This document shows, one piece after another, positions 1 through 64,000 of a stretch of DNA of 64,000 nucleotides. Position 1 is the stretch's first letter. Each line of letters opens with the position of its first letter. This stretch comes from Methanobacteriota archaeon (GTDB lineage Archaea > Thermoplasmatota > Thermoplasmata > SG8-5 > JAGLSY01): positions 256,001 to 320,000 of the forward strand of contig JAEHCQ010000001.1 in assembly GCA_020696385.1 (NCBI GenBank). Reading direction: 5' to 3'. The notes under the pieces are model-generated. The model did not search any database. It was not told the origin of the DNA and saw nothing but the letters and a program-made list of their open reading frames with translations. A program made the position numbers and the translations under genes.

Positions 1-863
1 CCGATCTTCTCAATGACCTTGATCTTGATATGTTCATCCACATCGAGGTCAAACACATTCCTGTGAACTTGATTGATTATATCATGGCCAGATAATCCGT
101 AATTGATCAGAAGTTTGTCAAGTAGATTACGGGCCTCGATGAACTCACCCTTCAATGCGGTGATCATCATATCCTTCAATTCTTCCGGGCGGCCAGTTGA
201 ACTGGTCTTGTAAACAGCCTCGGCATCGATCGTGGTCCCCATAGATGCGGAAACCTGCATGATATTGGTGGCCCTTCGAAGGTCACCACCCGCGACATAG
301 AGTAGAGCGTCCATTCCATCCTCAGTCACTTCCAGCTTTTCACTGAGAGCTATCCGTCTTAGATATTTCTTAACATCATCGGCATTGAGTGACTTGAACC
401 TGAAGACCGCGCATCTTGACTGGATAGGGTCTATAAGCTTCGATGAATAGTTACATGAAAGAATGAAACGACAGGTATTCGTGTATTTCTCCATCGTTCT
501 TCTTAGAGCTGCCTGGGCATCGGATGTGAGTGAGTCTGCCTCATCAAGGAATATGACCTTGAAGGGAGTGTCCGCAATAGGAGCGGTACGAGCGAAATCC
601 TTGATCTTGTTCCTCACAACATCGATCCCTCTCTCATCGGATGCATTCATTTCATGAAAATTGAGCTTCCAATTCTCGCCGAACATTTCCTTCGTAAGGG
701 CGAGAGCGGAGGTTGTCTTTCCAGTTCCCGCAGGACCTGCGAACATGAGATGTGGCATGTTCATTGTCTCCACATAGCTTTTCAGCCTTTCAACAACACC
801 GGTCTGACCAACGACCTCGTCCAAAGTCTTTGGACGGTATTTCTCAACCCAGACATCATTCAT
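1..863 (-). CDS. rfcS: Replication factor C small subunit (3' end runs off the window)
   Basis: Not in the ORF track. Manual translation from ATG at 863 gives MNDVWVEKYRPKTLDEVVGQ, Walker A GPAGTGKT, DEADSLT..AQAALRRTME and SRC motifs. Confidence 0.95.
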   Translation of the reverse strand, partial: MNDVWVEKYRPKTLDEVVGQTGVVERLKSYVETMNMPHLMFAGPAGTGKTTSALALTKEMFGENWKLNFHEMNASDERGIDVVRNKIKDFARTAPIADTPFKVIFLDEADSLTSDAQAALRRTMEKYTNTCRFILSCNYSSKLIDPIQSRCAVFRFKSLNADDVKKYLRRIALSEKLEVTEDGMDALLYVAGGDLRRATNIMQVSASMGTTIDAEAVYKTSSTGRPEELKDMMITALKGEFIEARNLLDKLLINYGLSGHDIINQVHRNVFDLDVDEHIKIKVIEKI

Positions 864-873
864 AAAGATCACT

Positions 874-2496
874 TCAGCCTACGATGTCCTTGAAAGCCTG
901 CTCCTCTTTCACTGCTTCAAAGGCCTCATCATCCCTGGCACGCTCCTTGAAATCATCATCTATGCCAGCTGCGCGTGTGAGGAAGGGGAAGATAAGGTTA
1001 TTATTGCCCTTCTTTGCCTCTGCACAAGCTTTGTAATACCATGCTGTGCCATTGTTCATATCCCTCTTTACAACATTATTGAGGGTATTGACAGCATCAT
1101 CATATTTGCCGCTTCTGTAAAGTGATGCACCCTTGGTAAGGTAGGCGGTGACGTCCTCGGGATCAAGTTCCAGAAGCTTGTCAAAGACACCTACGGCATC
1201 ATCATACTTCTCCATCTGGAACAAAGCCGCGGCCTTATTATGAAGTGTATCTGCATCATTGGGCTTGAGCTCTGCCAATTTATCAAAGCAAGCAAGTGCA
1301 TTCTCAAAGTCCCCATTCTCAAAGTACTCATCTCCCTTTGAGATGAGATCCTCTTCGGACATTGGAGCATCTTCAACAGGAGCTTCCTCGACCACTGGTT
1401 CGGGCTCGGGCTCTTCGATGACAGGCTCAGGGGTGGGTTCAAAGGCTGGCTCCTCAACGACAGGCTCGGGTTCGGACTCGAAAGCCGGTTCCTCGACCAC
1501 TGGTTCTGGTTCTGGTTCGGGAGTGGGTTCTTCGATAACTGGCTCGGGTTCGGATTCCTCAATAATTGGCTCTGGTTCTTCAGCTTCAATAGTGATCTCA
1601 GGAGTTGGTTCCTCAACGATGGTCTCTTCAATGACCATCTCAGGGGCGGGTTCTTCAATAACAGGTTCTTCAATGGTCATTTCTGGAATTAGCTCTGGCT
1701 CTTCAGCAATTTCCATTTCTGGAGCTGGTTCATCAACAATGCCAAGCTTCTCCTTTGCATGGACATTATCTGGATCCAATTCCAATACTTTTCTGTAAGG
1801 GTCATCGGATTCTGTCAGATGGCCCAATCTCAGATAGCATTCGACTGCTTCCTCGGCATCATTTTTCTCCTCGAGGAGCTCGGCCTTCTTCTTCCAAAGT
1901 TCGATATCCTTTGGATCCTTTCGAAGAGCCTCGTCAATTGCCTCAACGGTATCCAGTGATGGTGGTGGAACCTCTCCACCTGTTTTGGCGGCATACTCAT
2001 CCTTTCTGGATGGATTGACCTCCATTAATTTAATGTAAGCTTCCTTCGCATCATCATCCCTGCCATCCAGGGTGAAGGCTTCGGCCTTGTTCTCTAGAGC
2101 CTCGACACTATTTGGGTAACGCTTGAGAACCTCATTGAAACACATAACAGCATAATTGAGCATGGTCTTATTGCTAAGATGCACCATACCTCTGCTTAGC
2201 CAGGCATCGACATTATCCGGAGATAATTGGGTAGCTTTGTCAAAACACTCTATAGCCCGATCTGGCTCCCCGGTCTCGAATAGACCATGGCCAGTGCGAG
2301 TGTACAATTCAGAGAACTCTTCAGGATCCTCAGCAACCTTTTCCTCACGGTAAAGGTATCTGTGGGCCCGCCTGTACTCGGACGCGGACTTTTCAGTATT
2401 TCCATTCTTGAGGTATGTATCTGCATCAGAGAGAATTGCTTCTATCTCCGCAACAACCTTGCTTTTCTTAGATTTCTTACCTCCAAAAAGGGCCAT
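874..2496 (-). CDS. Tetratricopeptide-repeat protein with Pro/Glu-rich linker
   Basis: TPR consensus blocks at both ends (AIECFDKATQLSPDNVDAW; ALACFDKLAELKPNDADTL) flanking EPEPVVEEP repeats. Confidence 0.85.
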   Translation of the reverse strand: MALFGGKKSKKSKVVAEIEAILSDADTYLKNGNTEKSASEYRRAHRYLYREEKVAEDPEEFSELYTRTGHGLFETGEPDRAIECFDKATQLSPDNVDAWLSRGMVHLSNKTMLNYAVMCFNEVLKRYPNSVEALENKAEAFTLDGRDDDAKEAYIKLMEVNPSRKDEYAAKTGGEVPPPSLDTVEAIDEALRKDPKDIELWKKKAELLEEKNDAEEAVECYLRLGHLTESDDPYRKVLELDPDNVHAKEKLGIVDEPAPEMEIAEEPELIPEMTIEEPVIEEPAPEMVIEETIVEEPTPEITIEAEEPEPIIEESEPEPVIEEPTPEPEPEPVVEEPAFESEPEPVVEEPAFEPTPEPVIEEPEPEPVVEEAPVEDAPMSEEDLISKGDEYFENGDFENALACFDKLAELKPNDADTLHNKAAALFQMEKYDDAVGVFDKLLELDPEDVTAYLTKGASLYRSGKYDDAVNTLNNVVKRDMNNGTAWYYKACAEAKKGNNNLIFPFLTRAAGIDDDFKERARDDEAFEAVKEEQAFKDIVG

Positions 2497-2723
2497 ATGG
2501 TATCCTCCTTTCCCTTACCTTTGCCTGTATAGACTTACATGATAATTGCATGAATGTTTATAAAGCCTTCTACCAAAGTGCCAATCTTTGAAATCACGCC
2601 ATTATCTTGAGCTAAAATTTACAATTAGAGAGCCATAAAGCTTGAAAAATATGTAATAATAGGCCAAAACAATAGGAAATCATATAAATGGGGAGCGTTT
2701 CCCTGTGCCACCGAGGATGTCCA

Positions 2724-2831
2724 ATGAAAAGAGGTTCAAGAGTCTGGAAGAAAAGGGGCAATCAGCGCTGGAAATGGAGAAAGAAGAAAATGCGGCGCAG
2801 GAAGCGAGCCCAGAAGATGAGAAACAAATAG
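2724..2831 (+). CDS. rpl41e: Ribosomal protein eL41 (L41e), 35 aa
   Basis: Manual translation MKRGSRVWKKRGNQRWKWRKKKMRRRKRAQKMRNK*; WRKKxMRR motif; GAGG upstream and TATA-like ATATAAAT near 2682. Confidence 0.88.
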   Translation: MKRGSRVWKKRGNQRWKWRKKKMRRRKRAQKMRNK

Positions 2832-2853
2832 TCTAGGCTATACCTCCTTAAAT

Positions 2854-3105
2854 GGGAGTATGGGGTAACACGGTATCCTCATGGGCTCCAGTTACAGGAA
2901 TGATTTCCATCGGGTATTCTGATGAGATTAATGACGATTAATTTCATGTGATGAATAACTGGAGCGATGACCCGTAGATGGTCTTTGCAGGCAAAATGAC
3001 TTTGACTTATGTCATAGCTCATTCCTGCGGCAGATACCCGTTGATCTGGGTTCAAAATCAAATGTCTGGCTTAAGGACATTTGACTGGAATTCCCAGTGC
3101 TCCCA
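2854..3105 (+). tRNA. trnW: tRNA-Trp(CCA) with two introns (37/38: 2892-3035; about 59/60: 3057-3091)
   Basis: Acceptor GGGAGTA/TGCTCCC, anticodon stem ATGGG/CCCGT with CT-CCA-G, T-stem CTGGG/CCCAG. Removing both introns gives a TTCAAAT loop. BHB-like junctions at both introns. Confidence 0.9.
2892..3035 (+). ncRNA. Intron-encoded box C/D guide RNA for tRNA-Trp Cm34 and Cm39
   Basis: Guide CGGGTAT-T-CTGA pairs with ATACCCG (N+5 = C39). Guide TAACTGGAGC-G-ATGA pairs with GCTCCAGTTA (N+5 = C34). Internal GTGATGA box; terminal stem CAGGAATGA/TCATTCCTG. Confidence 0.85.
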
Positions 3106-3127
3106 TTAATTTTTTTCTTTTTTTATT

Positions 3128-3147
3128 TCCGAGCTATAGAGCTCGGA
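3128..3147. terminator. Hairpin between convergent tRNA-Trp and methyltransferase
   Basis: TCCGAGCT-ATAG-AGCTCGGA perfect 8-bp stem, next to a T-rich tract. Confidence 0.5.
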
Positions 3148-3202
3148 GATAATTTTAATTTGGATATTAAAAATATAAGATTTATAGGTATATTCTATTA
3201 TT

Positions 3203-3853
3203 TTATTCTATTTTCCTCATCACCGTCAAGTATACGGTATAACCGTAAAATCTCTCTTCACTTTCTATGATCAGCCCCGGCGGCAGATAATCTTCCAGCC
3301 TCCGGTTTATCTTGGTATAGCCAAATAGGATCGCGGGAAGCCGCATCCATAGATAGACAGGTATGCCTCTTTTCTTGCTCGGAGGTCCGGTATCCAGCAT
3401 CACGAATATGCCACCCGGCTTGAGGACACGATAGCATTCCCGCATCATCTTCCAGGGATCCGGAACTGTTGTCAAAGTGTAGGTCGCTATCATGGAATCA
3501 AAGAAATCATCATCGAAGGTCATGGCTTCGATGTCCTCCACTTTCAACTCCACCCGATCAACAATATCGGGTGTCAGCCTTTCACGTGCCTTGTCCAGCA
3601 TTCCTTTTGAAAGATCCGCGCCATATACCTTACCGCTGACAAGTTTCTCGGCGATCCAGGGAAGAACAAGGCCGCTGCCAGTACCAACATCAAGAACTAT
3701 GTGATCTGGTTGGACATTCAAAAGTCCAACCGCTTTTTTCCTCCTCTCGACGGTCGTTTGGACCAGACCCGTATCTAGAGAATCATAAGATTTACTGAAG
3801 CCATCATAACGTTTTATGACCTTTTTCTTGTAATCATCCGAAGGAGCCACCAT
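3203..3853 (-). CDS. Class I SAM-dependent methyltransferase (UbiE/MenG-like)
   Basis: VLDVGTGSG motif I, ADLSKGML, ECYRVLKPGG. Confidence 0.85.
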   Translation of the reverse strand: MVAPSDDYKKKVIKRYDGFSKSYDSLDTGLVQTTVERRKKAVGLLNVQPDHIVLDVGTGSGLVLPWIAEKLVSGKVYGADLSKGMLDKARERLTPDIVDRVELKVEDIEAMTFDDDFFDSMIATYTLTTVPDPWKMMRECYRVLKPGGIFVMLDTGPPSKKRGIPVYLWMRLPAILFGYTKINRRLEDYLPPGLIIESEERFYGYTVYLTVMRKIE

Positions 3854-3967
3854 GCTGTATTGGCGTATGAAACTTATACTTTTTCTGAAGTAGGATTGTG
3901 TATTCTGAGTTTCAAAACTAAAGTTATTAATAGGATAATATTCAATTTCGGTGTGAGGAATAAAAAT

Positions 3968-4243
3968 ATGTTTTACCTTTTCTTACCCGATATCGACCTT
4001 GAAATGCTCGGCCTTCTGGTCATGCTTACAATCGTACTAGTTGGTCTGACCTTCGCATTGCTGGGACACATGATATTCAAAATGAGTAATGAGATAAAAA
4101 GACTCAGCTCTTCTGTCGAGAGCGAGGTAAAGGATCTGTCAGATATCAAAGACCAGATCCATCAACATGATGAAACTATAGACCCTAGTGAGGTCATTCC
4201 ACCACCATCATCACCATCTCCACCATCACCACCACCTCAGTAA
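3968..4243 (+). CDS. Small single-pass membrane protein with short coiled coil and Pro-rich tail
   Basis: ATG at 3968 after GTGAGG; hydrophobic stretch LGLLVMLTIVLVGLTFALLG. Confidence 0.6.
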   Translation: MFYLFLPDIDLEMLGLLVMLTIVLVGLTFALLGHMIFKMSNEIKRLSSSVESEVKDLSDIKDQIHQHDETIDPSEVIPPPSSPSPPSPPPQ

Positions 4244-4336
4244 ATGATGGAAACTTGATATGATTATGTAAAAGGATAATGTGCCCAACAAGTTAATATA
4301 CCGCTATTCGCATAATCTTATGCATAATGGAATGGT

Positions 4337-4597
4337 GTGAACATGATATTTGTTACAATGATCGAAACAATGCCTGGAACTTTTGAAGAATCTCTGAGAG
4401 CCATGAAAAGGCTGAAAATTCCAGAGAATATCAAGGTAAGAGAGTTCCTGGGTCTTTTCGGTGGAATAGACGCCATCATAATTTTTGAAGCAGAGGATCA
4501 GAAAGATGCTGCGGATTTCATATCCCACATCGCTTGCTACGTCGAATGCAAGACATCTTTCGCTCTGCCAATTGATGAGTTCACCTGGACAAGATGA
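4337..4597 (+). CDS. Stand-alone GYD / Lrp-AsnC ligand-binding-like dimeric alpha+beta barrel protein
   Basis: LFGGIDAIIIFEAED motif resembling G(R/x)YD; 86 aa; no HTH. Confidence 0.6.
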   Translation: MNMIFVTMIETMPGTFEESLRAMKRLKIPENIKVREFLGLFGGIDAIIIFEAEDQKDAADFISHIACYVECKTSFALPIDEFTWTR

Positions 4598-4628
4598 GAT
4601 ATAGATGAGATATTCAGGTAAATTGGAT

Positions 4629-5846
4629 TCATTCAATTGAGTCTATAGCATCGCCAATAAGCAGAGCCAGCTTCGTCTCTTTCACGTCATGGACACGGAT
4701 GATATCTGCCCCATTCATGGCAGATATCACAGCCGCCGCCACACTGCCTTCCAGTCTTTCATCCTCATCAGTTCCCTGAAGTTTTCCAATGAAGGATTTT
4801 CTGGAAGCTCCGACCAAAATAGGCAGGCCCAGCATCTTGAATTCAGATAGCCTCTTCAGTATTAGCAAATTATGATCCAGTGTCTTGCCAAAGCCGATCC
4901 CTGGATCGATTATTATATTGTCCTTGGAGATACCTTGATCCATTGCCTTGGCGATCCGTTGCCTGAAGAAATCGATGATGTCAAATACAACATCATCGTA
5001 GATCGGCTCATCCTGCATATTATCAGGAGTGCCAGACATATGCATGATGATCACTGGCACATTCCTTTCAACTGCCAATTTTATCATCCTATCATCTGCA
5101 AGGCCAGTGACGTCATTTATCATTGATGCCCCAGCATCCAAGGCGGCCTTAGCAACCTCTGGCTTGGAAGTATCTATGGATATTGGAACATTTATGATCT
5201 TCACAAGCCCTTCGATGACAGGTATCACTCGGCTCAATTCCTCCTCTATCGTGATGGGGGCAGAGCCCGGGCGGGTGGATTCACCACCAATGTCGATCAT
5301 ATCCGCGCCTTCCTCCGCCATCCTTATCGCACAGCCCACGGCCTCTCCAATACTGGAGAACTGGCCGCCGTCCGAGAAAGAGTCGGGAGTCACATTCAAT
5401 ATGCCCATGATCCAGGTCTGGCCTTCTAATTTGAATATCTTATCATCGCAGGAAATGGCTGACCCTCCAGGGCAGTCGATATTGGCCAATGCTGTTTCGA
5501 TATGCACGGCGATATCCTTGAGCCCAAAGGGTTGCTTTTGAAATTTAGAGATTATAAAGCTATACTGCTTCTCGGTGGCCATGAGAAGCATGTCGCTGCA
5601 TTTGCCAAGGTCTGATAAGCAATGGTAAGCGAGGGCCGCCTCTCCGCCCTTGCTCAAAAATTCCTGCTTGATGATATTGGCCGCCCTCGGGTCGATGTCC
5701 CGGAGCACGAAAGTGAAAAAGCGGCCTTTGGGAACCATGACATCCAGTCCACCGACATCAACGCCAATCCTCTTCATCTCGGCCTCGATCTGACGCGGAT
5801 TATCAAAATTTCGCACATACACACGACTTGTCATATGGAAGTACAT
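4629..5846 (-). CDS. folP: Dihydropteroate synthase with ~130-aa N-terminal extension
   Basis: MGILNVTPDSFSDGG, DIGGESTRPG, IDPGIGFGK, SRKSFIG, RVHDV. Confidence 0.95.
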   Translation of the reverse strand: MYFHMTSRVYVRNFDNPRQIEAEMKRIGVDVGGLDVMVPKGRFFTFVLRDIDPRAANIIKQEFLSKGGEAALAYHCLSDLGKCSDMLLMATEKQYSFIISKFQKQPFGLKDIAVHIETALANIDCPGGSAISCDDKIFKLEGQTWIMGILNVTPDSFSDGGQFSSIGEAVGCAIRMAEEGADMIDIGGESTRPGSAPITIEEELSRVIPVIEGLVKIINVPISIDTSKPEVAKAALDAGASMINDVTGLADDRMIKLAVERNVPVIIMHMSGTPDNMQDEPIYDDVVFDIIDFFRQRIAKAMDQGISKDNIIIDPGIGFGKTLDHNLLILKRLSEFKMLGLPILVGASRKSFIGKLQGTDEDERLEGSVAAAVISAMNGADIIRVHDVKETKLALLIGDAIDSIE

Positions 5847-5941
5847 GTAGCTTATTGATAATAATGATTATTGATTACAATCACCATAATATCCAAGCAT
5901 CGATGAAATGCATTTATACCATTGCGAGCATTATCTGAAGC

Positions 5942-6598
5942 ATGATGGTCCATTTCATTGAGGGCGGAGGTTTCAGTGGCAATATTTACCTGATCGAGGG
6001 AACACATCCAGTCATGATAGACACTGGATGGGATGCCAATATTGATAAGATCGCACCCCAGATAGAGCGAGCACTGGACGGAAAAAAACTGGACAAGATC
6101 ATACTCACCCACAGGCATGTGGATCACGTCGGTGGGGCTTTGGCGATTAAAGAACACTTCGGCGGGACGATATATGCGCAGAAGAAAGAGGCTGAAGCAC
6201 TGCGCGAGGGCGACCCGGAATCCACTGGAGCCAGGATGTTCGGAACAAGGATCAAACCCATGGAAGTGGAGGACTTGAAGGATGGCGATGTCATCGATCT
6301 GGGGGATGGTGGATCATTGAAGGTGATGGAAACTCCAGGTCACACTAATGGAGGCATTTGCCTCCTGGACAATGAAGATGGATTATTCTCTGGCGATACC
6401 GTATTCACCGAAGGTGGTGTCGGTCGCTGGGATCTTCCAACCGGGGATGTCCAGATGTTGCTCAAGTCTATCGAAACTCTGGCCGAGCTTCCCATAGTTT
6501 CCCTTTACCCTGGCCACGGAATGCCTGCCGAGAAGGATGGAGCCAGGCATATCAAGCTCAGTTTGAGAAGTCTAAAAGGATATGGAATTTATGGTTGA
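5942..6598 (+). CDS. Metallo-beta-lactamase-fold hydrolase (glyoxalase II-like)
   Basis: THRHVDHVGG, TPGHT, FSGD, PGHG. Confidence 0.9.
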   Translation: MMVHFIEGGGFSGNIYLIEGTHPVMIDTGWDANIDKIAPQIERALDGKKLDKIILTHRHVDHVGGALAIKEHFGGTIYAQKKEAEALREGDPESTGARMFGTRIKPMEVEDLKDGDVIDLGDGGSLKVMETPGHTNGGICLLDNEDGLFSGDTVFTEGGVGRWDLPTGDVQMLLKSIETLAELPIVSLYPGHGMPAEKDGARHIKLSLRSLKGYGIYG

Positions 6599-7211
6599 GA
6601 TCATCGCTCTGGATAAAGATAAGACACCTTCTTCGGAATTGGTACAGAGGATCGAGAACATTCTGGGAACTGGTGGTCTGATAGTCTATCCCACCTCCAC
6701 CCTTTATGGCCTGGGAGCCAGCATATTCTCAAAAGAAGGAGTGGAGAAGCTCATGGAGGTGAAGCAGAGGCCATATGGAATGCCTTTATCTGTCTTCATA
6801 AGGCGTGAGAATGTGACTGATATCTGTGATATTCCAATCACCGCACTGCCACTTTTAAATTCCGGGCTGGCATTGACATTCATACTGCCTGCGAAACCAA
6901 ATGTACCATCTCTATTGATTAAAGATGGCAGTGTGGCTATCAGATTTCCAGATTCGACCCTGATAGATGCCATTTGCAAGTCCGTTGGATCGATGACCGC
7001 GACCAGTGCCAATCGACATGGCCTGCAGGATCCCGCAGATATCCAGACAGCGATAGATGATCTGGGCGAGGATGTGGAACTATATCTGGATAGCGGGGAC
7101 ACAGAACTTGGGAAGGGTACCACCATCGTGGATCTGACCCAATCAGCGGTAAGAATTATTAGGGAAGGGATTATTCCCAAAGAAAAGGTTATGGATATCC
7201 ATGGACGATGA
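6582..7211 (+). CDS. tsaC: L-threonylcarbamoyladenylate synthase (YrdC/TsaC domain only)
   Basis: YPTSTLYGLG, KQRP, TATSAN, TTIVDLT, IIREG. Confidence 0.88.
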   Translation: MEFMVEIIALDKDKTPSSELVQRIENILGTGGLIVYPTSTLYGLGASIFSKEGVEKLMEVKQRPYGMPLSVFIRRENVTDICDIPITALPLLNSGLALTFILPAKPNVPSLLIKDGSVAIRFPDSTLIDAICKSVGSMTATSANRHGLQDPADIQTAIDDLGEDVELYLDSGDTELGKGTTIVDLTQSAVRIIREGIIPKEKVMDIHGR

Positions 7212-8091
7212 AGTAAGAGAAAAATACCTCAAGGCCGGAAAGATCGGATCAATGGCAAGAGAGCTGGGTAGAGAACTTGTTGTCGAGGGAGCGTCCTTCC
7301 GAGAAGTGGCGGATTCCATAGAGTTCAAGATCGAACAGCAAGGTGGGAAAGTCGCTTTCCCAGTGAACATCGCTGTCGATAATATCGCCGCCCATTTCAC
7401 ACCAACATCCGTCGATACACAAGTTTTCAAGAAGGGCATGCTTGCCAAGATCGATGTGGGAGCCCATGTTGATGGCTACATCGCGGACAGCACCTTTACA
7501 AAGGAAGTGGGTACCAATCGTTGGCACGAACTAATAAAGGCCTCTACAGAGGCTCTAGAGGCCGCTATCGACGTTACCAAACCCGGTGTCAGGGCCAAGG
7601 AGATCGGAGGGGCTGTTGAACGAACTATCGAATCTTATGGCTTCAATCCGATAACCAATCTAACTGGCCACAGTCTTAGAAGATACAATTTACACGCGGG
7701 GTTGAGCATCCCGAATATCATGGACGGGAGCGACGACATCGTGAAAGAAGGTGATGCCATCGCGATCGAGCCTTTTGCCACCAACGGAGCAGGGAGAGTT
7801 GCCGGAAGGAAAAGCGGCAACATCTACCGCATGATGAGAAAGAGGGAAGTGGATGATCCACAGCTCAATGAGCTTATCAGTAAGATTTACGAGGAATTCC
7901 GGGGCTTGCCATTCTCGGAAAGATGGGTTGCTAGACAGGTGAAGAAACCGAAGCCGGTATTAAGAAAACTATTCAGATCTGGCGTGATCACGACATACCC
8001 TGTACTTCTGGAAATAGAGAAGGGTATGGTGTCCCAGGCCGAGCATACTGTTATTGTTACTGAGAAAGGGTGTGTTGTTACGACGCGGTAG
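7201..8091 (+). CDS. map: Type II methionine aminopeptidase
   Basis: AFPVNI, AAHFTP, IDVGAHVDGYIAD, NLTGH, AIEPF, QAEHTV. Confidence 0.95.
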   Translation: MDDEVREKYLKAGKIGSMARELGRELVVEGASFREVADSIEFKIEQQGGKVAFPVNIAVDNIAAHFTPTSVDTQVFKKGMLAKIDVGAHVDGYIADSTFTKEVGTNRWHELIKASTEALEAAIDVTKPGVRAKEIGGAVERTIESYGFNPITNLTGHSLRRYNLHAGLSIPNIMDGSDDIVKEGDAIAIEPFATNGAGRVAGRKSGNIYRMMRKREVDDPQLNELISKIYEEFRGLPFSERWVARQVKKPKPVLRKLFRSGVITTYPVLLEIEKGMVSQAEHTVIVTEKGCVVTTR

Positions 8092-8181
8092 GAGCTGGGC
8101 TATAAACTGACCTATACAGTTATAAATTGACATGTCAATAATTGATTTAAATACTTAGAAAACAAATCAGTATTGATAAGA

Positions 8182-8856
8182 ATGAAGAGCAAAAACATAA
8201 TTCCAATCATTTTGATAGTCATATTAATCCTCATAATGATAATTGGAATTTATACTTATTTCTTAATGCCGAGTGATTCATTTCCAAATAGCATCTCTGC
8301 GAGTCAAATTAATTTAGCAGAAGGAACTTCTGAATCAACAGGGATCATCGAGTTCGGAACATTCAGCGGTTCTGTCGAATATGACGAATTACGAATATTC
8401 ATTTGGGAGAATGATACCTATGCAGGATATTTGGAAATCAGAGATTACTCAGGTACTATTCCAATCAATGTAACATGGTCAAAGGGACCTGACGATGCTA
8501 TAGTAACCTATTTTGACTATAATCCAAATGGCAATGAGATTAATAATGGAGATTACTTGAATTTCAGCGGACTTTCACCAAGTACAAGCTACTCGATCTA
8601 TATTATCTATAAACCTTCTGGAACTTATATTTCCATATATGGCCCTAATAATTTTATAACAAAGCCAGCAGATAGCTTCGACAGAATAACTGATTGGGAG
8701 CCTATTCCAGAAGAAGATAAGGATTATGGTATCTGGCCTGCGCAATCGGATGATTATTACGATGGAAAATTATTTTGTCTTGCTGGATGCATAGCGATCA
8801 TTGTTTCGATCGCTTATTTAGTCAGATGGATTAAAAGCGATTTCGATGACAAGTGA
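8182..8856 (+). CDS. AT-rich membrane-anchored extracellular protein (pilin/Ig-like beta domain)
   Basis: N-terminal hydrophobic helix, NGNEINNGDY motif, C-terminal TM helix; lower GC than flanks. Confidence 0.6.
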   Translation: MKSKNIIPIILIVILILIMIIGIYTYFLMPSDSFPNSISASQINLAEGTSESTGIIEFGTFSGSVEYDELRIFIWENDTYAGYLEIRDYSGTIPINVTWSKGPDDAIVTYFDYNPNGNEINNGDYLNFSGLSPSTSYSIYIIYKPSGTYISIYGPNNFITKPADSFDRITDWEPIPEEDKDYGIWPAQSDDYYDGKLFCLAGCIAIIVSIAYLVRWIKSDFDDK

Positions 8857-8898
8857 TAGATTATAGAATAATGTTCAAAGAATGCGATGCATATTAAT

Positions 8899-8926
8899 AC
8901 TATAGCGGCTATAGTCATTATAGTGA
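8899..8926 (+). promoter_or_regulatory. Palindromic operator over the TA promoter
   Basis: ACTATAGC-G-GCTATAGT perfect palindrome plus TCATTATAGTGA just before ATG 8931; TA operons are typically autoregulated. Confidence 0.55.
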
Positions 8927-8930
8927 TAGC

Positions 8931-9119
8931 ATGGAAACAACCACGATCCAAGTAGATACCCAGATCCGAGATACACTCAGATCCTTTGGCAGAAAAGGCG
9001 ACACCTACAATGATATCTTAACCAAGCTTATAGAGAAGGCCAGATATGTTGATTTCATGGAAGAGAGCTATAAAGTATTGGATACCGAAGAGAGCTGGAC
9101 TAGCCTGGATGCATTATAA
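8931..9119 (+). CDS. Antitoxin, archaeal RHH-like
   Basis: METTTIQV...GRKGDTYNDILTKL pattern; acidic C-terminus; overlaps toxin start (TAATG). Confidence 0.75.
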   Translation: METTTIQVDTQIRDTLRSFGRKGDTYNDILTKLIEKARYVDFMEESYKVLDTEESWTSLDAL

Positions 9120-9388
9120 TGACCAAGCCAGTGATTTTATCAAGCAGGGCAATTAAAGAGTACTCTCAACTTTCGAAACAGATGCAGAAACGTGTTAAGG
9201 TATCTTTGGAAGAATTAGGAGCTGGCTCCAAGCGGTTGGACATCAAGAAATTGAAGGGCACTGGCGACAGAGAGGATCTGTATCGCTTAAGGGTCGGTGA
9301 TTACAGGATCACCTATTACCCAGAGCCGGATGTCATCAAGATAATTCGCATTGATCATCGTGGCAAAGGATTTAGCTGGCTTGATTGA
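9119..9388 (+). CDS. RelE/ParE-family toxin
   Basis: DIKKLKG...YRLRVGDYRI...IDHRG signature. Confidence 0.9.
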   Translation: MTKPVILSSRAIKEYSQLSKQMQKRVKVSLEELGAGSKRLDIKKLKGTGDREDLYRLRVGDYRITYYPEPDVIKIIRIDHRGKGFSWLD

Positions 9389-9421
9389 GATCAGTCCTTC
9401 GTGTTTATGGTTTTAGAAAGA

Positions 9422-9544
9422 TGGACCTCCCCGCCCTTTGGACGGGGTTTCGAATCAGAAGCACTCTAGACTGTCACTCACTGAGTCATCACTGAGAGTA
9501 CCCCGCCCGCACACTGTCAATATACTGTGTTTAGACGGGGCATG
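9422..9544 (-). mobile_element. Non-autonomous IS200/IS605-like palindromic element, copy 1
   Basis: Two same-orientation CCCCG...CGGGG hairpins; minus strand ends GAAACCCCGTCCAAAGGGCGGGGAGGTCCA like IS605/IS1341 right ends; 74-bp collinear homology to 16662-16735. Confidence 0.55.
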
Positions 9545-9575
9545 CTCGCATTCAACATGCTGAGAAAATGCAGGA

Positions 9576-12500
9576 TTATAATATGCTGGACAGATGCTCC
9601 TTCATCCTATCCAGATACTCTTTTCTCTCTTCCAGCTGCTTCTCCTTCTTCGCAATGTCAGCTTCCTTTTTCTTCAATTCCGCATGGAGCTCGTCGGTCT
9701 TTTCCTTGGTCGTCGAGTGGGACTTCTCCTTCTTGGCCAGTTCCGCTTCCTTCTTGACCATGTCCTTCTCCAGGTTTTCGAGCCGCTTCTGTTCTTTTTC
9801 TATCGACTTGCGCTCGGTTTCCAGAGTCTTTTCGACCCGGGACCTGATGATATGCTCCGCATCTATTGCTTTTTGAGATTCTATCTCGATCTGCTTCCAG
9901 ACCTCGGCGGATTCCTTCTTCTCCGCCATCAAGGCTTCCAGCTCGGTGGACAACTTCTCCGCCTTCTTCTGAATGTCATCTTCCCTGGTCCTGTGTTGTT
10001 CGTTTATCAGCAGGATCTCTCTCTCGCGCTTGGAGATATCCTCTTCCCTGGCCTTGAGATTGGTATCCAGTTCTTCTTTGACCGAGGCCAGCTCATTCTT
10101 TTCATCTGTCAGTTTCTTCAGAAGATCCTCATTGCGCTTCTGCTCCACGGTCTTGGCGTATTTCATCAGTGAAAGAGCGGATTGCTTCATGTCATCCAAT
10201 TCGCCACGCTCTTCCTTGAGCATCTGCATTTCCGCATCCCGCTTATCCATCTCCTCTTCCAGCAGGCGCTTCATCCTATTGAGGTCGGATTCTCTCTCCC
10301 TCAATTCCTTCTGCTGGCGCTCGATCTCCTTCATCCTCTGTGGCAGGTCGCCTTTCAATGTCTCCAGCTTGTCCTGCTCCTCGCGGATGTTCTGCATCTT
10401 CTGGGCGAGCTCGACCTCCATCTGATTGAGATCGGCCTCATGGGATGCCAATTCATCTTCTCTGCGGATCATGATCTCCGCTCTGATCTTCAATTCCTCG
10501 GTTTCCTTAGCGATCCTTTCGATATTGTCGCCAAGATCCCTCTCTCTCTCGGCCAACTCGTCATATTTGTAATTCAATTCTGTTTCTTCCACCTTGATCT
10601 GGATGCCTCTCTTCTTTATCTCCTCGGATTTCTTTTCCAGGTCTCTATCAAGGTCCTTTTGTTGCCGTTCCTTCGCCTCGTGCCTCTTGGTTTCCTTGCC
10701 AAGGTCTTTCCACACCTTGTCCATATCATCCTTTTGGCTTATGAGGCGAGTGTTCTCGTCAGTAATTTCTTTCTCTTTCTCTTTGAGGCTGGCTTCCTTT
10801 TTCTCCAGAGATAGTTTCGTGCTTTCGATCCTCTTTTCTCTCTGGATTATGTCAGCTTCCTTTATCGTGAATTCGGATTGTCTATCAGAAAGGTCTTTGG
10901 AGTCCTCATTGACCCTTTCCTCTTCCAGCCTGGCTGTTTCCAGTCTCTTATCGATCTCCTCTTCCTTGATAGATAGATCCTCCATCCTTCCAGCAAGCTC
11001 TCCATCCAGCTGAGCCAGTTCCTTGTTTCGGAGATCAATTTCCTCGGATCTCCGGCTCACCTGACGTTCCCTCTCCTTCAGCTCGATATCCGCTCGATGA
11101 AGGGCATCCTGTTGTTCTGTGAATTCGCTTTCCTTGTTCGATCGTGACTTTTTGAAATCATTGAGGTCGTTCTCATACCTCACTTTCTTCTCTTCAAGTC
11201 TGGTAAGATTAGCCTCATATTTTATCTCCCTTTCCCTGAGTCCGGAATCTGCCTCATTGATAGCATTCTCCCTCTGTTTGAGTTCCTTCTCTTCCTTTCC
11301 GATCTCCAGCTTCCTTTGCTTGTAGGCCTCGATATCCTCCACGAGGTGCTGCCTTTCCTGGGCCATCCTGTCCTTTTCCTTCTCAAGCTCATTCTCCTGG
11401 TTCTTGAGCATTATTTCCATCTCGCCCAGGACATTGTCCCTTTCATCCGCCCCTTCGACCTGCATGTCCAGCTCTTTCTTTCGAGATTCCAGTTCCTGTT
11501 CCAGGGCCTTGAGCTCGGCATCTTTCTCGGACAACTCCAAGGATAGGGCATCATACTTCTCGGATAGCTCTGTAGATAGAGCATCGTGCTTCTCAGATAG
11601 CTCTGCAGATAGTAGCGTATGCTTCTCTGATCTATCGGACAGGTCAGCCTCCAGGCGTTCCAATCGCCTGGATTCCTTGTCCAGATCGCTTCTCTCCTTT
11701 CGCAATTCCTTGTCAGTGATCTTCAGGTCAGAATCCTTGGTCGCGAGCTTTTCTTCCTTCTCATTGAGCTTGGCCTCAAGCTTATCAAGCTTAGTGGCCA
11801 GCTTCTTTTGTTCCTTGACTTCTGCGTCATGGACTTCCTTCTTTTCTTCCAGGTCCTTCAGTTGATTTGAAATTTCCTCGCGCTTGGCAAGGATCTCGGC
11901 TTCCTTATCACCGATCTCGCCCTTGGACAGGGTTATGCCTTCTCTCATATTCTCCAATTCTTGCCATTGCTCATCAAGGTCACTTCGGCTCTCCGTGAGC
12001 TCCCCCTCTTTGGTATCAAGGGTTTCCTGGAGTTCCTTAAGATCGGCTTCCAGTCGGCCTTTTTCTTCCTCGAATTCCTCCCTGTCGGCGATGAGAAGCT
12101 GTATATCGGAATCGATGTTCTTTCTCTCAGTAGCGATCTTCTTCTCTCTCTTTGCCATGGATTTTTCATTGGCTGTCAATTCTTCATGGCGTGTGGAATA
12201 ATCCGCCTCGTTCTGCTCGTATTCCGCCATATTGGTAGCCAGGATCTTTTCCCTTTCTTCAAGTTCGATCTCGGACGCGGAGATATGGTCTTTGGATTCC
12301 GCAAGGTCTGAATTTAATTTCTCTATCTCCGAATCCTTATCCGCGATGGTCGTGTCCAGCTCGGCGATCCGGTCATTTGTTTCAGTCAATTCTGCTTCAA
12401 GAGAAGATATCTTCTCATTCACATCGGACTGGCCATCAGCAAGCTCTTTCTCCTTGCCCGATACACGCTCGGACTCCTGGGCCAATTCATCCTTTGCCTT

Positions 12501-13964
12501 TTCAAGTTCGGATTCCCGGGATTCAAGGTCAGCCTTCAGGCCTTCCTGTTCCTCCTTCAGTGCTTGGAGTTCCAATTCTTTTTCTTCCAGAGCCTTGGAA
12601 TTGTCAGCATGTTCAGCTAATTTGGATTCGAGTTCCTTTGTTCTCTCGGCCAGATCACTTTCAAGATCAGCGAGTTCCTTGGATCTGGTATCCAATTCAC
12701 CCTTTGTTTTGCTAACATCCTTTTCAGTGGACTCGAATTCCGCTTTCTGGGCATCCAGTTCGGACTTGAGGGATTCGAGTTCACCCTCAAGATCCTTTGA
12801 TCGTGATTCCTGTTCTTTAAGAGCCTTTTTGAGATCAGCCTTTTCATTACTTGTTTTGGCCTTGACCTTGTCCAGCCCCTCAATATCCCCTTCTAGAATT
12901 GAAATTCGGGCGTCAGATTCTTTATTTATTTCTTCAAGTTCATTGTACTTCTCTTCCAATTCCTCTTTATCTTTCTTCAGCTTGTCGATCTCCTTTTCAA
13001 GAGATTTCTCCGCCTTGCCTCGGGATTTCTTATCATCTTCCAGCTTCTGCTGGCCATCTTCAAGCTTGGATATGCTCTTTTCAAGGTCTGATTTTTCCAT
13101 ATCAAGCTTCTTATATGCTGCCCCAAGGTCCACAAATCTCTTTTCAAGGTCAGCTTTCTCATCTTCGAGGTCTTTGATCTTCTTTTCGGATTCTTTTTCC
13201 TTACCCTCTGATTCCTTGAGCTTATCCTGGCCTTTCTCCAATTTGGATATCTTTGTCTCAAGATCCTTCTTCTCATCATCCATCTGGGATATCTTGGCCT
13301 CAAGTTCTTCAGCCTCTTTCTTGAACTTTGATAGGTCCTCGGCCTCTTTCTTTTTGGCCTCCAGTTCGCCTGTCAAAGCCTTTATCTCATCATCCTTAGC
13401 TGATATCTGATCCTGTATCTCTTTATTCCTGGCGGCTTCCTTTTCTTTAGCCTTTTCCATTGCCTGAGATAACGAATCTGTATCCATTTCAGCGGCTGGT
13501 TTGGGAGCCACTGGCTCAGGCTCGGGCTCTTCCTCGACAACAGGTTCTTCCTTGGATTCCTCTTTGGCCTTAGGCTTCTTCTCAGGGGCTTTGGGCTTGG
13601 GTTCTTCCTTTGGTTTTGGTTTATCTTTAACCTTGTATGTTGGGATCTCAACTTTGTCCATGATCTGAGAGGTTATATCCACCATCTCGCCAGCATCTTC
13701 TTCACTATCATCATCGGTGATATTCGGATCTTTGAGATTGGTTCCACAAGAAAAGCAAAGTGCGGAATCTCCACTGTTAATCGCACTGCAGTTAGGACAA
13801 TGGATCTCGCCCACTGCCTCTTCAATGACTTCATCTTCGGCTGGTGGTTCATCAATTATGGCAGGCTCTTCAATAATAGGCTCTTCGGGAGGAGATTCCT
13901 CTATAACTACAGCCTCTTCCGGCTTCTCTTCGAGAGATTTCTTTGCCTTGTCCCTTAATCCCAT
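9576..13964 (-). CDS. Giant coiled-coil protein (1462 aa) with N-terminal zinc ribbon
   Basis: CPNC..CFSC zinc ribbon, acidic Pro-rich linker, then ~1250 aa of E/K-rich heptads; no Walker motifs. Confidence 0.85.
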   Translation of the reverse strand: MGLRDKAKKSLEEKPEEAVVIEESPPEEPIIEEPAIIDEPPAEDEVIEEAVGEIHCPNCSAINSGDSALCFSCGTNLKDPNITDDDSEEDAGEMVDITSQIMDKVEIPTYKVKDKPKPKEEPKPKAPEKKPKAKEESKEEPVVEEEPEPEPVAPKPAAEMDTDSLSQAMEKAKEKEAARNKEIQDQISAKDDEIKALTGELEAKKKEAEDLSKFKKEAEELEAKISQMDDEKKDLETKISKLEKGQDKLKESEGKEKESEKKIKDLEDEKADLEKRFVDLGAAYKKLDMEKSDLEKSISKLEDGQQKLEDDKKSRGKAEKSLEKEIDKLKKDKEELEEKYNELEEINKESDARISILEGDIEGLDKVKAKTSNEKADLKKALKEQESRSKDLEGELESLKSELDAQKAEFESTEKDVSKTKGELDTRSKELADLESDLAERTKELESKLAEHADNSKALEEKELELQALKEEQEGLKADLESRESELEKAKDELAQESERVSGKEKELADGQSDVNEKISSLEAELTETNDRIAELDTTIADKDSEIEKLNSDLAESKDHISASEIELEEREKILATNMAEYEQNEADYSTRHEELTANEKSMAKREKKIATERKNIDSDIQLLIADREEFEEEKGRLEADLKELQETLDTKEGELTESRSDLDEQWQELENMREGITLSKGEIGDKEAEILAKREEISNQLKDLEEKKEVHDAEVKEQKKLATKLDKLEAKLNEKEEKLATKDSDLKITDKELRKERSDLDKESRRLERLEADLSDRSEKHTLLSAELSEKHDALSTELSEKYDALSLELSEKDAELKALEQELESRKKELDMQVEGADERDNVLGEMEIMLKNQENELEKEKDRMAQERQHLVEDIEAYKQRKLEIGKEEKELKQRENAINEADSGLREREIKYEANLTRLEEKKVRYENDLNDFKKSRSNKESEFTEQQDALHRADIELKERERQVSRRSEEIDLRNKELAQLDGELAGRMEDLSIKEEEIDKRLETARLEEERVNEDSKDLSDRQSEFTIKEADIIQREKRIESTKLSLEKKEASLKEKEKEITDENTRLISQKDDMDKVWKDLGKETKRHEAKERQQKDLDRDLEKKSEEIKKRGIQIKVEETELNYKYDELAERERDLGDNIERIAKETEELKIRAEIMIRREDELASHEADLNQMEVELAQKMQNIREEQDKLETLKGDLPQRMKEIERQQKELRERESDLNRMKRLLEEEMDKRDAEMQMLKEERGELDDMKQSALSLMKYAKTVEQKRNEDLLKKLTDEKNELASVKEELDTNLKAREEDISKREREILLINEQHRTREDDIQKKAEKLSTELEALMAEKKESAEVWKQIEIESQKAIDAEHIIRSRVEKTLETERKSIEKEQKRLENLEKDMVKKEAELAKKEKSHSTTKEKTDELHAELKKKEADIAKKEKQLEERKEYLDRMKEHLSSIL
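11510..11630 (-). repeat. Three 33-bp coding repeats (LSxELSEKxDA)
   Basis: LSAELSEKHDA LSTELSEKYDA LSLELSEKDAE in the coiled-coil protein. Confidence 0.7.
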
Positions 13965-13974
13965 GTAATTCCAC

Positions 13975-15363
13975 CTATAATCCTAATTCGTCCATCACCT
14001 TCTCATATGTCTTGAACTTTTCTGATTTCGCAAATGCATCTATTTTATCCTGAGGCAGATGTCCCAGAAGGTCATCTATCTCATTTAATATATCCTTGAT
14101 GTCATCGTGGATATCTATTAGTTTCTTTTCCTCAGTAGATAGCTCGGATTCCTCGGCTTCTGCTTTCTTGAGCTCGGATTCCAGTAATGTTATCTTTCTG
14201 GTAAGTTCTTTCTCTTTCTTGGCGAAGATATTCAATTCCTCGGCGATCTCCTCGGGGCTCTTATCACTTTTCATGGTCTTTTTGAGCTCATTTTGTGCTG
14301 CAACCTGATTCTCCATCCATTCCGTCCTGGCCTTCTTGCTCTTGTTCATGATACTTTTCAATTCCTTCTCTTCGATCATCCAGATATATTGTAATTGTTC
14401 CCAGATCGCCCTATTATCACCCTTCTCATCTTGAAGTGATTCTATCGTCTTCTTCATTTCCTCCTCGGTCTTCCTGAGGCTCTTCTCCCTACTCTTCAAT
14501 GAGTCTATCCTGTCTTTTAGTTCCTGTTCTTTCTTTTTCAGGAACTCTTCTCTGGACTTCATCCTTGCCTTTTCTTCTTCCCGTCTTGCCATCTCGGATT
14601 TGAATGAATCCAGCCTAACCTTGAATTTCTTCTCCTTATCTATGAGCTCTTCCTGATGCTTCTCAAGAAGATGGCGATATGTCTCATCCATGTTCTTGAT
14701 ATTATCCTCCAATTGATGAATCTCATCCCTCTCGATAGAAATATTGGACATTCGCCTTTCCAGTTCCGCACGTTTCTGTATGGCCTCGGGATCTTCAGAA
14801 TCGGGCATCTGGCTAAGCTCATCTTTTATACTCTGGGTCTCAGCTTCGGCCATATCAAGAGATTCTCGCCTTGCCTTCAGGGCCGTCTGTAATGGAGAGG
14901 CCAGCTTCAATATGCTCTGCTCTCTCTTTTCGAATACAGAGACCTCTTCAGCGGTCTTCTGGATCTCCTTTATGCTCTCTTTCACAACATTAGTGGGTTC
15001 TTGTGATCCCAGCACAGCGGAGAATACCTTTGTGGCATCTTCTTCTTCTTTCTTGTCTTCATGAGAAGGCGCGTCTGGCACTTTCTGGGCCTTGCCCCAT
15101 TGAAGTAGCCTTGACAGGAACTCTTCATCCTCTTCACTTCGAAGAGAAGTGACATCTCTTGTGGCCTGGAATTTAAGTCCACAGTTAAAACAATCCTTCG
15201 CACCACCTTCCAGAACAGTTCCACAATAAGGACATATCATTGCCTGGAACTCACCATCCAGGGACTCTCCGCAATGCTCACAGGTCGTGGAACTGGCCTC
15301 TATGCCAGAACCGCATTCTGAGCAATGAACAGTGCCTTCTTGTGTATGTCCTTTACGAGCCAT
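13975..15363 (-). CDS. Double zinc-ribbon plus coiled-coil protein
   Basis: CSEC/CEHC/CPYC/CFNC, then heptads; ends 10 nt before the giant coiled-coil gene, with GGTGG RBS. Confidence 0.8.
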   Translation of the reverse strand: MARKGHTQEGTVHCSECGSGIEASSTTCEHCGESLDGEFQAMICPYCGTVLEGGAKDCFNCGLKFQATRDVTSLRSEEDEEFLSRLLQWGKAQKVPDAPSHEDKKEEEDATKVFSAVLGSQEPTNVVKESIKEIQKTAEEVSVFEKREQSILKLASPLQTALKARRESLDMAEAETQSIKDELSQMPDSEDPEAIQKRAELERRMSNISIERDEIHQLEDNIKNMDETYRHLLEKHQEELIDKEKKFKVRLDSFKSEMARREEEKARMKSREEFLKKKEQELKDRIDSLKSREKSLRKTEEEMKKTIESLQDEKGDNRAIWEQLQYIWMIEEKELKSIMNKSKKARTEWMENQVAAQNELKKTMKSDKSPEEIAEELNIFAKKEKELTRKITLLESELKKAEAEESELSTEEKKLIDIHDDIKDILNEIDDLLGHLPQDKIDAFAKSEKFKTYEKVMDELGL

Positions 15364-15576
15364 GCATCCTCCGCCAACCTGGAGACCATCAAACCCAACC
15401 TGAGAATAGATGATCCTTTAGATAATACTGGGATAGTATTGGTTAATATACATATATATTTTTAGATTGATTTGTTAAAATTGAAAATGCCGTATGCATG
15501 GCATAGATGACCACGCCTGATATCAGATCGAACATCAGGCGAAACCTTATTGATAACCACCCTCATTCCGGCCTCG

Positions 15577-16470
15577 ATGGTACAGTTCCTGATAAGATAT
15601 GGCGAGATAGGTCTCAAGAGCAAGGCAGTTCGTGAGAGATTCCAGAGAATACTCGTCAATAATATACAGGCTCATTTCATGAAAATGGGGCTGGAATGCA
15701 GGACCGCCTCGGATTATGGACGGATCTATCTGTGGACGGAGAAGCCAGAGGATGCCAGAATAATTTTGAGAAGGGTCTTTGGGATCGTCTCCTTTTCTGA
15801 AGTTGTGGAGACGACCTCGGAAATGGAGGATATAAAAGCGGTGGCTATCGACATATCAAAAGACCTTCTCGGTAAGGGAACGCATTTCGCGGTCAGAGCG
15901 AGAAGAACTGGCCAGCACGATTATACCAGTGTGGATCTGGGACGGGACGTGGGATCTGCAATTTATCTGGCAAATGAGGATTTGGGCCTGAAGGTGGACC
16001 TCACCAAGCCAGAGGTCGAGGTCTTTGTCGAGACCAGGCAAAACAAGACCTACTTATTCGTCGGTAAAACACCCGGGCCTGGCGGCATGCCTCTTGGTAG
16101 CCAGGGTAAGGTCATCGGCATTGCGGAGGACAGGAAGGATATTGTCTCCATCTGGCTCATGATGAAAAGAGGATGTCGTGTTTTCATTCTTCCAAAGGAT
16201 GAGGAGATCATCGACAGCCTTTGGGCATGGGATCCAGGTATGAAACTACTGGACTTCGAGAATCATACGCCGGAAATTCCGATCAGCCAGAACGCGGAAT
16301 TGATCATGACCTGGGCAAGGAGAAAGAGGGCCGAGGGATTGGTCCTGGGCTGGGATCTTAAACAAGTTGAAGAAAATAAGCTGGATGTCCCATTGCCGAT
16401 ATTCCACCCAAGGATAGGGCTGTCGGATGAAGAGGTCTTGGACATGCTGGATATGATTGAGAAAGCGTAG
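15577..16470 (+). CDS. ThiI-like THUMP protein with degenerate PP-loop
   Basis: IRYGEIGLKS, RVFGIVSFS, FAVRARRTG, VDLTKP, GPGGMPLGSQGK, WLMMKRG; SGGxDS replaced by AEDRKD. Confidence 0.75.
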   Translation: MVQFLIRYGEIGLKSKAVRERFQRILVNNIQAHFMKMGLECRTASDYGRIYLWTEKPEDARIILRRVFGIVSFSEVVETTSEMEDIKAVAIDISKDLLGKGTHFAVRARRTGQHDYTSVDLGRDVGSAIYLANEDLGLKVDLTKPEVEVFVETRQNKTYLFVGKTPGPGGMPLGSQGKVIGIAEDRKDIVSIWLMMKRGCRVFILPKDEEIIDSLWAWDPGMKLLDFENHTPEIPISQNAELIMTWARRKRAEGLVLGWDLKQVEENKLDVPLPIFHPRIGLSDEEVLDMLDMIEKA

Positions 16471-16661
16471 GGTATCGCGCTATGTTTTTTGGATTAGAAG
16501 GTTCGAAAAGGTAGAAAGGTTCGTTGTTGCTGACGAACCTTTCTAGATTTTTGTCAAGCTGGGTGTGGATAAAGACCCCGGCCATCGTTGAACTCCAACC
16601 GGGGCTTAATTTGACTCATCGCTTTGAAAGCGATGAGGCTATCTTTTTTGCAGAGACATCG

Positions 16662-16735
16662 CTGTCACTTGCTGAGATAAAGAATATATTACCCCGCCCG
16701 CACAATGAGAATACACTGTGTTTAGACGGGGCATG
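16662..16735 (-). mobile_element. IS200/IS605-like palindromic element, copy 2
   Basis: 16690-16735 is 42/46 identical to 9499-9544, with differences only in the loop; CTGTCACTnnCTGAG at identical spacing. Confidence 0.55.
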
Positions 16736-16762
16736 TTTGTAGATATCCTGTTGGGACATCGA

Positions 16763-16789
16763 TTATTTAATCTTCTTGTCGTGAGCACG
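16763..16789 (-). repeat. Orphan recoded copy of rpl15e 3' end (RAHDKKIK*)
   Basis: CGT GCT CAC GAC AAG AAG ATT AAA TAA versus gene AGG GCG CAT GAT AAG AAG ATC AAG TAA. Confidence 0.85.
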
Positions 16790-16796
16790 AATATGC

Positions 16797-17498
16797 TTAC
16801 TTGATCTTCTTATCATGCGCCCTTCGGGACGGCCTGGCCTTCTCCACGCCCTTGCCCTTCTTGTGTAGAGCCCTACCGCGCTTTCCTGCAGATGTAAGAC
16901 CGCGCATGACCCTTCGAGTATGCTGTGGCTCACATATCCAGTTGATCTTTGGATCTGATTTTATGACCGGGTGATGAGGATCGACCATTATGACCTCGTA
17001 ATATTTGTGCTTACCATCTTCTCCAACCCAGTATGAATTCAGAACTTCAAGATTAGGATAGTGCTTGGATGTCCTTTCCTCGGCCATCCTCTGAATGCTC
17101 TTGGCAGCCGTGATCTTCTTCTCTCCCTTTCTCTTAGCCCTTCTACCTTTGTTTATCCTGGGCTTTCTCAGGGAACCCCTTCTGACCTTGGCTCTTACAA
17201 TGACATATCCTTGTTTCGCCTTGTATCCCAGGTTTCGTGCCCTGTCCAGTCTTGTTGGATGATCGACCCTTGTGAAAGTGTTCTCACGCCTCCATTCCTG
17301 CATCCTGCTCCACTGGAGTTCCTTGACATATGAATTTGCCGGAACTTTCCAGGCCTCTCCAATGTGGGAGTATAAACTGGCATGGTGCTTTGGTTCTTTC
17401 ACTTCCTGGCCTATCTCTACGAAAGCTGGCTCCTCTTCTGTCTCGGCTGGAGCCTCTTCGCTCTGCTCTTCAATTTTCTTTGCTTTGTCGTCTGCTAT
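16797..17498 (-). CDS. rpl15e: 50S ribosomal protein eL15 with acidic N-terminal extension, probable ATA start
   Basis: [35 protein letters not shown]. Frame open to ATA at 17498, 4 nt after SD GGAGGGTGA. The track starts at GTG 17402. Confidence 0.9.
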
Positions 17499-17519
17499 AG
17501 TATCACCCTCCTTTTGGAG

Positions 17520-17592
17520 TATTTGGGTTCACCCTTCTAGAAACTGGCTACATCGGTGGCAACCATTCCAGGCACATTCCCATCGGAACATT
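17520..17592 (-). promoter_or_regulatory. Probable eL15 ribosomal-protein leader RNA
   Basis: Minus strand GGAATGTGCCTGGAA...GGGTGAACCC directly 5' of the rpl15e SD; resembles the euryarchaeal eL15 leader (recalled, not searched). Confidence 0.55.
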
Positions 17593-17759
17593 GTTCCGCC
17601 GTGTGATTGGAGAACGACACACGTTCTCCATCATGCATTTATCGTATGCGATGTAAGTCCAGGGAAATGGTCAGCATATATATTAGTTTCGCGAGTTAAA
17701 TGAAATAAAGATATATCTGTCGGGAAAAATAAGCTCAAAAAACTTCAGTGGGGAAAAGG

Positions 17760-17784
17760 ATGGCGCTGCATTACACAGCGCCAT
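17760..17784 (-). terminator. Hairpin downstream of the DUF5679 gene
   Basis: ATGGCGCTG/CAGCGCCAT 9-bp stem. Confidence 0.55.
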
Positions 17785-17803
17785 TATGATTGGTAGAAAA
17801 CGG

Positions 17804-17944
17804 TTATGCGCCGATTCTGAAGACACCGGTGCTGCAGTCTGGGCATGTGCCCTTCTGTGCTGGCTTACCGTTCTTCATCGTGATCTTCTTTGCGCCTTTC
17901 ATTTCTACCTTCTTTCTACATTTTACACAATATGCTTCTACCAT
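17804..17944 (-). CDS. Small zinc-binding DUF5679-like protein (46 aa)
   Basis: Manual translation MVEAYCVKCRKKVEMKGAKKITMKNGKPAQKGTCPDCSTGVFRIGA*; SD AGGTGA. Missed by the ORF track. Confidence 0.85.
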   Translation of the reverse strand: MVEAYCVKCRKKVEMKGAKKITMKNGKPAQKGTCPDCSTGVFRIGA

Positions 17945-18170
17945 ATAATTCACCTGGAGGCTAATCACGGAAGGGGTTTATTAAACTATTGAATAATCTC
18001 ATAGCTAATTTAGTAGTAAATTCACGTAAAATATATTGGCTTCGATCCAATTCAATAATGGCTGATATTCCAGATACTGGCACCTATAAAAAGATCAACA
18101 AAATGAATATCAAATTTGGAGGTCTTTTATGCATATTATAGCTAATTCAAGGCTAAAATGGATATATGGG

Positions 18171-18821
18171 CTAAATTCCCATCGCGGCCATTAATTCGGC
18201 CACGCCGGCGCCTCTTTTCGCGTCCGTGAGAAAGACTGGTTTTCCAGGAGCTACACGGGCGGCATCTGACACCAATATCTGTGGGTCCACCTCGATCACC
18301 TCTGCGAGATCGACCTTATTTATGACAATTATATCAGCCAGTCCAAAGATTATAGGGTGCTTTCTTATCATATCATCACCCTCTGTGACCGAAACGACCG
18401 CCACTCTCTTGTCAGTGCCAAGCCAGAAATCTCCCGGACAAACGAGGTTCCCAACATTCTCAATGAGCATGACATCCAGTTCCTCAAGGTCGAACTTTTC
18501 CAATGTATGATCGACCAGATGGGCATCAAGATGGCATTCTTTTCCAGTATTGAGGTTCTTGACATCCACATCATGGCCTGCCACCCTCTTGAAATCATCA
18601 TCACCAGCCACATCACCGCATATGACCCCAGCTTTTACCCCACGCTTGTTGAGAATATCCACCATGGCCTCGATAAGCATGGTCTTTCCAGAACCGATCG
18701 AACCAATGAGGTCGAACGACCTAATATTGTTCTTTGCCAGAAGATCGTGATTGTCCCTGGCTATTCGATTATTTGCTTCCAATAGATCTGCGCCCAGCTC
18801 GACATCCACAACTTTATGCAC
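18171..18821 (-). CDS. hypB: Hydrogenase nickel-incorporation GTPase HypB
   Basis: GSIGSGKT, NTGKECHLDAH, ENVGNLVCP, SVTEGDD, INKVD. Confidence 0.93.
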   Translation of the reverse strand: MHKVVDVELGADLLEANNRIARDNHDLLAKNNIRSFDLIGSIGSGKTMLIEAMVDILNKRGVKAGVICGDVAGDDDFKRVAGHDVDVKNLNTGKECHLDAHLVDHTLEKFDLEELDVMLIENVGNLVCPGDFWLGTDKRVAVVSVTEGDDMIRKHPIIFGLADIIVINKVDLAEVIEVDPQILVSDAARVAPGKPVFLTDAKRGAGVAELMAAMGI

Positions 18822-18839
18822 AATAATTCCTCAAAAATA

Positions 18840-19016
18840 TTATATATCTCTTTTTGGCCGGCTGCATATGGCATATTCATCGCCATCGAAGAATACCTCT
18901 AGATCAGGATTGTCTGCTTGAAGATCCTGAATCTTCTCCATGACCACTCTCAATGTCATGTCTGGGTCGTTCTTGTCTATCTTGAGGTGTATTTCTTTCT
19001 CCATCAACAGCACCAT
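18840..19016 (-). CDS. Small hypothetical protein
   Basis: Co-oriented with hypB, 18 nt gap; FFDGDEYAICSR motif; start probably 19016 or 19004. Confidence 0.55.
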   Translation of the reverse strand: MVLLMEKEIHLKIDKNDPDMTLRVVMEKIQDLQADNPDLEVFFDGDEYAICSRPKRDI

Positions 19017-19217
19017 TACAATTTCTCGTACTACCAGAATAAGTGAATTTGGGCTATTTATATCTTTCCACATGGAGCTTGCTCTATCGGTGGATGATCC
19101 TCAAGGCCTATTCGATGGGACATTGGTGTACAAGTAGGTTATCTACAGAATACCTATTTATAAGCGAAAATCGATTTGATAGGTAATTACTAGATAATAG
19201 AAGATGGAGGAGAAAAC

Positions 19218-22200
19218 ATGTTAGGAGATAGAGCAGCAAATATGGGCAAGTTGATAGTTATCATTTTGAGTTTGATGATGGTGATACCATTTACCAACTT
19301 TGAAACATCAGAGAACGTAAGTGCGGGAGAGGTACTCACTGACATAACTGGAGCGACCAGAGCACATGGATTGGGTTATGACGGTAGTGGAATTACCATA
19401 GCGGAATCAGGTACTGGCCTTGATACAGGGGACAATGCCACCCTATTCATGGAATTCGCAGGGAGAGTTGACCATTGGGTTGACTGGACCGAAACAGACA
19501 CATCAGATGGAGTGGCTGAGGATTCATATGGTATGAGCACTCCATTTTTCAGCTGGATGGTTGGAGATGGATCCAGTGGTCAGTTCGATCCTGTTGATGG
19601 GAAACTCTACGGCATGGGCATGGCACCCGGAGCCCGCATAGTGAACGAGCGGGTCTTCGGCGATGGTGCAGCATGGTTCAATGGAGATATCGCGGATGTC
19701 TTTACGGATGCCAGCGAGAAAGGTGTCTTTGCTTTGACGAATTCATGGGGAGGCGGGACCATATACGAATATGCTCTCAATTCCAATAAGGTAGATACAG
19801 CAGCTAGAGATGCACAACCTGCAGTGCCAGGGGATCAGCCACTTCTCAACTTCATGGCCTGTGGCAACAATGACCTAATGGAAAGTGCCTGTGCCAAGAA
19901 CGGGATAACCATAGCTGTGGGCGAAGGATACAAACCTCACAAGAGTCTGGATGCAGATAATATTGAAGAGCTATGGGGAACTTCCGCAAGCGGATTTACA
20001 GCTGATGGAAGGATAAAACCAGACATAGCAGCCCCAGCCACATGGGGTGCTGGTGTGACCTCTCATGTTCCAGGTGCAGTCACAGGGCAAGAGGCGATAA
20101 ATGCAGATTATCAGTATAACAGTGGTTCAGGAGGCTCTGCAGCAATTGGCTGTGGTGCATCCGCAGTCTTTGCTCAGTATTATAATGATATAAATGGAGC
20201 CATACCAAGTCCAGCAATGACCAGAAATGCCATGATCAATGGAGCAACTGATATGGGAACTGCCGATATTCCGAACGCTGACGAGGGGTGGGGCAGATTG
20301 AACCTGACCAATATGATCCAGCCAGGATTCGATATTTATTATGATGATCAGAATATTCTTCTTGAGACTGGAACCAGCCAATTGTATGATACTATCTTCA
20401 TCAACAGTGTCGCACAGCCATTGAAGATCTCTTTGACATGGACAGACGTAGCCGCACCCTCGAACACAAATGCTGGAAAGGCCCTGATAAATGATATAGA
20501 TATGACAGTTATCTCTCCAAGTGGCCTGGTATACAGCAGTAACCTGTTTGTCGGGGGATGGTCAATAGCCTCCATACCATTGACAGACACGGCCAATAAT
20601 GTTGAGTGTGTCTATGTCCAGGCACCCGAGATCGGCCAGTGGAGGATATACGTCAATGGAACAGACATCCAGCAGGACTCTGTCTCAGCTACACCAGCTA
20701 CCGACCAGGACTATGCCCTCGTGGTAAGCGGAAGCTTCGATATTGGTGGCGGGCCAGTTGCCTCTGGGTATGCTGATCCCAACCCAACAAATGGCGCAAC
20801 CACCACAACAGTTTACACATCTTTCTCCGACATACAAAACGTGGTAGATGCAGAATATTTCATTGACGCTGTAGGAGCGGATGGAACTGGCACTTTGATT
20901 ACACCAACGGACGGAGCCTATAACAGCCCCAATGAGGACGGATATGCCGCAATAGACATATCTGCTGAAGGCTGGCTACCTGGAGAGATCCATACGATCT
21001 ACGTGCATGCACTGGATTCAGATGCCAATTGGGGAAATATCTATTCCATCACCATATACGTGGGTACTCAATATTACCTACACGTGGAGAACTCGATAGG
21101 ATCGGATTTGAGCCTTCAGAAGATCGAACCCGATCAACCAGTCGTGGTCTGGACCACGACTGGAGCAGTACCGGCACCCGGGCAATACCAAATAGGAACT
21201 GTTGCCTGGATGACAGATGCATATGCACAAGACACAGATATTGGGGGTGACTGGCATTTCTTCATAGATGGCGGTATCACCACAGATGATATCTCAGGAA
21301 CCCTGTATGCGAAGGTTTACGAGTATGGCACAATGACATTGCTTAATCCAACACCAACGCAATGCTCGACCGATGTAGCTGGCAGATATCCAATAATGGA
21401 ATTCACCTGGACAGATACCATACCTGCGGCCACAATATCCGCAGGTGATCGTGTATTTGTTGAGATCTGGCTGGATGCAACTGCGGGAGGGGGCGGAGCA
21501 GGCTCTTCTACCTATGATTACGTAGGAGATACAGAGGCAACACCTCCAGATTATGGATATTTCATGGACACTAACTCTTGCTCACTGGGGACTGGTCCAG
21601 ATTACAACTCGGCTCCTGAGTTCACCGATGCACAGTACATATCTGCATCGACCTCGAATGATAACTGGGCTGTCTCTGTTGATCCTGGCAACCAGGATGA
21701 GATATTCATATGGAACTCGATGGAAGTGCTGGACGATCCAGCTTATATCACCCAGATAGACCTTACCTTTGAAGGACAGGGCGATGATGACAGTGATTTC
21801 CAGATATGGGTGGAGAGACAGGCAGGAGGTGCATACTGGGAGACCGTTGGCACCAGCATGTTCGCCTCTGCCAATACAGACATAACCTTGACGAGAAGTA
21901 TAACTGTTAACCCTGGCGATTATATTGCCAGTAATAGAATAAGATGGGGTGTTTATGAGACCACATCGAGAATGGTGGTGAGTGCTGACCTTCTGGAAGC
22001 TGTTGTGCATTATGATAAGCCAGCTCCAGAGTTCATGCTTGGTTATGACAATGATTCGACACCATCAAGATTGATAATCCCTGAGGCTTCAGGGATTATC
22101 ACACCGGGGCCTGATCCATACAATATAACCATATCCGACCCGGCAGGTCCATGGCCAGCCTGGAGGTTCATTTCCTTCCCAACAAGCATCAGTGTTTCAG

Positions 22201-23384
22201 CGGCCACGATCCTGGATGATTCACTCCATGCATGGGGAGATGCGGGGATCACATGGGATGAATTGAAATGGTATGACCCTACAGACACCACAAGGCACTG
22301 GAAGACCTTCAATAAGGATTTCCCAGGAGCACCGAGCATGCCAGATCTTGACAATACCATGGGTCTATGGATACACATCACTGGCAATACGGGTGACCAA
22401 TACCTGACATTAGGTATTAGCGGTGACGATCCTCTCGATGCGGAGTTCATGCTATATGCTGGCTGGAATCTAATTGGATATCCATCACTCACCCCACAGC
22501 TGGCATCCGACACCTTGCCAGCTCAGGTGACGAAGATGGCATATTATGACATCGCCCAGCCCTATACGATCACGGATACTGTGGCACTCGACACGGTGAT
22601 GATGGCAGAAGGAAATGCATACTGGGTCTATTCAGCCTCCGATGTATTGTGGCAGGTGGATGCTCCAGCAGTTGTTCCAGATCCATACCCCGTAGTCGGA
22701 GTGGTACAACTTTATGATGGATGGTCCGGCGGCTTCTACAATCCAATGACATCCAGTGGAGGAGCCACTGTCGATGTGACATGGTTCGACAGAGGCCTGG
22801 GAGCGTGGAACACGATCTTCACAGTCACCAATGCTATTGGCCAGTACAGCGTGGATATCACGAATTACTGGGATGGCGATGTGGTATTCGTCAATGCCAC
22901 CTTCGATGCCACATACGGCAATAATGGCTACAATTACACCTATGTCAATGTAGGTATGGGTATGTCCATGCAGAATGTGGTTTGCGGTGTTCCTTATCAG
23001 CTTATGATCATCAATCCCATGGACGGTAGCTTCCAAACAGCAGGAGTTCCCTTCCCGGCGGAATATGTATTCCTGGACATAGATGGGATGATAGCACAGG
23101 GTTATTTCGAATGGGGTGATGGATTGATGGACTGGTATTCCAGTGATCCACTATTTGTCTCACCCGTACCTGGATTACCTTTCGATGGAACCAATAGTAT
23201 GTTCCCTGGAATGGGAGGTGCTACCCTGACCCTCTGGAACTTTGGCTTCCAGACCATCGAGATCTACGAGGGCTTCCCCCCAGGAAATAATTACCTAACA
23301 CCATGGGGAGAGTTCTACACAGATCCTGCTGGAACCATACCAGGATGGATGTCTGACTGGAGTATGATAATGGTCATGGTCTAA
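19218..23384 (+). CDS. Secreted S8 subtilase-like pseudoprotease, modular
   Basis: Signal peptide; S8 fold motifs (NSWG, GRIKPDIAAP, GWGR) but catalytic D/H/S replaced; SD GGAGG. Confidence 0.85.
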   Translation: MLGDRAANMGKLIVIILSLMMVIPFTNFETSENVSAGEVLTDITGATRAHGLGYDGSGITIAESGTGLDTGDNATLFMEFAGRVDHWVDWTETDTSDGVAEDSYGMSTPFFSWMVGDGSSGQFDPVDGKLYGMGMAPGARIVNERVFGDGAAWFNGDIADVFTDASEKGVFALTNSWGGGTIYEYALNSNKVDTAARDAQPAVPGDQPLLNFMACGNNDLMESACAKNGITIAVGEGYKPHKSLDADNIEELWGTSASGFTADGRIKPDIAAPATWGAGVTSHVPGAVTGQEAINADYQYNSGSGGSAAIGCGASAVFAQYYNDINGAIPSPAMTRNAMINGATDMGTADIPNADEGWGRLNLTNMIQPGFDIYYDDQNILLETGTSQLYDTIFINSVAQPLKISLTWTDVAAPSNTNAGKALINDIDMTVISPSGLVYSSNLFVGGWSIASIPLTDTANNVECVYVQAPEIGQWRIYVNGTDIQQDSVSATPATDQDYALVVSGSFDIGGGPVASGYADPNPTNGATTTTVYTSFSDIQNVVDAEYFIDAVGADGTGTLITPTDGAYNSPNEDGYAAIDISAEGWLPGEIHTIYVHALDSDANWGNIYSITIYVGTQYYLHVENSIGSDLSLQKIEPDQPVVVWTTTGAVPAPGQYQIGTVAWMTDAYAQDTDIGGDWHFFIDGGITTDDISGTLYAKVYEYGTMTLLNPTPTQCSTDVAGRYPIMEFTWTDTIPAATISAGDRVFVEIWLDATAGGGGAGSSTYDYVGDTEATPPDYGYFMDTNSCSLGTGPDYNSAPEFTDAQYISASTSNDNWAVSVDPGNQDEIFIWNSMEVLDDPAYITQIDLTFEGQGDDDSDFQIWVERQAGGAYWETVGTSMFASANTDITLTRSITVNPGDYIASNRIRWGVYETTSRMVVSADLLEAVVHYDKPAPEFMLGYDNDSTPSRLIIPEASGIITPGPDPYNITISDPAGPWPAWRFISFPTSISVSAATILDDSLHAWGDAGITWDELKWYDPTDTTRHWKTFNKDFPGAPSMPDLDNTMGLWIHITGNTGDQYLTLGISGDDPLDAEFMLYAGWNLIGYPSLTPQLASDTLPAQVTKMAYYDIAQPYTITDTVALDTVMMAEGNAYWVYSASDVLWQVDAPAVVPDPYPVVGVVQLYDGWSGGFYNPMTSSGGATVDVTWFDRGLGAWNTIFTVTNAIGQYSVDITNYWDGDVVFVNATFDATYGNNGYNYTYVNVGMGMSMQNVVCGVPYQLMIINPMDGSFQTAGVPFPAEYVFLDIDGMIAQGYFEWGDGLMDWYSSDPLFVSPVPGLPFDGTNSMFPGMGGATLTLWNFGFQTIEIYEGFPPGNNYLTPWGEFYTDPAGTIPGWMSDWSMIMVMV

Positions 23385-23414
23385 GGCCATAGTTTGAATA
23401 TCGAACATCTCCAA

Positions 23415-23452
23415 AAGGCTGGCTATCTACCGGCCAGCCTTATCTCTTTTTT
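23415..23452 (+). terminator. Hairpin plus T-tract
   Basis: AAGGCTGGC/GCCAGCCTT followed by TTTTTT. Confidence 0.65.
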
Positions 23453-23601
23453 ACCATATACCTCTGGTAAGAATGAAATGATCTTAGCTTGATAAGCAAT
23501 ATACAATTTGAATACAACAATTGTAACAATATGCATCAATGCAACAATAGTATGTATCAATATGTGGGATTAGTATTATATAATTAGCAATCATTAAACT
23601 T

Positions 23602-26600
23602 ATGGAAATAGTGGAGATGAAATTGATGGAAATAATGGGCAACAGATTTTTGGGCTTGATATTTATAGCTGTGATATCAATTAGTTTACTGATACCAGCA
23701 AGCTCGATCACTTTAGCAGATGTGAGCACGGATGATGGATATTTCTTGGTTAGTTTTTCAGAATTACCAAATGCCGACCAGAGGAATTTCATAGAGAGCT
23801 CGGGTATCGAATTCCTGAACTACATGAACGATGGTACCTATCTGGTCAAGAGCAATGGAAATATACTATCCAATGGGCCTCTTATGGCTTATTCAGATGG
23901 TTTTCAACCATATACCGCTTCAATGAAGATCAACCCAGATCTGAATGGAATGTCTGGCATGACCAATGTCATAGTGGCTCTGCATGAAGAAGCAGGAATA
24001 CCCGGAGCAATAACATCTTTAGAAGAATTGGGAGCCAGTGATATCAAGATCAATACAGGTTCCTTCGCATACCTAAGATGCACGATTGACGCATCCAGGA
24101 TCAATTTGATCGCAGATATCCAAGAGGTCAGCGTTGTTGGCCATGATGCTGAGCCAGTGGCCTTTATGGATCTAATTACATCCAATACATTCATGGGACA
24201 GGATACCACCGAGGCAGCGGGATTCACCGGTGCAGGTATACTGGCAGAAGTTCAGGACAATGGAATAGACATTGGCCACCCGGATCTCGCCAATGTCATA
24301 TACACAGATGGATCTGTATCGGATGATGATCATGGCACCTGTACCTCAGGTATCGTCTTCGGAAATGGAGATGGTGATATCAGAGCACTTGGAATTGCCT
24401 ATGAATCAGTCGGAGTTTTCTCGGACTGGGGAACTGGAAGATACACTTCCATTGAAAATCTCTGGAATGGTGATTTCAATGAAGGAAGTGCCGGGATGAA
24501 CGGTGTCGTCCAATCAAATTCATGGAGCTCCGGAACACAGGATGGACTTTATCAGATAAATGCTGCAGCGGATGATCAGGCAGCAGTGGATTATCCAAAA
24601 GTTCTATCTCTCTGGGCAAACGGTAATGGCAATGATGGGACCGCAGAGGGGGATCTCAGCGAGGATGCCTGCGCCAAGAATGTCATGGCAATAGGAGCGA
24701 TATTCCATAAGGACACCGCGAACATGGTGGATGATGAGTGGCTTTTGCAATCTCAGGGAAATACACCTTCAAGAGGCCCAGCCGCAGATGGTAGACAGAA
24801 GCCAGAGATGTGCGCGCCCTTTGACTGGATCTACACAGTGGACAACAGGGTCGGTGGCTATGCCACTGGTGATTATTATGATAATTTCGGCGGAACAAGC
24901 GGCGCGACGCCCATCGTAGCTGGCTCAACCGTAATCGCCTATGATATGTGGCAGGCGGATTTCTTTGATACAAATCCAACAGGAGAACTTCCTTATGCAA
25001 GCACGATGAAGGCCCTCATGGTGGCCGATGCACATCAATATGCATTGACAGAAGCAACAAGGAATGAACAGGGCTGGGGCACACCAGACATGGAGAACAT
25101 GTATAATCGTGGAGCTGATTACCACCAGATAGATGAATACCCACAGGCATTGGATTCTGGCGATATGTACAGCCGCCAGGTATTCAGTGATGGGACACTT
25201 TCTCTGAAAATATCACTTGCCTGGACAGACCCTGCCGCACTTGGGACCACCAATGCAGCCAGGGCATTGATCAATAACTTAGACCTGAAGGTCATATCAC
25301 CAGGCGGTGTGGAATATTATGGTAACAACGGCCTATGGACAAGCCTTTACTCCGCTTCCGGAACTGGAGCGAACCAGTGGGGCTCGGATCACAGGGATGA
25401 CCTGAACAATCTGGAAAATGTATTCATCGAGAACCCACAAACCGGTATATGGACCATCGAAGTATATGGACGAACTGGGGACATCGCTCAGGGACCACAG
25501 GATTTCTCAATTGTAGCATCAGGTGGAAAGATACCAATTACATCACAAGGAATGATCCAGCTGGATGCGGAGATATATGCTGGTGAGGACTCAGCAACTA
25601 TCACGCTCATGGATTCTGACCTTAATACAAATACAAATTCAGTAGAGACCAAGATCATCAATGTGGACAGTGATTCGGAACCAGTAGGCGAAAATATTCT
25701 GTTGACAGAAACTGGTCAGGATACTGGCATGTTCGAGGGAACATTAACATTATCAGCGACAAACTCAGCCGGAGTTTTGCAAGTATCGGATGCTGATACC
25801 ATTACCGCGACCTACAATGATGCAGATGATGGATCTGGGCCTGCCACGGTCACAGATACAGCCATCATAGATGCAGGAGTAGCAGCGATCAGTGGATTGA
25901 CAGTAGAATGGTGGGGATTGACTAATACAGAAGACATGGCATCTGATGTCTCTATCGTAAGGGGAACTGAGGTCAATGATCTCTCATTCACCTATATCCA
26001 GGATGATTCATATCATCAATTGGTGGAAGTAACAGCAGGTGGCGGTGGCAGGAAGAATCTTGATTTCCAATACACCATCAATATAGATCCAACCGGAGTT
26101 GGGCCCTACACCATCTACATGGATTCATACACGACAGGCGAAGCTTTTACAGCAACCTACAGCACCAATGGAGGAGCAAATTGGGGATCATTAGGTGTCA
26201 TTACAGCGACCTCTGATACAGATACATACGATGTTTGGCCAATAACAGCCAGTGCTGGAGACGAGGTTCTTATTGATATAACCGGAACCACTCAATCTGG
26301 AGAAGTTGTCGATCAGCTTTACACGGATCATCTTTTCATATTGGGTGGAAGTGCAAGCAACCCAACCGACCATAACACACTCAACTGGACATTGTCCGGA
26401 GATGATGGTGCAGGAGCAAATGATGTAATCCAGTACAATATTTACAGAGCCAATAATTCAGTTGGTCCATGGGGTGCAGGATTTTACATAGACAGTGTAC
26501 CTGCTGGAGAATCCACATACACGGATATTGACAAAGGAATCCCAGATGGGATCCAGTGGTGGTACGTGGTCAGAGCTGAAGACCTTCTAACCAATGAAGA

Positions 26601-27507
26601 TACCAACACAATTGCAGTGCCAGAGCCCGGCTCAGTACCCGATTCGGCACCGATCTCTTCAGCATCCTACGCTGGCGCGTCACCAACATCCAATAACCCG
26701 GTTACGATTAATTGGGCAGCCGCTGATGACAATGACCTAATACAGGTCGAATTGTTCTACAGACATGATGGTGGAGCATACGCATCTTGGACAGACGGCA
26801 CCAACCCGGCAACTGCGACAGGAACCGCGGACAGTGGTTCCTGGAGCTTTGACTTCCCGGATGGAGCTGGAACATACGACTTATACACCAGAGCGTCGGA
26901 TGATATGCCACAGACTGAGACCGCACCCGGATCACCAGATGTCACTATCCAGTATAATCCAGTACAGAATTATGACTTTGACCTTGCTGGAGCATCAGAT
27001 GGTTCATGGATATTTGTATCATTCCCATTGGATATAACGGGAGATGTCCTGACCATCATAGATGATGCGACATGGGGAGATGGCGACACGACCTGGGAGG
27101 TCATCCACTGGTACAACCCGAGTGAGGTAGATCATTGGAAGACCTATGACAAGGCACAGGCAGCAGCTGGAATAACCCAGGATATGCCGACCATTGACAA
27201 TTCCATGGGAATGTGGATAAAGATCACAACCTCTGGAACTGTATTGACAGCTGGAGAGGGATTCGAATCTGCAAGCACGAACATCGATCTAAAGGCTGGT
27301 TGGAACCTTGTTGGTTACCCAGCACAGGATGATTCAACCTACGATGTGAATGACCTGATAGCCGCAACTGGAGCGACCAAAGTTGAGGGATATGGAGGTG
27401 CTGGACCTTATGACATCTCGGCTCTGGGAGGGAATTATATCCTACAGCGTGGAGAAGCCTACTGGATCAATGTGCCAGCAGACATAACCTGGACTGTCAA
27501 CTGGTAA
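23602..27507 (+). CDS. Secreted S8 serine protease with propeptide, FN3/Ig modules and Trp-rich C-terminal domain
   Basis: EVQDNG, DDHGT, ANGN, GGTSGATP; true start may be 23617 or 23626. Confidence 0.92.
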   Translation: MEIVEMKLMEIMGNRFLGLIFIAVISISLLIPASSITLADVSTDDGYFLVSFSELPNADQRNFIESSGIEFLNYMNDGTYLVKSNGNILSNGPLMAYSDGFQPYTASMKINPDLNGMSGMTNVIVALHEEAGIPGAITSLEELGASDIKINTGSFAYLRCTIDASRINLIADIQEVSVVGHDAEPVAFMDLITSNTFMGQDTTEAAGFTGAGILAEVQDNGIDIGHPDLANVIYTDGSVSDDDHGTCTSGIVFGNGDGDIRALGIAYESVGVFSDWGTGRYTSIENLWNGDFNEGSAGMNGVVQSNSWSSGTQDGLYQINAAADDQAAVDYPKVLSLWANGNGNDGTAEGDLSEDACAKNVMAIGAIFHKDTANMVDDEWLLQSQGNTPSRGPAADGRQKPEMCAPFDWIYTVDNRVGGYATGDYYDNFGGTSGATPIVAGSTVIAYDMWQADFFDTNPTGELPYASTMKALMVADAHQYALTEATRNEQGWGTPDMENMYNRGADYHQIDEYPQALDSGDMYSRQVFSDGTLSLKISLAWTDPAALGTTNAARALINNLDLKVISPGGVEYYGNNGLWTSLYSASGTGANQWGSDHRDDLNNLENVFIENPQTGIWTIEVYGRTGDIAQGPQDFSIVASGGKIPITSQGMIQLDAEIYAGEDSATITLMDSDLNTNTNSVETKIINVDSDSEPVGENILLTETGQDTGMFEGTLTLSATNSAGVLQVSDADTITATYNDADDGSGPATVTDTAIIDAGVAAISGLTVEWWGLTNTEDMASDVSIVRGTEVNDLSFTYIQDDSYHQLVEVTAGGGGRKNLDFQYTINIDPTGVGPYTIYMDSYTTGEAFTATYSTNGGANWGSLGVITATSDTDTYDVWPITASAGDEVLIDITGTTQSGEVVDQLYTDHLFILGGSASNPTDHNTLNWTLSGDDGAGANDVIQYNIYRANNSVGPWGAGFYIDSVPAGESTYTDIDKGIPDGIQWWYVVRAEDLLTNEDTNTIAVPEPGSVPDSAPISSASYAGASPTSNNPVTINWAAADDNDLIQVELFYRHDGGAYASWTDGTNPATATGTADSGSWSFDFPDGAGTYDLYTRASDDMPQTETAPGSPDVTIQYNPVQNYDFDLAGASDGSWIFVSFPLDITGDVLTIIDDATWGDGDTTWEVIHWYNPSEVDHWKTYDKAQAAAGITQDMPTIDNSMGMWIKITTSGTVLTAGEGFESASTNIDLKAGWNLVGYPAQDDSTYDVNDLIAATGATKVEGYGGAGPYDISALGGNYILQRGEAYWINVPADITWTVNW
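26614..26956 (+). repeat. Near-identical Ig-like module DNA, copy 1 (partner 30957-31299)
   Basis: Collinear at offset 4343 with long identical stretches such as ACAGGTCGAATTGTTCTACAGACATGATGGTGGAGCATACGCATCTTGGAC. Confidence 0.9.
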
Positions 27508-27524
27508 GCGAGCGAAAGCAAAAT

Positions 27525-27546
27525 GAGAGAGCTTTCGGGCTCTCTC
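27525..27546 (+). terminator. Identical terminator hairpin, copy 1 of 3
   Basis: GAGAGAGC-TTTCGG-GCTCTCTC then T-rich tract; identical at 31871 and 35993. Confidence 0.75.
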
Positions 27547-27743
27547 AAATTTTACATTTTTTATCAAATATTATATCGTATTTATCACGTAATTTAAAAA
27601 GTTATATATACTACATACCAAAAAGCTTAACTATAAATAAATCGATGTGGAATTACAAACATATATACAAATATATACAAAGATCGTTGGAGTGATGTGG
27701 GCAACATTCACTTTATCGTTGGAGAGAATGGAGGAATTCTAAA

Positions 27744-30700
27744 ATGGATAAAATTAGTAACAACTATGTGGGCGTGTTATTATCAATATGCGTAGCTATT
27801 TTTATGTTGATACCTGCTGGAGCAGCAACATCTAGCATGGAAACAGAGGCATTTCAGGGAAAGGAGCATTTCATAATAAATGTGTATGAGCCAGTTGATT
27901 CAAGCTGGATAGATGTATTGGATCAAATGGGCATACAGACCGTGACATACCTTCCAGAAAAAGGATATGAGGCTTTCCTGACATACGACCAGATGGCTCA
28001 GGCAGAGGAACTTGACTTTGTAAAATGCATCAATGAATATCCTGTAGAAGACAAGATCTCAGAGTATCTGGAGGGAGATGAGGTCATCATATCCCTTGTG
28101 AATGCGGGATCGATGCCCAGCAGTTTGCAGGCGATATATGGTCTTATGGATGTATTTGATGAGGATGATACTGCCGCAGGGCACATCATAAAAGGAAGAA
28201 TACTCAATATGAATGACATTAACATAATAGCTGGCTTGGCCGATGTACACTTTATAGAGACCTATTTCCCAGAGCAACTACATGGTGAAATGGGTACCCA
28301 GATCCTCGGTGGCGGTCTATGGCTTTTTGATGATGATGCAGACACGGACACACCGTACAGGGCATTGGGCAACTACGGCTCGCACGTTAACCAGCTTGGA
28401 TGGACAGGTGAAGGCGTAAGAATTGCCATCGCGGATACTGGCGTTGGTGACGGGACCACTGGAGATTCCGGCCACAATGATTTTACCGGACGTGTAGTCG
28501 GAGGTTATGATTTCGGAACTGGTGGCTGGCAGGACAACCACGGCCACGGAACTCATTGTATCGGCCTGGCAGCTGGTGACACCTACAACGGAAACGGTGT
28601 TACTTATGGTGGTTTCGGTCCGTATTATGTGGGCCAGGGACAAGCTCCGGACTCGACAATATACGTTGAACAGATCTTCGAAGGTGCTTCAGGTTCATGG
28701 GTCGGACCAGCAGATTACAGGCAAATCCTTTACGAGAATGGCGGGTCTCAGATCCATACTAATTCCTGGGGTGCGAATACCGGCGGAGCCTACTCTGCAG
28801 CAGACGAGGCTTTTGATGAAGCAATAAGGGATTCAGACGGCGACCCCGTAAACGGAAATCAGCAGATCGTAGTATTCACATCTGCCGGAAATGCTGGCTC
28901 AGGTTTGAATACTATTGGAAGCCCTGGAAATTCCAAGAATATTATAACTGTCGGCGGCACTCAGAACTACGCGCCCGACAGCAGAACCTACGGCGCCGAT
29001 GAATATTCTATTACTTCCATTAACCCGGACACGATGTATTCCAGCAGTTCCAGGGGTTGGACCGATGACGGCCGAATAAAGCCGGACATCGTGACGCCTG
29101 GCCAGAACACATTGTCTCTCAGCAGTCCTCTGGTCGTTGATGGTCTATTCGGTGATTATTCTCAAGATTCACGATACACCTGGTGCACGGGAACAAGCCA
29201 GTCATGTCCGCAGGGAGCCGGTGGAGGCGCTGTAGTATATGGATGGTATCAGGATCCATCAAATTATGGTGTTGAACCAACACCAGCTACCGTAAAGGCA
29301 TTGTTGATCAACACTGCTGTGGACATCGCAACAGCCGACATACCCAATCAGAATGAGGGCTGGGGCAGAATGAACATAATGCCCATAATCGATCAACCAG
29401 CTCCTTTCATGATATTCCAGGATCCCAGTGAGCTGATAACTGATGCCATAGATACCTACACATTCAGCTATGTCAATCCCGCAGAGCCTGTAAAGATCAC
29501 ACTGGCCTACACCGACAGATTCGCTCTGAGCGGCGCGGCAATCACGCTTCAGAACCAGGTCAATTTGGAGGTCGAGTCACCTACTGGCACGATCTACCAC
29601 GGCAATGCTTTCAGCGGTGGATGGTCCACCACTGGCAACCCAAGCGCAACATTTGATACCAATGCTGACGGGTATGATGACAGGAACAATGTGGAATGTG
29701 TTTACCTCAACACTGGCCAGATGGAGATAGGCCAGTACACGGTCAGAATAATAGGAACCAGTGTTCCGGCAGACTGTGACAATGACGGATCCAATGACCA
29801 GGACTATTCACTGGTCATGTACAACTGTGAGGACGTATCAGCCAGGGGAACCGTTGACTTGGATCAGAACGTATATGCTGGAGAAAATTTAGCCACCATA
29901 ACAGTTAGCGACACTGACCTCAACACCAATGGCCTTGTCCAGCAGACCACCATAACTGTAACATCAACATCTGAGCCTGGTGGAGAGAGCGTTACATTGA
30001 CCGAGACCGGTGGCGACACCAGTGTCTTCGTTGGAACACTTACTCTTTCCCAGACCAATGGAGCGGGAATTCTTCTGGTATCACACGATGATGTGATAAC
30101 AGCGACCTATAATGATGCGGATGATGGTACTGGCTCATCCCAAGTGGTGACCGATACCGCGACCGTGGATTCGGGAGTAGCTCCCACCAGCGGACTTACC
30201 GTTGAATGGTGGGCGCCTGCGGCTGGCTCGACCGAGACAAGGTTCATGAGATCGGACGCGGCAACTGTGAATGGATTGACGGGTGATTCCCTCGGAACAT
30301 CACAGAGTGCGGTCACTCAGACAGTGACATTATCAAGTACCAGTACGATCTTTTCAGGAATAAGTGTGTTCTCACGCTCTAGTGGAGGTGCAGAAACCCC
30401 AATATCATCTGGTATCGTCGCTATAGCCAGCACAGGCGGTACAGAAACAGTGAGCGCGACCTGGGATTGCCCACAGACCACAATATCAGACACGGATTCA
30501 ATTGTTGTCAAATGGTATTGTGGTGGAACCAATCCACCTGCCACACTGGTGGAGACCTTCACGACCGAGGTACTGGGTGGAACGCAACTTAGTGCGGCTA
30601 CCTGGACATTCTATTCATACTTATCAGAGAGGAATAATGCAGATAGAGTTTCCTGGGGATCCGCCACCGCTAACACCAGAATAGAGGGATTCACCTGGGC

Positions 30701-31847
30701 AGCCTTTTCCAATCCACTTGAGCATAATACCCTCAACTGGACATTGTCCGGAGATGATGGTGCAGGAGCCAATGATGTAGTAGGTTACAATATCTACAGA
30801 GCTCCCGCTTCAGGCGGACCATGGACGAACATAGACACTGTGCCAGCTGGTACAGGCACCTACACGGATATTGACCGTGGAATGTCAGATGGAACACAGT
30901 GGTGGTATATTGTAAGGGGCGAGGATGGAGCTGGCAATGAAGATACAAACACAAACGCAGTGCCAGAGCCCGGCTCGGTACCAGATTCTGCACCTGTTTC
31001 ATCAGCAGGATATGCTGGCGCGTCACCAACATCCAATAACCCGGTTACAATTAGCTGGACCGCGACAGATGACAATGATCTCACACAGGTCGAATTGTTC
31101 TACAGACATGATGGTGGAGCATACGCATCTTGGACGGACGGCACCAATCCAGCAACTGCGGCAGGAACCGCGGACAGTGGTTCCTGGAGCTTTGACTTCC
31201 CGGATGGAGCTGGAACATACGACTTCTACACCAGAGCGTCGGATGATATGCCACAGACTGAGGCCGCACCAGGATCACCAGATGTCACTATCCAGTATAT
31301 CCCGATACAGAACTACGACTTTGATCTTGCAGGAGTATCGGATAACTCGTGGATATTCGTGTCATTCCCACTGGATATGACAGGAGATGTTCTGACCATC
31401 ATAGATGATGCGACATGGGGGGATGGCGACACGACCTGGGAGGTCATCCATTGGTACGATCCAACAGATGTCGATCACTGGAAGACATATGACAAGGCAC
31501 AGGCAACTGCTGGATTGGCACAGGACATGCCGACCATTGACAACTCCATGGGTATGTGGATAAAGATCACAACTTCAGGAACAGTATTGACAGTTGGAGA
31601 GGGATTCGAATCTGCAAGCACTGATATCACTCTGAACGCTGGCTGGAACCTCATTGGTTACCCAGCACAGGATGATTCGACCTACGATGTCGGCGATCTG
31701 AAAGCAGACACTGGAGCGACCATGGTAGAAGGCTATGGTGCAGGACCGTACAATATCGTTACACTGGCGAACAATTATGTCTTGCAACGTGGCGAAGCGT
31801 ACTGGGTCTTTGTCGGAGTCGGCGGAACCTGGACTGTCAATTGGTAA
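27744..31847 (+). CDS. Secreted S8 serine protease, modular
   Basis: IADTG, HGHGTHC, SAGN, GTSQS; SD GGAGG. Confidence 0.93.
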   Translation: MDKISNNYVGVLLSICVAIFMLIPAGAATSSMETEAFQGKEHFIINVYEPVDSSWIDVLDQMGIQTVTYLPEKGYEAFLTYDQMAQAEELDFVKCINEYPVEDKISEYLEGDEVIISLVNAGSMPSSLQAIYGLMDVFDEDDTAAGHIIKGRILNMNDINIIAGLADVHFIETYFPEQLHGEMGTQILGGGLWLFDDDADTDTPYRALGNYGSHVNQLGWTGEGVRIAIADTGVGDGTTGDSGHNDFTGRVVGGYDFGTGGWQDNHGHGTHCIGLAAGDTYNGNGVTYGGFGPYYVGQGQAPDSTIYVEQIFEGASGSWVGPADYRQILYENGGSQIHTNSWGANTGGAYSAADEAFDEAIRDSDGDPVNGNQQIVVFTSAGNAGSGLNTIGSPGNSKNIITVGGTQNYAPDSRTYGADEYSITSINPDTMYSSSSRGWTDDGRIKPDIVTPGQNTLSLSSPLVVDGLFGDYSQDSRYTWCTGTSQSCPQGAGGGAVVYGWYQDPSNYGVEPTPATVKALLINTAVDIATADIPNQNEGWGRMNIMPIIDQPAPFMIFQDPSELITDAIDTYTFSYVNPAEPVKITLAYTDRFALSGAAITLQNQVNLEVESPTGTIYHGNAFSGGWSTTGNPSATFDTNADGYDDRNNVECVYLNTGQMEIGQYTVRIIGTSVPADCDNDGSNDQDYSLVMYNCEDVSARGTVDLDQNVYAGENLATITVSDTDLNTNGLVQQTTITVTSTSEPGGESVTLTETGGDTSVFVGTLTLSQTNGAGILLVSHDDVITATYNDADDGTGSSQVVTDTATVDSGVAPTSGLTVEWWAPAAGSTETRFMRSDAATVNGLTGDSLGTSQSAVTQTVTLSSTSTIFSGISVFSRSSGGAETPISSGIVAIASTGGTETVSATWDCPQTTISDTDSIVVKWYCGGTNPPATLVETFTTEVLGGTQLSAATWTFYSYLSERNNADRVSWGSATANTRIEGFTWAAFSNPLEHNTLNWTLSGDDGAGANDVVGYNIYRAPASGGPWTNIDTVPAGTGTYTDIDRGMSDGTQWWYIVRGEDGAGNEDTNTNAVPEPGSVPDSAPVSSAGYAGASPTSNNPVTISWTATDDNDLTQVELFYRHDGGAYASWTDGTNPATAAGTADSGSWSFDFPDGAGTYDFYTRASDDMPQTEAAPGSPDVTIQYIPIQNYDFDLAGVSDNSWIFVSFPLDMTGDVLTIIDDATWGDGDTTWEVIHWYDPTDVDHWKTYDKAQATAGLAQDMPTIDNSMGMWIKITTSGTVLTVGEGFESASTDITLNAGWNLIGYPAQDDSTYDVGDLKADTGATMVEGYGAGPYNIVTLANNYVLQRGEAYWVFVGVGGTWTVNW
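30957..31299 (+). repeat. Near-identical Ig-like module DNA, copy 2
   Basis: See 26614-26956. Confidence 0.9.
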
Positions 31848-31870
31848 GCAGCTAACGAAGCAAAATAAAT

Positions 31871-31892
31871 GAGAGAGCTTTCGGGCTCTCTC
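31871..31892 (+). terminator. Identical terminator hairpin, copy 2 of 3
   Basis: GAGAGAGCTTTCGGGCTCTCTC. Confidence 0.75.
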
Positions 31893-32117
31893 AACTTTTA
31901 TATTTTTATTCAATATCTTTAACATACGAAACACTTTAATAATAGTAAACCAAAAATATTTTATACCAAATTATTAACTGGACGAATCATGCAACTAATT
32001 ATTTATACCATGTTAATCATTTATTTTATATCCTATATGCAGTGAACATATTATCTACAGTTTACATTTTCGGGCATTTGCTAAGGCCCCTCGATGTGTA
32101 GGGAAGGAGAAGGTAAA

Positions 32118-35100
32118 ATGGAATTTAAAAAATTGAATATCATGGGTGTTTTGATATCGATCATAATCGCTATCAGCATGGTGATGCCGGTAAGTCTAGC
32201 CACGGATAATGATCAGAAAGCGTATACTGACGTGGAGGACATATACTATATTGATTTCACTGGGCCAGTCCTCGAGGAATGGTCCGACGCCCTGGACAAC
32301 ATAGGTGTGAATGTTATCACCTATGTTCAGGGGAAAGGCTATGAGGTCAAGATGACGGACGCGAAAAAGACAATTGCCGAGGCATTGCCATATGTCAAAT
32401 CCGTAATTATCCTGCCAGATGATGCAAAGATATCGCAAGACATAGCTACAAATGGAAATGATGTTGCCATATCCTTGATGCAATCCGCCAGTATGATGGA
32501 CACCGTGCAGGAGATAGCGAATTATGTCGATGTCTTACAGGAAGGAGTGACATCAAATGGCTATGTCGTAAGAGGAACATTGAAGGATGTGGGAGTGTTG
32601 AGCACACTGGCATCTTTTAAGGATGTTCATTACATTTCACCACACATTGAAGATGAACTCAAAGATGAAGCTGGCATGCAACAAATTGGTGGCTTCCTTT
32701 GGGTTGATGATCCGGATAATGATCCCGACACACCATACAGAGACACAGGAGGCGGATTCGGAACATATGTCAATCATCTGGGATGGACAGGTGATGGAGT
32801 TATCGTGGGTATTGCGGATACTGGTTTAGGCGACGGAACCACTGGAGATGCTAACCATATTGACTTTGAGAATCGAGTGATCGGTGGAACTGAATATGGA
32901 GCTGGTGACTGGGCAGATGGACATGGTCATGGGACACATTGTGCAGGTCTTATAGTTGCTAATGGTTTCGAAGGAACAGGTGTGACTCACAGTGGATTCG
33001 GCAACTACTACGCTGGAATGGGATTGGCATATGATGCTGAAATATATGCACAGAAAATATTCACTGATGCTGGCGGTTGGTCTGGTCCAGCAGATTATTA
33101 TACAATTTTAGAAGATGCTCAAAGAGCTGGCGTGATGGTACACTCTAATTCATGGGGTGCTTCAACATATGGATCATATGATGGTCATGATGAAGCATAT
33201 GACCATGCGGTCAGAGATGCGGATGACAATGCAGCTGGAAACCAACAATTGATAATCACCGTTGCTGCGAGCAATGATGGATCAGGGACCAATACCATAG
33301 GCAGCCCTGGTAATGCGAAGAATGTTATAACCGTAGGAGCAACAGAGAATTACTGGCCAGATATGGCTAACTATGGAAATAATATTGATCCAAACACAGA
33401 TGCTGACAATCCTGATCAGATCATTGATTTCAGCTCAAGAGGCTGGACTGATGATAACAGAATCAAGCCAGATGTGGTCGCAGCAGGTTCTGGAACACTT
33501 TCTCCCCGTTCTACAGATGCTTCCATAGATTGTCTTTATGGAACTTACGACGATGATAACAGATACGAATGGTGCTCTGGAACATCCCAAGCCAACCCAA
33601 CAGTGGCTGGCGGTGTTGCAGTGATATACGAATGGTATCTGGCCACATACGGTCAGATCATAACACCTTCCATGGCCAAGGCATTGACAATAAACACAGC
33701 AGTGGACATTGGCGCAGCGGACATACCAAACAGAAATGAAGGGTGGGGAAGGATGTATTTGCCCACGATGATGGATCCTCCTGCACCATTTATCTTAAAG
33801 GACGAAGTGGGGGAATTAACAACAGGCGTGACAGATTCCTTCACATTCTCATATGCTGATGCATCAGAGCCAGTCAAGATCACTCTGGCATACACAGACC
33901 TATATGCACTGGATGGTGCGAACCCAACGCTTCAGAATCAAGTTAACCTTGAAATAGAAAGTCCATTGGGTGACATATACCATGGTAATGCATTCGCAGC
34001 TGGCTGGACACCGGCAAATACAGATCCGCAAGCGATTTGGGATACCACAGGGGATGGATATGATAATGTGAACAATGTAGAATGTGTTTACATACCACCG
34101 GGAAGTCTTCAAGTTGGCCAGTATACAGTCAGGGTCATTGGAACTAACATACCGGCAGATTGTGATTTTGATGGATCAGATGACCAGGATTACTCACTGG
34201 TCATTTACAATGGACTGGACGTATCAAGCACTGGAACTTGCGACCTGGATGCCCCCTTATACATGGGTGAGGACACAGCAACCATCACGGTGAAGGATGC
34301 TGACCTGAACACAAATGTAGCAGTCCAGACACATGGCATAACAGTTGACAGCGACACAGAACCAGGTGGAGAGAGCGTGACACTTACAGAGACCGGTGGG
34401 GACACTGGCATCTTCGTTGGAACGATCGATCTATCATTAACTGATGCAATTGGTGATCTTCATGTATCGCATGGTGACACAATAACCGCAACTTACACTG
34501 ATTTGGACGATGGCTTTGGTTCTCTGCAGGTTGTTACAGATACAGCTGTGATAGATGCCCAGGTCGGACCACCATCCAGCCTCACTGTCGATTGGTGGGG
34601 TGTGTCAAGTTTGACACTATTGGATGATGATGTCGAAGGTGGAGACCTCGGCTATACAACAGGAGGGGACCTGGAGAGCTTCGCGATCCGAACATTGGGT
34701 TCAAACTCTGGTGCCAGCTCCTGGGACTTCGGCAATGGCAATTATCAAGAATCTGGTGGAGAGAACTCGTGGCTCATAACACCGGCCTTGGCAATACCGG
34801 CCGGTGCGACCTCTGCTTCTCTGAGCTTCTGGCATTGGTGGGACTTCGAGACCACCAACTGGGATGGTGGTAATCTAAAGATATCCACCACAGGTGTTGG
34901 AGGCGCATACAGCTTGATGACCCCAAGTGGAGGACAGGCATATACTGGCACTATCCAGACAGGATACAATAATCCTATGGCGGGTCAGCAGGCTTGGACC
35001 AATGCCCAGGCAAGCTTTGTGGAATCCACCTTTGATCTATTTGCATATGCAGGACAGACCGTGCACATCAAATGGGATGCTGGAGTGGATGATTATGCCA

Positions 35101-35972
35101 CTACAGATGCTGGATGGAGAATTGATGATATCCTCGTCCAGGCGACTGGAAGCGGTGCGAACAATGACAATCTGCTCAACTGGACACTGTCCGGAGATGA
35201 TGGTGCTGGAGCCAATGATGTTGACCAGTATAACATATACAGATCAGCGGACAACCCTACAGGCCCATGGGTCGATGTAGCTAGCGTTCCAGCAGGAACC
35301 GATACCTACACAGACGCAGGCCGCGGTGAGTTCGATGGAACCACATGGTGGTACATCGTGCGCGCGCAGGACGCTGTGGGAAATGAGGACACTAACAACA
35401 ATGCAGTGCCAGAACCTGGTGGAGTGGCAGCAGTTCCATATGACATCGACACTAGCGCGGCCGCACCAGGTGATTGGGTCTTCGTATCCTTCCCTATAAC
35501 AGCGTCTGGAGATGTACTAACAGTTCTTGATGATGCGAACTGGGGCAATGGTGACACCACATGGGAGATCGTTAGCTGGTACGATCCGGTAGACGCAGAT
35601 CATTGGAAGACCTATGACAAAGCACAGTTCGCTGCAGGATTGGCGCAGGATATGCCAACCGTGGACAATGCGAAGGGTATGTGGGTGAAGCTCACAACAG
35701 CAGGATCACTCCTGAGTGTTGGAGAAGGACAAGAGCCAACAACCACAGATATCACTCTGAGCACTGGCTGGAACCTAATAGGCTATCCCGCCCAGGATGA
35801 TTCAACCTACGATGTTGGTGATCTGAAGACAGCGACAGGTGCGACCATGGTTGAAGGTTACGGTGCTGGACCATACAATATCGTCACACTCGCAGACAAC
35901 TATGTCTTGCAGCGTGGAGAGGCGTACTGGGTCAAGGTCGGCAGTGGAACAGTATGGACTGTGAACTGGTAA
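32118..35972 (+). CDS. Secreted S8 serine protease with MAM/InhA-like jelly-roll insert
   Basis: IADTG, HGHGTHCAG, AASN, SGTSQANP; LSFWHWWDFE..WDGG..GWRIDDI module; ATG 32118 after GGAGAAGG. Confidence 0.93.
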   Translation: MEFKKLNIMGVLISIIIAISMVMPVSLATDNDQKAYTDVEDIYYIDFTGPVLEEWSDALDNIGVNVITYVQGKGYEVKMTDAKKTIAEALPYVKSVIILPDDAKISQDIATNGNDVAISLMQSASMMDTVQEIANYVDVLQEGVTSNGYVVRGTLKDVGVLSTLASFKDVHYISPHIEDELKDEAGMQQIGGFLWVDDPDNDPDTPYRDTGGGFGTYVNHLGWTGDGVIVGIADTGLGDGTTGDANHIDFENRVIGGTEYGAGDWADGHGHGTHCAGLIVANGFEGTGVTHSGFGNYYAGMGLAYDAEIYAQKIFTDAGGWSGPADYYTILEDAQRAGVMVHSNSWGASTYGSYDGHDEAYDHAVRDADDNAAGNQQLIITVAASNDGSGTNTIGSPGNAKNVITVGATENYWPDMANYGNNIDPNTDADNPDQIIDFSSRGWTDDNRIKPDVVAAGSGTLSPRSTDASIDCLYGTYDDDNRYEWCSGTSQANPTVAGGVAVIYEWYLATYGQIITPSMAKALTINTAVDIGAADIPNRNEGWGRMYLPTMMDPPAPFILKDEVGELTTGVTDSFTFSYADASEPVKITLAYTDLYALDGANPTLQNQVNLEIESPLGDIYHGNAFAAGWTPANTDPQAIWDTTGDGYDNVNNVECVYIPPGSLQVGQYTVRVIGTNIPADCDFDGSDDQDYSLVIYNGLDVSSTGTCDLDAPLYMGEDTATITVKDADLNTNVAVQTHGITVDSDTEPGGESVTLTETGGDTGIFVGTIDLSLTDAIGDLHVSHGDTITATYTDLDDGFGSLQVVTDTAVIDAQVGPPSSLTVDWWGVSSLTLLDDDVEGGDLGYTTGGDLESFAIRTLGSNSGASSWDFGNGNYQESGGENSWLITPALAIPAGATSASLSFWHWWDFETTNWDGGNLKISTTGVGGAYSLMTPSGGQAYTGTIQTGYNNPMAGQQAWTNAQASFVESTFDLFAYAGQTVHIKWDAGVDDYATTDAGWRIDDILVQATGSGANNDNLLNWTLSGDDGAGANDVDQYNIYRSADNPTGPWVDVASVPAGTDTYTDAGRGEFDGTTWWYIVRAQDAVGNEDTNNNAVPEPGGVAAVPYDIDTSAAAPGDWVFVSFPITASGDVLTVLDDANWGNGDTTWEIVSWYDPVDADHWKTYDKAQFAAGLAQDMPTVDNAKGMWVKLTTAGSLLSVGEGQEPTTTDITLSTGWNLIGYPAQDDSTYDVGDLKTATGATMVEGYGAGPYNIVTLADNYVLQRGEAYWVKVGSGTVWTVNW

Positions 35973-35992
35973 GCAAAAGACCAAAGAAAAAT

Positions 35993-36014
35993 GAGAGAGC
36001 TTTCGGGCTCTCTC
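35993..36014 (+). terminator. Identical terminator hairpin, copy 3 of 3
   Basis: GAGAGAGCTTTCGGGCTCTCTC. Confidence 0.75.
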
Positions 36015-36394
36015 CCATTTAACTTTTTATTTTTTCAAACTTTTACAAATAGTATAGGGGTTGATCCGTTCTTGAACTTTAGCCAGTAACTATTGTTAAA
36101 TGATGAGGGGGGGAAAAATATATATATGAATGATAGAAAAATATATATACTATAATAAAATGATATTATAAATAATTTTCATTCTTTTGAATTCAAACAA
36201 ATTAACAATATCATATCAAAAATTATATATATGCCAAATGGAAACATATATATAGTAAAAAAAACTCATAATATTTTAAGTGAATACTTATTTATAGCCC
36301 TATATCCAATATATATTTTTAACTTCGAAATCAAGATTTGAGATTAATAAAAACAATATCACATATTTTTTGTGATATCTTGGAGGGAGTAGGA

Positions 36395-39300
36395 ATGGAT
36401 ATAATGGGCATGCATACAAATAAGAAAATTGGAGCGAGCATATTGATCACCATGATGCTACTGGCATCACTTACAGGACTTATCGGATCAGGTGTTATGG
36501 ATTCGGATCCATTAGTGAGTGCTGAGCCGATCGACCTTTCACGGCAGATAACCTCAGACAGGATACCTATGAAAACTGGAAGCACTGTTTTGGATTCCAC
36601 ACCTGGGATAAGACAACTGACCGAGTACAGAGCGGATTATAAAGCAAGTGAGGGAGAAAATGTCATATTGGCAGCAGCAGAACCTCTGCAAATTAATTCC
36701 TTATTCCCGGATGTGGATACAGGAAGAACCGTTCTGCTTGAGATAGCATCTGGAATTGACAATGGTTCCTTCGTACCAGCGTATCTATATGCAGGTAATC
36801 AGGCCGCGGCTTATTCCAGAAATGATGTCGCACTCATGGAGCTGAACAGCTGGATGGATGGAAATATTGTCGCTGCAACCTACTGGGGATTGCAGGACAA
36901 GGAATTCGCTCCAGGGGAGTTCAATTGGCTTCTTGGAGGAGATCCAGCAGATGATGCCGCCATGAGGGAATATTATACAGCTCCTTATGGTCTGGACACC
37001 TTCCCCGCTTACCTTAATTCAGATACAGCAGGAGATCCAAATGATCTGATGAATGCTGGTGGTTTCGCAATAGACGGTGGATTTGCTGGAAAATACGACG
37101 GCAGTGGTGCTTTTTATTCAGATTGTGATTCAACTTCAACAGGAAGATGGGATGGCGCAGGAGGTGCAGTTCCAGAGTTCATTCAAGATGACCTGGACGC
37201 GAGGATCGCGACACCAAGTGATCTGACAATGACATTGAATGGTTCATATGACGATGTACTTGAGGAGGGAACTTTCTCATTGGCTATATCATCAATTGGG
37301 AACATGGGAGACCTTGGTTATGATTCAAACAAGTTCGTTACCACTTTCTTCATAGTTGATGATTACAACACTGTGGTTACCAGGAACAATGCCCTGGGGC
37401 CAACAGGTCCAGGATACACTGTCAAGGATTATAACATAAGATATTCCATGCAACAGTGGGTGGGAACTGATGAGGCACTTGATGGTTCACTAGACAGCAG
37501 AGGTGAAACGGTAACCTATCAGGACGTGGCCTTCTCCAGGAACCCGACAGTTAGAGCTGCAAATCTCGGCGGAGGGGCGATGCCCGCATGGAACCTGAAT
37601 GAACTGGGTGTCATAGCCGCGATATACGATGAAGAGACAATGGAAGTTCACCAGGCAGTTTACTATGACTTCGCAGACAATACACCAGATATTGCCATTC
37701 AGGCTACAGATGTTTCATACGGTCTACCACCGGTAGCGGTGGTCAATGAGACTGTGTTTGGTCCTACTTCAGTTGGCCAGACTACCTTCAATATAGGGTA
37801 CACTAACATAATCGATTGTACTCTTTACGTTGATGAAGATGAATTCGCTTCAACACCCTTCGACTGGTACAAATTATGGGAGGTCGGAGCTGGTGGCTGG
37901 GATGATTACACATTGGACTATGACACTGGTGACGTTTACCTAGAATACGAATGGTGGGCGGACACATCATACATCCACGGATGGCTCAATTATTCCGCAA
38001 CACCAAATAGTGGAGATATTGTTCCGGTTCACATATCGATCGATAATGCCGGGCGTTCATCTTCAGGATCAAATGTCAATGTAGGTATCTATGATGGAGA
38101 CCCGACCAGTGGTGGTGCTTTATTAGGTACACACGATGCAGGGGTCATGGCCTCTGGATCCACGGTTGATTTCACATATAATTGGGATTCCACAGGATAT
38201 CAGGGATACTACTCACTATGTATAATCCCAGATTATCTGGATGCAATATCCGAGTCAAATGAGAACAATAATATTGCTCCTGTGGACGTGTATATCGCAC
38301 CACCAATGGATGTCGGAGCCTTCGCGATCAGTTCACTGGTCGACCAGGCCACATATGAATGGGGGCCACGAAATATCAATGCCAACATTGGGAACATGGG
38401 AACAACATCTCAAGGACCCTTCCCGGTAAAGATCGAGATCAATCATCTCGGTTCTACCACATACCTACTCAATGATGATTGTGAAAGTGGAATACTACCA
38501 GGTTGGACACCAGATGGACCAGTCGCACCTGGCTGGGATCTAAGAGCTAATGCAGCCAACAGTCCTGCAACATCATGGGACTTCGGAGACGGTAATTATG
38601 GGGCTGGACCGCATGATTATAAACTGGAATTCGGACCTTTCGATCTGACAGGGGCTTTCACAAGTGCGGAATGGAAATGGTTCCATAACTACGATTGGGA
38701 AGCTGGCTGGGACGGTGGAGTTCTGGATGTCAGTGCCGATGGAGCCGCATGGACAAGGGTCGTATCGGCCAATGGCTATGATGCGGCTTTGGGAACTGGA
38801 TACTTCAATCCGATCGATGGAGATGCGGGTTCTGATGCTTTCACTGGGGCCAGTGGAGGATTCGTGGAGGATTCTGTGGATCTGACACCATGGCTTGGTG
38901 ACGGGACAGTCTGGGTAAGATACTGGGCTGGTGCTGATGATTTCGCAGGTGGAGGAACTGGCTGGAATGTCGATGATATCAGAATATCGAAGAAAACTGC
39001 TGCAGGTGGTTCTTTATTCACAGATGTCAAGGACACCACCCTCACACTGGGTCAGGGCGAGGGCGAGGAGATGACCTGGAACTATGACTTCAATGATGAG
39101 GCAGAATACCAGATATCTGTGATGACCATGCTACCAGGAGATGCAGTTGCAACCAACAATGAATCTGTTGTGAACATCTTCACCATGAACAGCATGCCGC
39201 CAGGACCAGCGACCGATGTGGCAACAGAGGTTGGAGGATCAGGCGGAGCCAGTGTGTACCAGCAGACCACGAGCGACATTGCTGTTGAGAACAACGGTGG

Positions 39301-41758
39301 AATCATAGACCATACCCGGACACATATGCCGGTTGACGGAACATCCGAGCAGATCGTGGAAGCAGTAACTCCCCCAACTCCGGATACCTGGAACAACTAC
39401 ACTGTGGCTTCAGATATGGCTGTTGAAGGAACAGTCACAAATGACTGGTCTTTCATCGATGAGAATCCTCCAACAGGAGACACCGAGACCATCGAGGAAG
39501 TACTCGGTCCTGCCTTGGTCAACATTATAAATGGCGAATCCTTTGAATCCGCCTGGCCAGCAGGCTGGACGGTCGGGGGCGCCTGGACAAGAAGTGCCAT
39601 TGTGACACCTCCATATCACTTAACCGTAAATGCGGAGTGTGATCCAGATTCAGGAGCTGGCGACCTCACCACTAATATAATGGACACATCCAGCTACGAC
39701 CCTCTTCAGTTGGATTTCGGATATATCGATTCAGGTGTAGAAGCTGGTGAAGGAACTGTCTGGGCTTACACAAGCACTGCAGGTGGTACATGGGTGCAAC
39801 TTTTAGATGCAAATGGAGCAGCCACGTTCACAAAATACAGTAATACCTGGACCTTTGGAGCAAACCCAGAATATTTCTGGACAGGATTCCAACTTGAATT
39901 CAGGCTGGGCGGTGCACAAGGCAATGACGAATGGGCCATTGATTATGTTTGGCTCAATGGTACGGGCGTCGGCGCACCTTCACTCGAGCACAAGTGGACA
40001 ACCGACAGCATCCCGGCAGGATATGATGCATTGAATCTCTACGTAAGGGGTCTTTCATCAAACCCGGCAGATGATGTCTTCAGTGTGTTCTGGTCAAACG
40101 ATGATGTGTCATACGCAGATACTGGAATCAACATAGACCAGGCTGGAATGTCAACATATCCATCATACAGTTTCCCACTTGGAGAATCTGGGGTATTGTA
40201 CATACAGGTCATTGATGACAATACCGGAGATGCTGTTTTGACAACATGTGAGATCGACTCGATACGGCTTGAGTGGTATGAGAATACAGCAACACCAGCG
40301 TCTTACAGCCTGGAACACCAATGGCAGTTCGAGGACGTAACAGCAGCAGACAGCCACACCTTCCACGCCTTTGTTGGGTGGGATGGTGCAGGAGCGGGCG
40401 ATGATACATTCGCCTACTATGGCTCTGCCACAGGTGCATTCGCAGGTGAGGAATTCCTGATGTTCACGGACACCACAGCGGCAATAGACGAATACACATA
40501 CCCACTGGGTGCCGGATACACTGGTGCTTTCTATGTAATGGTGGAAGATACAGCCACAGGAGATGCTGAAGACACTGTTTACATAGACACGATGTATGTG
40601 GATTCCGCAACCGGCGGTCTTGGAACGGCCAATGATATCGTACTCAGATGGACTCTATCATCAGACGATGGAGCAGGAGCGGACGATGTTATTGGTTATG
40701 ACATCTACAAGGCAGATGCAGCAGTAGGCAACTACTACGAAGGCGCATATGTACTTGAGACAACCATACCCGCTGGCACGAACAACTTTATTGACACCAA
40801 TGAGGCACTGGACCCAGAGAACTGCTGGTACTACGTAGTTGCTACAGATGGCACATACGATAGTGTGGCATCAGGAATCGTGTCCAAGTTCGACACACTG
40901 CCCGCGGCCATAAATGTATTAGCAAACGGAGTGACACCACTCAGTATATCGATAGGAACAGGCATTATCACCCTGACCGCGGATATACTGGACAATACCA
41001 CCATTGACGAGAATGTATTCCCATTCCTGATAGGAGCGGAATGGTTCGACACTACCGATCCGGGTGTTGGTTTGGCCAATGCAATAGCCTCTCCAATTGA
41101 TGTGTTCTGGGATGGACCTCTAGATAGCATATCTGTGGTCATTGATACATCAAGCTGGGGAGCTGGCGATCATATCGTGAGTGTTCGTGGTAGATCACCA
41201 AATGGTTGGGGACCTGTAACTACGGTTACAGTCACCGTATCAGCACCAGAATATCTGATACCTGTGGTAGCTGGATGGAACCTCGTATCGCTTCCATTAT
41301 TGCCTGGAGATACATCTCTGCCAAATGCATTGATGGATATTGACGGAGATACTACCTGGAACATGTTCCATCACTATGATGGAGCTGCAGCCTATCACTG
41401 GAAGACCTACAACTCGGCCTTCCCCGGACTTAACCACAATTACGTGGATGAGGAAATGGGAGCTTGGATATTCGTGGACACTGTGGGAGATGGCTTCATC
41501 AAGGTAACTGGCACAGATCCATCAGGTACTACGATAAACCTGGTGGCTGGCTGGAACATGGTCGGCTTCCCATCGCAGGTCGAGGGATATACCGCAGGTG
41601 ATCTGAAGACGGATTCCGGAGGATTGGTCACATCGGTGGAGCGCTTCAATGGAGCAGCAGCCTATGATATCGAAGTCATGCCGGACATCGACCAATTCCA
41701 GATCGGTGAGGGGTACTGGGTGTTCTCCACAGGAGCATATATCTGGACAATACCTTAG
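36395..41758 (+). CDS. Large secreted non-protease modular protein (Omp28-like, CARDB, jelly-roll, FN3, Trp-rich C-terminal domain)
   Basis: Signal peptide after SD GGAGGGAG; ISESNENNN CARDB motif; same FN3 (WTLSSDDGAGADDV) and GWNLVSLP/GWNMVGFP domain as the proteases. Confidence 0.85.
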   Translation: MDIMGMHTNKKIGASILITMMLLASLTGLIGSGVMDSDPLVSAEPIDLSRQITSDRIPMKTGSTVLDSTPGIRQLTEYRADYKASEGENVILAAAEPLQINSLFPDVDTGRTVLLEIASGIDNGSFVPAYLYAGNQAAAYSRNDVALMELNSWMDGNIVAATYWGLQDKEFAPGEFNWLLGGDPADDAAMREYYTAPYGLDTFPAYLNSDTAGDPNDLMNAGGFAIDGGFAGKYDGSGAFYSDCDSTSTGRWDGAGGAVPEFIQDDLDARIATPSDLTMTLNGSYDDVLEEGTFSLAISSIGNMGDLGYDSNKFVTTFFIVDDYNTVVTRNNALGPTGPGYTVKDYNIRYSMQQWVGTDEALDGSLDSRGETVTYQDVAFSRNPTVRAANLGGGAMPAWNLNELGVIAAIYDEETMEVHQAVYYDFADNTPDIAIQATDVSYGLPPVAVVNETVFGPTSVGQTTFNIGYTNIIDCTLYVDEDEFASTPFDWYKLWEVGAGGWDDYTLDYDTGDVYLEYEWWADTSYIHGWLNYSATPNSGDIVPVHISIDNAGRSSSGSNVNVGIYDGDPTSGGALLGTHDAGVMASGSTVDFTYNWDSTGYQGYYSLCIIPDYLDAISESNENNNIAPVDVYIAPPMDVGAFAISSLVDQATYEWGPRNINANIGNMGTTSQGPFPVKIEINHLGSTTYLLNDDCESGILPGWTPDGPVAPGWDLRANAANSPATSWDFGDGNYGAGPHDYKLEFGPFDLTGAFTSAEWKWFHNYDWEAGWDGGVLDVSADGAAWTRVVSANGYDAALGTGYFNPIDGDAGSDAFTGASGGFVEDSVDLTPWLGDGTVWVRYWAGADDFAGGGTGWNVDDIRISKKTAAGGSLFTDVKDTTLTLGQGEGEEMTWNYDFNDEAEYQISVMTMLPGDAVATNNESVVNIFTMNSMPPGPATDVATEVGGSGGASVYQQTTSDIAVENNGGIIDHTRTHMPVDGTSEQIVEAVTPPTPDTWNNYTVASDMAVEGTVTNDWSFIDENPPTGDTETIEEVLGPALVNIINGESFESAWPAGWTVGGAWTRSAIVTPPYHLTVNAECDPDSGAGDLTTNIMDTSSYDPLQLDFGYIDSGVEAGEGTVWAYTSTAGGTWVQLLDANGAATFTKYSNTWTFGANPEYFWTGFQLEFRLGGAQGNDEWAIDYVWLNGTGVGAPSLEHKWTTDSIPAGYDALNLYVRGLSSNPADDVFSVFWSNDDVSYADTGINIDQAGMSTYPSYSFPLGESGVLYIQVIDDNTGDAVLTTCEIDSIRLEWYENTATPASYSLEHQWQFEDVTAADSHTFHAFVGWDGAGAGDDTFAYYGSATGAFAGEEFLMFTDTTAAIDEYTYPLGAGYTGAFYVMVEDTATGDAEDTVYIDTMYVDSATGGLGTANDIVLRWTLSSDDGAGADDVIGYDIYKADAAVGNYYEGAYVLETTIPAGTNNFIDTNEALDPENCWYYVVATDGTYDSVASGIVSKFDTLPAAINVLANGVTPLSISIGTGIITLTADILDNTTIDENVFPFLIGAEWFDTTDPGVGLANAIASPIDVFWDGPLDSISVVIDTSSWGAGDHIVSVRGRSPNGWGPVTTVTVTVSAPEYLIPVVAGWNLVSLPLLPGDTSLPNALMDIDGDTTWNMFHHYDGAAAYHWKTYNSAFPGLNHNYVDEEMGAWIFVDTVGDGFIKVTGTDPSGTTINLVAGWNMVGFPSQVEGYTAGDLKTDSGGLVTSVERFNGAAAYDIEVMPDIDQFQIGEGYWVFSTGAYIWTIP

Positions 41759-41782
41759 GGACATAAAGAAGTGCAACGTAAT

Positions 41783-41812
41783 GGGGAAGGTTCCAAGCCT
41801 TCCCCCCTTTTA
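41783..41812 (+). terminator. Hairpin plus T-tract
   Basis: GGGGAAGG/CCTTCCCC followed by T runs. Confidence 0.65.
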
Positions 41813-41943
41813 CTTTATTTTTACTTTTATTTATTACTGCCTTCCAGATAGGAGATGGATATTGGATCTATTCAACTGGAGTATATCCGTGGATGATACC
41901 CTAACCTTAACAGATTTATACCCGCCTCTCTATTCCACTTCCA

Positions 41944-43728
41944 ATGCTCGAAGTAAAATTGCGAGATGCGACCATCAGGTCAGGGACTTATACTGGTGAT
42001 GGATGGAAGCTTCCAATTCCAAACATCCTGTTCCCGGAAAGCCACAGGATGGATGCACCTGGCTATGCGGGAGGGATACTGAAGGAAAGCGATGGGAAGG
42101 ACGGTCTGCAAATGGAGATAGGTGGAACATCTATCTCCCTACCTGCTTATTCTGGAGTTCCAAATGGATATGACCCAAAAGGCTGTGAATTGCCCAATTT
42201 TACGATTAAGGATAAGATCGCGGTCATCAGAGCCAGCATAACCGATGAAGAGATGATCGGCCTTCGCGAGAAGGCGGATATATTCATTCTCGAGGGAGCC
42301 GCCGAGCTGTATCAGAATCCCTTTAGATTTGTCGAGATCATGCTTCGCATCAGAGAGGGGATCGGCTATCAGGGCATTCTTTACTTGCCCGGTGTGGCCA
42401 TGCCTCACAATATCGGAGTCTTACTTTACCTTGGCGCGGACCTGCTGGATGCCACTCGTGTGGTATTCCTAACACGCAAGAAAATGTTCCTCACATCTGA
42501 TGGAACTGTACCCAATGAGGATATCGATGAAGGGGAATGCGCATGCCGTGGCTGTGATCTCGATGCCTCGGCGAACGATAGGTTACGGGAGCATAATTTC
42601 CTCGCACTCCAGACAGAGCTTCAACAGGTCAGGGGTAAGATCGCGAAGAGAGGCCTAAGGCAATTTATCGAATACCGGGCGAAGACCTCGCCAGATCTGG
42701 TGGCCATGCTCAGGCTGATGGATAAAAGATATCCGGATTTTGAGGAAAAGAGATTTCCAGTTATTGGACCCGAATTCCAGGCCACCACGAGGCTTTCACT
42801 TGAAAGACCGGATGTCAAGAGATTCCGCGAGCGCATGTTGACAAGATACTGGAAACCATCGGATCCAGATATTCTTCTGATATTGCCATGCTCTGCCAGA
42901 AAGCCCTATTCCAAGTCAAAGAGCCATCAGAAGTTCAGGGAAGTGATCGGCAATTCCAGGGTCGGACACAGGGTGCATGAGCTTATCATCACATCGCCCC
43001 TTGGCCTCGTGCCAAGGGACCTGGAGCTTACCTATCCCGCCCAGCATTATGATATTCCAGTTACCGGTCACTGGTACGAGGATGAGAAGAAGATGATCAA
43101 TGTACTTCTCAAAGAATACCTGGCCATAAACAAATATGATCACATCATCATTCATTTTGGTGATGATGAGATATTCGGCGACCAGGAATATCTGGATGGC
43201 GCTATATCCACGGCTGGTGAAAGACCAACAGATGCACAGTCCCTTGTGAATCTCCAGGACGCACTGGATAATATTCCACTATTGGACAGCAAGCCAGATT
43301 GGAAGAAAAGAACATTGGAAGAGGTCACCAATATGGCCAGATTCCAATGGGGTGAAGATGCAACCGATATCTTCCACGGTTGCAATGTCAAAGGTCGCTA
43401 TCCGATCCTCAAGATCAGGAAAGGAAATAAACAACTGGCCATGGTATCCGAGGCCAGTGGATTCCTTATTCCCACCCTGGACCTGGCGGAGCTCATGGTG
43501 GAGAAGGATCTGTACACGGTGAAGATGCATGATTTTGATCTGATTGGCAATCTGTTCGCGGTTGGAGTGGAGGAAGCCGATCCCCGGATAAGGATTGGGG
43601 ATGAGATCTGCATAATCGACCAGGACGGCTTATTAAGAGCAGCTGGCACTGCGAAGATGAATGCGGATGAGATGGTGCAGAGCACGAAAGGCGAAGCAGT
43701 GCGAGTGCGGCATAAAGCTAAGGTCTGA
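41944..43728 (+). CDS. arcS: Archaeosine synthase subunit alpha (TGT-like, DUF5591, PUA)
   Basis: LPCSARKPYSKSKSH, ITSPLGLVPRDLE, YPAQHYDIPVTGHW, C-terminal PUA domain. Confidence 0.93.
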   Translation: MLEVKLRDATIRSGTYTGDGWKLPIPNILFPESHRMDAPGYAGGILKESDGKDGLQMEIGGTSISLPAYSGVPNGYDPKGCELPNFTIKDKIAVIRASITDEEMIGLREKADIFILEGAAELYQNPFRFVEIMLRIREGIGYQGILYLPGVAMPHNIGVLLYLGADLLDATRVVFLTRKKMFLTSDGTVPNEDIDEGECACRGCDLDASANDRLREHNFLALQTELQQVRGKIAKRGLRQFIEYRAKTSPDLVAMLRLMDKRYPDFEEKRFPVIGPEFQATTRLSLERPDVKRFRERMLTRYWKPSDPDILLILPCSARKPYSKSKSHQKFREVIGNSRVGHRVHELIITSPLGLVPRDLELTYPAQHYDIPVTGHWYEDEKKMINVLLKEYLAINKYDHIIIHFGDDEIFGDQEYLDGAISTAGERPTDAQSLVNLQDALDNIPLLDSKPDWKKRTLEEVTNMARFQWGEDATDIFHGCNVKGRYPILKIRKGNKQLAMVSEASGFLIPTLDLAELMVEKDLYTVKMHDFDLIGNLFAVGVEEADPRIRIGDEICIIDQDGLLRAAGTAKMNADEMVQSTKGEAVRVRHKAKV

Positions 43729-43844
43729 TTCATCAAGGATTTAAAAATACCCGAGCGAGCAGGCTCATGCGAATTTTTCTTTGTCACCCCTCTCTTTCTT
43801 TTAGAGCATGAGCCAGCACAGCGAGGACAAAAGAAAGAGTGGGG
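43729..43844 (+). mobile_element. Structured insert between two copies of the arcS 3' end
   Basis: Flanked by the 17-bp direct repeat GGCGAAGCAGTGCGAGT (43690, 43845); internal pairings GGCTCATGC/GCATGAGCC and CCCC-TCTCTTTCTTTT/AAAAGAAAGAG-TGGGG. Confidence 0.55.
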
Positions 43845-43872
43845 GGCGAAGCAGTGCGAGTTAGGCATAAGG

Positions 43873-44778
43873 TCAAAAAGTAGTGATCTTTTTTGACCTG
43901 GATCTTCTGACTTTACCTCTTGTACGGACCTTTCTCACCGTCAATAGAATTCCTAGAAGAGTTAATGCGCCTCCAATTATCACCAGAATGGATCCAGGTG
44001 TTTCTCCGAGCAAAAGAAAGGCCAGAGCTGTTGAACCTATGGGCTCGGCCAGTAGACTTACAGATACGACTGATGCTGTCACATGTTTGAGCGCCCAGTT
44101 GTACAAAGTATGACCCAATAAGCCAGGTATGGCGGCCATGGCGATGAACAAGTAAAAATCTTCTTTTGGATAGGGGTAGAATTTCGTGGACGTGGTCAGG
44201 CACATGATAGCCAGGAATATGGCACAGAATATGTAGACCAAAAATGCATAGGAAAGAAGAGATACATCACGGCGCATCCTTCTTCCAGCCAGTATGTACA
44301 GACCTGCACACATTCCGGCAATGAGGGCAAAGACATTACCAATTATATTTCCTGCACCCATATCACCCCATGACAGAATGATTATTCCGAGAATGGCGAC
44401 GGTTATACCTAAGGCATTGGTCTTGGACACTGGCTCCTTCCACAGATAGTAGGATAATCCAGCCACCAGGATTGGATGGGCAGTTACAAGGATTACTGAA
44501 CTGGCCACCGTGGTTAATTCCAGAGAGCGTATCCATAGAGAAAAATGAGTTGCCAGCACTAAGCCAATGAGTGCTGTCTTGCCTATGCCCTTCCAGCCCA
44601 GTGATCTTATCTCATCCCGCTTGTAAAACAAGGCGAATGGTAGAAGGAACAGGGTGGTGAAAAAAAGCCTCCAGAAAGCGATGGCCAGTGCGGGAGCTGT
44701 GGCCCACCTTATGAGTATCGCTGAAAAGGATACTGAGATAACGGCGATCATGACCGCGAGCTCTGGCTTTTTCATCAT
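43873..44778 (-). CDS. DMT/EamA family transporter
   Basis: Ten hydrophobic helices, GHTLYNWAL, LAEPIG motifs. Confidence 0.9.
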   Translation of the reverse strand: MMKKPELAVMIAVISVSFSAILIRWATAPALAIAFWRLFFTTLFLLPFALFYKRDEIRSLGWKGIGKTALIGLVLATHFSLWIRSLELTTVASSVILVTAHPILVAGLSYYLWKEPVSKTNALGITVAILGIIILSWGDMGAGNIIGNVFALIAGMCAGLYILAGRRMRRDVSLLSYAFLVYIFCAIFLAIMCLTTSTKFYPYPKEDFYLFIAMAAIPGLLGHTLYNWALKHVTASVVSVSLLAEPIGSTALAFLLLGETPGSILVIIGGALTLLGILLTVRKVRTRGKVRRSRSKKITTF

Positions 44779-44832
44779 TGATGGATTGATAAGGTTGTAT
44801 ATATAGGATATGAAAAAAGAAAGTAAAAGGGA

Positions 44833-44856
44833 AAAGGCCGCCTATGAGCGGCCTTT
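44833..44856 (-). terminator. Terminator of the acl-icd unit
   Basis: AAAGGCCGC/GCGGCCTTT stem with minus-strand T-tract. Confidence 0.65.
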
Positions 44857-44876
44857 CATTCTATGCTTCCGCCTGA

Positions 44877-47111
<2,235 letters not shown>

Positions 47112-48974
47112 TTACTCCTTCATGTAAAGGATATCATCCCACGGATGCCTGTACATCGGTTGCTTCAATCTCTTCTGGTCCATATGATGACCCATGAAAC
47201 CAATGCTTCTTCCGAGAACGAAAAGACCGTTCAATGCACCCATATTGATGTATTCATCCGCCACATTCTTGGGGAATTCATTCCTCAGCATATCGGCGAA
47301 GCATATTCCAATGACACCATCCACATTCAATATGAGATTGTCACGCTTGGAAGTAGTTAATTTCTCAACTTCCAACGCATAGTCCAGCAATGGTGATTTC
47401 TTGAAGTTCTTCTTCACGTAGTTCTTCATCACTGTCACCCTCATATCCGGATTGTGCACGCTCTTCACACGGTGCCCGATACCCTGGATATTGACACCTT
47501 TGGCTTTCATCTCATCGATGAATTCCTGAGGCGTGAGTCCCCTATCATAAGCTGATGAGAACATCTGGGCAGCTCCGTCTATCGCGCCTCCGAACCTTGG
47601 CCCGATACATAGCAGGCCGCTCACAAGCGAAGAAATTAGATCCTTGCCAGCTCTTGTTGCGACGATCGTATTATGTGCACCGGAAACAGCTGGTCCATGG
47701 TCGGCTACGACCATGAGCACGTTCTCGATGAATTTGCAAGCGTATCTTGGCATCAATTTCTTGAACCACAGTATACTGAGAACACCGCCCAGACCGATAT
47801 CTTTCTTGAACACATCGGATATCGCCATGTCGCCATAGAATAGCTCCTCACCCCTCTCATCAGAGATGGTGGAGATAAAGCTGGATGGCTTTCTTATTTC
47901 TCCAGCCTTCATAGCCTTGGCATAATCTGCTGGCATTATCGGAGCAACTGGTTCTGGGCCTGGTTTTATCTTACCATTCTTGACCAGTTTCTTGTAGGTT
48001 TGATTGATCTTCAGAGCATAGTCATCGAAAGAATTTGGCACGATCGCGCCTGCTTTCTTCAATGCCTTGTTCTTGGCATCGGCTGTCTCGGCTTCCGCAT
48101 CCGCCTTGGCGCCCGCATGTCCGAATTGAACATCGGTCTTGAAGGCCTTGGCGCAGGTGCCAGTGACCCACATTACCAGTGGCTTCTTTATCTTCTTCTT
48201 ATCGAGAGCCTCGACGATATTATATTCATCAACTCCGCCGACCTCTCCCAAGCATACCAGCATCTTGACCTTCGGATTCTTCTCATATCTCATGAGATGA
48301 TCCATCAATGTGCTTCCTGGGTACATGTCGCCTCCGATGGCGATCCCTTCGTAGAGACCGTCGGTGTTACGGGCGATGATATTGTAAGCCTCATTGCTCA
48401 GACCGCCGGATTTGGATACGAAACCAACAGAGCCAGGTCTTCCGAGCTTGGACTCGATGATATTGTCGATCGTTCCCGCGGTATTACCTATCTTGAAAGC
48501 TCCGGCCTGAATTCCACCAACAGTGGCTGGTCCGATTATAACACGGTCCAGTTTCTTGGCCTTGGCGATAAGCTCCTTCATCCTACGCTCTGGCACGCCT
48601 TCTGCAATTACGACGATTGTTTTCAATTGCTTTATCTCGAAGGCTTCCTCAACAGATTTAGGTGCAGACCTGAATGATGCGAAACTGATCATCACATCCA
48701 CGTTTTTGTGCTTCTTTGCCGCGTCCTTCATGGACTTGAACACAGGGATCAATATCTCCTTTGGTCCGAAGAAGAACTTCTCCAGACCATCCTTGCCAGT
48801 CGGGTTGATGATAGCCGCGACCGATGGTGTTTCCCTGTCGCTTACATAATCGAAATCAAGCATTCTCTGGGTCGCTGCCACCTGCCTGTTGTAGATGAAG
48901 GCCTGTGTTGTTTTATCGAAAAGCTCGTATGATTTCTTTTCGGTCTTTTTCTGAGTTGTCTTTTTAGCAGCCAT
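47112..48974 (-). CDS. aclA: ATP-citrate lyase alpha subunit (CoA-binding plus citryl-CoA lyase domain)
   Basis: [23 protein letters not shown] (phospho-His), [24 protein letters not shown]. Confidence 0.95.
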
Positions 48975-48975
48975 C

Positions 48976-50253
48976 TTATTTACCTCCTTTCAAAGCCATG
49001 GAAACAATGTTCGTCATGTGAGTCTCCGGTCCATAGACCTCGATGTCCAGACCGATCTCTTCCTTTAGGGCTCCGATGTTCTTCAATCCAGCTGCATAAT
49101 TCGGTCCGCCCCTTCTGACATATATCTTGACATTCTGTTTCTTCAGTCTGTCACCGTATTCGCGAAGTGCTCGAATGATGCCAGTGAAAGTTTTAGCAAC
49201 ATCTGTGAAGTTGGCGATACCTCCGCCAACTATCAGGTACTTGCCCTTCTTATTCGGTTTCTGGGTCATCAGGTCCAGTATGGTCTTCGCATAAAGGTAA
49301 GTGAATTCCTCATTGGGATTTCCAGAGTATTCACCATAATTGGCCATCTCATCCATGAAGCCCAGATCGGTGATCGTGTCAGCGTAGATAACGGAAGCTC
49401 CGCCACCTGCGACCATGGTCCATATCCTTCCTTCTGGGTTCAATACGGTTAATTTCAGGGAAGAGCCGGTCTTTCCATCCAGCATGTCGATATACTCCTC
49501 CTCCGGAGTCCTTATTCTGCCAAATGGTGATGGGAACTCGACATCGCCCCATTTCTTGCCAGAAACAAATCGAGCAGTATCATCCAGCTTGGCAGCCAGA
49601 TCAAGTGGGTAAACATCCTTTCCCACGACAACCACTGGGTTTATCTCCAGATAAGCGAAGTTCAGGTCTGCGTAGAACTTGTACATGCCCTCGAAGAACT
49701 CTGCCAGCATCTTCTTGCGATCCTTTGGAGCCTTGGCCACGAGCTTCTTCTCAAACTCAGCGGCTGTTGGCATTTCACCCACTGGCACGAGCATCTTGGT
49801 CGCCTTCGCATCAATATCTCCAACATCCACTCCTCCTTCATGGTAGAAAAGAACAAGGTCGCCTTCCAATACCGAGGTAATGGCGAAGTAATACTCATCC
49901 TTCTGCTCATGTGGTATGAAGGGCTCGACAATGAAATGATCCAGTATGCCAGTTGTCTTTCCAACTGTGACTTTCTTGCTCATCCTTGCCTTGATCCATT
50001 TCTCGGCTTCTTTCCAGTCCGTATTAAGCAAAAGCAGCTTGCTCTTGCCTCGCCTCTTGATAAGCTGGTCTGGCTTCACGACCAACTTCTCCTTCAATAA
50101 CCATTTGTACTTATTTGGTAATTTCTTCATATCAGTCTCTGGTCCGATGGTGATATACCTGTCCTTGACAGGGTATTTACCGCCAGTGTAATCTTTCAAT
50201 AGGCGGGCCATCATCTTCTTTCCGTCCGCCTCTCTTATTGCTTTTTGTGCCAT
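48976..50253 (-). CDS. aclB: ATP-citrate lyase beta subunit (ATP-grasp)
   Basis: [60 protein letters not shown]. Confidence 0.95.
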
Positions 50254-50341
50254 TCTTTATTCCTCCTCTTTTTATTTTCTCTCGATATTCATTATTTTTT
50301 GGATATGTATATCTCATTCCTTAACGGGTAGGGCAATAGCC

Positions 50342-52276
50342 CTACTCCTTCACGGTGTAGGCCAGTAGTCCACCCTCGCATAGGATCTCCTTCTGTCTGT
50401 CCGATAAACTGTAGACCAATTCCAGTTCAATTCCCTTGGTCTTATTGACAAGGATAACTGGCTCACTGGCCATGATCTTCTGCTTGATACCAGGCATCTC
50501 GATCTCATCGCCCTGATCGACCTTGTCATAATCAGCCTCATTCTTGAAGGCCAGTGACACTATCCCGAAGTTCACAAGATTAGCCGCATGGATCCTCTCG
50601 ACGGATTTCGCGATAACGGCTTTCACACCAAGATACATGGGGCAAAGTGCCGCGTGCTCTCGTGAACTACCCTGGCCGTATGATTTCCCGGCCATGATGA
50701 TATTGTGTCTGCCTTTCTGCTTGTTCTCCATCGATCGTGTTGGGAAAGTGGTGTCCACTGGCTCGAAAACATATTCAGAATATTTTGGAACATTGGATCG
50801 ATACTTCAACCTGGCTCCTGCTGGCATGATATGGTCGGTGGTTATATTGTCCCCGACCTTGAGCATGATGTCTCCGATGATATCATCGGACATCCGATCA
50901 TTGCTTGGAGGGTTACCGATATTCGGACCCCTGTACACCTCGACATTGGATGGAGCATCCTGTGGGAATATGAACATGGAATCATCGATCAGGAAATTAT
51001 CTGGCATGTCCACATTCGGGAAATCAAGACCTGCAGTTCGGGGGTCTGTGAAAGTACCAGCTACTGCGGAAACAGCCGCGACCTCGGGGCTTATCAGATA
51101 AACCTGCGCGCTCTTTGTCCCGCTCCTTCCCTCGAAATTCCTATTATTCGTCCTGAGGGATATGGCATCGGTCTTCGGGCTCTGGTGATTTCCAATGCAA
51201 AAGCCGCATGCGGATTCCAATACCCTGGCACCACTGTCAATAAGGTCTGCCAGATATCCTTCCTTGGCGATCATCTGAAGCACCTGTCTTGAACCAGGGG
51301 CTATTCCGAATGATGTGTCTGGATGGGCTCGCTTGCCCTTCATTATCTTGGCAACCGTCACCATGTCCTTGTAGGATGAATTGGTGCATGAGCCAACGAG
51401 AACCTGATCCACTTTGGTGCCTGCCATCTCACTCACCTTGATGACCTTTCCCGGGCTATGAGGAGCGGCGGCCATTGGCTCGATCGTGCTTAGATCGAGA
51501 TCGATGACCTTGTCGTATTCCGCGTCATCGTCTGCGGCCATCGCTGTCCAGTCGCCTTCACGACCCTGTGCTCGAAGAAACTTGCGAGTTTCTTCATCTG
51601 AAGGGAATAAAGAAGTGGTGACTCCCATTTCGGCTCCCATATTCGTGATGGTAGCTCTCTCGGGAACTGATAAGGTGGCAACTCCAGGGCCAGCATATTC
51701 CATTATCACACCAACATTGCCCTTGACACTGAATATCTCCAGCATTTTCAGAACTACGTCCTTCGCGCTGACCCAGTCTGAAAGCTTGCCCACCAGGTTT
51801 ATCTTGTACACCCTGGGGCATGTGATGTAAAATGGTCCACCACCCATGGCGACTGCGACATCCAAACCGCCAGCACCGATGGAGATCATACCAATTCCAC
51901 CGCCTGTTGGAGTGTGGCTGTCCGAGCCAGTCATGGTCTTGCCTGGCTTTCCAAATCTCTCAAGGTGTACCTGGTGGCAAATTCCATTGCCAGCCTTTGA
52001 ATACACGATTCCGAACTTGGCGGCTACGGATTGCAGATATTTATGATCATCCGCATTCTCGAAACCTACCTGGACCGTGTTATGATCGACATAACTTACC
52101 GAAAGCTCGGTCTTGACCTTGTCAAGGCCCATTGCCTCGAATTGCAGATAAGCCATGGTACCTGTCGCGTCCTGGGTCAATGTCTGATCGATCTTGATGC
52201 CGATCTCGTTCCCAGGCACATATTCGCCCACTACCAAATGTTCCTCTAAAATCTTACGTGTCAAACTTCTACCCAT
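50342..52276 (-). CDS. acn: Aconitate hydratase (single-chain, ~645 aa)
   Basis: TQDATGT, DHN, GICHQVH, DSHT, GSCTNSS, ACGFCIG, NRNFEGR, TTDHI, GSSREHA. Confidence 0.92.
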   Translation of the reverse strand: MGRSLTRKILEEHLVVGEYVPGNEIGIKIDQTLTQDATGTMAYLQFEAMGLDKVKTELSVSYVDHNTVQVGFENADDHKYLQSVAAKFGIVYSKAGNGICHQVHLERFGKPGKTMTGSDSHTPTGGGIGMISIGAGGLDVAVAMGGGPFYITCPRVYKINLVGKLSDWVSAKDVVLKMLEIFSVKGNVGVIMEYAGPGVATLSVPERATITNMGAEMGVTTSLFPSDEETRKFLRAQGREGDWTAMAADDDAEYDKVIDLDLSTIEPMAAAPHSPGKVIKVSEMAGTKVDQVLVGSCTNSSYKDMVTVAKIMKGKRAHPDTSFGIAPGSRQVLQMIAKEGYLADLIDSGARVLESACGFCIGNHQSPKTDAISLRTNNRNFEGRSGTKSAQVYLISPEVAAVSAVAGTFTDPRTAGLDFPNVDMPDNFLIDDSMFIFPQDAPSNVEVYRGPNIGNPPSNDRMSDDIIGDIMLKVGDNITTDHIMPAGARLKYRSNVPKYSEYVFEPVDTTFPTRSMENKQKGRHNIIMAGKSYGQGSSREHAALCPMYLGVKAVIAKSVERIHAANLVNFGIVSLAFKNEADYDKVDQGDEIEMPGIKQKIMASEPVILVNKTKGIELELVYSLSDRQKEILCEGGLLAYTVKE

Positions 52277-52447
52277 GATAATCAATCCTCTGTCTATTCG
52301 ATACTATTTTCAAACCCCCCTTTAACTGTTAATTAAAGGTTATCTATGCTAAGATATCACTGGGTAAAGTAAAAGAGGTTATTAAGAGTTTTTATTAAAC
52401 TCTTAATAATCTATAACTTTCTAAGAAAAATATTTAAAATGAAAGGT

Positions 52448-52474
52448 CGGAGGCCGAAATCACAACGGCCTCCG
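52448..52474 (-). terminator. Hairpin downstream of the 52485 gene
   Basis: CGGAGGCCG/CGGCCTCCG. Confidence 0.6.
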
Positions 52475-52484
52475 TTTATCTGTT

Positions 52485-53834
52485 TCATAGATCGCTGACA
52501 AAGGCCCCGGACATAGCGGCATCGTCTTTGAATTCGTCTGTCCAGTCATATCTGGAATCATACTCCTTCTTGTGATGCTTGTCAAAGTTCGAAAGGAAGC
52601 GGTTCTGATGCTTCTTCCAAATCTCTGGGCTGGTCAATCTCGTTGTGGCCATCTGATTGGATATGTCATACGATGTCACACTGTCCATGTCCTCGAAGGC
52701 CATCTTGGCGAAATTCTGGACAGCCTTCCTTGATTCTGCCAATACGGATACCAATAGGTCATCCTCCCCAAGAGTGTATGATACATAGGTAAGGTAAACA
52801 TTGTCTGGATACGCATATCCCGTGATCTTGGAGCGAATTGCTTGGTAATGCTTTGGAAGAACCCGTAAAGTTATGAGGAACCTGAACAGGCCTTCAGGAT
52901 GTTGTTTGGGCATCAGAAAATACGTTGGTTCGAGCATGGGTATGGTCCTTGTTTTGCTGACCGAGCTCATGTTCTGCATATTGTCCACAACGAAGTTCTT
53001 GAGATCTTCGAAATTGTTCACTTCAAAGATCACTGATGAATAATTCTTCTTCTCTGGCCTTGAAGCATAGAGCGGTTTGATATGCTCTGTTTCGAACTTG
53101 GGAACATCTGTCTTTATCTCATCCCATAATTTGGTCATTCCAGTCTTGCCAAACATCCTCACTATGACCGTGAAGGAATCTTTCTCGCTGGCATATTTTT
53201 TGAAGAGATCTGGGTTCTTTAAGGATCCGCCCTCTCCCGCAGGAGCTGAATAAATGAACCTGTCCGTATGGGCATTCATCTCGTTCTGAGGGAGCATAGG
53301 CAACCTTCGAACTATCTTCGAGATATCCATAGCATTGACTCCTTTGATGGAATTTATCTTATCATTAGCAAACTTATTTGCAGCTTCCCTGTCCTTTGCG
53401 AACATTGAAACAATAATGTCATCGTCCCCAAATGAATAGGAAACATAATTGACGAAGGCATTGCCATCTGTCTTGGTTGCCGCGATATTATCATATACTG
53501 ATTTGTAATTTTCAGGGTCCACCCTCAGAACGGCTATGTATCGATCCATATCTTCTGGATGTCCCTCTGGAAGTGGGAAATATATCGGGCTCATAATTGG
53601 GATGGTACGGGTCTGGCTAACTGAAGCCATGGCCATAACGTCCTTCAGGAAAACATTCTCCACAGCCTCGAACTTCTTCACATCCAGAAGTATGCTGACA
53701 TATCTCTTGCCTTCCTGACGAAGAGCATACAGGGGCTTTACATCGTCCCAATATAGATTTCTCTTCTCGCTCTCAAACACATTACAGAAATTACTCAATC
53801 CACCTTTTGGAAATAATCTAACTAACACTAACAT
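52485..53834 (-). CDS. Protein of tandem Lrp/AsnC ligand-binding-like (RAM/ferredoxin-like) repeats, no HTH
   Basis: Internal duplication (SVSQTRTIPIMSPIYF / SVSKTRTIPMLEPTYF; YVSYSFGDDD / YVSYTLGEDD). Confidence 0.6.
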   Translation of the reverse strand: MLVLVRLFPKGGLSNFCNVFESEKRNLYWDDVKPLYALRQEGKRYVSILLDVKKFEAVENVFLKDVMAMASVSQTRTIPIMSPIYFPLPEGHPEDMDRYIAVLRVDPENYKSVYDNIAATKTDGNAFVNYVSYSFGDDDIIVSMFAKDREAANKFANDKINSIKGVNAMDISKIVRRLPMLPQNEMNAHTDRFIYSAPAGEGGSLKNPDLFKKYASEKDSFTVIVRMFGKTGMTKLWDEIKTDVPKFETEHIKPLYASRPEKKNYSSVIFEVNNFEDLKNFVVDNMQNMSSVSKTRTIPMLEPTYFLMPKQHPEGLFRFLITLRVLPKHYQAIRSKITGYAYPDNVYLTYVSYTLGEDDLLVSVLAESRKAVQNFAKMAFEDMDSVTSYDISNQMATTRLTSPEIWKKHQNRFLSNFDKHHKKEYDSRYDWTDEFKDDAAMSGAFVSDL

Positions 53835-53960
53835 ATCATAATCCTCCCTTATTGACTATGTATATCACAATGGCATTTGTACTATATATATATTCTCATT
53901 TTTGATATATTGTAAATTAATAATTGTTATTTTTTCGCATCCTATAGAAGATATACTGGC

Positions 53961-53974
53961 ATTGCGTAAATTAT
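53961..53974. promoter_or_regulatory. Candidate operator ATTGCGTAAATTAT (copy 1)
   Basis: Identical 14-mer at 59421-59434; both preceded by TTCGCAT. Confidence 0.45.
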
Positions 53975-54027
53975 GGGAGATGATGATGAAGAAGACCCTC
54001 GTCCAAAGGGCAAGGGTCTCATACACC

Positions 54028-54897
54028 TTAACCTTCCAATATCCTCTTGGCCGTGACGCCCACATCTGCCGGTGAATCCGCAACCGCGACACCCGCGGCC
54101 CTGAGAGCTTCCTTCTTTTCTGCTGCGGTTCCTTTTCCTCCAGCGATGATGGCACCTGCATGACCCATTCTCTTACCCTTTGGGGCTGTGGATCCGGCTA
54201 TAAATGCGACCACTGGCTTCGTCATGTGGTTCTTGATATATTCAGCTGCAATTTCCTCGTCAGTTCCACCGATCTCACCGATGAGCGCGACCATGTCGGT
54301 GTCTGGGTCATTATTGAACATCTCGAGAGCGTCCCTGTGTGAGGTTCCTATTACGGGATCTCCTCCGATACCGATGCAAGTGCTCTGGCCGATGCCAACT
54401 GCCGTAAGCTGAGCCGCGACCTCGTATGTGAGAGTTCCAGATCGGGATATGACACCGCATTTGCCAGGCATGAAGATACTAACTGGCAAAATACCCATCT
54501 TGCCAACACCTGGTGTGATGATACCAGGGCAATTAGGGCCTATAAGATTTGTCTTGCTGTTCTTCAGCTTGTTCTTGACCTTGACCATGTCCAATGTTGG
54601 AATTCCTTCGGTTATCAGAACCACCAGTTCGAGCTCCGCGTCTATGGCCTCCATGACCGCATCGGCCGCGAAGGGCGATGGAACGAATATGATGGAAGCA
54701 TTGGCGCCAGTCGCGGCTTTTGCATCCGCAACTGTATTGAAACATGGTATTCCCAGAACATCCTGGCCTGCTTTTCCTGGTCTAATGCCAGCGACTACCT
54801 TTGTTCCGCACTCCAGCATCTTCTCCGCATGGAACTGGCCTTCCTTGCCAAGTCCCTGAACCATTACTTTCGTGTGCTCTTTGAGTAATATTGCCAT
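54028..54897 (-). CDS. sucD: Succinyl-CoA synthetase alpha subunit
   Basis: [30 protein letters not shown]. Confidence 0.96.
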
Positions 54898-54898
54898 A

Positions 54899-56074
54899 TC
54901 ACGCACCTCCTATGCCTTCTGCAAGATCTGCAGCTTTCTTGGCCGCATCCGCAAAGCCCTGGGCTGTGTGGAAGTTCAATCCTGAATTGTTGATTATTTC
55001 CAGGCCCTCTTTGGCATTGGTCCCTTCCAATCTGACAACTATCGGAACTTCAACATTTCCGATATTTCTAATAGCTTCCACAACTCCATTGGCCACCTTG
55101 TCACATCGGACAATTCCACCAAAGATATTGATCAACACGCACTTGACATCCTTGTCGCTCATGAGAATGCGAAAAGCATTCTCCACTCCCTCGGCAGAGG
55201 CGGATCCTCCGACATCGAGGAAATTGGCTGGCTCGCTGCCACACTGCTTGATAAGATCCATGGTGGCCATTGCCAATCCCGCTCCATTCACCATGCAACC
55301 GACCTTGCCATCCAGCTTGATATAATTGAGATCGAACTTGGAAGCCTCGACCTCCAATGGATCTTCCTCACTGATATCACGGAGTTCCACATGGTGCTTT
55401 TGCCTGAATGCGGCATTGTCATCAAAGTTAACTTTCGCATCCAGTGCCATGGCTTCTCCTTCCTTTGTAACGATCATTGGATTGATCTCCGCCATGGAAG
55501 CATCCTCTTCGACGAACATCCTGTAAAGGTTCTGGAGCATCTTCACACCGCCCTTGAAGGCAGTTCCTTCAAGGCCCAATTTGAAGCAAACTTCCCTTGC
55601 CTGGAAAGGCATGAGACCAACAGCTGGATCGATCCAGATCTTGATAATCTTCTCTGGAGTTTCAGCAGCGACCTTTTCAATCTCCACGCCGCCCTCGGTG
55701 GAAGCGATTATCGCAACTCGTGATGTTTCACGATCCATCACGAATCCCAGGTACATCTCGCGGTCGATATTGGCTGCTTTTTCTACAAGAAGACGCTGGA
55801 CCAATTTTCCTTCTGGCCCGGTCTGATGGGTGATCAATGTCATGCCCATTATGTCCTTGGCAGCCTGTTCAGCCTCCTCCACGGTTGGAGTGAACTTCAC
55901 GCCCCCGCCCTTACCCCTGCCGCCGGCATGGATCTGAGCTTTGACAACAACTGGTCCGCCTTTCTCTTCGAAAAATCTTCTTACATCGCCCACTTCTGTG
56001 ACCATTTGTCCTTCTGGTACGGGTATTCCGTACTTGGCAAATATCTCCTTGGCCTGATATTCATGGATCTTCAT
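54899..56074 (-). CDS. sucC: Succinyl-CoA synthetase beta subunit
   Basis: [45 protein letters not shown]. Confidence 0.96.
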
Positions 56075-56153
56075 TTTATCACCGTCAAACACAGACTAAA
56101 TAGTCCGCATGTACATTTGCAAGGGTAGTGAAAAGTCACTAATAAAGGTTTAT

Positions 56154-56216
56154 GAGTTCATAGAGTTAGGGAGTTCGTGGAGTTAACTCTACAAACTCCA
56201 AAAACTCTACAAACTC
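56154..56216 (-). repeat. Periodic inverted repeat (4x GAGTT / 4x AACTC, ~9-nt period)
   Basis: GAGTT at 56154/56163/56171/56180; AACTC at 56185/56194/56203/56212. Confidence 0.75.
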
Positions 56217-56813
56217 TTAGACACCCAGCGTTTCCTTGAATATCTTCTCCATCTGCGCTTTTGTCTTGGCATTGACCACGTCGTATATCGAATCACCATG
56301 CGCGTCCATGGACACGACCAGTGGACCGAATTCCTTGGCCTCGAAGACCCAGACGGCCTCAGGCATGCCCAGTTTATCAAGATAATAAACTGTCTTCACC
56401 TTTCCAAGACCTTTAGCGGCAAGAGCTCCGGCTCCTCCAGTGAATGAAACGTATGCGACATTGTGCTTCTTGAGTGCGGCCAGTGTGAGCGGTCCCATGC
56501 CGCCCTTGCCTATTATCAGCTTCACCGGGAACATGTCCAGGAACTTGGGCTCCAGGGTTTCCATCCTGTAGCTGGTCGTTGGTCCAGCGGATACAACTTG
56601 CCACTCATCGCCTTCCTTTTTCATCACAGGTCCTGCATGATAAAGCCCAAGGCCAGTCATGTCAAAACCCTCGACACCGCCGTCCTCCATCAGTTCCATG
56701 TGAGCCTCGTCACGAGCGGTGAAAACAGTACCGCTCAGGTAAACGACATCATTGACTTTCAACTTGGCAATTGTCTCTTCATCAACTGGTGTGGTTAATC
56801 TGTATTCGGTCAT
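56217..56813 (-). CDS. Class I Fe-S fumarate hydratase beta subunit (FumA C-terminal/TtdB family)
   Basis: TARDEAH, YHAGP, AGPTTSYRM, GKGGM, GMPEA. Confidence 0.9.
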   Translation of the reverse strand: MTEYRLTTPVDEETIAKLKVNDVVYLSGTVFTARDEAHMELMEDGGVEGFDMTGLGLYHAGPVMKKEGDEWQVVSAGPTTSYRMETLEPKFLDMFPVKLIIGKGGMGPLTLAALKKHNVAYVSFTGGAGALAAKGLGKVKTVYYLDKLGMPEAVWVFEAKEFGPLVVSMDAHGDSIYDVVNAKTKAQMEKIFKETLGV

Positions 56814-57674
56814 TTATACCACCTCGCCATTCTTGTCAATTTTAATGCTCTGGCGTCTGTCGCACCAACACTGAACCACCATCCCGACCGGGAAAGTTGC
56901 CGGATGCCTATTTGTATATTCGATCTGAACCGCGAGAGATGTCGTATCTCCGCCCATTCCCATCGCTCCCACACCAAGTGAATTTATCATATCGAGAAGT
57001 TCCTTCTCCATTGCCGCGATCTCGGGCATTGGATTTGGCTCATCCAGTGGTCGGAGAAGTGCCTTTTTTGCCAGCTTGATCGCGATGTCCGCCCCTCCGC
57101 CAATTCCGATACCGATGACTGTTGGCGGACATGGTTTGCCACCCGCAAATTGAACCTGCTCGATTATCTTCTGTTTCATGACCTTGAAACCCTGCGCCGG
57201 TGTCAGCATCCAGAGCTTGGACATGTTCTCGCTTCCACCGCCTTTTGGGAAGACATAGACAGTTGCTCCATCGCCTTCCACCATGTCGATGGTCATAGCG
57301 GGCATATTGAACCCCAAATTGTTCTTGGGATTAGTGCCATCAAATGGATTCACCGTGTTCGGCCTCAATGGAACATCCATCGTGGCCTTCGCTATGGCCT
57401 TTGGAACGAGCTTTACCAGTTCCTTCAGGTATGGGAAATCATAGCCAGCTTTTATGAAGAATATCTGCACACCAGTATCCTGGCACATGGGAGCTTGTCC
57501 ATCGTGGGCCAGTTGGATATTTGTCAGTATGGCTTCTAATTGATTTTTAGCTGTTTCGTTCGTCTCTTTCGCATGCGCTTCCTTGATCTTCTCGTGCACA
57601 TCTGGCGGAAGCTCGATCACTCCATCCCTCATGCCCTTAACCAGAGCCTTCAATACTTTTTCTTCATCAAACAT
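56814..57674 (-). CDS. Class I Fe-S fumarate hydratase alpha subunit (TtdA family)
   Basis: PMCQDTG, PLRPN, KGGGSEN, PCPP, HPA..PV, CWCDR. Confidence 0.9.
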   Translation of the reverse strand: MFDEEKVLKALVKGMRDGVIELPPDVHEKIKEAHAKETNETAKNQLEAILTNIQLAHDGQAPMCQDTGVQIFFIKAGYDFPYLKELVKLVPKAIAKATMDVPLRPNTVNPFDGTNPKNNLGFNMPAMTIDMVEGDGATVYVFPKGGGSENMSKLWMLTPAQGFKVMKQKIIEQVQFAGGKPCPPTVIGIGIGGGADIAIKLAKKALLRPLDEPNPMPEIAAMEKELLDMINSLGVGAMGMGGDTTSLAVQIEYTNRHPATFPVGMVVQCWCDRRQSIKIDKNGEVV

Positions 57675-58933
57675 TATGCATCACCTTTTACAAGTGGTAT
57701 AGTAAGGCTACCGGCTGGCATTATCACGAGATTAGGTTCCCTGCCCTTGCCTTTCATCTCCACGATCGCGGCTTCCAGTGCTTCCTGCACAGTTCCGAAA
57801 GGCTTCAGATGTGCCTTTCGCATCATCTCATCTGGCAGATCGGTAACCCCGTAAATACTGGCCCAGGTTCCTATCTGAGCCATCTTCGCCGCCTTGTGGT
57901 ATCCTAACTTGTACTCGCCCTCCAGCTTCTTCATTATTTCCTGTGGAGTGGCGGCACTTCCAAGCAGGTCGAGGAAGGCTTCTTCTCCCACTCCCATCCT
58001 GCACTTGGAGACAATGATGGTAACGCCGCCATCCTTCAATGCCAATTTACTGTTATCCAGTGCTTTCTGGCTCTGATAAAGATCGATGTCCATCGGATAC
58101 GGAGCTACGGAAATGACGATATCTGCTTTTTCAGCCAGTGGCACGCAGAACACTTCGTTCGCGCGCTCGATAGCCGCGTCGAAGCTCTGGAAAAGATCTC
58201 CAGCAGTAACTGCGTAAATACTGTGGTCGCCAGTCAGTACAGTCTGAATGGAAAACACATTGATATCCTTCAGCACGTTCATCGCATCTATCATGTCCTC
58301 ATGAACTGGATTTCCCTCAAGAGCCAGTGAGCGAGCGGAATCACTGAGCGCGGCCTTGTGGTTCATCTCGATTGTTTTGTAAGAGGCGACACCCGGAAGG
58401 AATGCTTTCCGACCCCCGGTGTACCCTGCGAAATAATGCGGCTCCACACTTCCAATAACTAGAACATTCTTGATCTCCGGCACGATCTTATTAAGGTACA
58501 TCTCGGTGCCATTTTTGGAAACACCCAGATACACCATATCTTCATCTTTTCGCGCATCGTGCGCGATTATTTTATCTTTAACTTCTTCGTACATGTCCCC
58601 GAATATGAATTGGTATTCCTCGTCAGTAGGTGCGCGGTGTACGCCAGTCGCCACAATGTAAGTGACATCCGCATGCGCGGTCAAGTCCTTCCGAAGAAGT
58701 TCCAACACCTTCTTCGTCGGTGTTGGTCTTGTCGCGTCATTCACGATGACCAGCATTCTCTCGGACTTCTTTGCAAAATCAGAAAAGGTATCCGTTCCTA
58801 TTGGATTCGCAAGCGCGTTATCCAGCACTTTGGCCTCGTCCTGAACATCGACCGAATTCGGCATCAGGATCGTATGCGGTAAATCAAAATCGATCTCAAC
58901 ACTTTCCTTTCCATATGGAATATTGAATTTCAT
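57674..58933 (-). CDS. larA: Nickel-pincer-dependent alpha-hydroxyacid racemase, LarA family
   Basis: NDATRPTP, ATGVHR, EPHYFAGYTGGRK, DLYQSQKA; stop overlaps the fumarase start (TAATG). Confidence 0.88.
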   Translation of the reverse strand: MKFNIPYGKESVEIDFDLPHTILMPNSVDVQDEAKVLDNALANPIGTDTFSDFAKKSERMLVIVNDATRPTPTKKVLELLRKDLTAHADVTYIVATGVHRAPTDEEYQFIFGDMYEEVKDKIIAHDARKDEDMVYLGVSKNGTEMYLNKIVPEIKNVLVIGSVEPHYFAGYTGGRKAFLPGVASYKTIEMNHKAALSDSARSLALEGNPVHEDMIDAMNVLKDINVFSIQTVLTGDHSIYAVTAGDLFQSFDAAIERANEVFCVPLAEKADIVISVAPYPMDIDLYQSQKALDNSKLALKDGGVTIIVSKCRMGVGEEAFLDLLGSAATPQEIMKKLEGEYKLGYHKAAKMAQIGTWASIYGVTDLPDEMMRKAHLKPFGTVQEALEAAIVEMKGKGREPNLVIMPAGSLTIPLVKGDA

Positions 58934-59037
58934 CTTATTTCTCCCTGTGGGAAGGGAGAAAGAGAATGAGATTTATAACCGTATCTGTTAGATTCGAGTA
59001 GGAGGGCTGCGTTATTCAAGCCCCCTATACCAAAACA

Positions 59038-59340
59038 CTATTCCCCAGCAGGTCGCATGATCCTGGTATTCACATTGAGTACAAGCTGGTTCAGATGTTC
59101 CAATCCTTTCTGCCATTCTGGATCTTCGAACAATCGGTCATAGTCCTTGGTTGTCTCGAACTCGATAGTGAAAATAATATGACTCGAATCATCGCACCAG
59201 ACATTTAACTTCGCATCTATTTTCTCGCATATGTCCATCACCATGCAACTGTATTCTTCATCAAAAATATAGTTCATGTATTTCTTACTGGCTTCTTCAT
59301 CTTTGGGAATATCATATTCCATAAACCAAAGTACTGGCAT
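59038..59340 (-). CDS. Small dimeric alpha+beta barrel-like hypothetical protein
   Basis: SD GAGGTGA; EFETTKDYDRLFEDPEWQ pattern. Confidence 0.6.
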   Translation of the reverse strand: MPVLWFMEYDIPKDEEASKKYMNYIFDEEYSCMVMDICEKIDAKLNVWCDDSSHIIFTIEFETTKDYDRLFEDPEWQKGLEHLNQLVLNVNTRIMRPAGE

Positions 59341-59420
59341 CTGTCATCACCTCTTCTGAATTTCAGTATGTTCATTTGTCTTAATAGCCTTAACACAATT
59401 CGCATATATATACATTCATT

Positions 59421-59434
59421 ATTGCGTAAATTAT
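59421..59434. promoter_or_regulatory. Candidate operator ATTGCGTAAATTAT (copy 2)
   Basis: Identical to 53961-53974; lies in the divergent intergenic region. Confidence 0.45.
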
Positions 59435-59505
59435 ATATCATCTTCAGCAATAGGTTTAGGCTATAGTTTAGGGGCTTGGCTCCTATGATTAAGAGGATGA
59501 TGTAA

Positions 59506-60942
59506 ATGTCCGAAGAAATGTTCAAGGAATTGCAGGAGCTTTTAGGAGAGAACTTCACCACCAGCACGGCCGCCAGATATGCTTATTCATCAGATGCCAG
59601 CATATACAGGGCGATGCCCGATGCGGTGGCAAGGCCGATGAATACCGAAGAGGTATCCAAAATTGTGAAACTGGCCAATAAGTACAAGGTGCCGATCACA
59701 CCGCGAGGAGCGGGAACTGGCCTCTGTGGAGCAGCAGTTCCTATCAAGGGTGGCATCACCCTGGACATGCAAGCCATGAACAAAATTAAAAGTATAACAC
59801 CCGAGAATTTATTCTGTATAGTCGAGCCAGGTGTCATTTACGATCACCTGAACAATGAGCTGAAAAGCGCGGGATACCAGTTCCCTGGTTCTCCAGGCAG
59901 TGCGGAAGCCGCGAATATCGGTGGCATGGTGTCACTGAATGCCAGCGGTATGAGAGCCATCAAATACGGCGCGACAAGGGATTATGTTCTCGGCCTGGAA
60001 GTGGTTCTTCCAACCGGAGAGATCATGAGGGTCGGCACGCACACTCTGAAGAACAGCTCCGGCTACCAATTGGAGAAATTATTCGTGGGCTCCGAGGGCA
60101 CACTGGGTATCATTACCGAAGTTACTTTGAAGATCGTCGCTTTACCAAAGGCAGTGGCCGCGGCTTTGGTCAGCTTTGACAAGGTGGAGAAAGCGGGCCA
60201 GGCAATTTCCAATATAATCGCACATCCTATTATTCCAAGTTCCATGGAGATCATGGATAATACCTGTATCACCGCGGCAAACCGCGGGATCGATGCCGGA
60301 TTGCCAGATGTCCCAGCAATTCTGATAATCGAGGTTGATGGTCCCATCGAGGAAGTCGGCCGTGAGATCCGACAGGTCGAAGAGGTCTGTAAAGCAAGTG
60401 GAGCCACCCATATCATCGTATCCGATGATAAAGCCGTTTATGGCCTCTGGCACGAGGCCAGAAAGTCCGTCCTGCCAGCTCTGGGAGGATTCAGCCCGGA
60501 TCTGAAGATCGTATCACTTGCGGATGACATGGGTGTTCCGATCTCCAGGGTGGCTGATGCGGTCATAGGCTTCAAGGAAATATCCGATAGGAACAAGGTC
60601 ATAATTGCCACTTACGGTCATGCCAGTGATGGTAACCTTCACACTAAATTCCTCATCGATCCGAGCAAGGAAGATGACTGGAAAAGGGCGGAAAAGGCCG
60701 TGGAGGAGATCTATGATCTAGTTCTTTCCCTCGATGGGACAGTGACTGGCGAGCACGGTGTGGGAATGGCCAAAGCCCCTTACATGAAGAAGGAAAGGGC
60801 CACCGCGATCAAGACCATGAAGGCCATCAAGGACGCTCTCGATCCGAATAATATCATGAACCCAGGCAAGATGTTCGAATGGGAGAGCGATCACATAATT
60901 ATGAATCTCAGATACCCCGCGGAGGTGAACTTCGATGAGTGA
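59506..60942 (+). CDS. FAD-linked D-2-hydroxyacid dehydrogenase (GlcD/Dld family)
   Basis: PRGAGTGLCG, GSEGTLGIIT, YGHASDGNLH, GEHGVG, DPNNIMNPGK. Confidence 0.9.
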   Translation: MSEEMFKELQELLGENFTTSTAARYAYSSDASIYRAMPDAVARPMNTEEVSKIVKLANKYKVPITPRGAGTGLCGAAVPIKGGITLDMQAMNKIKSITPENLFCIVEPGVIYDHLNNELKSAGYQFPGSPGSAEAANIGGMVSLNASGMRAIKYGATRDYVLGLEVVLPTGEIMRVGTHTLKNSSGYQLEKLFVGSEGTLGIITEVTLKIVALPKAVAAALVSFDKVEKAGQAISNIIAHPIIPSSMEIMDNTCITAANRGIDAGLPDVPAILIIEVDGPIEEVGREIRQVEEVCKASGATHIIVSDDKAVYGLWHEARKSVLPALGGFSPDLKIVSLADDMGVPISRVADAVIGFKEISDRNKVIIATYGHASDGNLHTKFLIDPSKEDDWKRAEKAVEEIYDLVLSLDGTVTGEHGVGMAKAPYMKKERATAIKTMKAIKDALDPNNIMNPGKMFEWESDHIIMNLRYPAEVNFDE

Positions 60943-62113
60943 TGAAAAGAAGTATATCAAGGGCGATAAGCTGAAGGCATTGTATGACCAAACACTCCTC
61001 TGCACGTCCTGTGGATATTGTAAATCCGTATGCCCGGCCTTCAAGGGCACATTATGGGACCACAATACAGCCAGATCGAAGATGGTGCTGGCCTATGGTC
61101 TGTTGCAAGGCGACATACCAGTGGATGATTCAGTTGTTCAATCCATATTCGAATGCACCACCTGCGGAGATTGTATGCGCAGGTGTCCTTCCAATGTCAA
61201 GACAGTCGATGTGCTCATGGCTGCCAGGCAGGAACTGGCAGGCTTACATGAGGTTCCAGAGACCATGGAATTGGCTCTGGAAAATATTGAGAAGTTCGGC
61301 AATCCACAGGGAGAGCCAGCATCAGCCAGGGAGGAGTTCCTTCCAGATGAGGCAAAGGCCAAGCTGAGAACTGGCGGAGATGTACTGGTATTCCTGGGAT
61401 GCGTCGCTTCCAATACGGATATGAAGGTGACATCCGCCATTTTCAAGATACTGGAAAGGGCAGGAGTGAGCTACACCACACTTGGAGAGAAGGAGCCATG
61501 CTGTGGCTTCCTCAATTATCTGGCTGGTTACGAATCCGATGCCTTTGGAAAAAGTCTTCTGGAGCAGATCGAGACATTGAACCCGAGACCGAAAATGGTG
61601 GTCACGCCCTGTCCCGGATGCTACAGGACACTCCATCACATCTATCCCGAGAGCGGAGTGGATCTCGGCCTGGATTCCAGGCACATACTGGAATTCTTTG
61701 ACGAGCTTATCGAGAAAGGCGATCTCATTGTTACCAAGAAGCTAGAGGGGAATGTCCTTTACCACGACCCTTGTGATCTCGGTCGCCATGCGGAGATGTA
61801 TGACGAGCCCAGGAAATTGCTTTCACATTTTGCCGAAGTGAAGGAATTCAAATTCAATAGAGAACAAAGCCATTGCTGTGGAGGTGGGGGCGGTCTGCAA
61901 TCCACCAATTATGATATTTCATCATCCATGGCAAAAGCCAGACTTACCGAGGCCAATGAATTGGAGGGGGACTTCATTGTTTCCGCATGCCCGGCATGTA
62001 AATCCATGTTCTCCAATGCCGCATCTGATTTCAAAAAGGAGACTGGCAAGAAGTTCAAGGTCAGGGATCTGGTCGAGATAGTTCACAAGAACACCAAAGG
62101 CAGAGAAAGTTGA
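60935..62113 (+). CDS. Fe-S oxidoreductase with CCG domains (GlcF/HdrD-like)
   Basis: CTSCGYCKSVCP, CTTCGDCMRRCP, PCCG, YHDPCDLGR, HCCGGGGG. Confidence 0.9.
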   Translation: MSDEKKYIKGDKLKALYDQTLLCTSCGYCKSVCPAFKGTLWDHNTARSKMVLAYGLLQGDIPVDDSVVQSIFECTTCGDCMRRCPSNVKTVDVLMAARQELAGLHEVPETMELALENIEKFGNPQGEPASAREEFLPDEAKAKLRTGGDVLVFLGCVASNTDMKVTSAIFKILERAGVSYTTLGEKEPCCGFLNYLAGYESDAFGKSLLEQIETLNPRPKMVVTPCPGCYRTLHHIYPESGVDLGLDSRHILEFFDELIEKGDLIVTKKLEGNVLYHDPCDLGRHAEMYDEPRKLLSHFAEVKEFKFNREQSHCCGGGGGLQSTNYDISSSMAKARLTEANELEGDFIVSACPACKSMFSNAASDFKKETGKKFKVRDLVEIVHKNTKGRES

Positions 62114-62277
62114 ATTATCTGTGAATGGCCACAAAGCATAAATAGGGTATATACGAAAAGATAAATATACTGTTCAGTATTACTGGGCATTATTCATATC
62201 AAGTTTGACAGACATACTGTGAAGTATAGTGGGCATACCCATGGTCATGTTTCGACTTGAATAAAAGGCGGAGGAAA

Positions 62278-63918
62278 ATGGCAGAAGCGGAAACAAGTGG
62301 TAGAATATGCCCCGTGTGCGATGAGAGCGTGCCGCTTGACTCAAAGTCATGTCCTTCCTGCAAGACCGATCTAACACTTTTTCAGGTTGATGGAGAAAGA
62401 GTGGAAATTGGAGAGGATGTCGAGATGGTGGGTCAGATTGACGGCCATATGGGCGACCTTATGAAGGCCGCGAATGGAGATCCTTATGCAACTCAGGCAC
62501 CTCAGGCAACTGCAGAAATGTTCGAATGTCCAGAATGTAATAAATTAATTCCAGAAGATGCCGCTGCTTGCCCAAATTGTGGCGTGGAATTTGCAGATGG
62601 AGATGTCTTCGAATGCCCATTATGCAAAACCCTGGTAGATATCAACACAGATGTGTGCCCCAGCTGTGGAGCGGAGTTTGGAGAGGATGAGGTTGAAGGG
62701 ACCGATGAAGTGGCCACTGAACCCATACCGGAACCAGTTACAGAGCCAATACCAGAGCCTGAGCCAGCAAAGGAACTGAGCTTTGCTGAAAGAATGAAGG
62801 CAATGAAAGAGGGCGGCTCCTCTGAGCCTGCTGCTGTTGCTGATCCCGTGGTCGCAAAAGAACCAGAGCCAGCTCCAGCAAAGGAACTGAGCTTTGCTGA
62901 AAGAATGAAGGCAATGAAAGAGGGAAAAGCACCCGATATCACACACACACCAGAGCCAGTCAAAGCACCAGTGGAAGAGCCAAAGGCGGAGCCAGTAGTA
63001 GAAGAATCGAAACCACAGCCAGTTGTTCAAGATAATATTCCTGCAAAGGTGGAACCAGCCCCGCAGGCACAACCTCAGCCCAGCCCGGAAAAGTCCCAGG
63101 CACCACCTGCGAAAGTGATATCCGCAGAGGACAGAGCCAATCTGAAACAGAAATACAAAGAATTACCAAAGCTCATTGGGGAAGTGAAGAGATATCTCGC
63201 TGTCGCTAAAAGATGCGAGATCAATGTGTCCAAAAGCAGAGGTCTCATTAACCAGGCTGTCGCGGCTGGAAAGAACAAGGATCTGGAAACCGCGGTAAGA
63301 TTGGTCGAAGAGGGAAAGGCAGGAATTAAAAAGATCATCTCCGAGCATATGGAAGAGAAGGTGCAAACTCTCAAGATCAAGGTCGATGAAGCAGCGACCA
63401 GTGGACAAACTTCGCCAATAATCCCAACCAGTATGGCGAAGATCCAGGAAGCTATGTCCGCATATGACTTTGACACTGTCCTTACAGAGGTCGAAAAGAT
63501 AGACTCATTGCTAAAAGAGACCGTGGGCGAAGATGTTCTGGATGCGAAGAGCGTTATCAGAAAAATGGGAATGACCATGGAGGATGCCCATGCGATGAAT
63601 ATCGAGATGGGAGAAGCTCTAAGCCTTTACAATGAGGCAAAGAAGGCTGCGGATAAGGAAGATTGGAACTCGGCCGCCATATTCGCGAAACAAGCCCAGG
63701 ACAGCCTGAATGAGATACTTCCCGTTCATATCAATACAGCCATGAAGAAGGCGAAAACAAGCTTGCTGGAAATAAAGATGATGAACATCGATATCGCCCA
63801 GCCAGTTGAGTTTCTGAAGAAAGCGAATATTGCAATGAAGGATAGGAACTATCCCGAGGCTCTACATTCGGTCAAGGAGTTCAAAGATTACCTTGACAAA
63901 GAGAATTATATTATGTGA
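62278..63918 (+). CDS. Triple zinc-ribbon protein with Pro-rich linker and helical C-terminal region
   Basis: Six CxxC pairs; SD GGAGG before ATG 62278. Confidence 0.8.
   Translation: MAEAETSGRICPVCDESVPLDSKSCPSCKTDLTLFQVDGERVEIGEDVEMVGQIDGHMGDLMKAANGDPYATQAPQATAEMFECPECNKLIPEDAAACPNCGVEFADGDVFECPLCKTLVDINTDVCPSCGAEFGEDEVEGTDEVATEPIPEPVTEPIPEPEPAKELSFAERMKAMKEGGSSEPAAVADPVVAKEPEPAPAKELSFAERMKAMKEGKAPDITHTPEPVKAPVEEPKAEPVVEESKPQPVVQDNIPAKVEPAPQAQPQPSPEKSQAPPAKVISAEDRANLKQKYKELPKLIGEVKRYLAVAKRCEINVSKSRGLINQAVAAGKNKDLETAVRLVEEGKAGIKKIISEHMEEKVQTLKIKVDEAATSGQTSPIIPTSMAKIQEAMSAYDFDTVLTEVEKIDSLLKETVGEDVLDAKSVIRKMGMTMEDAHAMNIEMGEALSLYNEAKKAADKEDWNSAAIFAKQAQDSLNEILPVHINTAMKKAKTSLLEIKMMNIDIAQPVEFLKKANIAMKDRNYPEALHSVKEFKDYLDKENYIM
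62764..62924 (+). repeat. Exact 50-bp coding direct repeat (PAKELSFAERMKAMKEG x2)
   Basis: 62764-62813 equals 62875-62924. Confidence 0.9.
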
Positions 63919-64000
63919 GAACCGGACCTCTAGGCCTAAAAGTTCTCAAAATAAATTATTTATTGATACCATATCAATAATCAGATCACATAAAAGATAT

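Follow-up and report, generated by a model that had tools for sequence, protein, structure and literature searches.

A Trp-rich, two-lobed domain shared by five tandem exported proteins and other exoproteins of a Thermoplasmatota archaeon: a candidate surface-retention module

The window analyzed here, a stretch of 64,000 nucleotides from contig JAEHCQ010000001.1 of a Methanobacteriota archaeon (Thermoplasmatota in GTDB), contains five genes in tandem, all on the plus strand and each encoding one Trp-rich domain of ~170 residues (open reading frame list and alignment). Gene 1 (19218..23384, 1388 aa) encodes a putatively exported pseudo-subtilase with, from N- to C-terminus, a signal-like N-terminus, a degenerate S8 domain, an internal Trp-rich domain, and a tail of two beta-sandwiches. 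Genes 2 (23602..27507, 1301 aa), 3 (27744..31847, 1367 aa), and 4 (32094..35972, 1292 aa) encode putatively exported S8 subtilases with complete triads, and the gene 4 protein also has an InhA-like MAM domain. Gene 5 (36338..41758, ~1790-1806 aa) encodes a putatively exported protein with CARDB and MAM-like domains; its TTG start at 36338 is probably too early, and an ATG at 36395 is preceded by GGAGG. No catalytic domain was matched in gene 5 by Pfam, NCBIfam, phmmer against PDB sequences (zero matches of any kind), or ESM Atlas, and its N-terminal ~500 aa had no usable ESM Atlas match.

Each array protein has one hydrophobic 19-mer (Kyte-Doolittle mean ≥1.6), located at the N-terminus, and such a segment is absent from the C-terminus in all five. 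These signal and helix calls were made with a cutoff on hydrophobicity instead of a trained predictor, and signal cleavage is presumed. The PGF_CTERM model (TIGR04126) has no match in the genome. An earlier sequence-only reading of this DNA had described five signal-bearing proteins with neither a C-terminal transmembrane helix nor a PGF-CTERM anchor, and both descriptions hold.

Alignment of the S8 domains indicates that the catalytic Asp, His, and Ser positions are kept in genes 2, 3, and 4, and that gene 1 has Gly in place of all three. Genes 2-4 contain D-[TN]-G, H-G-T, and G-T-S-x-[AS/N]-x-P, which we take to be the catalytic motifs of S8. Pfam PF00082 matches gene 3 (E 8e-32) and gene 4 (E 1.3e-41). 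Gene 2 has an S8 match in the genome search (E 5.5e-20), and its closest solved structures are 5fax (E 2e-28) and 1wmd (E 2.3e-28). The degenerate Peptidase_S8 domain of gene 1 (19611..20294) matches profile positions 74-288 only (Pfam, E 2.4e-9), and the protein is predicted to be an S8 homologue that has become a pseudoenzyme without the triad. The earlier picture of three proteases between two non-catalytic members agrees with the predicted triads in genes 2-4, the three Gly substitutions in gene 1, and the lack of a catalytic match in gene 5. PDB 5fax (subtilase SubHal of Bacillus halmapalus) and 1wmd ("protease") are likewise S8 proteins with a C-terminal extension, and genes 2-4 resemble them in combining a complete Asp/His/Ser triad with a beta-rich extension downstream. 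However, the array proteins are far longer and modular, they carry a Trp-rich end domain, and gene 1 has no triad.

Terminator-like hairpins lie on the plus strand 3' of every gene in the array. The hairpin of gene 1 (23415..23452, with a T6 run) is unlike that of genes 2-4. Gene 2 is followed by a GC-rich 22-nt hairpin and a T-run (27525..27546), and identical 22-mers, again followed by T-runs, are located 3' of gene 3 (31871..31892) and gene 4 (35993..36014). Gene 5 has a hairpin and T-run other than the 22-mer (41783..41822), downstream of which is an archaeosine synthase gene. Near-identical copies of the 22-mer are also found 3' of three other genes that carry the Trp-rich domain. With its own hairpin after each gene, the array is predicted to comprise five separately terminated genes. 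The proteins of genes 2, 3, and 4 are 28-46% identical end to end; because the array proteins are paralogues, a chance origin of the array is excluded, and tandem duplication would explain why the genes are adjacent.

The Trp-rich domain is located at the extreme C-terminus in genes 2 (26980..27504), 3 (31323..31844, the copy used for the structure model), 4 (35445..35969), and 5 (41249..41755). In gene 1 it is internal (22131..22661) and is followed by 236-240 residues. The five copies align over ~175 residues with 34 invariant columns, as expected from the bipartite domain of ~170 residues described earlier; the gene 1 copy is 31-39% identical to the other four, and the domain profile matches the array with E values of 1e-72 to 4e-89. 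The domain is a tandem duplication of a ~80-residue unit and forms two homologous alpha/beta lobes with the motif GWNxxSxP ... G-x-[AG]-YW[VI]. Aromatic residues are frequent among its conserved positions, and W, Y, N, and P are among the invariant ones.

The domain is uncatalogued, with no relative in Pfam, NCBIfam, or PDB and no clear fold match; a match to a characterized family, which would have spoken against the earlier proposals, is thus absent from these three resources. The five isolated domains hit zero Pfam-A families at E≤10 (hmmscan), a search that includes SLH, CWB2, GW, and LysM, and no NCBIfam match was found. Foldseek of the domain model against PDB gave zero matches at E≤0.001. 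The best result of the VIA wide search was RCK_C/TrkA_C (Z 5.2, rmsd 3.0 Å, 68 residues, lobe 2 only), a Z value in the range common for models without a relative. Against viral models, Foldseek returned one weak row, a "putative hemin binding protein" of an uncultured marine phage (E 0.027, TMq 0.52), and the nearest ESM Atlas clusters are unnamed "hypothetical protein" sets. A designed Kelch-like protein found with the domain profile among PDB sequences was taken as spurious (45 positions only). Prediction of a two-copy complex of the domain, run without controls, gave no answer (score 0.00, mark 0.42) and is neutral on self-binding. The motif strings GWNLIS, GWNLVS, GWNLIG, GWNLVG, and GWNMIS were not found in the literature, nor was the domain found in titles and abstract openings of publications on surface, secreted, or anchored proteins of Thermoplasmata.

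The profile survey proposed in the sequence-only reading was carried out, and it shows that the domain is not specific to the array but is a general tag on unrelated exoproteins. The 2.28-Mb genome has 17 matches, or 18 with the HMMER bias filter off, scattered over seven contigs. Among these are S8, M14, and M28 peptidases, FG-GAP/beta-helix proteins, and one SBP_bac_5 binding protein. Two further carriers, giants of 8,661 and 8,676 aa that lie next to each other, contain Big_1, Big_2, DUF11, and VWA domains. All 21 genomes sampled from the same order have the domain, in 1-58 places each (58 in one partial genome). In public data, it is matched by 12,585 cluster representatives at E≤1e-3. Nearest relatives were Thermoplasmatota MAGs, and the domain is also present in several MAGs of Methanomassiliicoccales. 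Partners in other genomes include sialidase, PKD, CARDB, glycoside hydrolases, and phosphoesterases. Each carrier among the 17 genome matches has one N-terminal hydrophobic segment. As a counterpoint to a role in retention, these segments might be uncleaved anchors, and an extra retention domain would then be needless.

To supply an ABC transporter, a solute-binding protein must be kept at the cell. Signal-bearing S8 (9), M14 (2), M28 (2), and SBP_bac_5 (6) proteins of the genome, 19 in total, were examined for the Trp-rich domain and for a membrane helix, either C-terminal or N-terminal. Nine have only a helix, nine only the domain, one both, and none neither. An SBP_bac_5 protein from another genome (P0238) has the domain at its end and no C-terminal helix. 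The two giants continue for 96-111 residues past the domain and terminate in a helix and basic residues. Of the best 150 database matches, 16 have the domain in a non-C-terminal position, and 6 of these show the same order of domain, low-complexity linker, helix, and Arg/Lys-rich end. A crude genome-wide census found 37 frames of at least 400 aa with a signal-like start and neither helix nor domain. About a dozen of these look like cytoplasmic false signal calls, and 13 end in another shared tail, distinct from the Trp-rich domain. Full complementarity of helix and domain is not seen in this census, which is too crude to serve as proof.

We infer retention, and with it binding and a ligand, from the use of the domain on unrelated exoproteins, its complementarity with helices, and, in carriers with a helix anchor, its place just before that anchor. 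The domain may be a non-covalent cell-surface retention module, a reading to which we give an even chance. Proteins would first be exported by Sec and their signals cleaved, and the domain would then keep these helix-less proteins attached to the cell, with a shared component of the envelope (for example, a glycan, a glycolipid, or some other protein of the surface) as the proposed ligand. In this way, the peptidases, adhesins, and binding proteins that carry the domain would act at the cell surface rather than diffuse into the sediment. The surface-attachment part of the earlier proposal is consistent with this indirect evidence; its other parts, a cellulosome-like complex and a sorting pathway of its own, are not supported, as discussed below.

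The same fusions could suggest a substrate- or particle-binding module, adhesive or similar to carbohydrate-binding modules, that targets detrital polymers or minerals instead of the cell. The aromatic-rich conserved positions and the many fused hydrolases (peptidases, sialidase, glycoside hydrolases) are in keeping with this possibility, but the domain is also present on solute-binding proteins and beside membrane anchors, and it is complementary to membrane helices inside the same enzyme families. A specific substrate is improbable for one module on such diverse enzyme classes, and we consider substrate binding unlikely.

Position and sequence of the C-terminus also bear on function. In this genome, 13 of the 17 carriers end 0-4 residues past the domain, and among the best 150 of the 12,585 representatives, 134 end no more than 10 residues past it. 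The usual ending is W-[TV]-[VI]-[DN]-W (conserved as W-x-[VI]-[DN]-W), and W is the last residue in 111 of those 150. Strict C-terminal position and a conserved last residue are equally typical of sorting signals, which is a counterpoint to retention. With dozens of unrelated exoproteins tagged per genome, including proteases and adhesins, the domain could be recognized by dedicated export or processing machinery and then cleaved or covalently attached, the fate of the C-terminal domain of type IX secretion cargo in Bacteroidota. Several observations argue against such a signal. The domain also occurs internally, N-terminally, in 2-5 tandem copies, and ahead of membrane helices; all carriers already have Sec-type N-termini; and clustering of the open reading frames in the ±3 kb flanks of 76 related loci gave no recurring gene that could encode such machinery. 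The commonest flank gene at these loci encodes a STAND-like ATPase (9 loci), and the others are further carriers or peptidases. The genome has two exosortase-family genes, but enzymes of this family act on helix-bearing signals, which the array proteins do not have. We also know of no second membrane that these proteins would have to cross. Overall, there seems to be only a small chance that the domain is a sorting signal, and a pathway dedicated to the array, as first suggested, is at odds with the presence of the domain on at least 18 proteins in this genome and thousands elsewhere.

Two known types of C-terminal signal can be compared with the domain. The type IX C-terminal domain of Bacteroidota (Por_Secre_tail, PF18962/TIGR04183) likewise closes dozens of secreted proteins of diverse kinds in a genome, proteases among them, at their extreme C-terminus and has a conserved ending. 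However, the Trp-rich domain is twice as long and two-lobed, PF18962 and TIGR04183 do not match the array C-termini (Pfam, NCBIfam), and it can also be N-terminal, internal, or tandem. Some bacterial proteins carry both, with the Trp-rich domain upstream and the PF18962 tail after it. Type IX secretion needs an outer membrane. PGF-CTERM/archaeosortase signals and C-terminal helix anchors occupy the same niche, holding archaeal exoproteins on the cell, but they differ from the Trp-rich domain, which has no hydrophobic helix or PGF motif and is a folded domain of 170 residues in place of a short tripartite signal.

Dockerin-cohesin pairs in cellulosomes also involve a terminal module on several enzymes encoded side by side. 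By analogy, the Trp-rich domain could dock several enzymes onto a scaffold protein and so assemble them into one proteolytic complex; possible scaffolds would be the two giants, which have helix anchors, or proteins that carry the tail module of gene 1. The gene 1 tail module (22674..23381, 236 aa) consists of two tandem Ig/macroglobulin-like beta-sandwiches. It is also found in other genomes (14 of the 31 searched), and it occurs together with the Trp-rich domain in at least three architectures, with two or three copies within single open frames of relatives. Besides this co-occurrence, the domain adjoins the anchor in both giants, and both points favor an assembly tag. However, the domain has no calcium-binding dockerin repeats, the tag is used beyond one enzyme set (carriers include binding proteins and adhesins), and the five genes are apparently separately terminated paralogues. 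Dockerin_1 (PF00404) and Cohesin (PF00963) have zero matches in this 94%-complete genome, and both were matched in control genomes. The analysis identified no scaffold protein. In 7 of the 20 other genomes searched from the order, which have 1-35 domain matches, no tail module was found; therefore, it is not a general receptor for the domain, and its ordinary tandem beta-sandwich fold gives the same indication. The special partner role once suggested for this part of gene 1 is abandoned on these grounds. An assembly tag is, in our judgment, very unlikely, and tandem duplication with separate terminator-like hairpins, together with the absence of a recurring partner gene, leads us to set aside the cellulosome-like complex.

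Non-covalent retention has closer parallels in SLH, CWB2 (Clostridioides difficile), and GW (Listeria), which anchor proteins to the wall or S-layer of Gram-positive bacteria. These modules are likewise portable and internally repeated, and as with the Trp-rich domain they occur on many paralogous and unrelated exoproteins of one genome, proteases and adhesins among them, usually at a terminus and in place of a membrane anchor. They differ in that the Trp-rich domain has no Pfam, NCBIfam, or fold match, its binding is putative, and its host is an archaeon. We know of no wall polymer in the lineage of this host.

Extracellular peptidases are the reason why uncultured benthic Thermoplasmatota are regarded as protein degraders. 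Whether enzymes are cell-bound or released decides who gains from hydrolysis in sediment, and to our knowledge nothing has been described of how proteins are retained at the surface of these archaea. For "Ca. Proteinoplasmatales", one study lists the dominant families of extracellular peptidases as M14A, M26, M28F, S8A, and U69, and its text has zero occurrences of "anchor" or "S-layer" (PMC9123169). Because one domain is present on varied exoproteins and in 12,585 representatives, it offers a concrete, clonable handle on surface retention, marking S8, M14, and M28 peptidases, adhesins, and a binding protein. It also stands out as a candidate for a new Pfam family and for structure determination together with its ligand. 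More broadly, the retention module could belong to an undescribed archaeal surface-display system, a suggestion that we find plausible but rate somewhat short of even. In such a system, a folded non-covalent tag would replace helices and archaeosortase signals, hold much of the exoproteome on a lineage-specific envelope component, and spread as a 3' cassette with its terminator hairpin. The surface-display reading covers one Thermoplasmatota order and, more sparsely, some bacteria and archaea outside that order. Among the bacteria, RHS proteins of Anaerolineae/Ardenticatenaceae have the domain at the N-terminus (~residues 26-370), and the N-terminus is also where RHS-type proteins of Gram-positive bacteria carry their wall-binding modules.

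Five co-oriented ORFs on the + strand of the window (19218-41758; 1388, 1301, 1367, 1292 and 1806 aa by ORF translation) share a bipartite Trp-rich domain, as the sequence-only reading had claimed. The five copies (genes 1-5: 19218-23384, 23602-27507, 27744-31847, 32094-35972 and 36338-41758) can be aligned over ~175 residues, and 34 columns are invariant. When 17 copies from across the source genome are aligned, 13 columns stay invariant, mainly W, Y, G, N, and P. Both lobes follow the pattern GWN-x-[IV]-[SG]-x-P ... aromatic ... G-x-[AG]-YW[VI], and their profiles match each other (HHalign probability 92%, E 5e-7); judged by these profiles, the domain is a tandem duplication. AlphaFold2 gave a confident model from the 17-row alignment (mean pLDDT 90.1, pTM 0.83) with two small alpha/beta lobes. 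The five isolated copies matched zero Pfam families even at E<=10, NCBIfam has no model covering the domain, the 17-copy profile had no meaningful match among PDB sequences, and Foldseek of the model against the PDB gave no match at E<=0.001. The best score in a Foldseek-independent structure search (Z 5.2, RCK_C domains) involved lobe 2 only and did not exceed the noise range stated for the tool.

All five proteins carry a single hydrophobic 19-mer, which is N-terminal. Their C-termini have none, in agreement with the earlier statement that they lack a C-terminal TM helix; the products are predicted to be exported with signal cleavage. Pfam identified Peptidase_S8 in gene 3 (E 8e-32) and gene 4 (E 1.3e-41), and gene 2 encodes an S8 enzyme by genome profile search (PF00082, E 5.5e-20), with PDB matches to 5fax (subtilase SubHal, E 2e-28) and 1wmd (E 2.3e-28). 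Gene 1 has a partial Pfam Peptidase_S8 match (profile positions 74-288 only). When the four protease domains were aligned, genes 2-4 kept the Asp, His, and Ser motifs, and gene 1 had Gly at all three positions. Gene 5 encodes CARDB and a MAM-like stretch, and its first ~500 residues had no match in Pfam, NCBIfam, PDB sequences, or the ESM Atlas. The arrangement proposed earlier, three proteases between two apparently non-catalytic members, is therefore retained. Gene 5 is listed with a TTG start that probably lies too far upstream; GGAGG precedes an ATG at 36395.

In the source genome (2.28 Mb, 94% complete), the domain profile has 17 matching places, and an 18th, divergent copy is found once the HMMER bias filter is off. 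Carriers beyond the array are two further S8 subtilases, one M14 carboxypeptidase, two M28 aminopeptidases, two FG-GAP/beta-helix proteins, a 953-aa protein whose only Pfam match is a weak one to Big_7, a 709-aa protein without any, an SBP_bac_5 binding protein, and a neighbouring pair of giants (8,676 and 8,661 aa) that contain Big_1, Big_2, DUF11, and VWA domains. The giant genes lie outside the window on contig C11 (82622-134607, - strand) and together span ~52 kb. In 13 of the 17, the protein ends 0-4 residues past the domain. This strict terminal position and the conserved ending would suit a cleaved or processed sorting signal, but such a role is unlikely because the domain also occurs internally (gene 1), N-terminally (directly after the signal in the SBP_bac_5 carrier), in tandem, and ahead of a helix (both giants continue for 96-111 residues, closing with a hydrophobic helix plus basic residues), and no recurrent machinery gene was found beside 76 related loci.

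We give roughly an even chance to the domain being a surface-retention module, which would hold exported proteins at the cell surface non-covalently. The strongest argument is the complementarity of helix and domain within enzyme families of one genome. By threshold-based helix and signal calls, the 19 signal-bearing S8, M14, M28, and SBP_bac_5 proteins comprise nine with a helix only, nine with the domain only, one with both, and none with neither. The counts for helix only, domain only, and both are 3, 6, and 0 for S8 (nine proteins), 1, 1, and 0 for M14 (two), 0, 2, and 0 for M28 (two), and 5, 0, and 1 for SBP_bac_5 (six). Three more M28-family matches have no signal and appear cytoplasmic. 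N-terminal hydrophobic segments could be uncleaved anchors. Retention is also consistent with helix-bearing carriers, where the domain is directly ahead of the anchor, and with a foreign SBP_bac_5 protein that ends in the domain and has no C-terminal helix; we count the N-terminal position in bacterial RHS proteins as fitting too. A module binding substrates or particles would explain the aromatic-rich surface and the fusions to hydrolases, but it is improbable given the presence of the domain on binding proteins and its complementarity with membrane anchors. The cellulosome-like complex suggested by the sequence-only reading was not borne out: cohesin and dockerin were not found in the source genome and no scaffold was recognised, making a dockerin-like assembly tag very unlikely.

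In a crude census of the source genome, 37 frames of >=400 aa began in a signal-like way but lacked both a helix and the Trp-rich domain. For about a dozen the signal call is plainly wrong, and 13 have in common another C-terminal tail, distinct from the Trp-rich domain. This second tail, with the ending ...EGIYQATITF-x-IGYY, is found at the C-terminus of 13 exported proteins encoded at C11:425030-466573 (+) and C11:356263-358446 (-), ~105 kb beyond the window end, 12 of them in a single 41.5-kb head-to-tail array. With it, the genome offers helix-less exoproteins two or more alternative tail modules. Two exosortase/archaeosortase-family genes are present (C50:13670-13960, -; C22:18664-19320, +), and no PGF-CTERM signal was found in the genome. 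Exosortase substrates may be proteins with a helix and a basic tail, for example the giants and solute-binding proteins.

The 236 residues after the domain in gene 1 (22674-23381, +) had been singled out earlier for complex prediction with it. This tail recurs in 14 of 31 genomes searched; in the source genome it is also found in a 1,124-aa protein on contig C50, ahead of the divergent Trp-rich copy, as well as in a fragment on contig C18. Its model has two tandem beta-sandwiches (pLDDT 79), with Foldseek matches to C3 and A2ML1 macroglobulin domains, the transglutaminase 3 C-terminal region, and SlaB (E ~5e-6, TMq ~0.3). Of the 20 other same-order genomes, 7 that have 1-35 Trp-rich domain places yielded no copy of the tail, so it cannot be a general partner.

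The profile survey of distribution and fusion partners proposed earlier was run, and carriers were varied. Against 1.84 billion cluster representatives, the 17-copy profile had 12,585 matches at E<=1e-3, 4,836 at E<=1e-10, and 1,053 at E<=1e-30. Among the best 150 of the 12,585, the protein ends <=10 residues from the domain in 134 and the final residue is W in 111; in 6 of the 16 non-terminal cases, the domain is followed by a 67-92-residue low-complexity tail, a helix, and an Arg/Lys-rich end. A scan of species-representative genomes rested on one narrow peptide pattern, and the best 80 of its 501 confirmed matches (76 distinct loci) were all in Thermoplasmatota-type MAGs, with record titles including Candidatus Proteinoplasmatales SG8-5 and Methanomassiliicoccales UBA147 and UBA280. 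At nine of the 76 loci, a gene for a ~980-aa STAND-like ATPase is directly downstream of the carrier gene (e.g., L075:3480-6419). Matches occur in 25 of 201 sampled genomes of the phylum, 28 of 31 relatives, and all 21 same-order genomes (source genome included; 1-58 places each). Bacteria have weaker yet full-length matches, N-terminal in RHS proteins of Anaerolineae and Ardenticatenaceae and upstream of the type IX tail in type IX tail proteins. By this distribution, the domain is a genome- and lineage-wide tag, not an array-specific feature.

Its motif strings had no occurrence in the literature searched, and a keyword search of titles and abstract openings found nothing on the domain. According to one paper, the dominant extracellular peptidases of 'Ca. 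Proteinoplasmatales' are M14A, M26, M28F, S8A, and U69 (PMC9123169); anchoring is not mentioned. The proposed role, a portable anchoring or sorting tag common to exoproteins, is already familiar; the module itself is a family absent from the catalogues and without a relative in fold, and no mechanism of this kind is described for its lineage.

Genes 2, 3, and 4 are paralogous over their full length (28-46% identity in pairwise alignment), and gene 1 aligns with them across most of its length. A GC-rich hairpin and a T-run lie 3' of each of genes 1-5, and TATA-like boxes occur in the spacers, whose GC content is 25-32%, so the array most likely consists of five transcription units and is no operon. 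An identical 22-nt hairpin follows gene 2 (27525-27546), gene 3 (31871-31892), and gene 4 (35993-36014), and copies with one or two changes lie 3' of three further carriers outside the window (C47:89460; C47:145980, -; C50:28663). Six genes ending in the domain thus share this hairpin and T-run. Genes 2 and 3 are 63-92% identical over their last ~400 residues, with 61-87% identical codons at conserved residues, compared to roughly 20-70% (mostly 20-50%) in windows upstream. This points to recent copying or homogenisation, and the 3' cassette apparently travels, or is homogenised, along with its terminator. In another genome of the genus (G202), seven domain places lie on one strand within ~27 kb, one of them the gene 1 orthologue including its tail; the array is conserved, with shifting membership.

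Upstream of the array are genes for ribosomal protein L15e and a CobW/HypB-type GTPase; downstream are an archaeosine synthase gene (NF040592, E 1.9e-140) and, further on, TCA-cycle and ATP-citrate-lyase genes. These neighbours indicate an archaeal host and an array set amid housekeeping genes. The central-metabolism run (44877-58933, -) encodes monomeric isocitrate dehydrogenase, both ATP-citrate-lyase subunits, aconitase, succinyl-CoA ligase, a two-subunit fumarase, and a LarA-like protein. Elsewhere in the window, a 1462-aa ORF (9576-13964, -) without a Pfam match lies in a region whose composition is strongly skewed (AT skew as low as -0.41) and adjoins a gene for a zinc-ribbon protein (13975-15363, -).
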